Source: Reclinomonas americana ATCC 50394 | Taxonomy: Eukaryota | Length of the DNA stretch: 64,000 nt | Direction of reading: 5' to 3' | NCBI GenBank assembly: GCA_048213135.1 | Contig: PS015219.1 | Coordinates: 84,225 to 148,224 of the forward strand | Shown: piece after piece, positions 1 through 64,000 of the stretch | How positions within the stretch are numbered: position 1 is the first letter of the stretch | Layout: the number at the start of each line of letters is the position of its first letter | Notes under the pieces: model-generated | Seen by the model: only the letters and a program-made list of their open reading frames with translations | The model's database searches: none | What the model was told of the DNA's origin: nothing | Position numbers and translations under genes: made by a program

Positions 1-3000
1 ATTGAGCGCGACGACTACCACCAGCAGGCTATGGTGGCTCGTGCCGACGCCGAGACCAACCGCACCACGCTGGACACGGTGCAGTCGCAGACTTCGTCGC
101 TCAACGAGGAGATCCTGGCGCAGGCCAACTCGCACGCCCGCTTGGTGGACGAGCTCCGCCAGCAGATCCGCACCTCGCAGGAGGAGGTGTCGCGTGTCAG
201 CGAGGCACTGGCGACGCTGCGCCGCGAGAAGCAGGCCGGCGAGCACGAGCTGCGCGAGAACGTGCACCGCTTGGAGAACGAGTTGGCGCAGTCCTCGGGT
301 CAGGTCAAGGCCGCTCAGGAGGCGCTCCGCACGGAGCAGGTGCGCAACTCTGGCGAGCAGAGCCGCCTGCAGCAGCGCCTGGAGGAGGCCGAGCAGCGCC
401 TGCGCGCCTCGGAGAACCAGCGCACTGACCTGCGCGTGCAAGCCGGCGACTTGGAGAAGCGCCTGTTGGAGATGGAGGACCGCCACCGCCGCCAGCGCGA
501 CGATCTCGAAGATCGCCTGCACCGTGCCGAGCAGGAGCGCGACCGTGCCAAGGAGATCCTCGGCCAGATTCAGGGCGATCACTCGCGTGTCAACATGGAG
601 TTGGCCTCGGTGCACGAGCGCACCGGGCTGCAGTCGCAGATGCTGGCCAACAAGGTGTACCAGATGGAGGCNNNNNNNNNNNNNNNNNNNNNNNNNNNNN
701 NNNNNNNNNNNNNNNNNNNNNNNNNNNNNNNNNNNNNNNNNNNNNNNNNNNNNNNNNNNNNNNNNNNNNNNNNNNNNNNNNNNNNNNNNNNNNNNNNNNN
801 NNNNNNNNNNNNNNNNNNNNNNNNNNNNNNNNNNNNNNNNNNNNNNNNNNNNNNNNNNNNNNNNNNNNNNNNNNNNNNNNNNNNNNNNNNNNNNNNNNNN
901 NNNNNNNNNNNNNNNNNNNNNNNNNNNNNNNNNNNNNNNNNNNNNNNNNNNNNNNNNNNNGCAGATTGCCCAGCTGACTGCCGAGCGCGATGCCGAGCGC
1001 AAGCACAAGAGCGACTACGTGGCCAAGTACACGCACGAGGTGAGGATGACGAGGCGTGAGAGAGTGAGAGAGAGGAAGGTGTTTTTGTTGTTTGCTCACC
1101 CGTGCACACATTATTGCAGTACGAGCACGTGGCGGCTGAGAAGCGTCAAGTGATGGAGGAGGTCAATGCGCTGCGCGAGGAGCTGCGCCACAAGCAGGCG
1201 GAGCACGACCTCGGCCGCCAGAACTTTGTCAAGGAGCGTGGTCTGTTGGAGGCCAAGATTCGCGACCTGGAGGACGAGTGCCAGAACCAGCGGCTAACCA
1301 TTGAGAGCCTGCACGACGTGAACAAGAACCACGTGCGCATTATTGAGAGCCAGCAGCAGACGTACGACGAGGAGTCGCGCAAGATTCGCCAGGTTTGCGC
1401 CGCGTGTGACTCTCCCCCTCTCGTTGTCGGCAGCTGACTAAAAGCAACTTGTGTGTGTGTACTGCAGAACTACGAGAGCCGCATTGCTGCGTACCAGGCC
1501 GAGAACCGCGAGATTCGCGAGCGCTTTGAATCGACCGAGGAGGTGAGCACGTTGACGATCATGTTGTTTTCGGGAGAGCGAGTTGCTCACCCACTGCATT
1601 CTCTCTTTTTATCCCTTTTGCAGTTGGCTCGTCGCCAGAAGGAGCAGGCCGACGAGGAGACCTCGCAGCTCATCCAGCTGTCGCACATGAAGGACGAGTA
1701 CATTGAGCGCATCCACGCCGAGCTGCGCGCGTTGCGCGATGTCGGCAAGGAGGTTCGTGCCCACCTCGCCGTGGTGAGCGAGGAGCACGAGAACATCAAG
1801 AAGCACGTGGCGCAGGCCGATGGTGAGTGTGATGACATGACTGCTGGAGGAAACAGTGGTGTGACTGTGAAACTAACCCCCCTACTCGCGTTCGCTCGCT
1901 GTGCAGCCGACCACTCCAAGTCCGCTTCGTTCGTGTCAACCGAGCTGCGCTCCATGACCGAGGACAACTTTGCGTTGAAGAAGGAGCTGGCCGCGGTCAG
2001 CACTGCCCGCACGACGGCCGAGGAGGACAATGTTCGCCTGCGTGAGCAGCTGAACGGCGCCAAGCGCGAACTCAGCGACCGCGAGTCGCACCAGTCGAGC
2101 CTGTCGCTGCAGTTGCAGACGGCGCAGCAGCGCATCAAGACGATGGAGGTGGAGCACGAGGAGGAGGTTTGTCACCAAGCGTCTCCCCTCTTATGCTTGG
2201 TTGGTTGCGCCTTTGCTGACTGACTCGTGTTTGCGTTTCGCAGCTTGAGGTGCAGCAGACGACAATGAATAACCAGATCCGCTCGCTGCGCGACGAGAAC
2301 GACTCGCTGCGCAGCTTCCGCGACGAGTTGCAGTCGCAGCTGGACGTGATCAAGCAGCAGCGCCTGGAGCTGCAGGAGTCGCTGGTCAAGGCGCAGGACG
2401 CCCACCAGCAGCTGCAGATTGAGGGCGAGCGCGACGCTAACCGGCTGCGCAACGAGATCCGCAGCCTGCAGCGCGACATTGCCGACCTGCGACACAACTC
2501 CGAGATGCGGGAACGCGACTTGCGCGAGGAGGCCAACCAGTTGCAGAACAAGCTGGCCGACGCCCGCAAGGAGCTCACCGAGCAGCGCGAGCAGCTGCGC
2601 ATCATCAAGAAGGAGCAGGAGGAGCTCAGCAAGAGCTCGTCGTCGCACGAGAAGTCGTACCAGAAGCGCATCAACGAGGTCACGGCTCAGGTCACGGTGC
2701 TGGAGCAGAACTTTAATCAGCAGGAGAAGCACTACTTGACTGAGGTACGATAAGCGCAGTAGGATTCAGTATTTGTTTCTACGCGAGTTTTGTTACTTAT
2801 ACCTCTTGTCACAGCGCAACGAATTGTTGTCGACCATTGAGCAGAAGGAGCGCCAGATTGCGCAATTGTCGCACGAGGTGGAGACACTGAGACACGAGAA
2901 GGACAGCCTGCTCAACTCGATGCAAGGTGTGTGTGTGCCGGGGCGCGACTTTATCCCTTCCCACCATTCCCTTGCTCACTGTTGTGTGTGTGTGCGTGTG

Positions 3001-4823
3001 TGCAGATGAGCGCGACGTCCACGCCCGTGAGGTGTCCAAGCTGGAGGCGTCACGTGTGGCGCTGTCGAACGACAAGCAGGAGCTGCAGGCTGTGTTGCTG
3101 CAACGCGAGCAGCAGCTGGAGGACATTCGTGCCAAGGTCGAGGAGCTCATCCGCGAGCGCCTTGTCATGAGCAGCCGCATCAACGCCTACGAGACGGAGC
3201 GTGAGGCGGTGCACAGCAATGTGGAGCGCAAGGAGAAGGCGCTGCAGGAGTCGCTCGCACAACTGCGATCGCGCTACGAGCAGGCCGAAATGCTGAACCA
3301 GTCGTACCGCGAGCAGCGNNNNNNNNNNNNNNNNNNNNTGCGCAGCTGGAGGAGCACTCCAACTCGCTGGCCACGCAGCTGGAGACCATGGACCGCGAGT
3401 TCCAGGAGACGGCCAAGCAGCTGCGCGATCAGAACGAGACGCTGAAGCGCCAGATTGCCAAGCTGTCGGACGAGAAGGCGACGCTGGAGAAGCGTGTGGC
3501 CACGTTGGAGAGCGAGATCCGCACTCGCGACCAGGAGCGCGGCCACTTGTCGTCGCAGGTGTCGCAGCTGAGCGATGTCGGCCGTCGCAACAACGACGAG
3601 ATCAACGACCTCACCATTCAGCTCGAGAAGTCCAACTTGTCGTTCAACCAGCTGCAACAGCACGCCGCGCAGCTCAACAAGGAGCTCGACGCACAACGGC
3701 GCGCGTACCGCCAGCTGGAGGGCGAGAAGGAGGTTTGTTTCTGTGTATGTGTTTGTTCTTGCCTTCTGNNNNNNNNNNNNNNNNNNNNNNNNNNNNNNNN
3801 NNNNNNNNNNNNNNNNNNNNNNNNNNNNNNNNNNNNNNNNNNNNNNNNNNNNNNNNNNNNNNNNNNNNNNNNNNNNNNNNNNNNNNNNNNNNNNNNNNNN
3901 NNNNNNNNNNNNNNNNNNNNNNNNNNNNNNNNNNNNNNNNNNNNNNNNNNNNNNNNNNNNNNNNNNNNNNNNNNNNNNNCGTCTTGTGGTGGATGCCTGA
4001 CTCTCGTGTTGCCTTCCTGTGTGCAGAACCTGGAGGTGACTCTGCGAAGGACCTCGAACGAGGCTGCGCTGCACGCGTCATCGCTGCAGGACCGCATCAC
4101 TCGTCTGGAGGACGACATTCGCGACCTGACACTGAGCATTGAGGAGAAGAAGCACCAGATTGCCGCTCGCCAGTCGACGATTGGCCAGCTGGAGGTCGAG
4201 CGCGACAACATCAAGCACATGTACGATGACTTGCAAGAGGAGCGCAAGATTATGCAAGTGGCGCACGAGAACCAAGGTCAGTCTTGTTGTTGTTTTCCCG
4301 CTCTTGCACGCTCTGGCCACCAAGTATGCTCACCCTGTTGTCCGCAGTGCGTTCGCTGCAAGACTCCATGTCGCAGTACCAGCGCCAGTTGCGCCAGACA
4401 CAAGACCTGGTCATGTCGCTGCAGCGCAAGTCCAACCCGGGCGTGGCTAGCGTCTACTACCCGCCGACGCCGACATCGTCGGACATGTTGGGCATTCCGC
4501 CGGCGACAATGCCCTCAGTACCAGCGCCGAGCTCTGCGTCGGCCGTGGGCGCTGCCGCGGCCTACCGCGAGAGCCCAGTGCCATCGCGCTTCAGCAGCTC
4601 ACCGCTGTCGCTGTCGGGTGGCGCCAGCCTGCCAGGAACGCCGGGCACTGCACGGAACCTGACCGACCTCAACTCGATGCTCGACTCGATGCATCACACC
4701 ACGCAGCACCAGACCTCTGCGCTGCAACGAAAGATCGATGACATGCAGGCTGAGAACGCCCGCTTGGCCTCGTCGGCTTCCGGCTCGTCGGCCTACGCGC
4801 CTGGTTCGAGCTTCCGACGATAA
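1..4823 (+). CDS. Large coiled-coil protein with a Pro/Ser-rich C-terminal tail; 5' end outside the window, spans N gaps
   Basis: E/Q/R/L-rich heptad exons are joined in frame by GT-AG introns starting near 1040, 1393, 1543, 1823, 2167, 2745, 2927, 3733 and 4277. Strong GC3 bias. Stop TAA at 4821-4823. Confidence 0.85.
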
Positions 4824-5091
4824 TCGACGGGCAAGACGCGCTTTTTCCCTGCACTTTGCTCGTTCAATCTTTTTGCTGTTGTTGTTGCTCTTCCACCTTC
4901 TCGTGTGTGCGTGTGTGGTGTACACTGGCCATTTTTGTACACGGCTCTTTATGATGAAAACATGATTGTACCACCAACCTTATAGGAAGACACAAGAAGG
5001 GGGAAGGGAAGGGAAAGGGAAGGGAAGGGAAGGGGGACAAGGATGATGAGTTGTCCTGCGACCGCACTTTTATCGCATTGTGCTTGTCGAT

Positions 5092-6395
5092 ATGGAGCGG
5101 GCACGCAAGCTGTGTGAGGACAACAACGCATACGAGGCGTTCTCGTACCTCAAGTCACTGGCGTTTCGGTGAACTCATGCGTGTGTCTCCTGGTGTTGCA
5201 CATGTCCTCACACACACACACACACTCACGCAGCAAGCGACAAGCGGCACGGTCAGCCAAGCAATGCGAGGAGCTGCTGCTGACGGGCGCCTCGTTGATG
5301 AACGAGTATCGCCAGTGGGCACTGTCGGCGGCACTGCTGACCGACTTGTTCGAGTGGTTCCACAGCATTCAGCGCGAGTTGACTGCCGAGTTGCTCGGTA
5401 CGCCAGTGTGTGCGAGTGTGAGAGTCTGTGCAGGCACTCACGTCTGCCGTCGTGCACACACACACACCCGCAGCATCGACGCTGGAAGCGTTGCGCTACA
5501 TCCCACCCAGTGTCTACGTGGAGAAGAAGAAGGCTCTCGAGGCCGGCATCGAGTTGCGTCGTCTCCTCTTTTCAGAGGGAAACAAACGTGTGTTGTTGAC
5601 CTGTGCGAGCAGATGGTCGTCAGCCTACTTCCGCGTTCCGGGGAGCATGAAGGTCGGCTGCCCCGAGTATCACGCCATGCTGGCCAAGGATGCGACCGAG
5701 GCCGGTGACTTCCCCGTCGGTGTGTTCTCGGTGGTGCATGCAGTGTTGATCATCGTCATCATCGTCATCATCATTCCCGCCTTTCTGCCGTCGCAGCTGC
5801 GTCGCACTTTATCCGCTGCTCTGCGGCCGACGCGTTTGCCGACATGTTGATCTCGTGGGCGTCGGTCGGCAAGCCAGAGGAGATTGACTTGTTTTTGGCG
5901 CGTGCAGTCATGCAGTTGCGCGCAGCAGGAGGAGATAATGTCGTGGCTTTGCTCTCAGTCCTCATTCGATTTGCAGGTCGTTTTGTGTCAGCAAGGACGC
6001 ACCGGCATTGGCGCTGGTGAAGGAGTTTGTCGAGAAGAGCCACATGAGCGATGCACCGCTCATCCACTTTTCCGAGTTTCTGTGTCACGCGGTGGCCTCG
6101 GGCGACGCCCGTGCGTTCAACTTCCTGGTTTCGCAGTACAGAAAGTCGCTGGATCGCGATCCGGCATTCAGTCAGCTGCTGCAGGAAATCACACGTGTGT
6201 GCTTCCCCGATTCACTCGAGGCTCGGCGAGCGGCACCGGTACGCTGCTTCTTTTCCCTCGCTCCACTCTCGTCACACATCCTTGCTTGTCTCACTCGCCA
6301 GCGCTGCTTTGCAGTCACAAGACCTGTTTTCGACCATCTTGTCCAGTGTTATGGGTGGCGGCGCAGGTGGCCTCAGTGCTCTCTTCCCTCAATGA
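5092..6395 (+). CDS. GET4: GET4/TRC35 tail-anchored protein targeting factor
   Basis: The spliced product has MERARKLCEDNNAYEAFSYLKSLAFR, GCPEYHAMLA, EEIDLFLARAVMQ, YRKSLDRDPAFSQLLQEI and a C-terminal DLFSTILSSVMGG, all typical of the GET4 family. Confidence 0.85.
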
Positions 6396-6468
6396 GTCTC
6401 CTCCTCGGTATAATCGTGCAATTCAACAACAGTGCGTCTGCATTAGCGTCTTTTCTCTCTACAATCCA

Positions 6469-9400
6469 TTATCGTACGGCGCGAGCCAGTGGCAGCATGC
6501 CGAGTGTCGGCTCTCGCGAGGCCGGCAGCGGCACCAGTCGAACCAGGATGCTGCGGGTGGGACATGAGTGAGCGCGCGAGTGGAGACTTCCACGGTGGAT
6601 AGCGTGTGTCGGCTCACCGTTCTCCCACCGCCAGCGAAAAATCGGTAATGCCATCGACAGAGACAGTGTGCGACTTGCGCGGCCCATCAAACACGACTCG
6701 ACGCAGGTGCGCCGCTTGCGTCGACGGCACAAACAGGCCTTGCACTCGTGGACAGCACTCCAGCGCAAAGCGCACTCGCAACGCCGACACCTCCACCACC
6801 ACCTGTGCGCACGTTAGAGATGAGATGTGTGGATCGGGAATGAAAACACGGACACGGCCAAACGCACCGCCACCTCCTCCACCGCCAGTCGACTGGAAAT
6901 CGTCTGCAGATTCTGAGCATTAACCTTGCTGGTTGCCGCCTGCACAAGTTGTGCAACGGCCGTTGCGTGCGCGCAGAACTGCAGGGGTGCGAGGTGAGCG
7001 ACTTGTGACGTGTGTGATGCGCAATCTGGTTGGCGGGAGGTACCTCATCAACTGCAGCCTCATCCAAGTGCACATCCAGTGGTAGCGACAAGACGTCGCG
7101 TTTCAGCAAGCGGTGCACCGTCAGATCCATGTAGCTGCCAGCGACCAAGTCAGGGGTGAGTGAAAGAAAAGAGAGGTATGATGGCAGAGAGGAAACAAAT
7201 ACCGTCGCAGGGGCGCCACAAAGTGCGTGTGCGCCATGGTGTTCAGACCAACTGTGAGAAGAGCGACGTCAGGCACACAACAAATCCACACTCAAACAGC
7301 CACAACGCAGCGCGCAACAGTGAATCCAGCGGTCGGTCGGTGTCGTGGTATCAAAGCGTGCCAAGGCGCACGGCGGAATCACCTTGGTGACTTGAATACC
7401 GATGATCTACCACCGCAAACATCGATGTGAGCTTACAGCTGGCCAGCACAAAGTGCAACAATCATGGGACACACCATTGCCAGCGCCGGGTTCACCGTCA
7501 TCGCAAACTCCATCTCGCGATGAATGGCACGCAGCAGCGTGTGCGCCGACTCCTGGTAGAAGGTGTGGTCCACCACCTCCAGGTCGAGCGGGAGGACGGG
7601 CATCTGTGTGCACCACGTGCGCGCGGTGAGTAAATAATCATTAACCCCACTGTCGCGGTGGCGATACACACCTCCTCGTCACGGATCCTCAAACCGTAGC
7701 GACGACACAGTTCCGCCAGCCGCACCTGCTGCAGCGGCGCAATACTCGGTTGCACAGAGAGCGGACACAACTGCATGCGCTGAGTCGGTGAGAACGTAAA
7801 GCGAACACGCAAAACGCGAAGAGAGACAGTGCCCATGCCACCTTGCATCCAGTTTCCAACAGCCGCCGAGTGATCAACTGGTTAGCCACAAGAGCGCACT
7901 CGTCGATCGCGCGAGTTGCATCGAGCGTCTCGGCAGAGCGGAAACCGCGAGGCAAACCCTGCGCATCGAACGTCAACGCAATCTGCGGCACGTCAAACAC
8001 TCGAGCATCTGCATGCACAACAAAAAAAAAAAAAACAGACAATCAGCAACCGTCGATGCAAGAGGAGTGGCGTGTGCAACAGACAGACCGCCTTGTTGCA
8101 AGCGGCGCAGATGGCGGGGAAGCATCAACTGGCAGAAGAGACGAAGGAGCTCCGCCAGCTCGGCGGTGACGCCCGGAACATCGTCGTGCCCAGCCTGCAA
8201 GTTGCAGAGTGGGTCAGTCCAATAACTCACTGTCTAATGCAGGCCATCTCAAACACACCACGTACCATAACAAGCTGTGCTGCGTCGCGGGAAACCAACG
8301 ATGTGGGTCGAATCACACACTGACCGAGCCACGGCGTATCGGGGCACACTTGCCCATCCAACGTCATGTACCACACAATGGAGAGGGTGAAGAAATCGCG
8401 ATCAGTGCGCAGCGCGGCCATGTCTAGTACAGCCTGCGGCAGCATCTCTTGTTTCTACGCACACAAAGACACGCGCACATGAGCACTGGGAATTCACACG
8501 CGCACACATCACCACACACAAACCCTGTCGGACAGCTGGTACGTGCACACGCGCTTACGACACTCCAAATCCAACTCGGAGCCAGCCTCCACAAAGTGCG
8601 TAATGTCGGGCACATGAAGACCCTGCACAAACGTGTGTGGGCGAAAGACAGACAGACAGGGAAGATATCTGTTGGCAGATGACGCAACAACTTCACACAC
8701 GCCCGGGCGATCGGGCATCATGCGCAAGTGCACCGCCGCATCAAAGGGCGCCGCAAATGGCGGATTCTCAAACGCAAACAAGTGACCGCGCCCGCGCAAA
8801 TCCAGACGACCCGCAAATTCCGGCAGCTGGTGGCGCACCACATGAGCGTCGTTGACAAGAGAACAATAAGAGAGAAGCCAGAAGAAAACCTGTGCAGAAG
8901 AGGCAAGACGGCATGCTTCCGCGGTGAACGGCGGCAACGGCACTCGATTGGGTCCAGTCGGCAACGCGCACGAAGCAAGCACCGCATTGAACTGCACCTC
9001 CGGATCCGATTGCGAACCTGTACATTCATCGGCGCGATTCAGCAACGGCTTTCAGCGTGGCACAAACAAACAATGTAACCACACACCAAACACTGCCACC
9101 AACTTGCCCCGTGGATGCTTTCTGTTCTCCGGCCAGTCCACAATCTGCACTTGCACCATCGTACTTGCCGTTCTGCGCAACAAAACAATGAGCATCAGTG
9201 TGACGGCGATCAACAGCCGTCCGTGAAAACGCAACAGCGGCTGCTGCACGGCCCCATCCACTTCCACATCCACCAACGGCAACGAACGATCCGACGGCAC
9301 CATCAACAATCCACTGCGCGACACGATCAGAGTCAACAAAGGGCCAGCAACAGTGGATTAAAAAAGTCTCTGAGTCGCAACTCATGCGAGCGGAATCGCT

Positions 9401-12400
9401 GCATCACACCCACTGCAATCACTGGCGCCAATCGGTTCACGGCCACCACGCGGCCCACCGGTACACGCTGAAATCCGGGCGGGGGAATCACTCGATCTGA
9501 GGGGAAGAAGGGAACGTGTGAGTCTCAGCAGCATCACATCAACAGGTCAGCACATAGCAAGACGTAACCGAGCTCAGACACAATGTGCACACGTCGGGGG
9601 ACAGCCTGCAGACACACGTGTGAGTAGCACAAAACGCCAAACACACACACACAGTCCCACCGCGTCCCACCTCATCTGCCTCCTCATCCAAAAACAAATC
9701 CCCGTACACGCCCATCGGTTCACACGACTCATTGGTCGACTCCTGCGGGCGACAACACGTCGTCAGTTTCACCGCCCAACAGCCGCACATGATGACGACA
9801 ACAACGACAGCCATGACTCACCGGCACAATGGCCTCTTCGCCACACAAGAACACGTGCACCTCGTCGCCGCGCACGGCACGGTTCGCATGCACCAGGTCC
9901 GGCAAAAGGACACGCGGAACACCTTCTTCAGCAAATTCCACCCACCGTGAATCCGTCGACACCACACCCTTCAGCACCGTGCTCAACTGGCGGACGGAGA
10001 GAGAGAGGGAGAGAGAAAGTGAGCGGGTGTGAGAGACGATTGGATGGGACAGCAAGACACAGCTCTGTCAAACCTCCAGGCCCTTGCTGAGTACACTGGC
10101 GGGCAAATACTTGACGTATCCGGTCAACGGGTCCTTCATCTCCTCCACACAATGCGCCACCTCACCACGCATCGAATTCAACACCACCCAGCCACGCACC
10201 AGCCGGTCAAACTGCAGCAGACGAGAGTGCGATTCAGAATCAAATCGTAATTGGAGAAGCCTGTGGAACACGTACCTCCTCCACCGTGGACGGACGGTCC
10301 AAGCTGACCACCGATCTCATCGCCATGCACTGATACGCCATGTCCATCTGCTTTGAACGCATCTCTTTCAACTCGCGCTGCAGCGAGGCCACCACATCTT
10401 GATAGTACTGTTTCGCGGTGGTGTGAGCCGCACTGTCACACACACACACACACACGCGCGCGCTTCGTGCGAATGCAGGTGGCGCACCTTTTCGGATCGC
10501 GCCAGCTCCTGCTGTACGACTTGGCTCGCGCTCGCCGGTGACTTTGGTACTGCGACAGCTTGAATTTGCAAGTAAGTATGGTGGGTGGATTCATCCTCAG
10601 CGCGGCGCACCACGTATGCGTTACCTTGCACAAGATGCATCGCGTGCTCCACGTCACTGGCAGCGGCACGTAGAACCGACTGCTGCGCACTCGGCACCTC
10701 GGTCGCCACGGACGAGAGTCCACGAAGCGCTCGCTGTACGCGAACGGTGAGCAGTCAGACGAAGAGCATGTCATGCATGCGACGGAATCTGCTGCGTTAC
10801 CTGCAGCAGCGCCACAAGTCCCTCCGCCATTGCTGGAGCACCACCAGCTCCATTGGTCACCGGCGGCTGTGTCGCAGCAGCAGTGGCAAAAGACGCGCCA
10901 CCCAAAGACATCTGCGAATTCTTCATGATGATGATGCCAAAAGAGTGGGAAGAGGAGAGCAGACTGCGCTTCGCACGACTCACCGGCACCGGTGACATTG
11001 CTGGCGGCGTCGAGCCTGCAACCGCAGCCATGCTGGCACTACCCGCCATACCGGCACCAGCTACACGTGTATATCGCGAATGAGTAACGTGAGGCTTCGT
11101 TGCTATTCACGTCTCTCGCACTCACCACTCGGCGACACAAACGCGTCGTTTGCTGTTCGAGCACAAACAGGGTGAGTGTTGCGGAACTCAAAGATGCACG
11201 TGCATAAGGGCACTCAACGAGACTGCTGCGGACGGATCTGCGGCGAGGATGGATTGCTGTTTGTCTGCTACACGTGTCACGTGTGAGTCTACAACACGAT
11301 CGCCACCCCTCGCGAGCAAAAAGCAACTCAATCAAACGCGCACCATCGACGAAGCATCGGCGCCGCCACCTGCCACCTCTCCCAACATGGACGACACACG
11401 CTTCTCCACCACCGGCGTCACCGCCGGACGAACCACTGCTGCCGGCTTTCTCGCTGCCGCACCCACTCCACCGACCGCTGCCGGAGGTTTACGAGCCACC
11501 CGCACCACCTCACGTGCCTGCAGGGCCAGCAAATTTGGACGCTGCGGGAAGAAGAATAATATATTGTCAGAGAATGAAATAATATCGATGCACACAGTAA
11601 CGCGACGCAACATCCATGTGCACAATTCGGAATCGCACTTCCTTGCCATTCATCTGATCCGGCGTCACACCCGTCACCGAGCCATTCTCGAGATGATCCC
11701 ACGGAAAGTAGATACCAATCTTTTGATCCGCCGCTGTGCCGCACAAATATTTCACCCATTACGTACCACACAATAAAAAAGCAGGGCCAGAAAAAATGTC
11801 GGTGTACGTACCAACATAGGGTGCCACCACACGCTCGTACTCGGGATTCACAATAAAGCCGAACTGCCCGGGTTTACAATCCAGCAGGCGCCCAACATGC
11901 TCCGAGTGCACCGGAAACGTCACACGCAGCTTCTCATCCAGCGACATCTTCTTGTTTGCTGCACCCTTGCCACCAGCACCACCCGCCACCGCTGCCGCCG
12001 CCGAGCGACTCGACTTGTCGCTCCACGGCTGCGCAAACACCTCTTCTTCAGTCAACTCGGCAATTTCCGGTCCCTGAGAGAGGTGTGAGTCTTGGTGGCA
12101 CGAAACACACCCGTCCCCATTACACGCACACACACAGACCTCCTGCCACAGCCGCTCCCCTGGCACCGCCGGATGAGCGGCATGCGGATCGCTCCCTTGT
12201 CGCTTCCGCTGATCACGCCCACCATTCCGTTGCAACGTCCCACTGGCCCACTCCTGCAAATCCGAGTCGTCACCCGACGCGTGCTTACCGCCCTTGGCCT
12301 TTGCATCCATCGCCTTTCCGCCACCGCCACCACCATTCACATCATGATCTGCATCCACCNNNNNNNNNNNNNNNNNNNNNNNNNNNNNNNNNNNNNNNNN

Positions 12401-12937
12401 NNNNNNNNNNNNNNNNNNNNNNNNNNNNNNNNNNNNNNNNNNNNNNNNNNNNNNNNNNNNNNNNNNNNNNNNNNNNNNNNNNNNNNNNNNNNNNNNNNNN
12501 NNNNNNNNNNNNNNNNNNNNNNNNNNNNNNNNNNNNNNNNNNNNNNNNNNNNNNNNNNNNNNNNNNNNNNNNNNNNNNNNNNNNNNNNNNNNNNNNNNNN
12601 NNNNNNNNNNNNNNNNNNNNNNNNNNNNNNNNNNNNNNNNNNNNNNNNNNNNNNNNNNNNNNNNNNNNNNNNNNNNNNNNNNNNNNNNNNNNNNNNNNNN
12701 NNNNNNNNNNNNNNNNNNNNNNNNNNNNNNNNNNNNNNNNNNNNNNNNNNNNNNNNNNNNNNNNNNNNNNNNNNNNNNNNNNNNNNNNNNNNNNNNNNNN
12801 NNNNNNNNNNNNNNNNNNNNNNNNNNNNNNNNNNNNNNTGTGAGTGAGCGCGTGGGAGAGTGTGAGAATGAGTGTTGCTTTTACAACACCTCTTTGGCGA
12901 CCGGACCCCAAGGTTTGATGTTGCTCCGTTTCTCCAT
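6469..12937 (-). CDS. RNase II/RNB-family protein (DIS3L2/Ssd1-like) with a long low-complexity N-terminus and an extra cold-shock-like domain; probably nuclease-dead
   Basis: Motifs: HANRAVRGDEVHV (CSD1), IVDWPENRKHPRGKLV (CSD2), EVGLHVPDITHFVEAGSELDLECRKR and [28 protein letters not shown] (RNB). Upstream exons (GRLLDCKPGQFGFI..GIYFPWDHL..EVRFRI) join in frame through introns 11153-11218 and 11061-11125. The first exon at 12937 lies beyond an N gap and is tentative. Confidence 0.8.
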
Positions 12938-13109
12938 CTCAGTTGCTGCACAATCGCATGTCAGGCACACAAAGCAGGAGAGGGAGGAGAGGAGGGAGAG
13001 AGAGCACCTTGGTCTCGCACCGCAATCAATGGTCAGACTCGGTGGAAATTTCGAAGTGATGATGAATGTCGGCCTCGTCCATCAATCACGCAAAAAACGA
13101 ACTCAAATA

Positions 13110-16100
13110 ATGCGCGGGGGCGCGGCCTTTGTGTGTCTCCTGCTTGCCACACTGGCGCTGCTTGCGGCGAGGTCAGTCCACCAGCACACTCACCAGCACA
13201 CACACACACTCCACGCACAGACAGCGACAGTGTGTGACGTGTGCGACGCCACGTGGGCGATCTAAGAGAGAGAAAGAAATGAGAAAAAAACGACGCGTGC
13301 CACCACTCATTAACACTCACTCATTTGCACAGCAGCAGTGTGGCAGTCGTTGAAGCCGACAGCGATGCGGTGACTAGCGCAACACAACAACAGCCACCGC
13401 CGCCATCATTAGAGAAAGTGGAGCTTTCAGCAGTTATCGACAAGAATGATGATCCATCATTGTCGACATCATCGTCGTCGTCGTCGTTTGACGACGCTGA
13501 TGCCGATGGGCTGTTGCCATCGGCGCCTTCCTCGTCTGTAACCGACGTTGTTGTCGATGTCGTGGAGAGGGGAGAGGAGGAAGAGGAGAAGAAGACCAAG
13601 GACGACGGTAATCAGAGTGAACTTGAGGCGGTATGTGTGTGCGTCGTGCGTCTTGTGTGTCTGAGTGTGCGCTCATTGTCGTCATTGGCGTCGTAGGCGA
13701 GTGTGGAGGTGGAGAAAGAAGAGGTCTCTCGTGTGTTTATTGATTCGGCGTGTGTGTCTTTTTTTCTTTTGAGTATTGACGACGATTTGTGTAGGTGGTG
13801 GTGGTGGGAGGGACCGCTTCCAGCGCAATATGGGCGGTGGTTGATCCCGAGACGATTGTCATTGGTGGTAGTAGTAGTGGTAGTGGAAATAGTGGTAATG
13901 CGAGCGACGGTGGCGACGCTGTGGAGGGCGGTGCTCAGGGAACAACAGCAGCGGAATCCGAACATGGGTCCGAGGGCAGTGGTGCTGCGACGATCGACGA
14001 GGCGACTGGTGCGCCCAGTGGTGGAATCTCTACGCCAGTGTGTGTGCCAGGTGTGCGATTGGCGGTGGTGCGGGTGTCGGTTGGACTCTGCGGACTGACT
14101 CTCACACTCGTGGTTTCATTTGGCACAGACACGGACGGAGCGTGTCCGATGACCGACGCCGAAATCGTGGCCTCGTTGACCGACACAGCTGGCGACGCCG
14201 TGACGGCCGCCGGCAGTGCTCTGGGTAGCGCGAATGGAGAAACTCTCGCCGCCGAAATTGCGGCGCTTGTCGATGGGGAGAATAATGATGCGGAGGTTGC
14301 AGAGGGAGACAGCTCGTGGTTGAAGGAGTCGGCCGCTTCGTCTGCGCCTGTAGCGGACGCTTCGGCGGCGACTGCTGCCGCCGCTAGCAATGTCGCCCCA
14401 ACCGATGCTGCGGCTTCTGCCACCGGCGATGGTGCTCGTGAATCGTCGACGACCGCGGCCGCGGATGCAGGTGAAGGCGAGCCGAGCGATGCCAGCAGTG
14501 GCCCCGGGACACCGGAGGAGATTGACATTGCGAATGACACGCAAGACGGTCCCGGTGCGCCGAAGCTGTCGGCCGCCGAGATCCCTCTGCCACCCGTGCC
14601 GCCAAACGAGAACGAAACTCGGTGCGTGGTTTTTTGGAAAGGTTTTTGTGCTCCTCACGAAAAAACCCACTCATTCTCCACCTCCAGATTGTTCAACTAT
14701 GCAGCGTCGTCGGTGGGCGCCAAGGTCCTTCGTGCCAGCGCCGAGACCAAGGTCGGTTCTGTGCTCTCTCTCAGTGACATCGGGGAAAGTGTCGCTGGCA
14801 CTGACACACATCGTGCGCAGGGCGCCTCTAAAATCCTCAACGATGACCAAGACCAGTACATGCTGACGCCGTGCGATCTGCCAGACAAGCATGTGGACAT
14901 TGAGTTGTCGGAGGAGGTGATGCCGAGCGATGTGGAGATGGCGAACTTTGAGTACTTTTCGTCCTCGGTGCGACAGTTTCGCATACTCGGAAGCCAGCGG
15001 TGAGTACTGTGACTGTCGCGCCATGCCAGCCAGCTGATGCTGATTTCACGCGCGTCGCAGGTATCCGTGTGATCAAGCACGTGGATGCCAGTGGCACATC
15101 CTCGGCACGTTCGAGGCAGAGAACTCGCGCAATGTGCAGCGCTTCTCCGTGCCGCAAGCAACCTCGATTTGGGCCAGGTATGCGCGTGTGTGTGGACATT
15201 CTACTTTGCGATCTGTGGCACTCACGCGCGCACGCGTAGGTATATCCGACTCCAGTTGCTGTCACACTACGGCAAGGAGCATTACTGCACGCTGACGACG
15301 TTTCGTGTGTACGGCTGGAATCTGATCGAGGATCTCAAGTCCGACATCAGTCAGGACGCCACCCAGGCCGAGGTGCAGTGGCGCGCCGTTCGACCATGTT
15401 TTCTTTGAATACGTTGCTCATTTCGTATGTGTGTGTGCAACTGCGCAGCCGTCCATGTCGTCGGATCTCGATCCCATTATGGATGCCGCTGAGGCTCCGA
15501 GCGACATCAAGCGCATCTTGCAGCAGCTGGAGGAACTGCACACAGCGAATAGTGACATGCAGCATCTGGAGGGTGTGCTGAAGCTTGCCACGGAGGTTAC
15601 CGAGGCTGCCCCGGCCGCTGTCGCCGCCTCCACTGCAGTGGAGGAGGCAGAGCCTGTGGAAGAGGAGGTGGTGTTGCTGTCCACCGTGCCGACTGCCGTC
15701 GGTGTCGGAGCGCCTGTCCATGAGATCGCAGTCGTCGCCCCGGCTACTACAGCGACGACAGCCACGGCCACGGCCACCGCTACGGACTCTGCAACAGCCA
15801 CGCCGACTCCTACTGCTGCCCCTGCTGCTGAAGAGGTGAAGCCAGCGGTGACGACGACGACGACGACGGAAGCTCCAGCTGCTACGGACGCCGCTCCTGC
15901 CACACCGACCAGCGACGCACCAGCTTCGACTGACAGCGAGTCTGTGCCGCCGGCGACTGCTGTCGCTGCGGGAGCGGCACCGACTGTCGCGAAGCAATCA
16001 GCAAGTGAGACGACGGCGCCGACAGCCACGAAGCAACCAGCAAGTGAGACGACGGCGCCGACTGCCGTCAAGCAAGCAGCAAGCGAGACACCGGCGCCGA

Positions 16101-18447
16101 CGGCCGCGAAGCAACCAGCAAGTGAGACGACGGCGCCGACTGCCGTCAAGCAAGCAGCAAGCGAGACACCGGCGCCGTCGGCCACGAAGCAATCTGTAAG
16201 TGAGACGACGACGACGTCGACTCCTGTCAAGCAATCTGCAAGTGTGGCAAAGGAGGCCGCGTCCGCAGAAACCGCACACGCCACCGCCGCCGCTGCTGCC
16301 GCTGCTGCTGCTGCTGCTGTTGCCGTCGAAGACGGTGAGACCGCTGCGGAGACGACGACACCGGCCGAGGCTGTCGCGGAGTCAGCGGTGGAGACAGCGA
16401 CTGTCGCTGCCGAGAAGTCTACTGCGGACGCACCTGGAGAGTCGTCGGCGGCGGCGTCCTCTGCCGTCGAACCAGTTGCTTCAGAAGCCGACAACTCCAC
16501 TGCAGCGCCTGTCGCGTCGCCTGCGGCTGATAGCAGCAGTGCGCCATCAGCAGTCGACGACCTGACGGCGGAGGTTGTTGTTGTGCCACCATCCAGCATG
16601 ACGGAGAAGACTGCCACTTCCACTGGTCGCCGAAGTGCGGCTGCGGCCGATTCGCCGTCGGCTACTGCTGCCGCCGCGCGTGCAGATTCAGCGCCTCCGT
16701 CTATCGATGCTGCTAGCGTGGAGGAGACCCCTGCAGTGGCACCCGAGCCGCCATTGGTGACGGAGACAGTTGAGGCGACGGCACCTGTCGCCGTTCCTTC
16801 CGCTGCTCCCGCTGCGTCGGATTCCGATGCCAGCGAGGAACGCACGGAGGAAAAAGCGACCACCACCACAAGCACTGCCGCTACCGCTGCCGTGGTCGAC
16901 GAGTCTGCCGCAGCGGCAAAATCGGCAAGTGAGGAGGTGCATTCAGCGCAGGAGTCGACGGCAACCACAACAGATGCGACTGCATCCTCTGCCGAGGAGC
17001 CATCGAGCGCCGACACGCCGACGGCGGAGTCATCAACTGCTGCGCCGGAGGGTTCTCAAGCTGTGCCGACGGCGAGTGCTGAGACGACGACAAGTGAATC
17101 ACCGGCTACGCCCGTCGAGGCACCGCAGGAGGCAACGGTGGCCGCCACGACGACCGCAGCACCCGCCGCAACTCCAGCAGCCTCGCCCTCAGCGCCACCG
17201 GCACCGGAGAAGACGGCACAGTCAGCACCTTCATCATCTTCATCGCCGCCACCACCAGTCCCGCCGAGCCATGCGGCCGCCACCAACTCCACGTTGGTGC
17301 ATGTGGTGGTGCCGCCGATGTACCACCCCCCCATGGCGGTGGCCGCGAGCGCACTTGGCACTCCACCGGCACTCACGCAAGGCTTGCCGCCGCTGGCTCG
17401 AGTCCTCGCGAAGCCTCCCTCGAGCAAGGACGGCGTGTTCAAGATGCTCACCGCCCGAGGTACGTCCCTTCATACATCAGTAGTTTCACGTTGGAGTGTG
17501 TCTCACTCCTCCTCCCACCACCACGTGCAGTCAAGGCGCTGGAGACTCTCAGCGAGCACTACCTCAAGGCGCTGGTCGATCTCAACAAGGTCGTGCGCAG
17601 CTCGAGCCAGGCCAGCGTCGCTCGCGTGGTGGTCGACTTGACGAAGCGCATTCAGTCACAAGAGAACAAGCTGGACGACCAGAAGCGCAGCCTCTCCAAG
17701 TCACACGATGCACTGAAGTACCTTTCCCGCGTCCTGGATGCCTCGGAAGAGCGCTGGAAGCGTCGTGTGGAGGAGCTGCAAGTGCAGCAGCGCGTGTTTT
17801 TCGTGTGGACCATCCTGGCGTGTGTGGTCACGGCCGTGGCCGTCACACTCATCATCATGTTCCTCATGTCTTTTTCGTGGACGTTGCGTTGGTGATGCGT
17901 CACATGTCTTCGCTTTGCCACATCCTCTTTCTCTCACTCACGCACATGTGTGTTCCATGCGCGCAGTCGCCGCAGGCTGGGTGTACTGACCGATGTGTCG
18001 CCACCGACACCCATCGATCTCGACTGCCTGCCGCCTGGTACGCCAGTGGACCACATTCCACTACCGTCGCCGGGACACCGCAGCGTGATTCCACGATCGC
18101 CCAGCGCCGCAAGAAGTGCGTCTCTCTCTTTTTCTCTCCATCATTTCCCTGCTACTGACGGCATGTGCACAGTGCTGGCATACGCGCAGGACGAGTCGGC
18201 GAACGACGGCAGCAGCACGGGCGCCACCGACACGGGAACTCCCGCACCACTGCCCTCCACCCAATTACAAAAGCTGGGTCACATGTCGGAGACCACGTCT
18301 CCGCAGAACTCGCCGCGCGTTCGCTTCCCCGCATCGCCGGTCAACAACAACACGCTGCTGTCGCAGCTGGCGCAGCGACAAAAGGCTCAATTACTGACTG
18401 CCGGCTACGGCGCCAGTAGGCGGCGGCACAGCATGTCGACTTACTAG
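13110..18447 (+). CDS. Mid-SUN domain membrane protein (SLP1/SUCO-like) with signal peptide, Ala/Thr/Ser/Pro mucin-like region, coiled coil and TM helix
   Basis: SUN motifs RLFNYAASSVGAKVL, ILNDDQDQYMLTPC, IELSEEV..ANFEYFSSSVRQF and LLSHYGKEHYCTLTTFRVYG. Also DGVFKMLTARVKALE and the TM segment VFFVWTILACVVTAVAVTLIIMFLM. Confidence 0.88.
15992..16245 (+). repeat. Coding 39-nt tandem repeat (13 aa, KQxASETxAPTAx), about 6.5 units
   Basis: AAGCAA unit starts fall at 15992, 16031, 16070, 16109, 16148, 16187 and 16229. Confidence 0.9.
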
Positions 18448-18507
18448 CCCCCCTCTAAAACAAGACTCTGTTTTTTTGTGTGTACACTACTAATACAACA
18501 ACGCGAA

Positions 18508-20741
18508 TTAATATCTTTGGTAATCGGCGCCCTCGGGTGCCACTGGGTCGCCGACCTGTGTGCGTGGGGTGGGCACAGAGGCAAAGGAAGGGGGAATGGA
18601 AGGGGAAGGGGTTACGAAACGTAGAGTTGGGTAAAGTCGTCCAGGAGGTAGACGTTGCCTGGGGGAGAGGATGTGAGTGATGAGGGGAAAGAGGAGAAGT
18701 AGAGAGAGAGAGGGAGGGGGGGAGGGAGAGGGAGAAGAAGGGAGAAATTGAAGGGGGAGCCAGAAGAAGTGATTGTGGACGAGTTTCAGATGCAGGAGAG
18801 CAGAAAGGCAAGAGCGAGAGGAATATCGAGAGATGGAGAGGGAAGAGGGAAGAGAGAAGGAAGAAAAAAAGAGCGAAAGTGAAGAATGAACACAGAGTCA
18901 TGCTTGAGAGAGTCAGAGGTGGAAAGAGAGAGAGAGAGAGTGAAATGGAAGTGATCACTCTCGACATCTTCGCAGATTGAGAGTAAGCGTGACGAGAGAG
19001 AGAGAGAAAGAGAGCAGAAAGACAAGAAACAGAGAGAAGAAGGGAGAAAGAGAAAAGGAGCAAGAGTGACGAAAGTGAATCATGCACGGAGACAGTGGCG
19101 GAGAGAGAGAGAGAAAAAGTAGCAAATGAGCACTCTTGACAGAGCTGACAGAAAGTGTGACGAGAGAGAGAGAGAGAAAGAGAGAAGACATGATCCTCGA
19201 CAATACTCAGCATCAACCGCAAGTACGGGAGAAAGAGCTGAAAGGCAAACAGACAGGAAGTGAAGAAAGAGAGAAGCAACGGGAGGCAAAGAGAGTGATG
19301 CATGAACGTACAGGTATGTTTGAGAAAGAAACGGAAGTGATTCCTACATGACAGCTCCGTGCACGGTGCAAGTGGGAACAGTTCAGAGAAAGTGTGACAC
19401 GAGAGAGAGAGAGAGAGAGAAGACATTATCCGTGACAACCCTCTACCTCAGCCGTCGCTTGCATGCAGGTTAAAGGGGAGATATCCAGTGGAAAGAGAGA
19501 GAGCGCGCGTGTGTGTGTGTGTGAGAGAGAGAGCGTGTGTGTGTGTGTGTGAGACAGCGTGTGTGTGTGAGAGAGAGGAGGGAGAGATCGAAGCGTGCGA
19601 CGAGACACTACCTTTGACGTAGAGATCGTTGTAGACGGTGGTACAAAAGCCATTCGGGTTGGCAGGATTCGGATTGCTCCAGGTGTATCCCATGCCAGTG
19701 GTTGGCGGAGTGAACGTCGTCGGATACCACGACTTGTCGTCGGGAATGTTCTGCGTGCACTCGTGCAAGTGAGGATGCGGTGTTTCATCGCCCAGTGTCG
19801 TGCGCTTGACGCAACAAAGGCCAACACGTCCGAGTATGTGCTGGCGAGAACGCTTTGCACCTGCAGTAATGCTCCACGTCAGCACACAGATAAACACGCG
19901 ACGCGGCGGGCGACGCAACATAGATGTTCTTGTCGACGAGCACAAAGATGCCCTTGGAGACGACAAAGTCGCCGAGAATGTACAGGAACTCGGGCATGGT
20001 GGGGTCGTCGGCGAAGGGCGGGCCAGGTGCCCTTTACGAGGCAAGTGCGGGGAGTGAATGAGAGGCGAAGGCAAGGAGAAAGGGAGAGAGGGGAGAGGAG
20101 AGGGTGGGAGTGAGGAAGGGAGTGAGTGAGAGGCGTGTAATTAGAGGCGAATGATGGGAGGCACATTCTGTGGGCAAGGAGAGGAAGAGAGGAAGGGAGT
20201 GACTGAGAGGCGTGAAATGAGAGGCACATGTAGGCAAGGAGAGGAAGAGCGAGGGGAGAGGAAGGGAGAGGGAGAGGAAGCGAGAGGTTTGGAGAGGGGG
20301 AAGAGGAAAGGAGAGGAAGGGAGAGGAAAGGAGAGGAGGGGAGAGGAGGGGAGAGCGAGGGGAGAGGAAGAGGGGAAAGAGAGAGAGAGAAAGAGAGAGA
20401 GAGAGGGAGCGAGAAGAAGAACACAAAGGACGGGGGAGAACGGGAGACAGGAAGAGTGAGAAGGAGATGGTGAACGGGAGGCAGAGAGAACGATAGTACA
20501 AGAGCGAAGAAAGAGAGAGATAACAGGAGAGGGAAAAAAGAGAACAGCGATAATCACGGTACCTATCGGACACAGCATCGATCATCTCTCTCTCCCTCTC
20601 TCTCATCTCACACCCACCACACAACAATGCCCGGCAAAATGTTTGGGTCATTCACATCATAGACAGGCGGGCCATAACGATACACATTGCCGCCTTGCCA
20701 CAAGTCAGTGAGCGATCAAACACACACACATAAACACACAA

Positions 20742-20807
<66 letters not shown>

Positions 20808-20965
20808 CAACAACACACGTACGTTCTAGATGCACGTCTGCACAGCCNNNNNNNNNNNNNNNNNNNNCGTCAGTCTGCTGTACGGTCCGAACGGACGGAG
20901 TGTACGGTACGACGTAGACGACGACAACAACACACACAAACAACACAACAACACACACACACAAC

Positions 20966-21008
<43 letters not shown>

Positions 21009-21257
21009 ATACACACAAACCAACAACCAGGTTTCCTTGAATGCACGTCTGCACAGCGGTCTCCACGCGACCGGGAAAGCATTGCACCTGTGCGCACAAA
21101 GAGAGAGAGAGAGAGAGAGTGAGTCTCGCGTGTGTAAGTGCGTGTGTATCATTGACGAAACATCAGAGTATGGTGCACTGCCTGCCCACACGTTGCATGG
21201 ATCCGCTTGCACGACACACACAAGTGCGAGGATGATGATGAAAATGGCGCCGTGCAT
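18508..21257 (-). CDS. Orphan secreted protein of roughly 215 aa with repeated G[ND]xxV beta-type motifs
   Basis: Signal peptide MHGAIFIIILALVCVVQA. About nine exons join in frame through GT-AG introns and end VGDPVAPEGADYQRY-TAA. Confidence 0.65.
20717..21006. repeat. Intronic (CA)n/(CAA)n microsatellite tracts flanking a 15-nt exon candidate
   Basis: Long ACAC runs at about 20717-20820 and 20925-21006. Confidence 0.9.
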
Positions 21258-21430
21258 CTCTGTTCAGTGTGGAAGTTGGATGGAAGGCGTAAGAGCAGCA
21301 AGGAAGAACAAAACGCACCACACGCACGCAGTGCTTCCTCTGAGGAGGATAGGAGAGCAGATCGGAGAGCAAACTTCTGTCGTCCTGTGGTCCTCGCATC
21401 GTAGACCTGCTATGCGTTTCTCGCGCTGTC

Positions 21431-22572
21431 ATGGCCGTGTCGTGTGTCGGTGGGCAGTGTCCAGTCGAGTCCTCTGTGACGCGTTTGTTGCGTGTCATTG
21501 TAACTGCGTGTTTGATGTCTCTCGCTCATCCATCGCGCAGAGTTCTTGATATCGATCTTGAGGGTGAACAGAGGAAGCGTGAAGCGCTTGCCACGAGAGC
21601 GTCTGTGCTGGAGCGCGAGATGCAGGAGCTTGCGTGCGAGGTGCAGCAGCTGCAGTGTCATCATCAGGCACTCGCGAGCAATGTGGATCTTGTTGCGGAC
21701 TCGCTGGAGGCTCACGGGAGGGATGTGCATTGTTTCGAGTATCGTTTGGCGGCCAATGCGGAGGAGGTCGAGCGACTGAGGGGCGAGATGGAGGAGAACG
21801 AAGGGCGCATCCAGCGGCTGGAAACAGACTTCCGCGAGGCGCAACAGGAGCACGAGGTCGCGCAGTTGTGTTCTCGAATGTCGGAGCAGGAGGATGGACT
21901 GTCCGCGATGAGGAGACGAATCCAGGAGTGCGAGGTTTGCAGTTCCTGTGTATATATGCAACAGGATGTGCAGGGTGTGTGAGGTGACGTGAATGCGGGT
22001 CGCACAGGCTACGTTCGCTGCAGAGAAGCTGCGGTGTTTGGCGCTGGGCGAGACGAGAAGAAGGGAGGTGGAAGGCGTCCGCGATCGCCTCATTCTGCGC
22101 GAGTTGGCTCGCACTACGGAGCAGTTCATTCTCCGGCTGGTCCGTGAGCGGTTCGTGGAGGACATGAACGAGTTGGAGGAGGCGTGTGGCGAGTTTCGCA
22201 CGCTGTCGCAGCTACTCAGGGCACTTCGAGGGCAGACTGAAGGTGCGACACCACCATGTTTTGGTCTCGATTGTGTTTGCGCTCACAGTGATCGCAGCAG
22301 ATCCAGCAGTGCGGGCGTTCATTGGCGATGTGATTGGGTGGCGGCCGCGGCGAGGCGACTCGGTGATGGTTGTCAAGGATGCACTGGAGCGATTCAAGGA
22401 GCTGGGCGACGGGGGCTCGCACGGCTGTGTGGCGAAGGAGTTAATTGACTGGACGAGGGACGAGCTTGGTGAGCTGGCGATGCGATGCAGACTTGCGATT
22501 GGAGATGTTGGTGTTGCGGTGGTGGAGTTGTACTGGCGATTGTGCCGGACGAATTCGAAGGCGTCGGCGTGA
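21431..22572 (+). CDS. Orphan coiled-coil protein
   Basis: ORFs 21431-21982, 21993-22448 and 22186-22572 can be joined by GT-AG introns near 21935-22007 and 22243-22300. Heptad E/R/L content. Confidence 0.5.
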
Positions 22573-23097
22573 TTAACGATGAACTGTAAATGTGGCGAGG
22601 CGCTGTTTGCAGTCTGCAACAAGTTGCGTCCAGATCCGGCTTGCCGGATGTGCACTCGTAGCTTCTGTCCGCCGCGAGGAACAGAGACAGGCTGCCCTTA
22701 CGGCCGCTCTGACAACTTGCGACGAGACGACAGCCGGACGATGCCGTGTTTGTTGTGCGCATGCTGCGATTCTCGAGCTCGTCTGGCTTCGAATTCGAAC
22801 ACGTGCTATGCTCTCGCAATAGACGACCTTCCATGATCACGTCACTTCCAATGCACGCGCCTCCGCTCCTGGACTGATCATGAGTGTACGTACACCACTG
22901 CGAGAATATCATTCATCATCTTGTCTTGTCAATTGTCAGTCCAGGACTGGGTGTGTATGACAAGTCGCTGCGACGAGTCAGTCAGATTTTTTTCAGTCTG
23001 GAGCGAACAGTGTTATGTCGGACCGAGGTCGACATCAATATTTCAGGGGGTGTGGCAAACAACTTTATTACGCAGTGGGACTTATAAGCGAGATAGG

Positions 23098-24009
23098 ATG
23101 ATCTCACACACAAAAACTGTCGATCTCAACAGAAGGCATGGTGAACTCGCTCGGGATTGGCAGAGAGAAAGACACGGCGTCGTGGAACTGCGCTTCCAGG
23201 TTCGCGCTCTCGAGATGGAGAGAGCAGAGCTTGCCAGGCAGCTCCGTGTGACCATGGAACGTGTGGCCATGTTGACGGTTTGGGCGTGACGGCGAGCAGC
23301 ACAGTATCGTCTGTCTTACTTTGCCTGGACGCATGCACAGCAATCCAACACTGAGGTCGCACACCAGCTCGGAGCCGAGAGGGAGCGTGCGGCACATCTG
23401 GAATGGCGGCTGGCCACGAAGGAGGCAGTTCTGTCGGAGATGAACAATGCGTTGGCGCAGACGCAAGCCGAGTTGTCAGCAACGAAGGCAGTCTTGGCGA
23501 AAAAGAAGGAAGCCTTGGCCGGCGTAAAGAAACGCTGCCGGTCGCTTGAAACGCAGCTTGCCACGGAAAAAGGTCAAGCAAGCCAGTTGCAGCTGCACTA
23601 CGAGTCTGCGCGCCGCGACTACGACGAAGCTCAACGTTCATCCGAAGCGCGTGCGGAGGAGCTGGAGAGAAAGAGGGTGCTCGTGAGGGACATGGAACAA
23701 GCACTGGCGGACATGACAGCACGCAACCGCGATCTGGAGGCACAATTCGCGGTGGCACAGCGGCAATATGAAACAGCACAGAGGGACTACCACGTGGCGA
23801 AGGAAACTATCGGAAGCGTCAATCAGCAGCTCATGGATCTTGTGACTTCGATTCTGCGGGAAGACCGCGACCGGGACCGACGCGGGCCGGGAATGGGTGA
23901 CGAGGCATACCGGGACCGACTTGAGCGAGACCGACTTGAGCGGGCGCGCGCGGCAGACCGGGACAGACGAATGCCGGCTTCCGCGACGAACGAGGGTGTT
24001 CGAATGTAG
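23098..24009 (+). CDS. Orphan coiled-coil protein with an R/D-rich tail
   Basis: Exon MISHTKTVDL..AMLT joins through a GTTTGG..CACAG intron (about 23278-23340) to ORF 23440-24009. Confidence 0.55.
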
Positions 24010-24538
24010 AGTGTTGCCGTGCAGGAGCAGCAGTCTGTTGCCAATGCATCAGGCGCAGCGAAGAACTCATTCGTCTCTCTGAATACAATGAAGCTGGAGT
24101 TACCTTTGTTTGTACCTTCTCGTCTCAGGTCACATGCGCAGCATTACCACTGCCTGACGCTTCCTTGCTCATGGCCCGACGCAAGAGGTCTTCTCATCAT
24201 GCCTCCACTTGACCACAACGCACCCATCACATGCGCCAAAATGCAGTCGGATGCCGTTGCTGTATCGTTCTTGCATATCATGCCAAACACCTCATCGCAA
24301 AACGCTCGCTCCTCCTCAAGCACGCATGGACTGAGAGCCACCTACATGATGAGGATCACAAGTGATCATTTGCACAAACAAGATCGCTCTAGGTGAGAAC
24401 CACAATGCGCGGTTCCACAACAGTGCACGCCGAGTACACAGCGACACCAACATGCACAGCCATCGAGTAGAGTGAGAAAGGAAGTCAGATCGATCGGATA
24501 AACCATGGAAACCAACATCATCACCCCACCACCCAACC

Positions 24539-25897
24539 ATGAGCCAACTTTTGCACCTCGCCGACACGGCCTTTGCCTCGAACTTCCTGTCGATGATGAG
24601 CGACGACACGTACAGGTGAGCCGCGGAAAGAGAGCGACATGGTCGGATCAATCCACGACACACACACACACGCACACTCCCTCTTCCTCTCTCTCTCCCC
24701 TGGCGCACTGTCCTCTACACACACACTCGCTCTTCCCCCCTCCTCTCTTCCCACGCACTCCATCGCGAGAGAGACATCGATATCACAACCAAAACGACCA
24801 ACGACTCCATTCTTCCTCTTCTGCTCGTTGNNNNNNNNNNNNNNNNNNNNNNNNNNNNNNNNNNNNNNNNNNNNNNNNNNNNNNNNNNNNNNNNNNNNNN
24901 NNNNNNNNNNNNNNNNNNNNNNNNNNNNNNNNNNNNNNNNNNNNNNNNNNNNNNNNNNNNNNNNNNNNNNNNNNNNNNNNNNNNNNNNNNNNNNNNNNNN
25001 NNNNNNNNNNNNNNNNNNNNNNNNNNNNNNNNCCCTCTCTCTCCCTCTGTGCTCTTGTGTGTGCGCGTGGTACGACAGTGCCTGGAGTTCGTGTACGGTG
25101 GCGCCGTGGAGATCCGCTCTGCCGACGTGCTCGATCTGCTGTACACGGCGACGGAGTTGGGAGTGACGGCGCTGCGGCAACAGTGCCTCGAGCACGCCTT
25201 GCGAAACATCAACGACGACACGGTCAACTCGTACTTTGGCCTGTCGTTCATGATTGACGTGGCGCCGCTGCGACAGGCCTGCATCGAGTACATTAATCGC
25301 AACACGGAGCGCGTGATTGCTCACAAGGCACGTTGTTCGGTGTATCGTTGTTGTTTATTCCCCGGCGGTGCCCTGACTGTGCCGGTGGGCGCAGGACTTG
25401 GCACAGCTGCCGCCACAAGCCATGGACACACTGCTGCGACTGGATGCACTGACAGCAACAGAGGCGTCTCTGTTCCGCGGTCTGTTGGTGTGGGGCATCA
25501 CCAAGGCCCTGGAAAGATCGAGCACCATCGAGGCGTGTGTGTCGCAAATGCACGCATGTGCGTACTCGTGCTCTCTTTCTCTCTCTCCTCCCTCTTCTTA
25601 TTACCCCTGACTCATTCTCTTCTGCTTTCAGCCTCACCTGTGGACAAGGCGCGTGTGGCGGAGGCGATTTTGGACCATTTGAAGCTGCTGCAACTCGATC
25701 GATTCTCGTACCAGGAGGTGGAGGACACGCTGGAGGCCAGCGGAGTGGTGCCGCAGACCATGGTGCTCGAGGCGTACAAGCGTTGCGTTAGCCTCTCCAA
25801 CAGATGTTTCGTGCCCTTTTCACTCATTTTGGTTGGTGCAGTGCAAGCAAGAGAGACGGCCGGCCAGGTTGTACGCCGACGATGCCGCGGCATGTGA
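24539..25897 (+). CDS. BTB/POZ-BACK domain protein, partly in an N gap
   Basis: FLSMMSDDTYS, CLEFVYGGAVEI..DLLYTATELGVTALRQQC and a BACK-like LAQLPPQAMDTLLRLDALTATEASLFRGLLVW. Confidence 0.8.
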
Positions 25898-26115
25898 GTC
25901 GCCGGCGTCTTCACGCTTTTCTCTCCCTACCCTTTTTGTCATTTCGAGTGCACCGTCACTGACGGGTCTCGCGGAGTGCCACCCTGTACCATCTTGTCGT
26001 TTCTGTCCATCTCTTCTTTCGCAAGGGTGGAGGAACGTGTGTGTGTGTGTGTGATGTCCTCTGAGTGTATCATCAGCATTGTCACGGACGCCCTCTCTTT
26101 CTAGCGTGAGTTTAC

Positions 26116-27116
26116 TTACTTGGTCAGGGGCGGTAGTCGTTGTTGGAGCCATGCGGAAATGTCATCCAGCTCCTCCATGCATGCACTGTGCGGCATGCCA
26201 TCGTACTCGAACCACTCGACCGTCTTGATGCCGGCCTTGAGCAGCATGTCGTTGGTGTAGCGTGCCAGTTTGATGGGCACCATCTCATCTCTGCACAAGC
26301 CAGGTGAGACGAGAGAGACGACCATCAGCGGTGTGATGGTGCACGCAACGCATTGCCGTGGCACAGCAGGACCGGTGTATCGTGCGAGGCTGCTGGTGGC
26401 ATCCAGCGCGTCGGTGCCGGCAAGTACCCCGACATGGAGAACACACCAGCGATCGGCTACTCACCACCACCACCACTGAGCGACCGAAAACACGAACGCA
26501 GCGAGACAACGCAAATCAACTTGACGCACCTTTTCCAGCTGCAGACCCGTGAACAAGCTCACCGCCCCGCCCTGCGAGAAGCCTCCCATGACAACGCGAT
26601 CACGCGCCATCCCCTGCTCGTCAATCAGCTTCTCCATGCTCCTGCGCGTCTCCTCGAGCCCGTCGCACGCCTCCGAGAACCGATCGCCCGTGCGACTTGT
26701 CAGATCGTACCACGACGGCATCTGTGGCCACGACAGTCAGCGATCGTTCAGCTAGTGAGTGAGCGAGGCACACACCTCGTATCCCTCGTTCATCGTCACC
26801 GGCACTGTCGGAGCCGTCGGCAACACAAAGCTGGCATACGGCATCTGCTGGAAGAAGTGACTGGCGGCCTCGGCCCAGCCCACGCACCTGCTGCTGCATC
26901 AGCCACACACTCTCACACACTGCACCACAGCATCAGAGAGAATGAACGCAACGTGTCGCCGAGGCCGTGCAGAATGAGAACAGCTGCAGTGTGCGGCATT
27001 CCTTCCGGAGGTGCCAGCACAAGCAACCCACGTGCAGCGTCGTTGATGATGCGTGGGATGACCGCAGGGCGACGCGACGCTGTTGAGAAGAGACGGCGGG
27101 CTCCGAGAAACAACAT
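26116..27116 (-). CDS. LYPLA: Acyl-protein thioesterase/lysophospholipase (alpha/beta hydrolase) with a presequence-like N-terminus
   Basis: LHGLGDT, PTAPTVPVTMN..MPSWYD, GGFSQGG (nucleophile), HGNADEMVP and YDGMPHS form a complete catalytic triad. Confidence 0.92.
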
Positions 27117-27175
27117 TTTGTGCAAGAGTGTCCTCTCCGTCGCTCTGTCCTCCTCTCTTCGTTGCTGTGACGACA

Positions 27176-29255
27176 ATGAGCGCTCGAGTCGTTGCATTGT
27201 TGTTGTTGCTGGTCACTGTCGCGGTTGTCGCGAGTGCAGCGGGTGAGAGCAATCGTGCATGACATGCATTGCATCACTGTGTGCTCATTCTCGTCACACA
27301 CACGCGCACGCACAGTGCACCGTCGTGTCATGCCGTGGGCGTGTCTGGAACGCTGCGGACGAGATGCGGATGTCGACCAGGTGCGTTCTCTCTGTGTGTA
27401 CAAAAGAGAGAGAGAATGTTCGCATCTCATGATCTTTGCATGTTGTAGTTCATCCAACACCAGTCGACGCTGAACGCGGTATCGTACGAGGCCTTTGATC
27501 TGGGAAAGAACGCCACGTTTGTCGACAACAAGTTCACTCGTCTGCAGAGTGCGTCGTCGTCTCATATGCATTGCTGGCGGAGAAAAAGACTTACTGGTGC
27601 CACAGCGGTCCTTCGCGACGCCGGCTACAAGGGCGAGCTGTACGCGATGATCACCACCACCTCCATCAATTATATTCTGGAGCTGATGAAGAACCCGCAA
27701 GGCTTCATCGAGGCCGCTGTTTCGCGTGGTGTCGCCGACAGTTTCGTGTTTCCCCGCCTGCCTCCCTCAGTCTCCAGCATTGTGAACCCACACCCCGCTG
27801 CGCACACGCAGAGATCACGGGCTTCAACATCGACTTTGAGCCGTGCCAGAATGGCGAGAAGGGCTGTGATGCGACGGCGGCGCGTGAGTTTGCCGACTTT
27901 TTGGACCAGTTTGCCAAGGCGCTGCACTCGCACAACATGCGGCTGTCGGTCGATGTGGCCACGTGGTCGGAGTTCTGGGACTACGAGAAGATCTCGGCGT
28001 CGGCTGTCGACGAAGTGTGTGTGATGGATACGTACACGTCCAGTGTGTCGTCGTTCACGCGCTCGCTGCAACACGCGCTCGCCACCATCCCGAAGAGCAA
28101 GCTCACCATTGGCCTCTGCAACACGTGCACCAAGTCGCCGCTGCCCATCGACACTGTGCAGGTACGAGAGAGAGTGTGTGTGTATGATCTTCACCTCTCC
28201 ATTTCCTTCTGTTTTCCGCCTTCCTCTGACTTACTACACGAGTGAGCGTGACTGCAAGCACCTTTCCCCTGTTCTCCTTCTCCATTTCCTCCTTCCTATG
28301 GCTCGCCGCACGAGTGAGCGTGACATATTGGTGACCGCGCGCACATGCATCTCCCCTTCCAACTGACCTTCTTTCGCCTTTTCCACGTCACGTCTCCCCT
28401 GACTCACTTGACAACAAGCACATCCATTTCCCCCTCTTCTCCTCTCCACTTGGCGTCTCCATTTTCTTCAATTCTCCTCCTTCCTCTGACTCAACGAGAG
28501 AGCGTGACAGCAAGCACCTTTCCCCTCTTCTCCTTCTCCATTTTTTCTGTTTCCTCCTTCCCCCGACTCACAACACGAGTGAGCGTGACATATTGGTGAC
28601 CGCGCGCACATGCATCTCCCCTTCCAACTGACCTTCTTACTCCTTTTCCACTTCAATTCTTCCCCTGACTCACTTGACAACAAGCACATCCCTTTTCCCT
28701 TCTTCTCCTCCCCACCTGGCGTCTCCATTTTCTTCAATTTTCCTCCTTTCTCTGACTCAATGAGAGAGCGTGACTGCAAGCACCTTTCCCCTCTTCTCCT
28801 TTTCCGTTTCCTTCTGTTTCCTCCTTCCTCCGACTCACAACATGAGAGAGTGTGACATATTAGTGACTGTACTGCACATGCATTTCGCCTTCCTCCTGAC
28901 CTTCTTTCTCCGTTTCCACGTCGCATCCCCCCTGACTCACTTTAGTGACAACAAGCACATCCATTCTCCTTCTTCTCCTTTTCCACTTGCCGTCTCCTTT
29001 TTCTCCTTCTCCCTCGCTCCACACCGACTCACTACCTCTATGTATTTTCTTCCCTTCTTCCTTCTCCTTTCCCCCATTCTCCTCCTTCCCCCTTTCTCAC
29101 GTCCCCATCTTGCACAGACCTTCATGTCTCTGGTCGAGTCCAACAACGTGGAGCGCGTGGCCATCTGGGAGACCCCAGTCGAATCGCCGTGGATGCCGCT
29201 GCTCGACAAGTTTGTCACCAACTCCACCTCCGTGCTGGAACTCAATGCACAGTAA
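27176..29255 (+). CDS. Secreted glycoside hydrolase family 18-like protein
   Basis: Signal peptide MSARVVALLLLLVTVAVVASA, then ITGFNIDFEP, VCVMDTY, IPKSKLTIGL and VAIW. Confidence 0.75.
28240..29000 (+). repeat. Intronic tandem array of about 3 x 260-265 nt with internal sub-repeats
   Basis: GAGCGTGACWGCAAGCACCTTTCCCCT recurs near 28244, 28500 and 28766. GTGACATATTRGTGAC recurs near 28320, 28585 and 28852. Confidence 0.85.
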
Positions 29256-29344
29256 CGGAGAGTCTTCCCCCCCCTCGGTACTCTTGCAATCCCTTCCATT
29301 AATAAATACAACGTGCCCACTTGCTTTGCTGTACGTGGTGACAC

Positions 29345-32300
29345 TCAGTGACGACCAGCGGCAGCCGCTGCCAGATATTGCTGCACCATTTCGCGGATAC
29401 GCGGTTGTAGCTCGTCGGCCATTGCCCTGGCCAGTTGTGTCGCCATGTCGGCATCTCCCGGCAGCAACTGCGTGTCTTCCTCCACCAACTCGATAACACT
29501 CGAACCCTCCTCAATCTCATCGTCGTCATCCTCACCGGCGGCGGCAATGTGCGCGTGACCACCGGCTCCTCTTGGCGCCGCTGCCGCTGCTGCCGTTCCT
29601 CTGGTGCCACTTGTCGCCGGAGGAGGTGCTGCCGCGGCAGTACCACGCTGTACGGAGGTGCGCCGTGGGCGCGGCGACATTTCACGCTCCGCAGCCACCA
29701 TTTCGCCCGGTGCCGGCAGCTCACCGCCATCAATCATGGCGACAACATCGTCGTCGGAGAAGTGACGTCGATGCATATTACTGATTCGCGAGGGCCTCCG
29801 TCGCAGCCACGCGTCACTCTGCAGCGAGAATCGTAAGAAACGGGTCACGCAGACAAGCACATACACCTGCTCCGCAACTTCTTTACGTGGACGAATGATC
29901 ATGCTGGGGAAGGCGAAATCGCCACCAGGCAGGAACAGGCCCGGCTGATGGCGCTCCGCTGGCGTCTGCGGGGTGGTGGGCTCGTCGGCGTGCGCACGCG
30001 GCCTCGTGGCCGCATCGCCTGGCGCCCCGAAGAACGACTCGCCGTGCATAAGCATCGGCGCCGGTTCGTCGTCGCCACCGTCATCATCATCGTCGCCGTC
30101 ATCGCCGTCGCTCGCATCGTCCTTGCTCTTGCCACTGCCTCCCTTGCTGCAGGTGGTGGAAACACAAGCGTTGTGAAAAACAAACTTGTGCAACACAACA
30201 CACGCACACGGTACCTGTTTGGCCCGGAGTTCGGCTGGCTCGATTGCTTGCCACGAGCGGCGGCGCGCTTGTCTTGTTGCGCCTGCAATCACACACACGG
30301 AGAGAGAGAGAGAGAAGAGAGAAAACAATGAGTGCATGCAAAACCAGGAGGCGATCACTGACAAGCGCACCTTTTGCTGCAAGCGCTTGCGCACAGTGAC
30401 GTACGAATCCTCTGCGGATCGGGAGTGAGCTTGCAAGAGACAGGAAGGAAGCAGGTGCATTCGTCAACAAGTGAACAAACCAATGATTGACACCTGTGCA
30501 CATGAACAGCAGTGAGGCCATTTGTCACGGACGAGAGAGTGAGCATGCAACCATGGCTCACCGCCAATGACAGAGCGGCTGAAATGAGAATGAACACGTA
30601 GGTGTAGATGTACAGGCGTGAGAACGCCCACAGCACGGTTCCACCTGCAACAGATTGTATGCGTCGGTGATAGCCAGGCACGACAACAAAGCAAAGCAGG
30701 TGGACGAACCAGAAGCAGCAGAATCAAACGTCTGATGCACCGAGTCGCCGTACAGCAACGAGAACAGGCTGACGCACGACTCGTCAAACGTGGCGAACTG
30801 ACATTGTGCAACGCATGAGCAACAGCCGGGGGGAAGTGGAGACCACACATAGACACATACATACACACCCATGGGTTCACGTTGCCGAACGCCAGATTGC
30901 CCAGCAGCGCGTACGCCATAAAGATCGGCGTGCCACCCAACAGGTAGGCTCCCAGGTTGCGCGACGCTTGCTTCAGCGTGAGGATGAGGAACTGCGTACG
31001 CACACTGTGAGTGGCCACGATTGCGAACGACTCGACCAAGCCACAGCGACGCAACATAGCAGCCCGGCACATGCTCGAAGAAGCGCATGAAGCTGATCCA
31101 GACTGTACACAGAGAGGATTGTTGAGTTTCCTCCAATATCCCACGTCACAACGAGGGGAAAAACGCAACCAAAGAAGCACGCCAGACCAAACATCCGATT
31201 GACGACGTACTCTTGCGAGAACTGCACACAGGTCAGCGACTTACTTTCGGCACAGAGCATGTACGAAAAGAATCAAAAACGCACCACATAGGAGCGGAAC
31301 ATAATGTAGAGAAGGCATGTCAATATGACAAAGCCGCAGGCGATGATGGTGAGCACGGTCCAGAATGACATGAACCAGGTCCACCGCTGCCACCAGCGCA
31401 TGTTGGTGAACACGTCGTCTGACAAGCCTTTCGCGCGGAAGTACTACACTCGGACAGGTGAGCGAAGAGCAGAAATAAAGAGAGCGGGCAGTTACATTGG
31501 CGCAACTTTGGGGGCGATCTTTCGATTGCGTCGGATGGCCTGCGGGGGGAGAGAAAGATGACTAATGAGCTGGGGGTGCGTCCGCTGTATAGGATAGCAA
31601 CACCAACCTTGAAGGTGAGGAACAGCAACAGAGTGGCGCACACCAACAGCGACCAAGACAGCCAGAACACAGTGTCACTCTTCACAGAATTCCAGTTATC
31701 TGTCGAGCGCTCAGCAACACGGAAGGCAACACTAAATAGCATCTCGAAAGAACGCACTCGGCTCCACGGGACAGAACTCGGTCCACGCACTAAAGGTCTC
31801 CGTCAGCTGACCACCTCGTGCCGACATGTCATAGCGGTTCTGTCGGGGCTGGTGAGTGCGCACGCATACACGCACACAGACATCACACGCCGGCATACTT
31901 TTAGCTGCCACGTCACGCAGCTGGGCGCACTGACGCTACCTCCTGTCGACGCAGTGGTGCGCAGCGTGTAGCGCAACTCCATGGTCACCAAGTTTTCGTA
32001 GAACTCTGCGCGTGGCGAGACGTGAGTGTGCTCGATTGCATGAGAACGAGAGAGGAAGTACGCGACGCAACTGCGGACTTTGTCTGGCTGACCGACCAGT
32101 GGGCCAATGTCACTCGGTCCCACGGGGTAGACCACTTCGTGCACATTCATGTCCGACGGGTAATCTTGGAACCTGCATAGACGCGTGAATGAGCGAGCAC
32201 AGCACGGCAACACCGGATCCGGTTCGGAGAGAACGCAAACGCAACGCAAAGACGTGTAGCAGTGGTTGAAACTGTGCGGCGGAGAACGAGGGTCACAGAA

Positions 32301-33274
32301 CCGTCCACAACACGCATGATTAAATGGCTGCAAAGTGACACACAAACCGGCTGATTGTACTCGTCAATGGTGTGGTAAGTCTCGATCGATGTTGCTGTTC
32401 AGCGAGGTGAGCGAGACCCACAAAGGAGACACGTCACGAAGACACAAGCACCAACGTACCTGGCATGGCTGACCACTGTGCAAGAGAAAGAAGAGTGAAC
32501 AACCGGGCTTGTGTATGCAGCACTGCCATGCAAGAGACGCAACTGCTGCAAGCACGTTCTGCACGCGACTCGCCACATCTGTCATCCCGAACAACGTGAA
32601 CGATGGGTACCCGAGCGGTGCTGGCGACTGGCGGTGAGTGCCAGAAGGCGACCGCACACAAAAAAACAGACAATCACAAGAAAACCCTCTCACCCGACGA
32701 GTAAATCGACGCGCCACCAGGCAAAAAGTAGTTGACAAACGCCGCATTGGCCGAGTTGAGGTACGTCGTGCGGTTCTCCACAATCTGCATAGCTGCAACA
32801 AACAACCAATCAAATCATCAGCCGCACAAAACACACACACATTGCCTCGCACAAATGAAAAACAGACGCAACCAATGGTGGTCACCAACACCAACATCGC
32901 AAACGACAGCAGCATCTTCCACGGGAATCGACCAAAGCGACACCACTTACGAACAGGCGAGCTGCATGCGGAGATGAGAACAAAACACACATTGAAAAAT
33001 TCTTCCGCCACCCTCACCTCTCCACCTCCTCCACCACATCCATCACACGGAAGCGATTCGCGCGTGACTCACGCCCGCCTCGCCGCCAATAACAGCAGCA
33101 ACAGAGGAGACGCTCAAAGCACGGCGTGCGACGCGCAATCTGACTTCCCGCCGTCGTCGTCGTCCCACCCGAGTTCACACTGCCCACTTGCGACGCTATT
33201 GTCACCACACGCGGTGTCCCGCCCAGCGACTGATACGCATTCGCGTCGGTGGTGGACGGTGCACCCCCGCGCAT
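29345..33274 (-). CDS. MCOLN: Mucolipin/TRPML-like cation channel with a long acidic cytosolic tail
   Basis: SPVRKWCRFGRFPWKMLL, VWISFMRFFEHVPGCYFLILTLKQA, pore-helix FATFDESCVSLFSLLYGDSV and SRLYIYTYVFILIS. Confidence 0.85.
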
Positions 33275-33358
33275 TCTTCCTTTTTTTGTGATGGAATCGG
33301 CCAACTGTCCACTTCGCGCGCGAGCGGCATCTGTCTCTGTCCAGGTCGTTGACAAACA

Positions 33359-35330
33359 ATGGCATCGTTGTCGCGCGTTCCTCGTACGGACACGACCGCG
33401 TTGGCTTCATCGAAGCTGTGCGTCTCTCTCTCTGTCTCAATCGTTGGTGTCTTTGTCATGCTGACTGCTGTTGTCGATGAGCAGAAACTCGTTGCACAAT
33501 GATCGCGTGCACAGTCTTCGCTCGGGCGACTATGAGCGCGCCAAGACGCTGATCAACATGGTGGAGACGGTGAAGCGGGAGTTGCGTTGTGTGTGAGAGA
33601 GAGAGCAAGGCGCTTCTCTGTTGTTGTTTTGGAGCTGACTCGAACAACAGGACGCAGGTGGCGGTGGAAGACGCCGAGGCATGTGCTGTGTGTGTGTGCG
33701 TGTGATGGGGAGGTGGACTGGAGTGCTTATCTCTTCTCTCTTTCTTTTCCTCCTCTCCGCCAGCGCGAACGACAGCGATCGGAGAAAAGGCGACTGGATC
33801 AGGCTCTGTCGTCGGAGGAGGAGCAGTTTGAGCGTGAGTGGGACGAGCGACAGGTGGAGGTGGAGAACGAGTGCGCCGAGAAGCTGCGACACATGGATGT
33901 TGCGTTTTTTGACGAGAAAGAGATGCATTTTTGTTTTGTGTCATTGTGGTTGCCGACGAGCGCTGCGTGCCTTGTTAGGAGACACATGCGTACGACCGGA
34001 GGGTGCTGGAGGAGCAAATCGAGGCGCTGATCCAGCGCTCGGCGATCAAGTACTCTCCGCGGTATCTGGAGATGCAGGATACGTTGAGGAAGCTGGAGCG
34101 AAATCACCGGTTAGTCTCACATTGAGGGAGGGAGGAGAGGGGAAGAGGGAGAGGGAGAGAGAGGGAGAAAGAGGGAGGCAGGAATGCTTCAGTTGCGACG
34201 TATTCGTCTTTAGGAGGGAGGTCTACTCCAAGTTGTGAGATGGAGAGCATTTAGCCAAGATCCCTCCACGCACACATTCCCGTTTCATGTTGAGGGGTGG
34301 TTGAAGGAAGGTGCAGCAACCAAAGTGGAGAGGATCGATGATGAGTTCTCTTCGCAGACTTTTGTGCAGTGATCTTGATGTTGCGATTGTTCTTTCTGCA
34401 CACATTCCCCTTCCTTCACTGTGAGGCTGTTGGAGAGGGAGCTTGCATCAGTAACCATGGTGAAGAGGATCGGCGGCGAGTTCTTTTTGCAGTCACTCCC
34501 CTTTCGTGAGGAAAGTTTGCTTCAGTGATCTTCCGCACACGTTCCCCTTCCTTTGTTGTGGAAGGGTTTCTCAAGACTGTTCACCGACACGCACGTGGGG
34601 AAGGCGATGCCTCGCAGGTTCTTCTTCTTTTTTTGACACGTAGTAGATCTCATCTGATGTTGTTGTGGGATTCCGTGACTGTGTATGTATCGTAGCGATG
34701 AGGAGTCTTCTCCACACACACTTTCCCTTCTCCCCCCACCTTCTCCCCCTTCTGAATTCCCTCTTGTGTCTGCAGATACGACGAGGCCAAGGAGGTGCGA
34801 CGACGCCTGTCGGACCTGGAGCAGATGGAGATTCGTGATTTCGAGCAGCAGCTGGCGGAGACCGTGGCGCGTCGGAGACAGCGTCTGGCCGAGAAGCAGC
34901 AGTCGGAGCGCACGTTTATGGAGCAGTCGATTGCCAATTCGCAGCTGCGCGCCAAGCGGTTACGCGCCGAGGCGAAGCGAGAGTTGAGTCGTCACACGCA
35001 GCGAGGTTCCCGTGTGCGTGCTTGTTGGGTGCTGACCTCGTGTGCTGTCGACAGAATGGAACAACGCAAAGTCAACCACACGCGCGACATGCAGCATGCA
35101 CACGCGTTGGAGTTCTGCGCCCCGAAGGTACCGGCTCAGGTCATTGCCCAGACGCGCCAGTCACACCACCTGTCGTCCACCAACCGTGGCACACTGATGA
35201 TTTCGCGATCGGCGGTACGTATCCTCGATCGCCCATGAAGATAAGCATGCATGTGCTCACTTTGAACGTGTGCCACCAGGGCAACCCGTTTGCAGTGCCG
35301 TCGCTGTGTGCTCTGGACGAAACTTTGTGA
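33359..35330 (+). CDS. Coiled-coil protein with UVR-like 'YExAK' motifs, function unknown
   Basis: In-frame spliced exons GDYERAKTLI, KYSPRYLEMQ, RYDEAKEVRRRL and C-terminal VPSLCALDETL. Contains a long intron at about 34110-34775. Confidence 0.65.
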
Positions 35331-35420
35331 AAAACGACGACATCTAGATAACGGAAATGCGTGGGAACGAGACGAAGAAAAACAGCAAACAGTAAAGAAA
35401 ACATGTGCAGCAATTCGACA

Positions 35421-38400
35421 TTACACTCTCCACGCTTCCAGCACCGCCATCTCCTCCGGCAGATCGATGAAGGGCTTTTCGATGCTGCGGATCATCATGG
35501 TGCCACAGAAGATGCACTCGCCGGCCACCATGTCATCCAGTTCGTTGTTGAGACGCACGAGCAGTGACGGACCGCGTCCTATCGACGACTCGCCTCCGTC
35601 GGCCTCGGCAGACCCTGCACACCAAGCATGTCAATTACCGCCACCACCACTCTTTTGTCGCCACGACGCGAGTACGAACCGAGCATTTGTCGTGACGGAG
35701 ACGACGGTGTGCTGGGAGGCTGCGTCACATCGCGCTCCTTTTCTCGCTTGATCTGCTTGATGAGCTCGGCAATGCGCTCGCGCCGTGCTTGTGTGCATGT
35801 GCGCAGAATCTTTTCGTCGACAACAACCACATGAGCAGCTGGGATGTGCACAGCACACCACATAATGCGACACACACCTCATCCAGCAAAGCCTCGGCCA
35901 GGAACACATGGCCGCACGGGAACAAATAGAACGAATGACCAAAGATGGGCTGCTGTGTCAAGTCGCACTTTTGCATCGTGTTCACAAAGCCGTATCTGTG
36001 CGCCACACGAGTCAGCAATCGAGCACGTCCACGCAGCAATGCGCCAGACTTCCAACCTTGTGCGGAGCTCCTTGATATCGTCGCGAATCTTGTCGGCAGA
36101 ATCCGTGGCCTCGTTCATCATGTTGTGCAGCTCGTCAATCTCCTTGTTGTAGTCCCCGAGTGAGCGACAGATCTCCGTCTTGAACTGGTCGATGCGGACA
36201 AAGTCGGGGAAGAACGGCAAAATGTCCTCGATCTTGAGAATCGGGTTCTCATGCACCAGCTCCACAGCCCTGCAGCCATCACACACATCAGCTCTTTCGC
36301 CTCCACCCACGACAAATACAATCACGACGCAACGCGCTAATGCCCTTGTCGCCGTGGTGCGTGATCATGTACTCCGCAATGCGTCTCCACAGCTTCTTGC
36401 GCAGATCCTTTTCGTCCTCCGTCGGACCCTCGGCGTGCACCTTGGCCAACTCCACATCGTCGATTTGCAACGCCATCTCCACCGCCTCCTCGTACAACTC
36501 CATCATCGAATACAGCATGACACACGCTTCGTACATGCCCTCCTCCTTGCAGCGGTGCAGCGCGTACTTGAGATCAAAGAAGCAGTCTTGACTCTGCACC
36601 AGCAGCAACAAGCGAGATATTTTTCTTGTCAGCGTACGACGGTGAATCGACAGGAAAAAATGAGACGACGCACATGAATGAACGCCTTCAGCTTGTCCGC
36701 ATCCCTGTCGGCGGCGTACAGCGACAGCAGCAAGTTGTGGATCGACTGGTCCATGTTCGACAAGCGCGTGATGCAATACTCGAGGTACCGGATGACTTGG
36801 TTCGAGGTTTCGTCTTGCAGCTCATTCTGCAGCACGCACAGCAACAAGTCAGTGTGCAATGCGCGCGATTTTTTCGCCCACAGCAGCAGTCGTCGCTGTC
36901 ACTGACCTTGGAGGGATCGTAGCGCATGAGTGCCGGAATGAGCTTGACAGGCTCCAGCCAGTCGTACATTTGCAGCGCGCTGACCAACTCGCACGGAATG
37001 TTTTCCATCAGCACCGGTGAGAATCGGTAAAACAGATCAGCCACTTGTTCGGGCGCCAGATCCGACTGCGGGGGAAAAGGAGAGGAGAGGGGCAAGTGTG
37101 GGTAAAATCAGTCTGCTTACATCTCTCACTCCAGGAGACATCCAGGAGACAGAGAGAGGGAGAGAGAAAGAGGAGCGAGTAACGTCTCTCTCCCTTCACT
37201 GGCAAATGCCCCTGTCTGCCCTGTACTCCCCCTTCTCTCTCTCTCTCCTTCTCTTTCCGTGTTTGTTCTAGTTCCCTCTTACTCCTTTGGAGAGTGATGT
37301 AGGAGAAGGAGTGTGGCAGTCACTTTTCCTTCCCTTGCAAATGTCCCTGTGTGCCCTATCCTTTCTCACCTCTCCCTCTCATGCTCTCTCCGTCGGTGAG
37401 AGACACGGAGAGAGAGAGAGAGAGCGAATGACAGCCTCCCATCCTTCCCTTGCAAATGCTCCTCTCTGTCCTTCCACCTCCCTCTTTTCCCTCTCCCCCT
37501 TCCTCTTCCGCCTTCTCTCTCTCGCTCGCACACCTGCATGACTTCATGTTCCAGCACATGCAGCACTTCCATAAAAGTGCCACGGCTGACGTAGTGGCTC
37601 AGCTTGCGCTCATAGTCGCCAATGATGGTGGCAAAGTGCAGCATCTCATCCACACGTCCGTGCGAGTTGACGAGCGAGAATGTCGTCTCCTTGTCCAGCA
37701 CGTCCTGCGCGCAGCAACAAGGCATTGGTGAGCACACACGTGCGTCGAATACACTCTCAGAGGCACACACCCACGCACCTTGTAATTCTCCAAAAACTCG
37801 CGGAACTCGTGGAGCACTTGTGCAAAGCGATCGCGATTGGCCGAACCACCTTCCTCCGCATCATCACACTCGTGCAGGTACAACTCGGTGAGCCACGTGC
37901 TGAGGCATGTCGCTTGTGTCGCGTCCTGCACGTTTTAACAACGACGGTGAGATTTTGTGGTGCCGTCGAGACTGTTGAAGGATCACACACACCTTGGTGG
38001 GATCGTACTTGGACAGCCGAGTCAACAAAAACGTCTTCAGCGCCTCGGTTTCGCCGGCACCGACAAACTTGAGCGTGATCTCTTCGAACGGACGGTCCGT
38101 GTCAGCGTACAATTTGGCCGCTTGCTGTTGATTTAATGCCGACGTGTGAGCACCAAGAGAAACGTGCACAGCAGCAGCAGATGTTGCTCCACCAAACCTT
38201 GAAGTCGCCCTGCATAAAGTGAAAGTCGGCCTCCACCATGCGCACTTTCTCCTCCTTTTCCGGATCGCCTTCACAGTGGGCCAACGCATCCGCAAAGAAG
38301 CGCGGATTCGGTCGTTCCGAGTCCAACGCAGTCTCCAGATACGCACGCCACACGCCGGCCTGCTCGCGGACCACGCGCACCTCAAACACGGACGAGTCGC

Positions 38401-40674
38401 TGAACATCCACACGTAGCCTGAAGACACGGAGAGGGGCTGAGATAGGGATCAAGTAACGTGCAACCAACAGGGGAAAGGACGCACCCGTCATGCAATCAC
38501 GAGCCAATCCACGCAGTGTGCCGAATCGTGCACGCTGCTGGAACTCCTCGTCGTAAACCATGCGCCGACGCAAGTTGGAATCCAGTCGCTCGCCAGTGCG
38601 ATAGAAAATACTGGCCAGTTGCGGTGGGTTGGAGTACAAGCGCAGGCGATTCTGCAGAGCAGCTTGTTAGTGCACACGTCGTGGAGAGACAAGCACCGCC
38701 AGCCACTCACCTCGTGCAAAATGAAGACCAGATACTCGGAGAGCGCAATCGACAGGGGAATCTGTGACGGTGCTCCGCTGGAGTCTTCGTTCACCGGGAA
38801 CGGCATGAGGCCAAAGTCGGTGAGCACCGAGTCGCCGACTTGCTGCGAGGAAAACTGCACGCGACCCTGATAGATGCCGACCTCTGCCAAACGAACGCTG
38901 TCAGGGCGGAGGGCAAAGTGCGATAATGATGCACAGCAAAGACGCACCAGTGAGCCAGGCAAAAGTCTTTGGCACCAGCACGTCCTTGTTGCGCTTCGTG
39001 TACAACTCGGAAAACACGTGCAGCTCGCTCGAGGGGATGTTGCCTGAGCGTCTCGTGTAAGGGAGAGAGATAGAGAGGGAAGAAAACGGTAGCCAATGCT
39101 TGTACCAGGCAACTCCAGGAAGCTGGGCGACGACCGGTAGTTGTCAAACACATTCTCGAACGTGTTCAACCCGACAAACTGGTACAGTCGGCTCGGGGTG
39201 GCCGCCAGCACAAACCACTTTTCCGTATCAGCGTCTGCAATGCAACACACCAATGATGAGCACGTACATACACACAGTGATTGTGTGAGGGAGACGAGCA
39301 GTGCTGTACCTGTGTTGGGGAAGCGTGAAATGTCCATGCCGGTGACTGGTGTTCGATCGGTGCTGCCGTCCGCAAGGCTGTACAGCATCTTGACGCGCGT
39401 CACACCGTCTCGTGCGTCGATGCGAGCTTCGTAAATCTGCAGTGGACACGGTGAGAATGCCGGTATTTCCCATCATGGGGTCGAGACGAGGATGGCGCAC
39501 CTGTCCCTCATTGGTGCCAAAGAGGAAGTTGCCAGTGTTGGTGGCGGTGCCATCTTCGCGGTTCCACGCCACACTGCGGATAATCAGCAGCTGCGCAGAG
39601 AATATCTCGCCGTGAGCTATGCGGTGTTCAATACCGACACACTTCACGCACAAACAAACCTCCTTCTTCTCGATACGACGGATCTTGTTCGGCTGCGACA
39701 AGTGCACGTAGTACGACTCCTCGCTCATGAACGACGCAATCATGTGCTGGCCCGTGGGATCCAGGTACACAAAGGCCACCGGTTCCGCTTTCTTCAGCGA
39801 TATTTCTGCACCCACACATACACGGTGTCACCTCATTGCCTCTCAGCGCACATCACGCAGTCAGAAACACAAACCTGTGGCCTCGTTGCTGGGAATCTTG
39901 TAGTGGATGAGGAAGCCGTCGCGCGTGCCAATCAGCAGCACTGATGCGCCACAGTGAGCAGACGATAGAGGGGGAGAGCAGCAGAGTAATGCAATCACAA
40001 AACTGTCAGACGAAGCCACCATGGACTCGATGAAACGATGCCGATCAAGCGCATCAATGTCGTACTTGTGGCACGAGACCTGCGGCCGATCACTGGAGCT
40101 GCGTGTCGTTGCTGCAGAGGCAAGAAAAAACACACACGGTCAGAACCGGGCCAGCTCAACTTGCTTTCCATCGACCGTCCCACGCAACTCGTCACCGGCA
40201 CATCGTCGTCCGAGTCGTCCTCGGGGATCGGGATCTGGAACCGCTGCACCGTCGCACCACGCACAGTGAGTCACGGCGACGAGCAACGAGTATGCACGGG
40301 AGAGGAAACACGAACCGAATCATCCGTCAACAAGTCGCCATACAGACCACCTCTCGTGCCACCCACCGGACCCACACTAGCCGCGGCACTCGCCACCGAC
40401 GCCGGTGGTGCCGCCGCCGACGCACCCCCAGAGCTCGCACCCACACGTGGAGCTACAGCAACAACACACAGACACATACACACACAAAGCATTTCAGATC
40501 CTCTCTCTGAACACAGAGAAATGCGTGTCACTCACCAATCGCACTCGGACCTGCTGCAGCCGCCGCCGGAACTGTCGAACCCAACTGAGCACTCGGCGGC
40601 CGCCGCGCACTCACCACCGGCAGTGTCTTGGCCGCCCCATTGCTCTCCTCCAACAGATCCAACAGCGACGACAT
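35421..40674 (-). CDS. VPS18: Vps18/Pep3 (HOPS/CORVET core subunit)
   Basis: YLDPTGQHMI, SVAWN, LAATPSRLYQF, PFEEITLKF, TWLTELYL, LKIEDILPFFPDF and a C-terminal RING-like FYLFPCGH..ECIFCG. Confidence 0.95.
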
Positions 40675-40974
40675 TCCTCTTCTCTCGCAATCTGCAGAGA
40701 CCAAGAGCTACACAAACACACACACACGTGCAGGGATGGTGAGCAACCACAACGGGGAGAAGAAGAAGAAGAGGAAGAGGAAAGAGACGACATGAGCGCG
40801 CAATGACGCGCGCACACACACACACTCGCATGCACACAGGCGCAGAGAGCAACAACAGTACGTGCGGAGGGGAGAGACATGCAGCGACTAACCTGCGCGC
40901 TGCACACGGGACTGAGCGAGGAAGACAGTGCACTCGCGCGCGGAATTTCATTCACTCTCTCCTCTACCACTCTG

Positions 40975-43450
40975 ATGGGGAAGAAGCCGCCTGCTTCCCC
41001 TCCCGCCTCCCTCGTCGACGGAACAACTCTGGCACCCTTGCTATGGTTCACTGCCTCACTGTATGCCTACCTCAGCACACTGCATCGCGGGGTTCCACCT
41101 GGTGACAGCGGCGAGCTGATTGTCACTGGTATGCACAAAGTCGCCTTCTGCTCCTCTCCCTCACTCCCGCCGCCCGACTGACTCCGCCACAGCACAGCAC
41201 CTGGGCGTGGCGCACCCTCCCGGGTATCCAACGCTAACCATGCTCTTTCATGTGGCGATTGCAGTCGGGCAGTGGGTGGCGCCCGGCAGTGGCATTGCGT
41301 GGCGAGTGAACGTGCTGAACGCGGTGATTGCGGCGGCGAGCAACGCCTGCCTGCATGTGCTGCTGCGTCGCGTCACACGCAGCGTGTGGGTGGCCGTGCT
41401 GGTCACTGGTCTCTTTGCGTGGAGGTGAGTGGAGTTGTCTCTCCGCTTCTCGCTTTTTTGTCGATGTCTGATCGTTGCACGCAGCCCCTTGACGTGGCAG
41501 TATGCTGTGGCTGCCGAAGTGTTTGCGCTGAACAACTTGCTGGTGATCGCTCTGCTGTGGTCGCTGGTCGTGTTTCTGGATCAGCTGGTGCCGTCGTCGG
41601 CGGTGCGCGTGGCGCGTTGGAGTGCCGTGCTGTGCGGCTTTGCCATGACCAATCAGCACACGATTGTGCTGTTTGAGGTGCCGGTGGTGCTGTTTGTGTT
41701 GTGGTGTCTGCGGGACGACATTCGTCGTCGCCCGTCGCTGCTGTTGCAGTTTGTTGGCTGCGTTGCGCTCGGACTGCTTCCGTACGCCTACATGCCGCTC
41801 ACGTCGATCTTGCACGCTGCGCGGTACACGTGGGGTACGTGCCTTTTCTCTCGTCGCCGCGCCTTTCCCCACTCACGCGGCGTCGGCACAGGGGAGACGG
41901 GCACGCTGCAGGGATTCCTGGCGCACTTTCTGCGACGCGATTATGGCACGTTTGCGCTGTCGAGTATTCCCGGGCAGGCCACTGGCAACCTGCTGGACGG
42001 CCTCGTCAAGTTTGCGCTGCACTTTCAGTCGGTGACCTACTGGTGTGGACTGCCACTGGTCGCCGTCGGCGTGTATGCCATGTGGAAGGCACCGGCGCTC
42101 TCCCTGCTGCGCTCGCTTCGCCTGCCGCTCTTGTCGTCGGTCACGCTGTACCTGGTCTTCTTCCACTGGCGAGCCAACCTGAATCTGTCTGCTGGCCTCT
42201 ACTACGGTGTCGCCATGCGCTTCTGGATGCAACCGACGGCGGCACTGTTGCTGGTGGCCGCCATCGGTTTGCACTGGTTGTGGAACAGATTACAACAGCA
42301 GCCTCGTCCCGCCGTGGCACTCCTCCTTGCCGTGGTGCTGGTCGCGATCATGGCGGCACGCATGTGGCCGCTCGTCGACGAGTCAACCAACGACCTTAAT
42401 GCACGCTACGCTCGGCGCGTACTCGAACCTCTACCGGTCAACGCGATTTTGCTGACCAAGGGCGACAACGTAGTCAATGTGCTGCGCTACGCCCAGTCGT
42501 GCGACGGACTGCGACCCGATGTGAGCATAATCGAGCAAGACCTGCTCAAGTATCCGTGGTTTGTGGCGACGCACGGCACGATGCATTTACCGGACGTGGT
42601 GTTCCCCGGAGTGCGATGGTTGTCGCCTCCGAATGGCTTCACGCTGCTCCAATTTCTGGACGCCAATACGCCACGTCGGCAAGTGTACGTCGCTGGCCCG
42701 TTGCGCGTCGACGACACCACTTGGCAGTCGACATATGAACTGCGCTACCAGTTCGATGGCTTTGCTCGGCGATTCGTGCGTCGTCGTCGTTGTCATTGTC
42801 TCTCGCGGACATGATCCTCATGCCTTTCTGCAGGAACGGATAGATCAACCGGACGATCCTGCCGCGCTGCTGGAGCGGTACAAGGTGCGGTTGAGATGGA
42901 AGATGAGAGAAGGAGAAGTGATTGTTCACCATGGTCGCTTCACAGAGCACACCAGCGCCCATCGACACTCTGGAATTCATGTCACCGCAGCGCTACGGCG
43001 ACGAGACCTGGGAGGCCAAGATGCACGAAGAGCTGTGCATCGAGCATGTGGACGGCCTGGCCACGCGACTCATCAAGGTGAGTGGGCGCAGAGCGAGAGA
43101 AAGAACGGGCAATGTTTGAATCACACGCTGGCCGACAGGTCGGCATGCAACAACCACTCGATTCACCGTTCCGTCGCGATCTGCTGGTGGCCGCCATCGA
43201 GCGCCTCCAGCGCGACCTGGACGAGCACCGCGTTCCCTACGTGCTCTCGGCGGTACCGTACAAGAACCTCGGCTTGGCGCACAACGAGCTCATTCGCCAC
43301 CCGCTCGAGTCCGCCAATGCCCTGCAGCACCAACAACAGGCCATTGCTGCGTGGACTCGTTACCTCGAGTTCTCCGTCAAGTCGGACGAGCAGGATCGAG
43401 CTCGGATCCGTGCCGCGCTCGACAGGTGGGCCGCCCTTCGACCATCATGA
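40975..43450 (+). CDS. TMEM260: TMEM260/DUF2723 family GT-C membrane glycosyltransferase
   Basis: GDSGELIVTA..LGVAHPPGYP, WQYAVAAEVFALN, TNQHT, FLAHFLRRDYGTF and RFWMQP. Confidence 0.92.
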
Positions 43451-43537
43451 ATCGTACTCGATGAAGTTAATGCATGTGCATCCATGGTCCTGTCCATCGG
43501 TTTATTCTGTTGTCCATCATCATCATCACTATCGCCA

Positions 43538-44499
43538 ATGGAGTCTGAGTTGGTCGCCCATCTGCTTGATCCGTGGCTCCTCTTCCCGTTTGTGGGACTG
43601 GGCCTGGCACTGGCCATTTCCCGTCGCCACCCCGACTCGGCGCCCCTGTCGCGCACCGATACGTGGATCGCCAACTGGGCGCTCATCAACGGCATCATCA
43701 TTCACGGCTTCCTCGATGGGTGAGTGCGTGCGTGCGTGCGTGCGTGTGTGTGTGTGTGTGTGTTTGCTGACATTTGTTCCGACTTTGGCACGCGCGCGCA
43801 TGCAGTGTCATTGGTCTGCTTGGCCAGATTCCCCTGCTGGCGCGTGAGTATGAGCGCCTTGACAAGCGCTACTCGTCTGGCGAGCCGAATGTTGCGTGTT
43901 GTGTGTGTGCAATTTGTTTTTCCCATGCATTTTCTGTCTGATACATGCAACCAGGTGATGCACATTTCTGCGCTGGAGCTGCTGGTGTACATGCCACTGT
44001 GCGTGTGGTGGTATCGTGCGATCATGAAGCAGCAGCCGATTCGTCACGCGCTCAACTTGGTGGTGTCGAGCATTCAGATTTACGGTGCTGCATGCATCGT
44101 ATCGTTTATTGAGTGGTGGGTTTTATCTCACTCATGCACGCATTCTCCATGGATGCAGGCACCGTCATCTTTGCCGGTGTGGAGACATATCGCGGCTTCC
44201 CCAACATCCCGTGGGACCCGGAGAACCCCTTCTCCGGCTCCACCCTCTTCTACTTCTGGCTGTTCTTTGTGGTGGCCAACCCGATCTGGTGAGCTCATGC
44301 TGTGCCGTGTGCTGCGTGCTGCATGCACACACGCATGACTGACTCGCCGTTGTGCAGGATCATTGTGCCGTTCCTGTGCATCCTGGACGCCTGGAAGGGC
44401 ATCCATGTGCTGGGCGCCGCCGCCGCCAGCTCCATCAAGACCAAGACCAGCAACGGTGGTGCCGTCGCCGGCAAGGTCGAGGCCAAGAAGGATAAGTGA
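43538..44499 (+). CDS. EBP/EBPL (EXPERA) sterol isomerase-like membrane protein
   Basis: WALINGIIIHGFLDG, EYERLDKRY, SSIQIYGTVIF and FYFWLFFVVANPIWIIVP. Confidence 0.85.
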
Positions 44500-44551
44500 G
44501 GTCGCATGGTCACCCCACAGTCGACTTCTGCGCATCGTACCCGCAATTGAG

Positions 44552-47504
44552 TCACAAGAGTAGGCGAATGAACAAGACGCGACGCTCGCACACCGGCAAG
44601 ATGACCACGCGCGGTGCAACGTCCTCCAGCAGCACAAACATGGCCTGCGCGCACTGCATCCACAAGTCGTCTGCGTCGGCTTCGAGTGCCGCAACGAGGG
44701 AAGCCGCCACGAGCATCAAGCGTCGGTGGAGCAGGCGACTGCCGTGCGCGAGTCGATTGATGTGCGGCGCCGTCACCAACACGCTACGCCATATGTGTGC
44801 AATGATCCGCCGACACAACTCGCGCTCTGTGTGCACGCGTGCGTAAGTATCGGAGGCTTTCCAACAGCGTGTCTCCGACACACCTCGACCCGATTGCAGC
44901 AAGTCGATCTCCAGCCACGACAAACTGTGCGGCACGACCGCGACAGAGCGCAGTCGCTCACCCAGCTGCCCAAGCTCGACAACTGTACAGTCTGCGACAA
45001 GGGCATCCAGCTGCTCCAGGAGACTGGCTGGAAGAATGCCGATCTGCAATGGTTCATGAGCTCGGGTCGCAACATGCGAAGTCATGTGACTCACCAGCAG
45101 CGGCCTGATGCTTGGCGCATCGGTGCCGGTCTTCACGGAGCACAACGCAACAGCCACATCTCCTACGCTCATCCGCGACTGTTTTGTGCCACCGGAATGG
45201 GCCACCAGTAGTTTCCACAGCGCACTGCGTGGCACACAATGAGAAATCAAGGGAAGCAGAATTACTCGCTGATGCCAGCTCGCACCGCAACGCCGATGCC
45301 GTGCGCTGTTTCTCCTCTGCCTCACGACGGGCTTCTGCTTGCCGTCGATTTCGGTGGTACTCCTCCAACAGCCACCCCGCCGAGCCTGGACACGACGAGT
45401 GGCGTCAGGCATGTGCATGTACTTCGGAAAATAATATCGTTATCGAACCGTTCTTCTCTTTCGTCGACTCGAGTTGCTGCTCCACTTCGCGATCGGCGGT
45501 GCGGCACAGCATGGCCAGTCGATTCAGTCGGTGAAACCACTGGATCGCAGACGGCAATGAGAGGCAGAGAAGTGAAGCATTTCAGTGACTGGCACGCACA
45601 GATCGATGGCGAGCATGGTGACGGATCGTACGGCGGAGGCGAGAGACGTGACTCCACACCATCAACAACGATGATGATGGTGGTAGATCGTGATGCGGAA
45701 CCACGTTCATCGACACGGGTTCTGACCTGCTCGTGCGATCAGTGACATGCCATATCCACAGAGAAGAAGAGTGGCGGCTTTGCTCACCACCACGAGTCGA
45801 GGGAATGACGGAAGCGATTCGTCAGTGCGGCCCTCCACTGACCGACAACTGAGACATCCATGCGAATTGTTGTCGTCGAGCTGCATCGAGCGAAGAGCCG
45901 TTCCACCACACACAGATCGTGCTCTCCGACAGTAGTGACAGCAGCAGCGGTCGCCGGCCGTCGCGCATATTCCTGCCCACTGTCCACCACCGATGTGGCA
46001 CGCCACATGCACTCGAGTGCCTGCGTGAACCACGCAGTTGACGAGCGACCTCGTCGAACACTGCATGTCGAAGGCCAAGTCAGTGGGAGACGGGAGCATC
46101 CATCACCAGTCAACAGCAATGACGCACTTGGCAAACTGCACGAGATTGGCAAGTGCCGCGTCCACTGCCGTCTGCAAATGTCGTTGAAAACAATCAAAGC
46201 CACCTGCATGCCACCACATGAACACAATGAAGAAAAGCGAACATCTGCAGTACAGCGCACCAATCTCTTCCAGAGCAATGTAGAGCACGGCCAGTGGAGC
46301 GCAGACATGATGTTGCAAGTCGACCACAGAGATGCGTTGCAGACGCAGCAAGTGGCTGAATTTATGCGGATGAGTGCGCATCGTGGCTGAAGACGAGTGG
46401 ACACAATTGCATACCTGAGAAAGTCTCGCCCCGTCGCATCGTCAGCTGCATGACGCTCGGCATACTTGGTCGCCCATGGTCGCAACAACGCCAGAGATTC
46501 GACTGCCTCTGTCACGGCATGCGCGCTGGTGTCGACTGCCAGTGACTCGAGACATGCCAGCAGATTTGAAGACCATCCACTGGTTTCATCGACAGAAGCC
46601 GGCACCTCAAACATCTGCGCTTTCGATGCCGTGGCCCGTCGACCCACCACCGTGACTCCGGCGGCTAGACCAGCTTGCAGGCGCTCTGCATCCTTCCATC
46701 CACCCTCGTGCAGCGCCTCCACCACCGCCGACAATGGCACCGCCTGCGGACAAAGGGCATGCACCTCCTGACGGTTTGCCGATCAGAACGCATCATCGTC
46801 AGCGGAAGAGAGAGAGACAGAACGCAACTCGAAAGCACTGCAACTGCTCCTGCGTCTCATCCACTCGTAACAAGAATTGGGTCGGCGCTTGCGGCTGGCG
46901 ACGCACCACGCCGGCTTTGCCACTACCCGCCAGACCCAGCGACCGACGCTGCAAAACAAAGTGAGTTGCAAGCTCAACACTGGCAAGCCCTGCAGCGTAC
47001 CATCGCCAGCGATGGTGCCGCAGCTCGCAGCTGAGCCTCGGTCTCGCGAATCATACCCTCGACATCGCCCAGCGACACACCAGCCAGCGCACGAGTGCGC
47101 TGCTCACTGCTGGACGGATCAAAGCGCGCAAACGTCTGCTCTCTGTGCAGCCTGCCGGGTCAATCATCGAAGCAACCAACCGTCGAAAGAAGAAGACGCA
47201 ACGATCGCCGACTGGCCTCGCGCACCACTGCAAACAGCACCTCTGGCAACACTTGCAGCCAGCATGCTGTCTCCCACAAGGGCGACGACGATGCCGACAA
47301 GTGCATGAACGGGAAGAACAGGATCATCAGTGCCTCCGATGCCTCCTCTGCCTCCTGTGTGCAAACATGAGAGAGAGACTGAGAGAGTGGGAGAAGGGGA
47401 TAGATGCAACGAACCAGCCATCCGCGACGCATGCGCAGTGCCCGACATGTGGAGCACAACTCCTCTGCCCATGATACCACAGGCACAGGAGCACCATCGC
47501 TCAT
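44552..47504 (-). CDS. Uncharacterised multi-exon protein; 3' end uncertain
   Basis: Successive exons join in frame by GT-AG introns from MSDGAPVPVV down to about 45790. I recognise no family motif. Confidence 0.45.
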
Positions 47505-47619
47505 GTCACACGACGACGAAGAGAAAGGGAGAGGACTTGCCAGGACAACTCATTCCTCGTCGTTCGCATCTTGTGTGCGCGTGGAGAGACTCCTCCTTCT
47601 CTCTCTCCTCTCTTACAAC

Positions 47620-48432
47620 ATGAGCGTGTCATATGAGGAGTTTGATGCGTTTGTGACGCGCTACTGGTCGGCGCTACTGGTCGCCTCCGCAGTGCTCTTT
47701 TTCCTGTGCAGCTGGCTCTTTGGCAAGTTCAAGGCGATGCTCTATCGCTTGCGTTCCACGCGTTGCGTCTCACACACACTCTCTCTCTGTGACTTCTGTG
47801 TGTGCCTCTCTCTCATGCACGCGCACGGACGCAGGCTTTGATCGCAACGACCGCCGTGTCAAGGCCATCTTTGAGCAAAAGCGCGAGCGGCAGCTGGAAG
47901 AGGAGGAGGAGCGAGTGCGAGAGCGCTTGCGGCAGCAGCAGGAGCGACAGGAGGCCATGAGGTTGGCCTCTCTCTTCTCTTTCTCTCTCACGCATTCCCT
48001 TCGGCATTGACGCTCACTTCTTGCCACAGACAACAGGCAGTGGAGCGCGCCATCCCCAACGTCCTGCAGGCGCAACAGCGGCGGAGAAGACTCGGCGGTG
48101 GGGCCACGGAGCGAGTTGCGTAGTGTGCTGATTCTCTGTCTTGCTGGGGGAGTGTGATTGCTGACGCGACACTGTCAACGCAGCCGCCACGTGTCGAGAG
48201 ACGCGACGGCGAGAACGACAGTGAGAGTGGCAGTGGCAGTGAGCGTGACGACTCGCCTCCGCCACGAGCGCCCGCTCCGCCTCCGGTGTCACGGCCGCCG
48301 AACCCCTTCTCCTCGTCGTCCTCCAGCAACAGCCGGGCTTACAACCCGCTGGATGGCGGTGGCGGATTCCGCACGTACAGGCCCACTCGCCGCTACGGCA
48401 ATGGTCGGTGCGGTCCGTCCGGATGAGGTTAA
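47620..48432 (+). CDS. SELENOS: Selenoprotein S-like protein; in-frame TGA (48424-48426) predicted to encode Sec
   Basis: N-terminal TM helix, charged coiled coil, then the tail AYNPLDGGGGFRTYRPTRRYGNGRCGPSG-TGA-GGT-TAA, matching the SelS YNPL..RPxRR..G-U-G-stop pattern. Confidence 0.85.
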
Positions 48433-48484
48433 GCCGGCAGGCGGGAGAATGTTCCCGTCTGCGCCGTGTTGATAGCTTCTGTTT

Positions 48485-48571
48485 GTGTCGATCTGTATTT
48501 TGCGTGTGACGGGTGGAGCTTGAATTGGAAACCACCATCGTGTGGGCCGCTTCCACCCTGATGTGCGACAC
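48485..48571 (+). promoter_or_regulatory. Candidate SECIS element (GUGA variant) in the SelS 3' UTR
   Basis: G-TGAC at 48506-48510 and TGAT at 48559-48562 flank a GGGTGGA/TCCACCC stem. AA occurs 12 nt after the core. An outer GTGTCG/CGACAC pairing is possible. Confidence 0.7.
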
Positions 48572-48610
48572 ATTGAAGACGAGGCTACTATGGAGAGGCC
48601 CCCTATGTTT

Positions 48611-49838
48611 CTATCGTTTACTCCTCACTGGCGGCGGTGCGGTAATGTCGAATGGCTCGTCGTCCGTCTTTGTGATAATATCTAACTCGTCGTTATCGCC
48701 ACCGTCGCCATCGTCGGCTTCGGCATCGGGTGCGGAGCCCATCACCGGCACCTGCTTCTCTCGTAGCATCTGAACAATGGCAGCACGTAAGTCCGCGATA
48801 CCCGCACTTCGCTTGCTGCTGGTGACAATGAGCAGAGGCACAAACAGCCCCGCCTCGCCGTATCTCAACAAGGCCTGCGCAGCGTTGTGGTGTAAGCACA
48901 TCGTCGGCAATCGCCACAAACGAGAAACGCAACTGACTGCATCACGGTGTTGGCGACGGTAGACAGTTGCGCATCGTTGACACAGTCGGCCTTGGTGAGC
49001 ACGACCTGGAACGGTCGAGAGCACGACACGAGGAAGTCCATGAACTCCAAGTCGGCCGGCATGAGATCGCCTCGTCGACTGTCGATGAGAATCAGAATGC
49101 GCTTCAGACTGCACGAGGCGAGAAGAGAAGACGGTGGGTGAGAACACCAAGCACGCACGAGCACACACTCTCCTCTCCTGCATGCAACCTTCTCGACGTG
49201 GTCATGCTGTGGTGAATCAGGTCGTGGAAACGCTCGGTGGCCTGTCGCGGAGCATCGGCGTGCCCGTACCCCGGCAGATCCAACAGCAGCACCTTGCCCG
49301 CCATTTGCGCATTGCGGATGCCGTAGTAGTTCAGCGTTTGCGTGCGACCCTGTGTACGTGCACTGAGTCCAGCACGCAACGCGAACAAGAGAGGCGAGGA
49401 AGCCACCGACCGGCGTCTTGGAGATCTTGACGAGCGCCTTTTGGTTGACCAGCGCATTGATGAGCGACGACTTGCCGACATTGGAGCGGCCGGCAAAGGC
49501 CACCGTGGGTATCTGTCGCTCGTTGAGTCGCTCGGCCTCGTGCACGCTGTACAGCAGATCGAAATCCTGCGAAAACATGACCCTGATCCTCAGTGAGATC
49601 CTCAGCGATCAGCTGGTGTGTATCAAGAAGCAAAAGAACACGCGCACCTCGCCACGCGATGCTGCGCAGCGTTGGGCAGTGGCAAGCGGAAAGGATTGAC
49701 AAATGCATGCTGGCGACCTGTGCAGGAGAAAGATCAGCGACTCATCTCCACTGGCGATGCTCCCTGTGTGTGCTTATCACCAGTGGCAGATGTGGAGAAG
49801 AGGCGATGCACGCAGAGGCCTCGTCGCAGAGCTTGCAT
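48611..49838 (-). CDS. engB: EngB/YihA (GTPBP8-like) ribosome biogenesis GTPase, probably organelle-targeted
   Basis: G1 [28 protein letters not shown]3 DLPGYG and G4 LTKAD. The N-terminus [17 protein letters not shown] is presequence-like. Confidence 0.92.
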
Positions 49839-50000
49839 TGTGTATGTCCCTTTGTCGGATCAACAGATCACCGACCTTCCACTCCGCTGCTTGCATGTCG
49901 AGCCACGACAGTTGCGCTCTGCTTAGTGTGTCTCCCACACTCTGTACACACACCTCTCACTCACTCACCGTGTGCAGACTCGGCTGCACCGGCGATCGCC

Positions 50001-51385
50001 ATGCGACAGTTCATCGCAGGCGCCAGTGCAGGTGTGTGCTTGCTTGGTCTCTCCGCTCTCCCTCTCTCTCCCTCTTCCCTCTGTCTCACACATGCACGCA
50101 GGCTTTGTGGCGGACCTCACCTCATTCCCTTTCGACACCATCCGAGCACGCATGATGACTCAAAAGGTGTGCCTGCTCTCTCTTTCCACTCTGCTCGCTT
50201 TCATCACTGTTGATAATGATCCGCGATCATCGACGTAGGCCGGCAGCGGCGAGTACTACAAGGGCGTGGGCGATGCAGTGCGCACCATTATCCGCACCGA
50301 GGGTGTGACGGCGTTCTGGCGAGGTGCAAGCACTGGTACGTATGCAAGCATTTGCGTCTTCCGAGACGCCTCCCCCATTGTGCGATGGTTACCACCGTGC
50401 TTGTTTGCTCTTGCTGTGCAGTGGCCGCCGCCACCGGTCCTGCGCATGCATTGTACTTTGGAGGCTACGAGACCAGCAAGAGGCTGCTGTCGTACGACGG
50501 TTCCGGACGACAGGAGCGGCCTCTGGCGCACTTTGTGTCGGGATGGGCGGCGAACCTGTCGGGAGCCATTGTGTGGACTCCCATGGTGACTGTGGATGTC
50601 GTCGTTGTTGTCTGCTTTCGTGGACGACAAAGCTGACTTTTGTGCGTCAAAAAAACCAGGATGTGGTAAAGCAGCGCATTCAGGCCAAGGTCGGCGCCAA
50701 CACGGTGGTGGCCACAGCAAAGGACATTATGCGTCAGCAGGGCATCCGCGGATTCTTCAAGGTGCAGCAGAGTGGCATTCTGCGACGCCTTTGTGTGTGT
50801 GCTTGCTTGCTAATCGATGATGGTTGCAGGGCTTCCTAATCGGCCAGGCAACGTGGGGACCATTCACTGGCCTCTACTTTTTGGTACGCACACACTCGTC
50901 TCCACCTCCACACATGCACGTGAATAGTAACCGTGCGCGTGTGTGTGCACGTGCCGCAGGGCTATGAATCACTAAAGACACTGATTGGCCGCGTCCTCGA
51001 CCGCGACCGCAATCACATCCCGCTGCCGGCCGCGCTCATGGCGGGTGTGGTGGCGGGTGCGGCGGCCGCGAGTATTACCACGCCTCTGGATTTTGTCAAG
51101 ACACGATACCAGGTGTTCCGCGACAGCGGGAACAGTGCGCGTGCCGTGTACCGAGCCATTGTGTCCTCCAGCGAGGGTGGCCTGCGTCAGTTTTTCCGTG
51201 GCACTACCGCGCGCATGATGTGGATCGGACCCAATTGTGGAATCACCATCGCAGCTTGTTGCGTCCTTCGCTGCGTGTGTTTGTGATCCCAGTGACAACA
51301 CTCACCCTTTCTTTCGCACGCCACAGATGAGGCCTTCAAACGCCTGTACCACGCAGCTGCAGAACCGACCGTAGAGAAGGACTAA
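50001..51385 (+). CDS. Mitochondrial carrier (SLC25), mitoferrin-like
   Basis: Three signature motifs PFDTIRAR, PMDVVKQR and PLDFVKTR, plus GPAHALYFGGYE. Confidence 0.9.
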
Positions 51386-51446
51386 TCACGTAATAAATCG
51401 CCTGCCCCCAATAGTGTGCACGCCTCTGCTTGCTTGATTGATTACG

Positions 51447-52397
51447 TTATGAGGGTTTCCGTCGCGCATACGTGCGCAACACTCTCGCGGCATCGGCCGG
51501 ACTCCGCGTCTGCAACTCCAACATCAATTCCCACGCCGGCTGCGACTCGGCGGTGCCCGGGAACGGCAGCTGTGCCATCGAGCAGGCTCGGTCGGCCAGC
51601 GCCACCAGCACACGCGCAGTGATTACGGCATCGTACAGCGCACGGTGATATGTCGTCCCTCCGTCGGTGACCACCGATGTCACATCTGCAGGCGATGTGA
51701 GGGCGCGCCGAGGGCACAAACAGTGGAACAGCGGAGCGCACCGAGAGACTTGATGCTGCCGGCGGCCACCAAGTGCTCCGCGACACTCTGCAACGCAAAC
51801 GACGACAGCTTGTGCTCTCGCAACAGCCTCCGCGCCAGCACCACCGAATCAAGCACCTGTGACGAGCCGTCGACCAGCAACGGCGGCAGCGGTAACCGTA
51901 CCCGCTCAAATGCCTTGCGCAGATGCCGCAGATCGAACGGCGCATTGTGGAAGCACACCACATGACAGTCGGCTACACAGCGATGCATTGAGCAACAGCA
52001 ATAGCAGCACAGCCAAGACACAACACGTACCAATGAACGATCGCAGTTGATCCAGCACCAGGCGCGGCGCCGGCGCCGTCTCCAGCATGCGCGTGGTGAT
52101 GCCACAGTACTGCTGCACGCGCTGCTCGGTGGCCCCATACCACATGTGCCTCGGAATCGCCACAAACGGATTCATCAGCGACGAGTACGTGGAAACCACA
52201 GCGTCGTTCGCCGCCACCAGCTGCACCTTGGCCACCCCCACCTGCACCAACGCACAAACCCGAATGAGACAGAGAGAGACAGAGAGCGCGTGACACGCAC
52301 CAAAGAAACGCGCCTCGATGACAAAATCAGCAGCCGACAGCCCCGTTGTCTCCGTGTCGATCACCGCGCACTGCAGCACGCGGCTCGACTGGCTCAT
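51447..52397 (-). CDS. DEDDh 3'-5' exonuclease (DnaQ/Pol III epsilon-like)
   Basis: ExoI VIDTETTG, ExoII HNAPFD, VLDSVVLAR and ExoIII HRALYDA. Confidence 0.88.
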
Positions 52398-52474
52398 CCA
52401 TCGTCGACACCATGTTGCTTGCCACATTACAAATCCGACAATCAACGCGACGGACAGACAGACAGACGGAAGGA

Positions 52475-54648
52475 ATGTTGCGCGCCTCGGCGAGACGTCG
52501 CGGTAACGGCGGTGGCAGCTGCTCCCACTGCCAGCACGACGAGTACAGCAACAGCAGTGGCGAGCGGCACGATCACTCAACCACCGACGACGAGACCGAC
52601 GAATCATCACCTCGTGTCGCGACCGTTGCCTTTGCCGCAGCCGCCGCCTCCTCTTCTTTGTCGTCTGTGGCGCGCGCCAGTGATGGCAGTGTGGTGACTG
52701 AGCTGCACTTCTCACGCGACGCACGCGCTCTCGATGCCGAAGATCCGCCATCGCTGACCGTCTACATTCGAGCGTGCGCGCGTATGGGAGTGGCACTGGG
52801 ACCGGATCCGGCAGTGGTGGTCGCACTCAAGCTGCCGTCGGTCACACTTGTGCGGCCAAGGTTTGTGTGTGCTTGTGTGTGCCTCGTCTTCTTCTTCTTC
52901 GTCTTGGTGTTTGACTGTGAGAGTGCGTGCGTGTGTGTGTGTGTATTCGCATATTCCCCCGCGGTTCAGTCGTACGTGGAGTGAGAGCGATGTGTTGGCG
53001 GTGTGCGAGGCGCTGATTCACGACAATTCCATCACTGCGTTGGACTTGTCGAGCCGGTGTCGCAAGTGTGGACCCGACTGGTGAGTGTGTGTGTGCGCGC
53101 GCGTGTGTGTGTGGAGGACCATTCAATCATTAACACTCAACTCCGGTTCCGGCGAATGTTCTCGTTGTTTCTGTTTCTTCGTTTCACCGCGCGCTTTCTT
53201 CCTTTCACCACTCCTTCATTCCATCTTGCTCGCGCTCGTTCTCCTCCTCCTGTGCCTCCGTGCTCTGTTTCTCCCCGCCGTGCGTCTCTCGTGCGTTTAT
53301 CGCTTCTCCGTTCTCCATTTTTGGTATCGATGAATATTCCCCAGCACGTGCTGATTCGCGCTGTGCGCTGCAGGCTCCGTGTGCTGTGTGCGCTGCTCGC
53401 CCGCAACCACCGCATCACGTCGGTGAACTTGGCCTCCAATCGCATCGACAATGAGGTGCGTGAACATCTCTTGCTGCGTTTGTCCATATTTATCCGCCCA
53501 ATTTCTTGCATGCTCGAAACAGGGCGCATTCCTTCTGGCCGACCTGCTGATGCACGACGAGAACCTCAACAATCTGCACGTGCTCAACCTGCGCTCCAAC
53601 AACATCAAGGTGGACGGTGCGCAGGCTCTGGCCAAGGCGCTCTCACACAACCGCACTCTCGTCTCTTTCGACATTTCAAATAACTCGATCCGCGTCGACG
53701 GCGCGGCGCTCATTATGAATGCCGCCGCCCAGAATGTCAATATCACGATTGCCAATGCCGAGGTTCGAGGGATGCTTTTGCTGTTGTTGGTGTCCCCGAA
53801 CTGACTCGAGATCGTGCGTGCAGGGCAATTTGCTGATCGAGGAGCTGGCCAACGCCATCACGCACGGCGTCGGACTGTTCCTGGCCTTCCTCGGCGGCGT
53901 CTACATGATGACGCAGGCCGCACAGCGAACCACCGTGCACATGATGGCGTGCGCCATTTTTGTGTCGGCACTGACGCTGATGTATGCCGCCTCCACTTTC
54001 TACCACTCGTTCTTCCTGCTCGACACGGTTTCGTCTGCACTCCCCAATCACGCGTGTCGTGTGTCTATGCCTCTCTCTTACCAAACCATATGGTTCATGC
54101 AGGCGCGTGTCATTTTCAAGATCCTCGATCGCGGCTTCATCTACGTACTCATTGCCGGCACCTACACCCCGTTCCTCATGATCAACCTGTATGGCACGTG
54201 GACTGGACCGATGCTGATGGCTGGCCAATGGGGCCTGGCACTATTCGGCATCTTCCTCAGCGTGCGCCAGTACACCTCGGTGCTGACCACACTGCTGTAC
54301 GTGTGCATGGGCTGGCTGGTGATGTTGAACCCGAAGCCCTTTGCCGACTCGATCAGCGGCTACGGAATGTGGTGGGTGGCGGTCGGCGGCATCTTTTACA
54401 CTGGCGGCGTTTACTTTTTCCTGAAGGACGAGGTGAAGCCGATCTACCACAGCATTTGGCATGGTGTGTGTGTGTGTTGTGTGCACATACGCGAAGCTGT
54501 CGCTGCATTAGCTGACTCGATGTGTGCGGCAGTGTTTGTGATGCTGGGCTCGTTCAGCCACTACTTTGCCATCTTGTGGTACGTGGTGCCGCACCGCATT
54601 GTGGCGCTGGAGGGTGCCGACGACACCATGTTCCGCGAACTGGCATGA
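52475..54648 (+). CDS. Fusion of RI-type leucine-rich repeats to a hemolysin III/PAQR multi-TM domain
   Basis: LRRs ITALDLS, ITSVNLASNRIDNEGA, LHVLNLRSNNIKVDGA and LVSFDISNNSIRVDGA join in frame (intron 53763-53823) to EELANAITHGVG..STFYH..LDRGFIYVLIAGTYTPF..HSIWH..H. Confidence 0.85.
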
Positions 54649-54865
54649 TAGATAATTCCGTACCTCCAGAGACACACACGCGCGGTTCTCTCCTGCGTAT
54701 AGCCAGAAAAAACACACACATACGACGCATGACGCGAAGAAAAAACACTTGTACATCACACACCTCCACAAGTAGGTTTCAAATATATTCTTTTCTGCCG
54801 CGGCACGGCAAAAATAACACACCAGAGAGAGGGGGAGGGGGGGTTTAGGGTTCCTATTGCACTCG

Positions 54866-57800
54866 CTACTTTTTCGCTAATTGCAGCCCGTTGGTCGTTG
54901 GAACTGCGTCACTATTTTGCTGCTGCGGAGGCACTGCCGCCTGCCGGTNNNNNNNNNNNNNNNNNNNNGCCGCCCCCGCTGCCATCGCCTGATCGCGCTC
55001 CGCCAGGTTCTTCCAGTACGCCAGATTTTGTGTTAGTTGCTCCTCGAGGAACGCCAGGTCGGGCACCAGTTTCGAGACGAGGCGGTAGGCCGGCAGTCCC
55101 ACGTTGGTGTCGAAGCCGACTTGCAAACTGGCCAGTGTGGTCCGATCTCGATCGCAGATGGGCGTCACTGGCAGGTTGTGCCTCTTCTCGGCATCGCCCT
55201 GGTTGAAGAACTCGCTGAGCATGACCTCGGCCCAACGATGCGCCAGAGTCGTTGGCCTCGCAATGTTGCTAATGTCGGCAATCTGCGAACAAACACAAAA
55301 TGAGAAACTCATCTGCCCTGCTTTCTCTTCTTTTCTTCGCGCGCACACCTTCATGAGCATGCCAATCATCGTTCGCCGCGTGGTGAGGTCACGACGAGCG
55401 AGGCCACCAGAGGAGATCAGTTCGGAGAATCGCTTCAGCCAGTCACCGTGCTTGGCCATGTCGGTGGCCAAGATCAAGCCCACCAGACTTTGGTAGAACT
55501 CGTGACTCTCGTCGGCGGTCAGGTTGGTCAGAATGTTGCAGTCGGGCAAACTGAGAATGCCGACCGCCAGAGCCGCGTGGTGTGACTCCATCGTGCTCTC
55601 CTTGTTCAGCATTGCAAAAGGTGACTCGATGGCATTGATGTGGCCATTATTGAAGCTGCAGGCGTTGCATGAATATGTTAGTCGCGAGAANNNNNNNNNN
55701 NNNNNNNNNNNNNNNNNNNNNNNNNNNNNNNNNNNNNNNNNNNNNNNNNNNNNNNNNNNNNNNNNNNNNNNNNNNNNNNNNNNNNNNNNNNNNNNNNNNN
55801 NNNNNNNNTCAAGTCAGCAAGAAGAAGACAGCGATCGATCGACGAGGGGACGATGCACCATTCCAGGGACCAGTGCGCGTCCACCATCCGGCCGCGCCTG
55901 ATGATGCGCAAACCAGTTGGTGGCCACCAGTCGTCGCAGCAGAGGACTGCATGCAGGGGAGATGTCAACACGAAGAAACAAAGATGAGGACGATGATGAT
56001 GAACAGTTCGCACCACGCCTCACTGGTCTCCCACGGAGTGACACCCGTGCGCCATGCCTCATCCCACCCTGCTCGCACGTGAGAACAAGCTGTGCAGAGT
56101 GAGAGTGAGAGAGAGAGAGACCTTCTGCTTGCTCCTTGCTCGACATGATCTCCTGCAGCTTTGTGCGCTGCACTTGATGTGACATGCCAGTGGTGCTCAA
56201 CGGTCGCACTGAGGGCGGTTGTGCGAGATGGCGCAGGAGCACAAGAGCGCGACGTCGCACGAGCATTTGGATGGGACAGTGTGATTGCGCGAGCACATAC
56301 TGCGACCGTTTTTAGGCTGTGAGCGAGAGAAAGAGTTCGGAGCAAAAAAGAAACCAACAGGGGATTCCGAAAGCCACTGGAGCAACACCCCCAGTCGTCC
56401 TCTCTGGTCTCAGTTGCTGCGGCGGCGTGGTTGAGTTGTCTCACATGCGCTTTTCGGTCAACTTGACGCGTGTCGAACGCGGAGCTGTCACGCAACAACG
56501 TGTGGAGGTGGATGCTGCGGCTGACGCCACTCTGCGGGATGTGAAGGCGTTGGTGAAGGCGCAGACGGGTGAGTGTGGGGTGGACGGCTCTTCCTTTGTG
56601 CCTATTCCTTGCCGGATGCGTGTGCGTGTATTTGATTTCTCGTGACGCGCCGTTAGTATTCCGAAACACTCCCTTCACTCTCACACTCCTTTGCGTGCGT
56701 TCTCTCCCTTCTGTGTGCGCACCCCTGAAAGGGCGAGAGACGCACACACGCACGCACACACACACAGCCGTGTCATTCTTTGTTTCGTGTATCACTCACG
56801 TTTTCCTCAATACCGGCACTCGTCCGTCTGTCTCTCGTTTGGTTTGTGTGTCTTCCGGCTCACGCTCGCATCTGACGGCAGGTTTCGAGGAGTGGAGTCA
56901 GGTACTATCGTATGATGGGCTTGCGCTGGACGATGCCAATGCGCTGCAAGACATTGGAGTGCACGCCGGAGCGACGATGCTCGGCATTGTCAGTTACGTC
57001 TTGTTCCGTTTTCTCGATTTTTTGTGCACGATTGCAATGCATGCATTAACAATCATCGATGCTTACTTGCTTGCTTGCTTTGTAGATCCGGTGCCAATCT
57101 TGGGAGGAGGCGCGCTGTCTTTCGCGCCGGCCCTGGTGACGCCCCGGTTCAGCGAGGATCAGACGCCTCTGAGCAGTGCGCGAGGTGGAAGCATGAGTGC
57201 GCGTGCGACGAGTGCCGGCCGATCACGGGGTGCGAGCTCGGTGGGCTCATCCTCCGTCGGCGAAGCGGCAGCGGGCGTTGCCGGAGCAGGTGGAGCGAAG
57301 CTGCAGACCGCTCGACTGCTGCGCGAACTCATTCCGGCGGAGCGCATGGTGGCCGCCTGCGACCTGCTCGACACCATTGTGACGTGTGGCATGTGCGACA
57401 AGGATCCGTCGGGTCTCATGACCGCGGTGAAGCAGGGACTACCAGGTGCGTGAGTGGGATAAAGGGAGAGAGAGNNNNNNNNNNNNNNNNNNNNNNNNNN
57501 NNNNNNNNNNNNNNNNNNNNNNNNNNNNNNNNNNNNNNNNNNNNNNNNNNNNNNNNNNNNNNNNNNNNNNNNNNNNNNNNNNNNNNNNNNNNNNNNNNNN
57601 NNNNNNNNNNNNNNNNNNNNNNNNNNNNNNNNNNNNNNNNNNNNNNNNNNNNNNNNNNNNNNNNNNNNNNNNNNNNNNNNNNNNNNNNNNNNNNNNNNNN
57701 NNNNNNNNNNNNNNNNNNNNNNNNNNNNNNNNNNNNNNNNNNNNNNNNNNNNNNNNNNNNNNNNNNNNNNNNNNNNNNNNNNNNNNNNNNNNNNNNNNNN

Positions 57801-60800
57801 NNNNNNNNNNNNNNNNNNNNNNNNNNNNNNNNNNNNNNNNNNNNNNNNNNNNNNNNNNNNNNNNNNNNNNNNNNNNNNNNNNNNNNNNNNNNNNNNNNNN
57901 NNNNNNNNNNNNNNNNNNNNNNNNNNNNNNNNNNNNNNNNNNNNNNNNNNNNNNNNNNNNNNNNNNNNNNNNNNNNNNNNNNNNNNNNNNNNNNNNNNNN
58001 NNNNNNNNNNNNNNNNNNNNNNNNNNNNNNNNNNNNNNNNNNNNNNNNNNNNNNNNNNNNNNNNNNNNNNNNNNNNNNNNNNNNNNNNNNNNAATTCGAG
58101 TGATGAGTCGGGGGAGAAGTGGGGCAGCTGCCGCAAGCAGTCTCACCATTGTACGCAAGAGACGGCGCTCGTGATCCACCAGCCACAATGAAACACGCTC
58201 GGCGTCCATGACCTGGATCGAAAGAAACGAAGGGGTGAGTGATCGCGGGGAGGCAAGGGAAACGTGAGGTGCTGCTGACCTCTCGTGACTGCTGCATGAT
58301 CTGATTAATCACATGCTCGTTGGGGGCACCGTTGGTCATCGAGGAAGCAATCGCGAAAATGGACTACGCAATGCGGAGGTCAGTGGTGGTGGAGCAAAGA
58401 AAGAGCACTGACGGGTGAGAGCGGTACACACCCCAATCTTCTGCTTGCCCTCCTGCACGCGACGCGACATGGACTGGTTGTTAAGCGCCACGGCGCAAAA
58501 GTTGGCAATGGCCGTGACCGTGCGTTCGTCGCTGGCACTAAACGTCAAGTCCTTGGCATTCCTCTTGTTCAGCACCTGAAGCGATGCACGAGAAGAGTGT
58601 GAGAAGCAAGCTGCGAGGGCCATGCGCAATCAAGCATTTGAAGTACCTGAATCACACCAATGACGTGTCCGTCGACCGTGACCGGCACGGTCAGCATGCT
58701 GCGAGTAATGTAGCCGCGCTGCTGATCCACCGAGTCGTTGAAGGCCGAGTGTCCGCGCACATTGGGTGTGTTGACCAGCGTGCCAGTTTGTGCGACGTGA
58801 CCAACAATACCGGTGCCCAGAGGCACACGAATCTCCTCCGTGTCTGCGAACCACAAGTGTGAGGCATACAATGTACAACAAAAGTGAGACGCACACACAC
58901 GCTGCACTCACCATGTGCCACCTTGGTCAACAGCACCTCGTTGTCCCAGTCGACCACATACACCGAGCAGCGATCGGCACCGACAATGTCTCGTGTGCAG
59001 TCGGCGATGCGCAGCAAGCAGTTGCTTGTCGTGTCGTGACTGAGAATGTTGGCAAACTCCACGTACGTGTTGCTGCGCACAATCTCCTTTTGTGTGCGCT
59101 CATGATGCAGCGCATTGGTCAGCGAGATGCCGACAAACACTCCGAGAATGGTGCAAAAGTATTCGTCGTCGTCAGTGTACGGCTCGCCGCCGTTCTTGTT
59201 GATGAACTGCAGCACACCAATGATCTGTCCGTGACTCTTGATTGGCAGGCACAGCATGCTCTGCGTGTATGCATGTGAGCCCACCGTTTTCCAACGCGGA
59301 AACGATTTCGAGATGATTTCCGTACCTTGGTGGTGTAGCCGGTGAGCTCGTCGACATCGTGATTGAAACGCGGGTGCGCGTAGGCGTCGCGAACATTGAG
59401 CACCGTCTCTGCAGCGGTCGTGCACACACGAATGAGGAGACGCGTGTGTGGTGCACCACAAAACAGAGAATGCGAGTTGTTACGCACCCGACGTGACACA
59501 CAAGCCCGCAATACCCGATGTCGCGGGCAAGCGGAATTCACTCATGCCATCGGCCATCAGCGACACCAACTCGTTTGTGTCCTTGTCCAACAAGAACATG
59601 GTGGCGCTGTGCATGTGCGCGAGGTGGTGAGTGACGAGCAACATCGTTTTGTCACCGTCGCACTCACCGGTCGGAGCGTGTCAGTGTGCGGGCATCTGTG
59701 AGGATTTGAGATGCGAGTTGTGTGGTCGAAATGTTGCTCTGCGCAGGGCGGTCGGGCAGTGAGGATGCTTGTCGACGTGCAATCACAGTGCAGGCTCGCG
59801 CACCGTGACATCTCGAGCGAATCCGAGAAGCGCCTGCAGTCGGTCCTTGTCGTTGCGTGCGTGCTCGTAGTTGCGCTCCAGCAGCTGCTTGCTGAGAATG
59901 TTGTCGAAGGCCAGGCTGACCGACTGCAACACAATCTCCACCGCCTGCACCACTTGATCGTCCATTTGGCGTCGGCTGCTGCCCCGCTGAATGCCGTAGA
60001 CGAGAACGCCAGCATGCTATGATAGGAGATAGAGTTGGCACACGAGACAGGCATCAAACATATCACAAACAAAGATCCACTCTTACCGATGTCTTGTCGC
60101 GGTTCTGGAACGGCGAAAAGGCTACCTGCGTCACTGGAGCTGCTGTGCCGTGCAGTGCCGGATCATCGGTCCGTGCATTGTATCGTCTGTCGCTCGACAG
60201 ATCTGCGACATGCACCACCGGCGAGCAGCTCAGCACGCTGCATCGAACCTTGCAGACTAAAAAGAACCGATGCTCACCATTGACCACCACCGTGGTCTGC
60301 GTGTTCATGGCAAACATGNNNNNNNNNNNNNNNNNNNNNNNNNNNNNNNNNNNNNNNNNNNNNNNNNNNNNNNNNNNNNNNNNNNNNNNNNNNNNNNNNN
60401 NNNNNNNNNNNNNNNNNNNNNNNNNNNNNNNNNNNNNNNNNNNNNNNNNNNNNNNNNNNNNNNNNNNNNNNNNNNNNNNNNNNNNNNNNNNNNNNNNNNN
60501 NNNNNNNNNNNNNNNNNNNNNNNNNNNNNNNNNNNNNNNNNNNNNNNNNNNNNNNNNNNNNNNNNNNNNNNNNNNNNNNNNNNNNNNNNNNNNNNNNNNN
60601 NNNNNNNNNNNNNNNNNNNNNNNNNNNNNNNNNNNNNNNNNNNNNNNNNNNNNNNNNNNNNNNNNNNNNNNNNNNNNNNNNNNNNNNNNNNNNNNNNNNN
60701 NNNNNNNNNNNNNNNNNNNNNNNNNNNNNNNNNNNNNNNNNNNNNNNNNNNNNNNNNNNNNNNNNNNNNNNNNNNNNNNNNNNNNNNNNNNNNNNNNNNN

Positions 60801-61595
60801 NNNNNNNNNNNNNNNNNNNNNNNNNNNNNNNNNNNNNNNNNNNNNNNNNNNNNNNNNNNNNNNNNNNNNNNNNNNNNNNNNNNNNNNNNNNNNNNNNNNN
60901 NNNNNNNNNNNNNNNNNNNNNNNNNNNNNNNNNNNNNNNNNNNNNNNNNNNNNNNNNNNNNNNNNNNNNNNNNNNNNNNNNNNNNNNNNNNNNNNNNNNN
61001 NNNNNNNNNNNNNNNNNNNNNNNNNNNNCACAGACTGATGCCGGTATCCTCCGTGCGTTGCACAGTCTTGCCTTGATCGTCGACGCAGAACCACACCAAC
61101 TTCTTGTGCCGTGCGTCGTGGAACACGATATTTGCAAAGTCCACCGGCAACACGGCTGTGTGTGGGGGGAGTGTGAGCACGCTGATACTCTTCCTCACTC
61201 TCTCTCTCTCCCTTTCTCCCACTCACGCACCTGGTAGTCCCTGCTTCACCGCGGTCATGAGACCCGACGGATCCTTGTCGCACATGCCACATGTCACAAT
61301 GGTATCGAGCAGGTCGCAGGCGGCCACCATGCGCTCTGCCGGAATTAGCTCGCGCAGCAGTCGAGCCGTCTGCAGCTTCGCTCCACCTGCTCCAGCCACG
61401 CCCGCTGCCGCTTCGCCGACGGAGGATGAGCCCACCGAGCTCGCACCCCGTGATCGGCCGGCACTCGTCGCACGCGCGCTCATGCTTCCGCCTCGCGCAC
61501 TGCTCAGTGGTGTCTGATCCTCGCTGAACCGGGGCGTCACCAGGGCCGGCGCGAAAGACAGCGCGCCTCCTCCCAAGATTGGCACCGGATCTACA

Positions 61596-61629
<34 letters not shown>

Positions 61630-62221
61630 CGATGATTTAATGCATGCATTGCAATCGTGCACAAAAAATCGAGAAAACGGAACAAGACGTAACTGACAAT
61701 GCCGAGCATCGTCGCTCCGGCGTGCACTCCAATGTCTTGCAGCGCATTCGCATCGTCCAGCGCAAGCCCATCATACGATAGTACCTGACTCCACTCCTCG
61801 AATCCTGCCGTCACATGCGTGTGTGAGCCGGAAGACACACAAACCAAACGAGAGACAGACGGACGAGTGCCGGTATTGAGGAAAACGTGAGTGATACACG
61901 AAACAAAGAATGACACGGCTGTGTGTGTGTGCGTGCGTGTGTGTGCGTCTCTCGCCCTTTCACGGGTGCGCACACAGAAGGGAGAGAACACACGCAGAGG
62001 AGTGCGAGAGTGAAGGGAGTGTTTCGGAATACTAACGGCGCGTCACGCATCCGGCAAGGAATAGGCACAAAGGAAGAGCCGTCCACTCCACACTCACCCG
62101 TCTGCGCCTTCACCAACGCCTTCACATCTCGCAGGGTGGCGTCAGCCGCAGCATCCACCTCCACACGCTGTTGCGTGACAGCTCCGCGTTCGACACGCGT
62201 CAAGTTGACCGAAAAGCGCAT
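54866..62221 (-). CDS. Class I cyclic nucleotide phosphodiesterase with an N-terminal ubiquitin-like domain and tandem GAF domains; middle exons missing from the assembly
   Basis: Catalytic C-half ESTMESHH, LILATDMAKH, ADISN and EFFNQGDAEK. GAF motifs DAYAHPRFNHDVDELTGYTT..SMLCLPI..GVLQFINK and GIVGHVAQTG..SMLTVPV..LNK. Ubl-like N-terminus. Linkage across the N gaps is inferred. Confidence 0.75.
55810..57474. repeat. Inverted near-identical copy of 61200-62864, bounded by N gaps
   Basis: The reverse complement matches the 5' exons of the PDE and methyltransferase genes, with scattered SNPs and small indels. Confidence 0.95.
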
Positions 62222-62481
62222 GTGAGACAACTCAACCACGCCGCCGCAGCGACTGAGACCAGAGAGGACGACTGGGGGTGTTGCTCCAGTGGCTTTCGGA
62301 GTCCCCTGTTGGTTTCTTCTTTGCTCCGAACTCTTTTCTCTCGCTCACAGCCTAAAAACGGTCGCAGTATGTGCTCGCGCGATCACACTGTCCCATCACA
62401 ATGCTCGTGCGACGTCGCGCTCTTGTGCTCCTGCGCCATCTCGCGCAACCGCCCTCAGTGCGACCGTTGAGCACTACTGGC

Positions 62482-63697
62482 ATGTCACATCAAGTGCAGC
62501 GCACAAAGCTGCAGGAGATCATGTCGAGCAAGGAGCAAGCAGAAGGTCTCTCTCTCTCACACTCTCTCCTTGGCCGCTGCGCACAGCTCGTTCTCACGTG
62601 TGAGCAGGGTGGGATGAGGCATGGCGCACGGGTGTCACTCCGTGGGAGACCAGTGAGGCGTGGTGCGCATTGTTCATCATCATCGTCCTCATCTTTGTTT
62701 CTTTGTGTTGACATCTCCCCTGCATGCAGTCCTCTGCTGCGACGACTGGTGGCCACCAACTGGTTTGCGCATCATCAGGCGCGACCGGATGGTGGACGCG
62801 CACTGGTCCCTGGAATGGTGCATCCTCCCCTCGTCGCGATCGATCGCTGTCTTCTTTTTGCTGANNNNNNNNNNNNNNNNNNNNCTACACTTGCACAGGG
62901 AACGGGATACGATTGCCACGCGCTCAAGGGCGCCTTCCGCACAGTGGTCGGGCTCGATCTGGTGGAGGTGGCCGTGGAGCGTGCCCGCAAGGTGCTCACT
63001 CTTTCTCTCTTCGTCTCTCTCTCTCTCTCTCTCTCTCATACACAATCGTCGCAGATCGCGGAGGAGCGCAAGGTGGAAGGCTGTGAGTTTATTGCCGCCG
63101 ACTTTTTCACTTACAAGCCCGACAAGCCGTACTCGTTCATCTTTGAGTTGCGTGTGCCGTGCTGCTGCTGCTCGTCTGCCGAGTGCCCGTCACTCACACG
63201 TTCTCCATCTCGTGGTCGCAGTTATGCGTTGCGTCTCTCCGCAAGACGAGAGCAGTGGTCGGTGTGGACATGCTGACCCCTTTCCCTGCCACGCAGCTTC
63301 CTGGCCGCACTGCCACCGTCCCTGCGACAGCCGTGGGCAGAGAAGGTCTGCCATTCCTTGCCGCCGTCTCTGCGACGTAGATTGTGACTGACAACCGTGC
63401 ATCAAAGATGAAGGAATTGTTGTGCCCGGGCGGCGAACTGCTGACGCTCATCTTCCCGCTGGGCACCTACGAGGGCGGCCCGCCATACGCCATGAGCTAC
63501 GAGCTGTTGCGTGAAGTTGTCCCCGAATACCAGTATCATTGGTGCAACGTCGCGCGACTTACACGTTTTTTCCGCGCAGTGTGCAAGGCTTGCTGCGGCC
63601 GCTCGGCTTTGAGAACATCTACGACGAACCAGTGGTGAAGGACTCGATCAAGCCACGCCGAGGCGCCGAGCGTGCCGTCGTATGGCGACGTCCATGA
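62482..63697 (+). CDS. Thiol/halide S-methyltransferase (TPMT/HOL1-like SAM-dependent methyltransferase)
   Basis: GWDEAWRTGVTPWE, RALVPGMGTGYD, ADFF, FIFDYAFLAALPP, PGGELLTLIFP and GGPPY. Confidence 0.9.
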
Positions 63698-64000
63698 AGT
63701 TAAAACAAAAAGTTCGGTTTTTCTTTCGTCCAAAAGTGCCGGCACGCGCTTATTGTTTTTGTGCTCCGATCGCGCAAGCCACCACCACCACCACCGCCAC
63801 TGCCAACTCCCGCGCACGCGACACTAGTGTGAGACACACACACAGAGAGAGAGAGAGTGAGACATGACGAGTCACCGCGACAGTGAGCCTGTGGTCACCG
63901 CACTGGCCTCGGACTCGCTCTACCACCAACTGCACATGCACCAAAAGCCTTCGATGATGGCGACAACGCAGCAGAGTGTGTCGGACGCTGTCAACAACGA

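Follow-up and report, generated by a model that had tools for sequence, protein, structure and literature searches.

GTTGCGT marks an abundant class of 5' splice sites in Reclinomonas americana, possibly read one nucleotide out of register

In the predicted gene models of a 64-kb window of Reclinomonas americana (the whole stretch of 64,000 nucleotides analysed here), ordinary GT-AG spliceosomal introns that begin with GTTGCGT form a class that is both real and abundant. Donors of this shifted kind are the main donors after exons that end in A, C or T. We give about an even chance to the reading that they belong to ordinary GT-AG introns read one nucleotide out of register, the intron +1 G standing in for the exon -1 G, as judged from the donor statistics of this one window.

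Intron prediction and donor classes

Intron density is extremely high throughout the window. Introns were called by a two-strand Viterbi gene finder from sequence alone, in a blind run, in which every GT was scored alike and donor sequence beyond GT was ignored, and in a learned run, with a donor model trained on the gene finder's own output. The gene finder is crude, and three gene-model errors were detected and fixed via homology. Ordinary donors were defined by G at +5 and T at +6, and a wider shifted class by T at +3, G at +6 and a base other than G at +5; of the 225 short introns, 44 (approximately 20%) have a donor of the latter class.

Enrichment of GTTGCG at donors

Across the window GTTGCG is only mildly enriched (84 matches vs 64.2 +/- 8.5 in shuffled sequence), and the heptamer GTTGCGT occurs in 39 copies where 15.0 are expected. 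GTTGCG was the commonest donor hexamer in the blind run (28/239 introns), and was found at 35/242 introns in the learned run, where over-calling is possible, so that the blind run gives the unbiased figure. This amounts to about 12-15% of predicted donors, roughly one intron in six. The first-pass annotation had listed 34 GTTGCG introns, all of which (34/34) carry the hexamer on the strand given; 25 were recovered blind and 31 in the learned run.

In the learned run 14.46% of predicted donors (35/242) carried GTTGCG, compared with 0.71% of exon-sense GT sites (16/2259), 0.54% of intron-interior sites (9/1656), 0.13% of intergenic sites (1/780) and 0.70% of antisense sites (23/3266). The hexamer is thus 20-27-fold enriched over other genic GT sites. 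The blind-run count against a base rate of 0.7% corresponds to approximately 17-fold enrichment (binomial p = 2.7e-25). GTTGCGT is also the single commonest donor heptamer (28/225 in the learned run, 21/228 in the blind run). Predicted donors make up 28 of its 39 copies; six further sense-strand copies are not predicted donors, three of these being the alternative donors of the first-pass annotation, so that 28-31 of the 34 genic sense-strand copies serve as donors.

Junctions tested against homologous proteins

All six junctions that could be aligned to homologous proteins (26349, 26952, 63147, 63228, 63506 and 51258) were ungapped. In an acyl-protein thioesterase-like gene, an intron from the learned run (26291..26349, minus strand, tgc/GTTGCGTG) lies within HGNA/DE, ungapped against 13 homologues. 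A second intron (26888..26952, minus, cac/GTTGCGTT), found in both runs, follows HGLGD and its donor fits the homologues; its acceptor is the third CAG of CAGCAGCAG, the gene finder's acceptor being 6 nt early according to the homologues. In a mitochondrial carrier gene the exon ending at 51257 is carrier-homologous, and the intron from the learned run that follows it (51258..51326, plus, ctt/GTTGCGTC) splits ITIAA/Y/EAFK, ungapped against 12 homologues.

In a TPMT-family methyltransferase gene a 6-nt microexon, TTATGC (63222..63227, plus), lies between two GTTGCG introns and is required for the family motif D-Y-(A/T)-F. The intron on its 5' side (63147..63221, plus, tga/GTTGCGTG) was called in the learned run, and that on its 3' side (63228..63296, plus, tgc/GTTGCGTC) in both runs and fits the homologue alignment; across both junctions FIFD/YA/FLAAL is ungapped against 10 homologues. 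A further intron found in both runs (63506..63579, plus, gct/GTTGCGTG) interrupts MSYEL/VQGLL, also ungapped against 10 homologues. HGNA/DE and FD/YA/F are among the conserved motifs in which the first-pass annotation had placed GTTGCG junctions.

Other GTTGCG introns and their relatives

Both runs agreed on many of the other listed introns. On the plus strand these are 5553..5612 (cga/GTTGCGTC) and 5915..5976 (gca/GTTGCGCG) in a GET4-like gene, 17883..17966 (gac/GTTGCGTT) in a Sad1/UNC-domain gene, 25782..25841 (agc/GTTGCGTT) in a BTB-domain gene, 33899..33981 (gat/GTTGCGTT), 43891..43954 (aat/GTTGCGTG) in an EBP/EXPERA gene, where the next exon matches the EBP profile, and 48115..48183 (cga/GTTGCGTA). 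Exons of the gene with the intron at 5553..5612 match GET4. Those flanking 5915..5976 align with a solved GET4 chain as far as residue 179 and again from residue 212, which agrees with that junction without being decisive.

On the minus strand they are 7252..7318 (act/GTTGCGCG) in an RNB exonuclease gene, 9173..9235 (gct/GTTGCGTT), 9314..9381 (tga/GTTGCGAC), 11542..11611 (gat/GTTGCGTC), 19751..19815 (ttt/GTTGCGTC), 30992..31055 (tat/GTTGCGTC) in a multi-pass membrane protein gene, 31103..31169 (ttg/GTTGCGTT, with G at -1), 31444..31506 (aaa/GTTGCGCC), 32006..32071 (gca/GTTGCGTC), 32173..32245 (tgc/GTTGCGTT), 32793..32872 (ttg/GTTGCGTC, again with G at -1), 36270..36333 (cgc/GTTGCGTC) in a VPS-type gene, 40112..40188 (cga/GTTGCGTG), 46744..46828 (cga/GTTGCGTT) and 48875..48933 (tca/GTTGCGTT) in a GTPase gene. 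Introns at 32476..32543 (minus, gca/GTTGCGTC), 47143..47202 (minus, atc/GTTGCGTC) and 47762..47834 (plus, cgc/GTTGCGTC) were called in the learned run only.

Four GTTGCG donors absent from the earlier list were also predicted, all on the plus strand: 21487..21571 (ttt/GTTGCGTG) and 34380..34435 (gat/GTTGCGAT) in the learned run only, and 49911..49977 (aca/GTTGCGCT) and 52477..52548 (aat/GTTGCGCG) in both.

Eight GTT-type relatives had been listed too, without strands; the minus strand carries those at 9568, 11218, 18620, 21161, 40003 and 61693. Seven were recovered in the learned run and six in the blind run. The exception is 61693, which is present as cag/GTTACGT but was passed over in favour of 61678. 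The gene finder placed relatives at 9497..9568 (minus, tcg/GTTACGT), 11153..11218 (minus, ctc/GTTGAGT), 18556..18620 (minus, tac/GTTTCGT), 21088..21161 (minus, gat/GTTTCGT; learned run only), 27741..27811 (plus, aca/GTTTCGT), 34983..35054 (plus, aga/GTTGAGT) and 39941..40003 (minus, aca/GTTTTGT), together with one not listed before (54028..54102, plus, acg/GTTTCGT).

The class might be an artefact of the gene models, with the true junctions at other GTs and GTTGCG merely near exon ends. Errors do occur in the predicted models, and three of the 34 sites were chosen by neither run. At 8682..8688 (minus, gtt/GTTGCGT, RNB gene) the gene finder used the GT at 8700, 12 nt away, and the exon downstream of 8688 starts exactly at GLHVPD, equivalent to DIS3L1 GVHIADV and to RNB profile position 37; at 19913..19919 (minus, tat/GTTGCGT) it used 19902 (cgc/GTCGCGT), 17 nt away, and at 33581..33587 (plus, gga/GTTGCGT) it used 33586 (tgc/GTTGTGT), 5 nt away. 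However, the enrichment is seen in the donor-blind run, the six homology tests fit to the residue, and within the motif the only other GT is that at +6/+7, which makes an artefact very improbable. An origin of these introns by copying of a mobile introner with its own GTTGCGT end is more improbable still, to the point of being barely credible. Introner families are described among marine protists (PMC3879977), and the extreme intron density would suit such an origin. Against this, no intron family emerged when the 242 predicted introns were all compared with one another by BLASTN, and shifted introns equal the others in median length (69 vs 67.5 nt), GC (0.537 vs 0.536) and acceptors (GCAG and ACAG are common to both). 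As there is no shared sequence beyond the donor, the shifted introns are not a repeat family, and an introner origin is largely refuted within the window. The sole BLASTN matches were between introns of a duplicated gene and between GT-rich low-complexity stretches.

Exon ends and the conserved core

The first-pass annotation had reported that the exon ends in A, C or T at 32 of its 34 sites, which is correct (G occurs only at 31169 and 32872). Of the donors shared by both runs, 56/67 ordinary ones but only 5/30 shifted ones have G as the last exon base (Fisher p = 3.7e-10). Expressed by exon end, the wider shifted class makes up 40 of 85 donors where -1 is not G and 4 of 140 where it is. Together with the 12-15% share, this split supports the proposal that the class is a mainstream one and is linked to exon ends other than G. 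In its base composition the -1 position of shifted donors (A15 C12 G4 T13, n=44) shows no difference from ordinary -2 (A33 C19 G17 T19, n=88; p = 0.36), but it differs sharply from ordinary -1 (p = 4e-12).

The extra base is T in 44/44 donors of the wider class by definition, and only four candidate donors have another base there (GTGACGT at 13234 and 31916, GTCGCGT at 19902 and GTACCGT at 30214). At the base immediately after the GCGT core, the order of preference C > G > T > A is common to both classes. The core itself is found in 28/37 shifted vs 22/88 ordinary donors (p = 2.2e-7). Each shifted donor had been described as an ordinary donor plus one T; such relatives exist, but not in proportion, and in essence a single heptamer, not ordinary donors with an added T in general, makes up the shifted class.

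Predicted pairing with U1

Few known RNA sequences are as well conserved as U1 5' ends. No snRNA gene was found within the 64-kb window. As the pairing reference we used the 11-nt human U1 5' end given in PMC4856993, which may differ from that of R. americana. With it, the 44 shifted donors reach a mean predicted duplex energy of -0.95 kcal/mol, compared with -6.55 kcal/mol for the 88 ordinary donors, in nearest-neighbour calculations that leave out pseudouridine and proteins and use donors that are partly model-chosen. GUUGCGU itself reaches -1.8 kcal/mol, whereas GUUGAGU (-4.1) and GUUAAGU (-4.0) pair better and yet are rare or absent as donors. This argues that the standard U1 5' end would pair poorly with GUUGCGU whatever the register, and makes it plausible that the U1 5' end of R. 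americana is non-standard. Among 64 variants of the U1 11-mer (positions 5, 6 and 8), G at position 5 best separated 225 donors from 900 decoy GTs (AUC 0.793), and the standard 11-mer ranked 8th (AUC 0.704). GTAAGT, present in 14 copies in the window, is the donor of 0/242 introns.

Recognition of the shifted donors

In the shifted-register reading, the 5' splice site would first be bound by an RNA, most likely the U1 5' end, one nucleotide off the usual register. The intron +1 G would sit where the exon-final G normally does, +3 T would replace +2 T in the pairing, and the GCGU block would lie at +4 to +7 rather than +3 to +6. Cleavage would still occur before GU, presumably set later by U6, U5 and Prp8. 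Because the shifted duplex has one pair fewer, only the best-pairing core, GCGU, may be tolerated. The preference for GCGU and the lack of GTAAGT donors suggest a U1 without the standard ACUUAC, more likely with G opposite the C of GCGU.

The donor statistics favour this shifted register over a bulged one, in which U1 pairs at -1, +1 and +2, one T is flipped out and pairing resumes at GCGU. Human splice sites are known to use such a '+2/+3 bulge' register, with the bulge at +3 (or +2) (PMC4856993), and a bulge would account better than a shift for the four donors whose extra base is not T. However, because a bulged helix keeps the C9:-1G pair, its preference for G at -1 should be no weaker than in ordinary donors, and G is found there in only 5/30 shifted donors (4/44 in the wider class); the extra base is also nearly always T, which pairing with U1 A7 would require. 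We regard the bulge as unlikely. Some of the preference for -1 G among ordinary donors could come from U5 or Prp8 and not U1, in which case its lack in the shifted class says less about the U1 register. Rather unlikely, in our view, is a dedicated or re-tuned U1, either a second paralogue whose 5' end complements GUUGCGU in full or a single U1 that matches it perfectly, with G/GUGCGU then the mismatched variant. The two donor classes would reflect two RNAs or two pairing solutions, with no slippage of a standard U1. The predominance of one heptamer with its GCGT core, its very weak standard pairing and its use as a donor at most genic sense-strand copies all speak for this, and the possibility of snRNA changes has been raised for the likewise atypical GTGCGTG donor consensus of Ostreococcus (Irimia and Roy, PMC2483917). 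Yet one RNA in two registers explains more simply why the shifted -1 resembles the ordinary -2 and why the downstream preference is identical, and U1 5' ends are highly conserved. Recognition mainly without U1, through an altered U6 ACAGAGA region, U5 contacts or a UUGCGU-binding protein, would suit the near absence of predicted pairing with standard U1, and U6 must in any case later accommodate the conserved +6 G and +7 U. It seems distinctly unlikely, as a complementary RNA that can slide would be expected to produce the mirrored need for -1 G (present with GTG..., absent with GTTG...).

The abundance of the shifted class suggests that the splicing machinery of R. americana may routinely read intron starts in two registers.

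The window and its gene models

The window has a GC content of about 55%, with 2707 masked bases in 11 runs, and is gene-dense, extremely intron-dense eukaryotic DNA. Genes were predicted with a semi-Markov Viterbi gene finder operating on both strands, whose coding model is 3-periodic and which also draws on an acceptor matrix and a prior for intron length; each of these was trained on the window, and introns were required to end in AG. In a blind run every GT was scored alike and the choice of donor was set only by coding potential, frame, acceptor and length; in a learned run the donor model came from the gene finder's own output. All counts and statistics reported here come from this one 64-kb window, and are derived from its DNA sequence and from homologous proteins.

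The gene finder predicted 31 gene segments containing about 240 introns, whose lengths are 51, 62, 68, 75 and 99 nt at the 5th, 25th, 50th, 75th and 95th percentiles. Coding sequence is interrupted by an intron roughly once every 150 nt, the spacers between genes are very short, and microexons of 3-16 nt are common among the predictions, including one of 6 nt (63222-63227) which is confirmed by homology. The presence of real genes is confirmed by exon-level matches in Pfam and PDB (Abhydrolase_2, Mito_carr, GET4, RNB, EBP, BTB, Sad1_UNC, GTPase and a clathrin/VPS region), and exon queries also found family matches for a TPMT-family gene. The nearest protein matches to exons of the window are 59% and 64% identical, and no relative turned up when metagenomes were scanned with an exon of 294 aa. 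A 41-aa membrane-protein exon had no matches in the homologue search, and the provisional label "mucolipin-like" for the membrane-protein gene was dropped because its exons have no solved or Pfam relatives.

The gene at 41240-43450 (+) has exons of up to 882 nt, unusually long for the window, and its nearest protein clusters are mostly bacterial, a minority of their members carrying TMEM260-type families. Two inverted copies of a segment of about 1.2 kb (56270-57474 and 61202-62397), 91-98% identical, lie either side of a GAF/phosphodiesterase gene; both contain the same small intron-containing gene, whose introns are conserved in sequence between the copies. An Rfam scan of the window returned no RNA gene, including snRNA, at the gathering score, and only weak miRNA-like matches at E <= 1. 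Within a long predicted intron of a VPS-type gene, about 120 nt (37134-37266) gave weak matches on both strands to many unrelated miRNA-hairpin models (E 0.02-0.8), which suggests a long hairpin or palindrome; no inverted repeat of at least 40 nt turned up there in a repeat search seeded at 12 nt.

A frequent donor class starting with GTTGCG

The first-pass annotation had listed 34 introns starting with GTTGCG, and the hexamer is present on the assigned strand at all 34 positions, followed by T in 28 of them. The hexamer itself is barely enriched in the window (84 matches vs 64 +/- 8.5), and the heptamer GTTGCGT occurs in 39 copies against 15 expected. In the blind run GTTGCG was nevertheless the commonest donor hexamer, starting 28 of 239 introns (p = 2.7e-25 against a base rate of 0.7%) and recovering 25 of the 34 claimed sites; in the learned run it started 35 of 242 introns and 31 of the claimed sites were recovered. 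At the three sites missed by the gene finder (8688, 19919 and 33581), a second GT at a distance of 5-17 nt also fits the frame. GTTGCG accounts for 14.5% of predicted donors, compared with 0.54% of GT sites in intron interiors, 0.71% in exons on the sense strand, 0.70% on the antisense strand and 0.13% in intergenic DNA. The 39 GTTGCGT copies comprise 28 predicted donors, 5 antisense copies and 6 others on the sense strand, three of which are alternative donors already claimed in the first-pass annotation. Judged from these predictions, a sense-strand GTTGCGT within a gene would almost always be an intron start.

The hexamer thus makes up 12-15% of predicted donors and GTTGCGT is the commonest donor heptamer. 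A wider class of shifted donors, defined by T at +3, G at +6 and no G at +5, includes 44 of 225 short introns (about 20%). The observation of GTTGCG donors is confirmed at the level of predicted donors, and is stronger than the original count of introns implied; the proposal that they form a mainstream class is supported. Only four candidate donors carry an extra base other than T, namely GTGACGT (twice), GTCGCGT and GTACCGT (13234 (+), 31916 (-), 19902 (-) and 30214 (-)). They resemble the same one-base displacement, and in three of the four the exon ends in a base other than G; the candidate at 13234 (+) lies next to a 3-nt exon that is itself doubtful.

Shifted donors also differ from ordinary donors, which have G at +5 and T at +6, in the last base of the exon (-1). 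Among donors common to both runs, -1 is G in 56 of 67 ordinary sites but in only 5 of 30 shifted sites with T at +3, G at +6 and T at +7 (Fisher p = 3.7e-10), and the blind run alone gives 56/68 and 5/30. The composition at -1 in the wider class is A15, T13, C12 and G4 (n = 44), and this class supplies 40 of the 85 donors with a base other than G at -1 but only 4 of the 140 with G. The tie between GTTGCG and a non-G exon end, which had been noticed when the introns were spliced by hand, is accordingly borne out across the predicted donors. The -1 composition of shifted sites is indistinguishable from that of ordinary sites at -2 (p = 0.36), and differs from theirs at -1 (p = 4e-12).

Junctions tested against homologous proteins

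Homologues were fetched with single exons, and spliced models were then aligned to them locally. All six informative junction tests (6/6) were ungapped against homologues and support the claimed donors (a slash marks the junction). In the thioesterase gene, HGNA/DE at donor 26349 is ungapped against 13 homologues, and HGLGD-T at donor 26952 fits with an acceptor at the third CAG of CAGCAGCAG, 6 nt from the one first modelled. This tandem acceptor lies at 26885-26893 (-), and homology favours its third CAG; NAGNAG-type isoforms could arise from the in-frame CAGs lying 3 and 6 nt further upstream. In the TPMT-family gene, FIFD/YA/FLAAL (donors 63147 and 63228) aligns without gaps to (F/V)YDYTFLCAL in 10/10 homologues, a fit which requires the 6-nt microexon at 63222-63227 between two GTTGCG introns, and SYEL/VQGLL at donor 63506 of the same gene is also ungapped. 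In the carrier gene, ITIAA/Y/EAFK, with the exon running to 51257, is ungapped against 12 homologues; here the gene finder had placed a spurious 3-nt exon.

The junction at 5915 is bracketed by GET4 exon matches, with a 25-residue stretch between them left unaligned. No RNB match was found for the exon upstream of 8688, where donors 8688 and 8700 are both candidates. Homology exposed three gene-finder errors, all on the acceptor or exon side, and individual gene models should therefore not be over-trusted.

Type of the GTTGCG introns

All 34 claimed sites start with GT and the 31 modelled introns end in AG, the latter being imposed by the model. As far as the predicted gene models indicate, the GTTGCG introns have the GT-AG ends and restore the frame as U2-type spliceosomal introns do. 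Shifted and ordinary introns are alike in length (69 vs 67.5 nt) and GC content (0.537 vs 0.536), the acceptors of shifted introns are mostly GCAG or ACAG, like those of other introns. The branch motif CTRAY is found in 13/38 shifted, 24/88 ordinary and 17/99 other introns.

Other kinds of intron were considered and rejected. U12-type introns have the donor motif RTATCCT; [AG]TATCCT occurs only three times in the window, counting both strands, and GTTGCG is unlike it. Displacing both boundaries by one base, to read the introns as TT...AGG, needs G after the acceptor, which is found in only 10 of 44 shifted introns. The base at this position is unbiased (A14, G10, T11, C9), so that such a boundary is not a hidden equivalent of the GT-AG reading, and at 63147 it would replace a D that is invariant in 10/10 homologues. 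An origin from introners or other repeats was rejected because BLASTN comparison of the 242 introns with one another revealed no family besides the introns of the duplicated gene and GT-rich low complexity, the members having no common sequence beyond splice signals; the shifted introns are therefore not introner copies. Runs of (GT)n or (TG)n at intron starts are the source of most of the low-complexity matches between introns. GTGTGTG is the second commonest donor heptamer (13/225), as at 26775 (-), 9086 (-) and 50032 (+).

Probable register of the shifted donors

Aligned at their right-hand ends, G/GTGCGT and /GTTGCGT differ at one position. This could reflect either a shift of the whole register, meaning the alignment of the 5' splice site with the U1 5' end, or a bulged U at +2/+3. 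In a shift, all U1 pairs would be displaced by one position at GTTGCGT while the cut stays at GU, and the extra T at +3 would pair with the U1 base normally opposite the +2 U. For cga/GTTGCGTCG, pairing with the human U1 11-mer yields 3 Watson-Crick and 2 wobble pairs in the canonical register and 5 Watson-Crick and 1 wobble in the shifted one, a slid complementarity found in silico with human U1 and not the organism's own. A bulge would account equally for one extra U but retains the -1 pair, and G at -1 would still be favoured; it is found in 4/44 of the wider class and 5/30 of the set common to both runs. The shift fits better because -1 G is no longer favoured, because the exon-side composition is displaced by one base (-1 resembling ordinary -2, with G not required at -1), and because the extra base is almost always T. 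We consider a one-base shifted register the best-supported mechanism on the strength of these donor sequences, with about an even chance of being correct. The first-pass interpretation is partly supported, the class being mainstream and tied to the -1 base.

Its description of each such site as an ordinary donor plus one extra T does not hold as a general rule. The class is not any donor with a T added: the core GCGT, at +4 to +7 of shifted sites, is found in 28/37 shifted but 22/88 ordinary donors (p = 2.2e-7). A shifted duplex, having lost one pair, would tolerate only the best core (GCGU), and we read the dominance of GCGT as compensation for the lost pair. With the 11-nt human U1 5' end (taken from PMC4856993), the mean predicted duplex energy is -0.95 kcal/mol for shifted and -6.55 kcal/mol for ordinary donors, these energies excluding pseudouridine and proteins and the donors being model-chosen. 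GUUGAGU and GUUAAGU are predicted to pair better than GUUGCGU with human U1, yet are rare or absent, and a preferred core of GCGU rather than AAGU or GAGU is awkward for a standard U1.

 GTAAGT is never used as a donor among the 242 predicted introns (0/242) despite its 14 copies in the window, and the +4 base after GTG is C in 22, T in 20 and A in 14 ordinary donors, with GTGGGT absent. Such a profile, free of GTAAGT and GTGGGT, is unusual, a hint that the U1 5' end may be non-standard. When 64 variants of the U1 11-mer were compared, G at position 5 best separated donors from decoys (AUC 0.793), and the standard 11-mer ranked 8th (AUC 0.704). The most interesting live alternative to a shifted register is that the lineage has re-tuned its 5' splice-site recognition, through a non-standard U1 (e.g. 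one in which a G faces the C of GCGU) or through an additional U1 that serves GUUGCGU only, with about one in five introns one nucleotide out of register with the cut. We think this rather unlikely; if true, nature would have uncoupled the register of U1 binding from the cut position across a whole genome, and U6 would routinely have to tolerate a 5' splice site that is displaced or bulged. The donor analysis gives a concrete and sharp prediction for the organism's U1 5' end.

Comparison with known systems

Human 5' splice sites include a shifted (+1) register, reportedly described by Roca and Krainer in 2009, and a bulge +2/+3 register, reportedly described by Roca et al. in 2012. According to Tan et al. 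(2016; PMC4856993), in the human shifted register each pair between the 5' splice site and U1 is displaced by one position, with the cut remaining at GU. The one-base shift proposed here resembles this closely, as human shifted sites likewise start with GU, have the U1-complementary block one base further in, and allow pairing of the +1 G with the U1 base otherwise opposite the -1 G (PMC4856993). Such sites are rare in human, where the validated noncanonical registers together make up 3119 of 201,541 sites (1.5%) by the same account, whereas GTTGCG makes up 12-15% and the wider class about 20% of predicted donors in the window. The core also differs, being AAGU in human shifted sites and GCGU in the window, where a shifted register is predicted from donor sequence. 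The human bulge register, with 54-68 sites reported, shares with the window a GUU followed by the U1-complementary block, i.e. one extra U, but it keeps the -1 G pair (PMC4856993), for which the window's shifted donors show no preference.

Among the papers compared, the closest sequence context is found in the Mamiellophyceae (Ostreococcus, Micromonas and Bathycoccus). Their ordinary introns are described as having AG/GTGCGT(G) donors and CTGAC branch sites, and their BOC1 region as packed with short introns that are "GTRNGT" or lack conserved signals; the authors speculated on matching snRNA changes (PMC2483917, PMC3879977, PMC3491373). The window shares the GTGCGT(G) donor core, CTGAC-type branch motifs in some introns, and compact genes divided by a great number of short introns whose signals are weak overall. 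BOC introns are 40-65 nt long and AT-rich, whereas those of the window are 68 nt long at the median, with 54% GC, and the descriptions of BOC introns compared here mention no GTTGCGT class. The protein matches to exons of the window included no named green-algal protein and none that was near-identical. We treat the resemblance to Mamiellophyceae as a lead and not a placement.

Parker et al. are said to distinguish two classes of 5' splice site, AG//GU and //GURAG, in which donors strong on the exon side are reportedly weak on the intron side and vice versa, with -1 G anticorrelated with intron positions. The same anticorrelation of -1 G with intron-side signal is seen in the window. Here the second class keeps the motif but moves it by one base, whereas theirs is a stronger match in the same register. 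No GTTGCG or GUUGCG donor class was described among the matches listed in open-access text.

Implications for splice-site recognition

Register-shifted 5' splice sites are known from few human sites, by way of laborious suppressor genetics, and an organism with the shifted form as its commonest single donor would offer thousands of natural test cases. These would address how the cut site is fixed independently of U1 position and how U6 handles a G and U displaced to +6 and +7, and could reveal the trade-off in donor strength between exonic and intronic positions. Sequence logos and standard gene finders would blur two registers into one weak consensus, and such genomes would be mis-annotated. 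It is plausible that intron-dense regions have been reported to have "no conserved signal" for this reason.

Follow-up and report, generated by a model that had tools for sequence, protein, structure and literature searches.

A probable selenoprotein S-type gene with a UGA-Gly-stop ending and a candidate type II SECIS element

The window, a whole stretch of 64,000 nucleotides that was analysed here, carries on its + strand a gene at 47620-48432 that very probably encodes a membrane protein of the selenoprotein S (SelS) kind, in which the UGA at 48424 would be recoded to selenocysteine (Sec) through a type II SECIS element. The gene is real and apparently unannotated. Selenoprotein S-type genes are a known and ordinary kind of gene, to which the one described here adds a member. 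The initial annotation had proposed a SelS-type selenoprotein at this place, and that reading is supported by an in-frame gene model, by the architecture of the protein, by the sole Pfam family detected and by a hairpin that conforms to the published SECIS rules and is unique in the window. If the reading is true, the gene would show that the organism uses selenocysteine, and the established picture of Sec decoding stays unchanged. The interest of the gene is modest and lies in two points, a short C-x4-U loop in a protein without the VCP/p97-interacting motif (VIM) and a hairpin resembling the SL1 of human SelS.

Gene model, protein layout and neighbourhood

The initial annotation had taken the coding region as continuous from 47620, which proved incorrect. 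Starting at ATG 47620, the coding region falls into four pieces that lie in different frames and are bridged by three short introns. The resulting model on the + strand has four exons, three GT-AG introns of 68-73 nt and 200 codons. The exons join in frame, and the spliced coding sequence of 603 nt contains TGA (codon 199) and TAA (codon 201) as its sole stops.

Exon 1 (47620..47761, + strand) holds the start codon, a short N-terminal segment and a single hydrophobic (transmembrane) helix at residues ~15-35, and ends at the donor GTTGCGTCTC at 47762. An alternative donor at 47753 (exon end 47752) would give a protein three residues shorter. Intron 1 (47762..47834, 73 nt, GTTGCG...GCAG) restores the frame upon removal and has the same donor type as the other five introns examined. 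Exon 2 (47835..47961) is helix-prone and highly charged, being rich in E, R and Q, and is followed by intron 2 (47962..48029, 68 nt, GTTGGC...ACAG). Exon 3 (48030..48114) completes the charged helical segment and adds an RRRR-GGG hinge. After intron 3 (48115..48183, 69 nt, GTTGCG...GCAG), the coding part of exon 4 (48184..48432) supplies a Gly/Pro/Ser-rich tail with YNPL, GGGG, YRPTRR and CGPSG-U-G, and then the stop; all of these exons and introns are on the + strand. Although unusual, the splice sites agree with one another: donors GT[TC]G and acceptors CAG are found in all six introns examined (three of the SelS-type gene and three of the neighbouring GTPase gene), with intron lengths of 59-80 nt, and four of the six begin with GTTGC.

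In the spliced protein, the single hydrophobic helix appears at residues 17-35, where the 19-residue Kyte-Doolittle value peaks at 2.11. Charged residues make up 44% of the segment 37-120 and E/Q/R/K/L/A 70% of it, its net charge is +9, and the tail from residue 121 onward is 48% Gly/Pro/Ser. The calls of a transmembrane helix and of a charged helix were made from sequence composition alone. When TGA is translated as U, the last exon ends in AYNPLDGGGGFRTYRPTRRYGNGRCGPSGUG*, in agreement with the YNPL..GGG..YRPxRR tail noticed initially. Cysteine occurs only at positions 30, inside the membrane helix, and 194, the latter five residues upstream of the candidate Sec at 199 (C-x4-U). The spacing had been described as tighter than in vertebrate SelS, which was borne out: it is 5 residues from Cys194 to Sec199 here versus 14 in the human protein. 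The VIM has the consensus RX5AAX2R. A regular-expression search of the spliced protein with this consensus gave 0 matches, and the Ala-Ala dipeptide is absent from the protein.

The neighbouring gene on the - strand is convergent and encodes an EngB/YihA-like GTPase (48611..49578; MMR_HSR1, 1.1e-09). It has three introns and its stop TAG is at 48611-48613. Between this stop and the TAA of the SelS-type gene there are 178 nt, close to the roughly 180 nt that had been estimated, and the 3'UTRs of the two genes must overlap. The window as a whole is eukaryotic, with ~55% G+C and 11 N runs totalling 2707 bases, and its recognisable genes are GET4, SUN, BTB, Vps18, TMEM260-like, EBP-like, EngB-like, HlyIII/PAQR and GAF-PDE. 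For the PDE domain, the nearest database relative has 48% identity. None of the three opposite-strand open reading frames (48014-48571, 48289-48573 and 47770-48075) matched a Pfam family at E<=1.

The UGA codon and the structures downstream of it

The predicted Sec codon UGA (48424..48426, + strand) is codon 199 of 200 and is followed by GGT and by TAA at 48430-48432. The succession TGA, GGT, TAA had been pointed out before and is read directly at 48424-48432. A penultimate UGA followed by Gly and a stop is a feature of the SelS family, and in human SelS the penultimate residue is Sec188 (extracts of PMC3628699 and PMC13524514). On both strands of the window, 7 of the 1856 TGA triplets are followed by GGN and a stop.

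One way to read such a codon is as an ordinary sense codon of a variant nuclear code, unrelated to selenocysteine. Because the window offers few recognisable true gene ends, some room is left for this account, but the TGA coincides precisely with the Sec position of the family, and a SECIS-like element goes with it. Furthermore, TGA is the stop of 10 of 13 further frames that are long or supported by Pfam. One of these ten is a HlyIII-family frame of 309 residues, in which the Pfam match extends to position 221 of the 224 in the profile and leaves 53 residues up to the end of the frame; of the remaining frames ended by TGA, most may terminate within an intron. A variant code is extremely improbable on this evidence.

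For the preferred reading, in which UGA 48424 is decoded as Sec, a candidate type II SECIS is available at 48500..48568 on the + strand. Its quartet is formed by UGAC 48507-48510 and UGAU 48559-48562 and fits the core consensus UGAN/KGAW (extract of PMC3753652) with tandem G-A/A-G. Helix I (48500-48504 with 48564-48568) is weak, having 5 bp of which two are G-U. When the fold is computed with the quartet held unpaired, U48505 and G48506 are unpaired as well. In helix II, GGGTGGAGC at 48511-48519 pairs with GCTTCCACCC at 48549-48558 through 9 bp and one bulge. Above it, a 7-nt 5' internal loop holds the unpaired AA 48523-48524, and a mini-stem (48527-48548) is closed by a 6-nt loop. The initial annotation had described a TGAC...TGAT core closing a stem and preceded by G, about 75 nt downstream of the reading frame; the core is there, with G48506 in front, and the distance from TAA to this G is 73 nt. 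The element ends 42 nt short of the stop of the convergent gene.

The published SECISearch criteria (extract of PMC2375036) require 10-13 nt from NTGA to AA and 15-39 nt from AA to GA, and the candidate has 13 nt and 35 nt, respectively. The same criteria limit the energy of the whole structure to at most -12.6 kcal/mol and that of the upper stem to at most -3.7 kcal/mol, and the values obtained were -21.5 and -17.7 kcal/mol; these were computed by current ViennaRNA with the quartet unpaired, the thresholds having been set with the original program. In a scan that also required at least 8 consecutive pairs beside the quartet and a KGAW 3' side, the candidate was the only rule-conforming site on either strand of the window, with 0.077 expected from 300 first-order Markov simulations. 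For the 178-nt stretch on this strand, the chance expectation is ~1e-4 SECIS-like sites. Without the KGAW requirement, 1 site was observed versus 0.36 expected. Three other SECIS-like sites were set aside. One, at 8512-8453 on the - strand, is GT-rich and of low complexity; it was flagged by a looser scan and fails the published AA-GA spacing. The other two, at 24363 on the + strand and 24132 on the - strand, pair over no more than 5-6 bp and are without KGAW.

The distance of 80 nt from the UGA to the SECIS candidate is short. Minimal UGA-to-SECIS spacing in mammals is roughly 50-110 nt.

The initial annotation had named the element a non-canonical GUGA SECIS candidate. A GUGA candidate is indeed present, in which the canonical A 5' of the quartet is absent and G48506 takes its place, but the word non-canonical was too strong, the G form being normal in Ostreococcus and common in Chlamydomonas and sponge. 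According to an extract of PMC2375036, G before the quartet is the rule in O. tauri, where almost all SECIS elements also have a long mini-stem, a long mini-stem is likewise seen in Chlamydomonas, and G before the UGA core was already known from zebrafish and nematode genes. Another survey gives GUGA_AA for most Chlamydomonas and Ostreococcus SECIS and for 12 of 21 sponge SECIS (extract of PMC3473315). Judged by its sequence, the candidate is thus of a recognised, lineage-typical form and represents no new kind of element.

A second structure lies directly behind the coding region. It is a stable hairpin at 48435..48466 on the + strand, with 11-13 bp and the loop AAUG at 48448-48451, and is a candidate Sec redefinition element. 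The stem has its first nucleotide at 48435 or 48437, according to the pairing register, and the hairpin ends at 48462-48466, which places the start at nucleotides 3 to 5 of the 3'UTR and 9-11 nt behind the UGA. Folding energies are -23.7 kcal/mol (z -3.98) for the segment 48424-48475 and -20.0 kcal/mol (z -3.38) for the segment 48433-48468; in both cases none of 200 shuffles was as good. The Sec redefinition element (SRE) of SelN lies 6 nt downstream of its UGA (extract of PMC3628699). The positional match in this single sequence suggests that the hairpin may have the same role as SL1 of human SelS. Chance pairing in GC-rich sequence is an equal possibility, even though no shuffle out of 200 matched the hairpin. 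The initial annotation makes no mention of this hairpin.

The stability of the SECIS candidate is ordinary: the 86-nt hairpin has a z of -0.68, with 48 of 200 shuffles as good, and the upper stem has a z of -1.37, with 21 of 200. An energy within the shuffled range would fit a reading in which the gene is real and the TGA a plain stop, with the protein ending in ...CGPSG and the hairpin being either a chance mimic of a SECIS or a structure that serves the convergent 3' ends. The Rfam SECIS model does not recognise the hairpin either: scans of 501 nt and 87 nt, run without a positive control, gave no SECIS family at E<=10, and the whole window gave none at gathering score. The Sec machinery that the initial annotation had inferred for the organism is putative: the tRNA search of the window returned 0 tRNA genes and hence no tRNA-Sec, and no other Sec machinery lies in the window. 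Human SelS, too, is known to give a truncated isoform that lacks Sec (extract of PMC3628699). On the other side, the very context that marks the Sec position of SelS, a TGA with Gly and a stop behind it, is as infrequent among the TGA triplets as given above, a hairpin satisfying all published SECIS rules would hardly ever be expected in the stretch, and an exceptionally stable hairpin follows the UGA at 9-11 nt. Because these three rare features coincide, a plain stop is disfavoured. SELENOS in algae, moreover, occurs almost exclusively in the Sec form, yet it is among the least widely distributed families (PMC7539508). Taken together, we regard termination at this TGA as very unlikely. The Rfam scans also returned mir-598 (E 0.085), snoR639, Sphinx_1, HCV_5BSL1 and Prion_pknot, all far below their gathering scores and treated as chance.

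Family assignment and relatives

If the UGA is decoded as Sec, the question of the family remains. Selenoprotein_S (PF06936) was the sole Pfam family at E<=10 in all four versions of the tail that were scanned. The match, obtained with the single exon, covers ~25-30 residues and scores 8.9-10.9 bits versus a cut-off of 29.8 (E 0.43-1.7). It always falls at the C-terminal end of the profile, at positions 159/165-188 of 192. An E of ~1 over 24,736 Pfam models corresponds to about 5e-5 for the Selenoprotein_S model alone, and it is not an independent test, because the hypothesis of the initial annotation came from the same motif. Exons 1-3, scanned singly against Pfam, gave no relevant family.

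Searches for relatives returned little. When the last exon was compared by phmmer with 1.84 billion representatives, there was one match (E 8e-4), an unrelated Ser-rich repeat protein of 495 residues, which was rejected as a relative since the match was judged to be driven by composition. A word-index search with the last exon against longer proteins gave 0 matches at E<=0.01 among 431 candidates, and residues 43-82 of this exon gave 0 matches at E<=10 among 20 candidates. Neither exon 2 nor exon 4 had a match in the PDB at E<=10, and the 80 residues before the TGA found no usable match in the ESM Atlas. Because the 1.84 billion representatives do not include the exon itself, exon 4 seems to be missing from public gene predictions. 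The SelS-type gene was apparently missed by gene predictors, as no predicted protein in that collection holds its last exon. Absence from gene predictions is common for selenoprotein genes, and Sec is missing in 22 of 36 SelS records (extract of PMC3628699).

Because the Pfam score is below the cut-off and no relatives were found, membership in the SelS family rests on the short motif and the architecture, and it is probable, not proven. The gene might instead encode a selenoprotein that is no SelS orthologue, namely a lineage-specific small membrane protein with Sec in its tail, similar to SelK or SelS, whose Gly/Pro/Arg-rich tail arose by convergence. The confinement of the profile likeness to the last 25-30 residues at a score below threshold would fit such a protein, and so would the resolving Cys at -5 rather than at -14, the lack of a VIM-like motif and the failure of the phmmer and word-index searches to retrieve homologues. 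Such a protein fits less well with the length of 200 residues versus 189 in human SelS, with the order of the parts and with the exact U-G-stop ending, all of which agree with SelS. None of the Pfam scans in which Selenoprotein_S was the only family at E<=10 returned the SelK family, whose members have ~94 residues, and an SL1-like hairpin lies at the place typical of SelS. A convergent protein of this kind is therefore quite unlikely, and SelS itself remains the preferred assignment. SelS is listed as a Sec protein for both Ostreococcus species.

Proposed decoding and comparison with known selenoproteins

In the proposed mechanism, a nuclear intron-containing gene would give rise to an ER-type membrane protein that is active at its tail, a disordered segment ending in Cys-Gly-Pro-Ser-Gly-Sec-Gly. 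The ribosome would meet UGA199 two codons before the true stop, and the proximal hairpin would slow it there and probably aid recoding, in the manner of SL1 in human SelS. A SECIS-binding protein and the Sec-specific elongation factor with its Sec-tRNA would be recruited by the SECIS 80 nt further on, and the C-terminus would be extended by Sec-Gly. Sec199 and Cys194 may then form a small selenylsulfide loop (C-x4-U) as a redox-active end. The putative cellular role would be that of a redox switch, in which the pair cycles between the selenylsulfide and the reduced state at the cytosolic end of a protein that is anchored in the membrane and for the most part disordered.

Two consequences for the study of SelS follow. 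Because the region from Cys174 to Sec188 is the most conserved part of animal SelS (extract of PMC3628699), the variant with Cys at -5 provides a ready-made test of loop length in the selenylsulfide switch. The second consequence concerns the hairpin placed like human SL1, which makes it possible to test by comparison whether a UGA two codons before the true stop generally requires such a structure. A further, speculative possibility, which we hold to be doubtful, concerns the history of the family. The gene may represent a SelS with a six-residue C-x4-U loop and no canonical p97-binding motif that keeps a hairpin at the 9-nt distance of human SL1. The SL1-type enhancer would then be ancient and integral to the decoding of a penultimate UGA, and the 15-residue loop and p97 recruitment would be later acquisitions on the animal side.

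The known system closest to the gene is SelS (SELENOS/VIMP; PF06936), which occurs in animals and in green algae such as Ostreococcus. Both have the same size of ~200 residues and the same order of parts: the N-terminus is short and leads into a single transmembrane helix, which is followed by a charged helical region and then by a disordered tail rich in Gly, Pro and Arg. Human SelS is a single-pass protein of 189 residues with a small luminal N-terminus, in which helices are followed by a disordered segment (extracts of PMC3628699 and PMC13524514). The human loop reads C174SWRPGRRGPSSGGU188G (extract of PMC13524514). An aromatic-RPxRR motif is shared, YRPTRR here versus WRPGRR in the human protein, and YRPTRR...GPSGUG parallels the human loop. 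Also common to both are a penultimate Sec followed by Gly and the stop, a SECIS (here a candidate) in a short 3'UTR and, with human SelS, a stable hairpin ~9 nt after the UGA. In contrast to human SelS, Cys lies 5 residues before Sec instead of 14, which would give a six-residue C-x4-U loop in place of a 15-residue C-x13-U loop, and when the two proteins are aligned on the aromatic-RPxRR motif, Arg occupies the position of Cys174. Unlike animal SelS, the protein lacks the VIM of the consensus RX5AAX2R, and its match to the profile stays below the Pfam cut-off.

The SECIS candidate shares with the type II SECIS of Ostreococcus and Chlamydomonas the UGAN/KGAW quartet, the unpaired 5' G, a 9-bp helix II, the 5' AA and the mini-stem. 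It differs from them in its weak helix I and in that the Rfam SECIS_1 model is silent on it, and the host resembles Ostreococcus neither in gene density nor in intron content. With SL1 of human SelS and the SRE of SelN, the hairpin behind the UGA has in common that a stable stem-loop follows the codon at a short distance, a likeness of position and form in which no similarity of sequence can be claimed.

Surroundings of the SECIS candidate

The EngB/YihA-like GTPase gene (48611-49578, minus strand; MMR_HSR1, 1.1e-09) is convergent to the selenoprotein S-type (SelS) gene, and 42 nt separate its stop from the base of the candidate type II SECIS hairpin. Therefore, the 3'UTRs of both genes must overlap in antisense. 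When the whole 178-nt region between the two stops was folded, helix I below the SECIS candidate was found to continue as a long, imperfectly paired stem, in which 48464-48505 pairs with 48563-48598 (plus strand). Overall, this 178-nt fold was not significantly stable: its z was -1.49, and 17 of 200 shuffles folded as well.

Another hairpin-like GUGA...GA pattern, located in GT-rich low-complexity sequence at 8453-8512 (minus strand), was detected in the first loose SECIS scan. This second site was rejected, as it violates the published AA-GA spacing of 15-39 nt (SECISearch criterion; PMC2375036) and is missing from later scans.

Introns of the convergent genes

Six introns were examined, three in the SelS gene (47762-48183, plus strand) and three in the EngB-like gene (48875-49410, minus strand). 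All six, which are 59-80 nt long, have a GT[TC]G donor (GTTGC in four, GTTGG and GTCGG in one each) and a CAG acceptor. The GT[TC]G donor is unusual, and together with the acceptor and the short intron length it may represent a lineage signature.

Assembly gaps, base composition and the GAF-PDE gene

The window contains 11 N runs totalling 2707 bases (672-960, 3319-3338, 3769-3979, 12360-12838, 20848-20867, 24831-25032, 54949-54968, 55691-55808, 57475-58092, 60319-61028 and 62865-62884), and thus the assembly is a gapped draft. Several of the long "ORFs" listed for the window are artefacts of these runs. In the last 8 kb (56001-64000), the G+C content drops from 55-60% to 47-49%.

A cyclic-nucleotide phosphodiesterase gene with a GAF domain lies at 54866-59479 on the minus strand (PDEase_I, 4.4e-46; GAF, 7.8e-11). 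Its closest database relative shares only 48% identity, which suggests a poorly sampled lineage.
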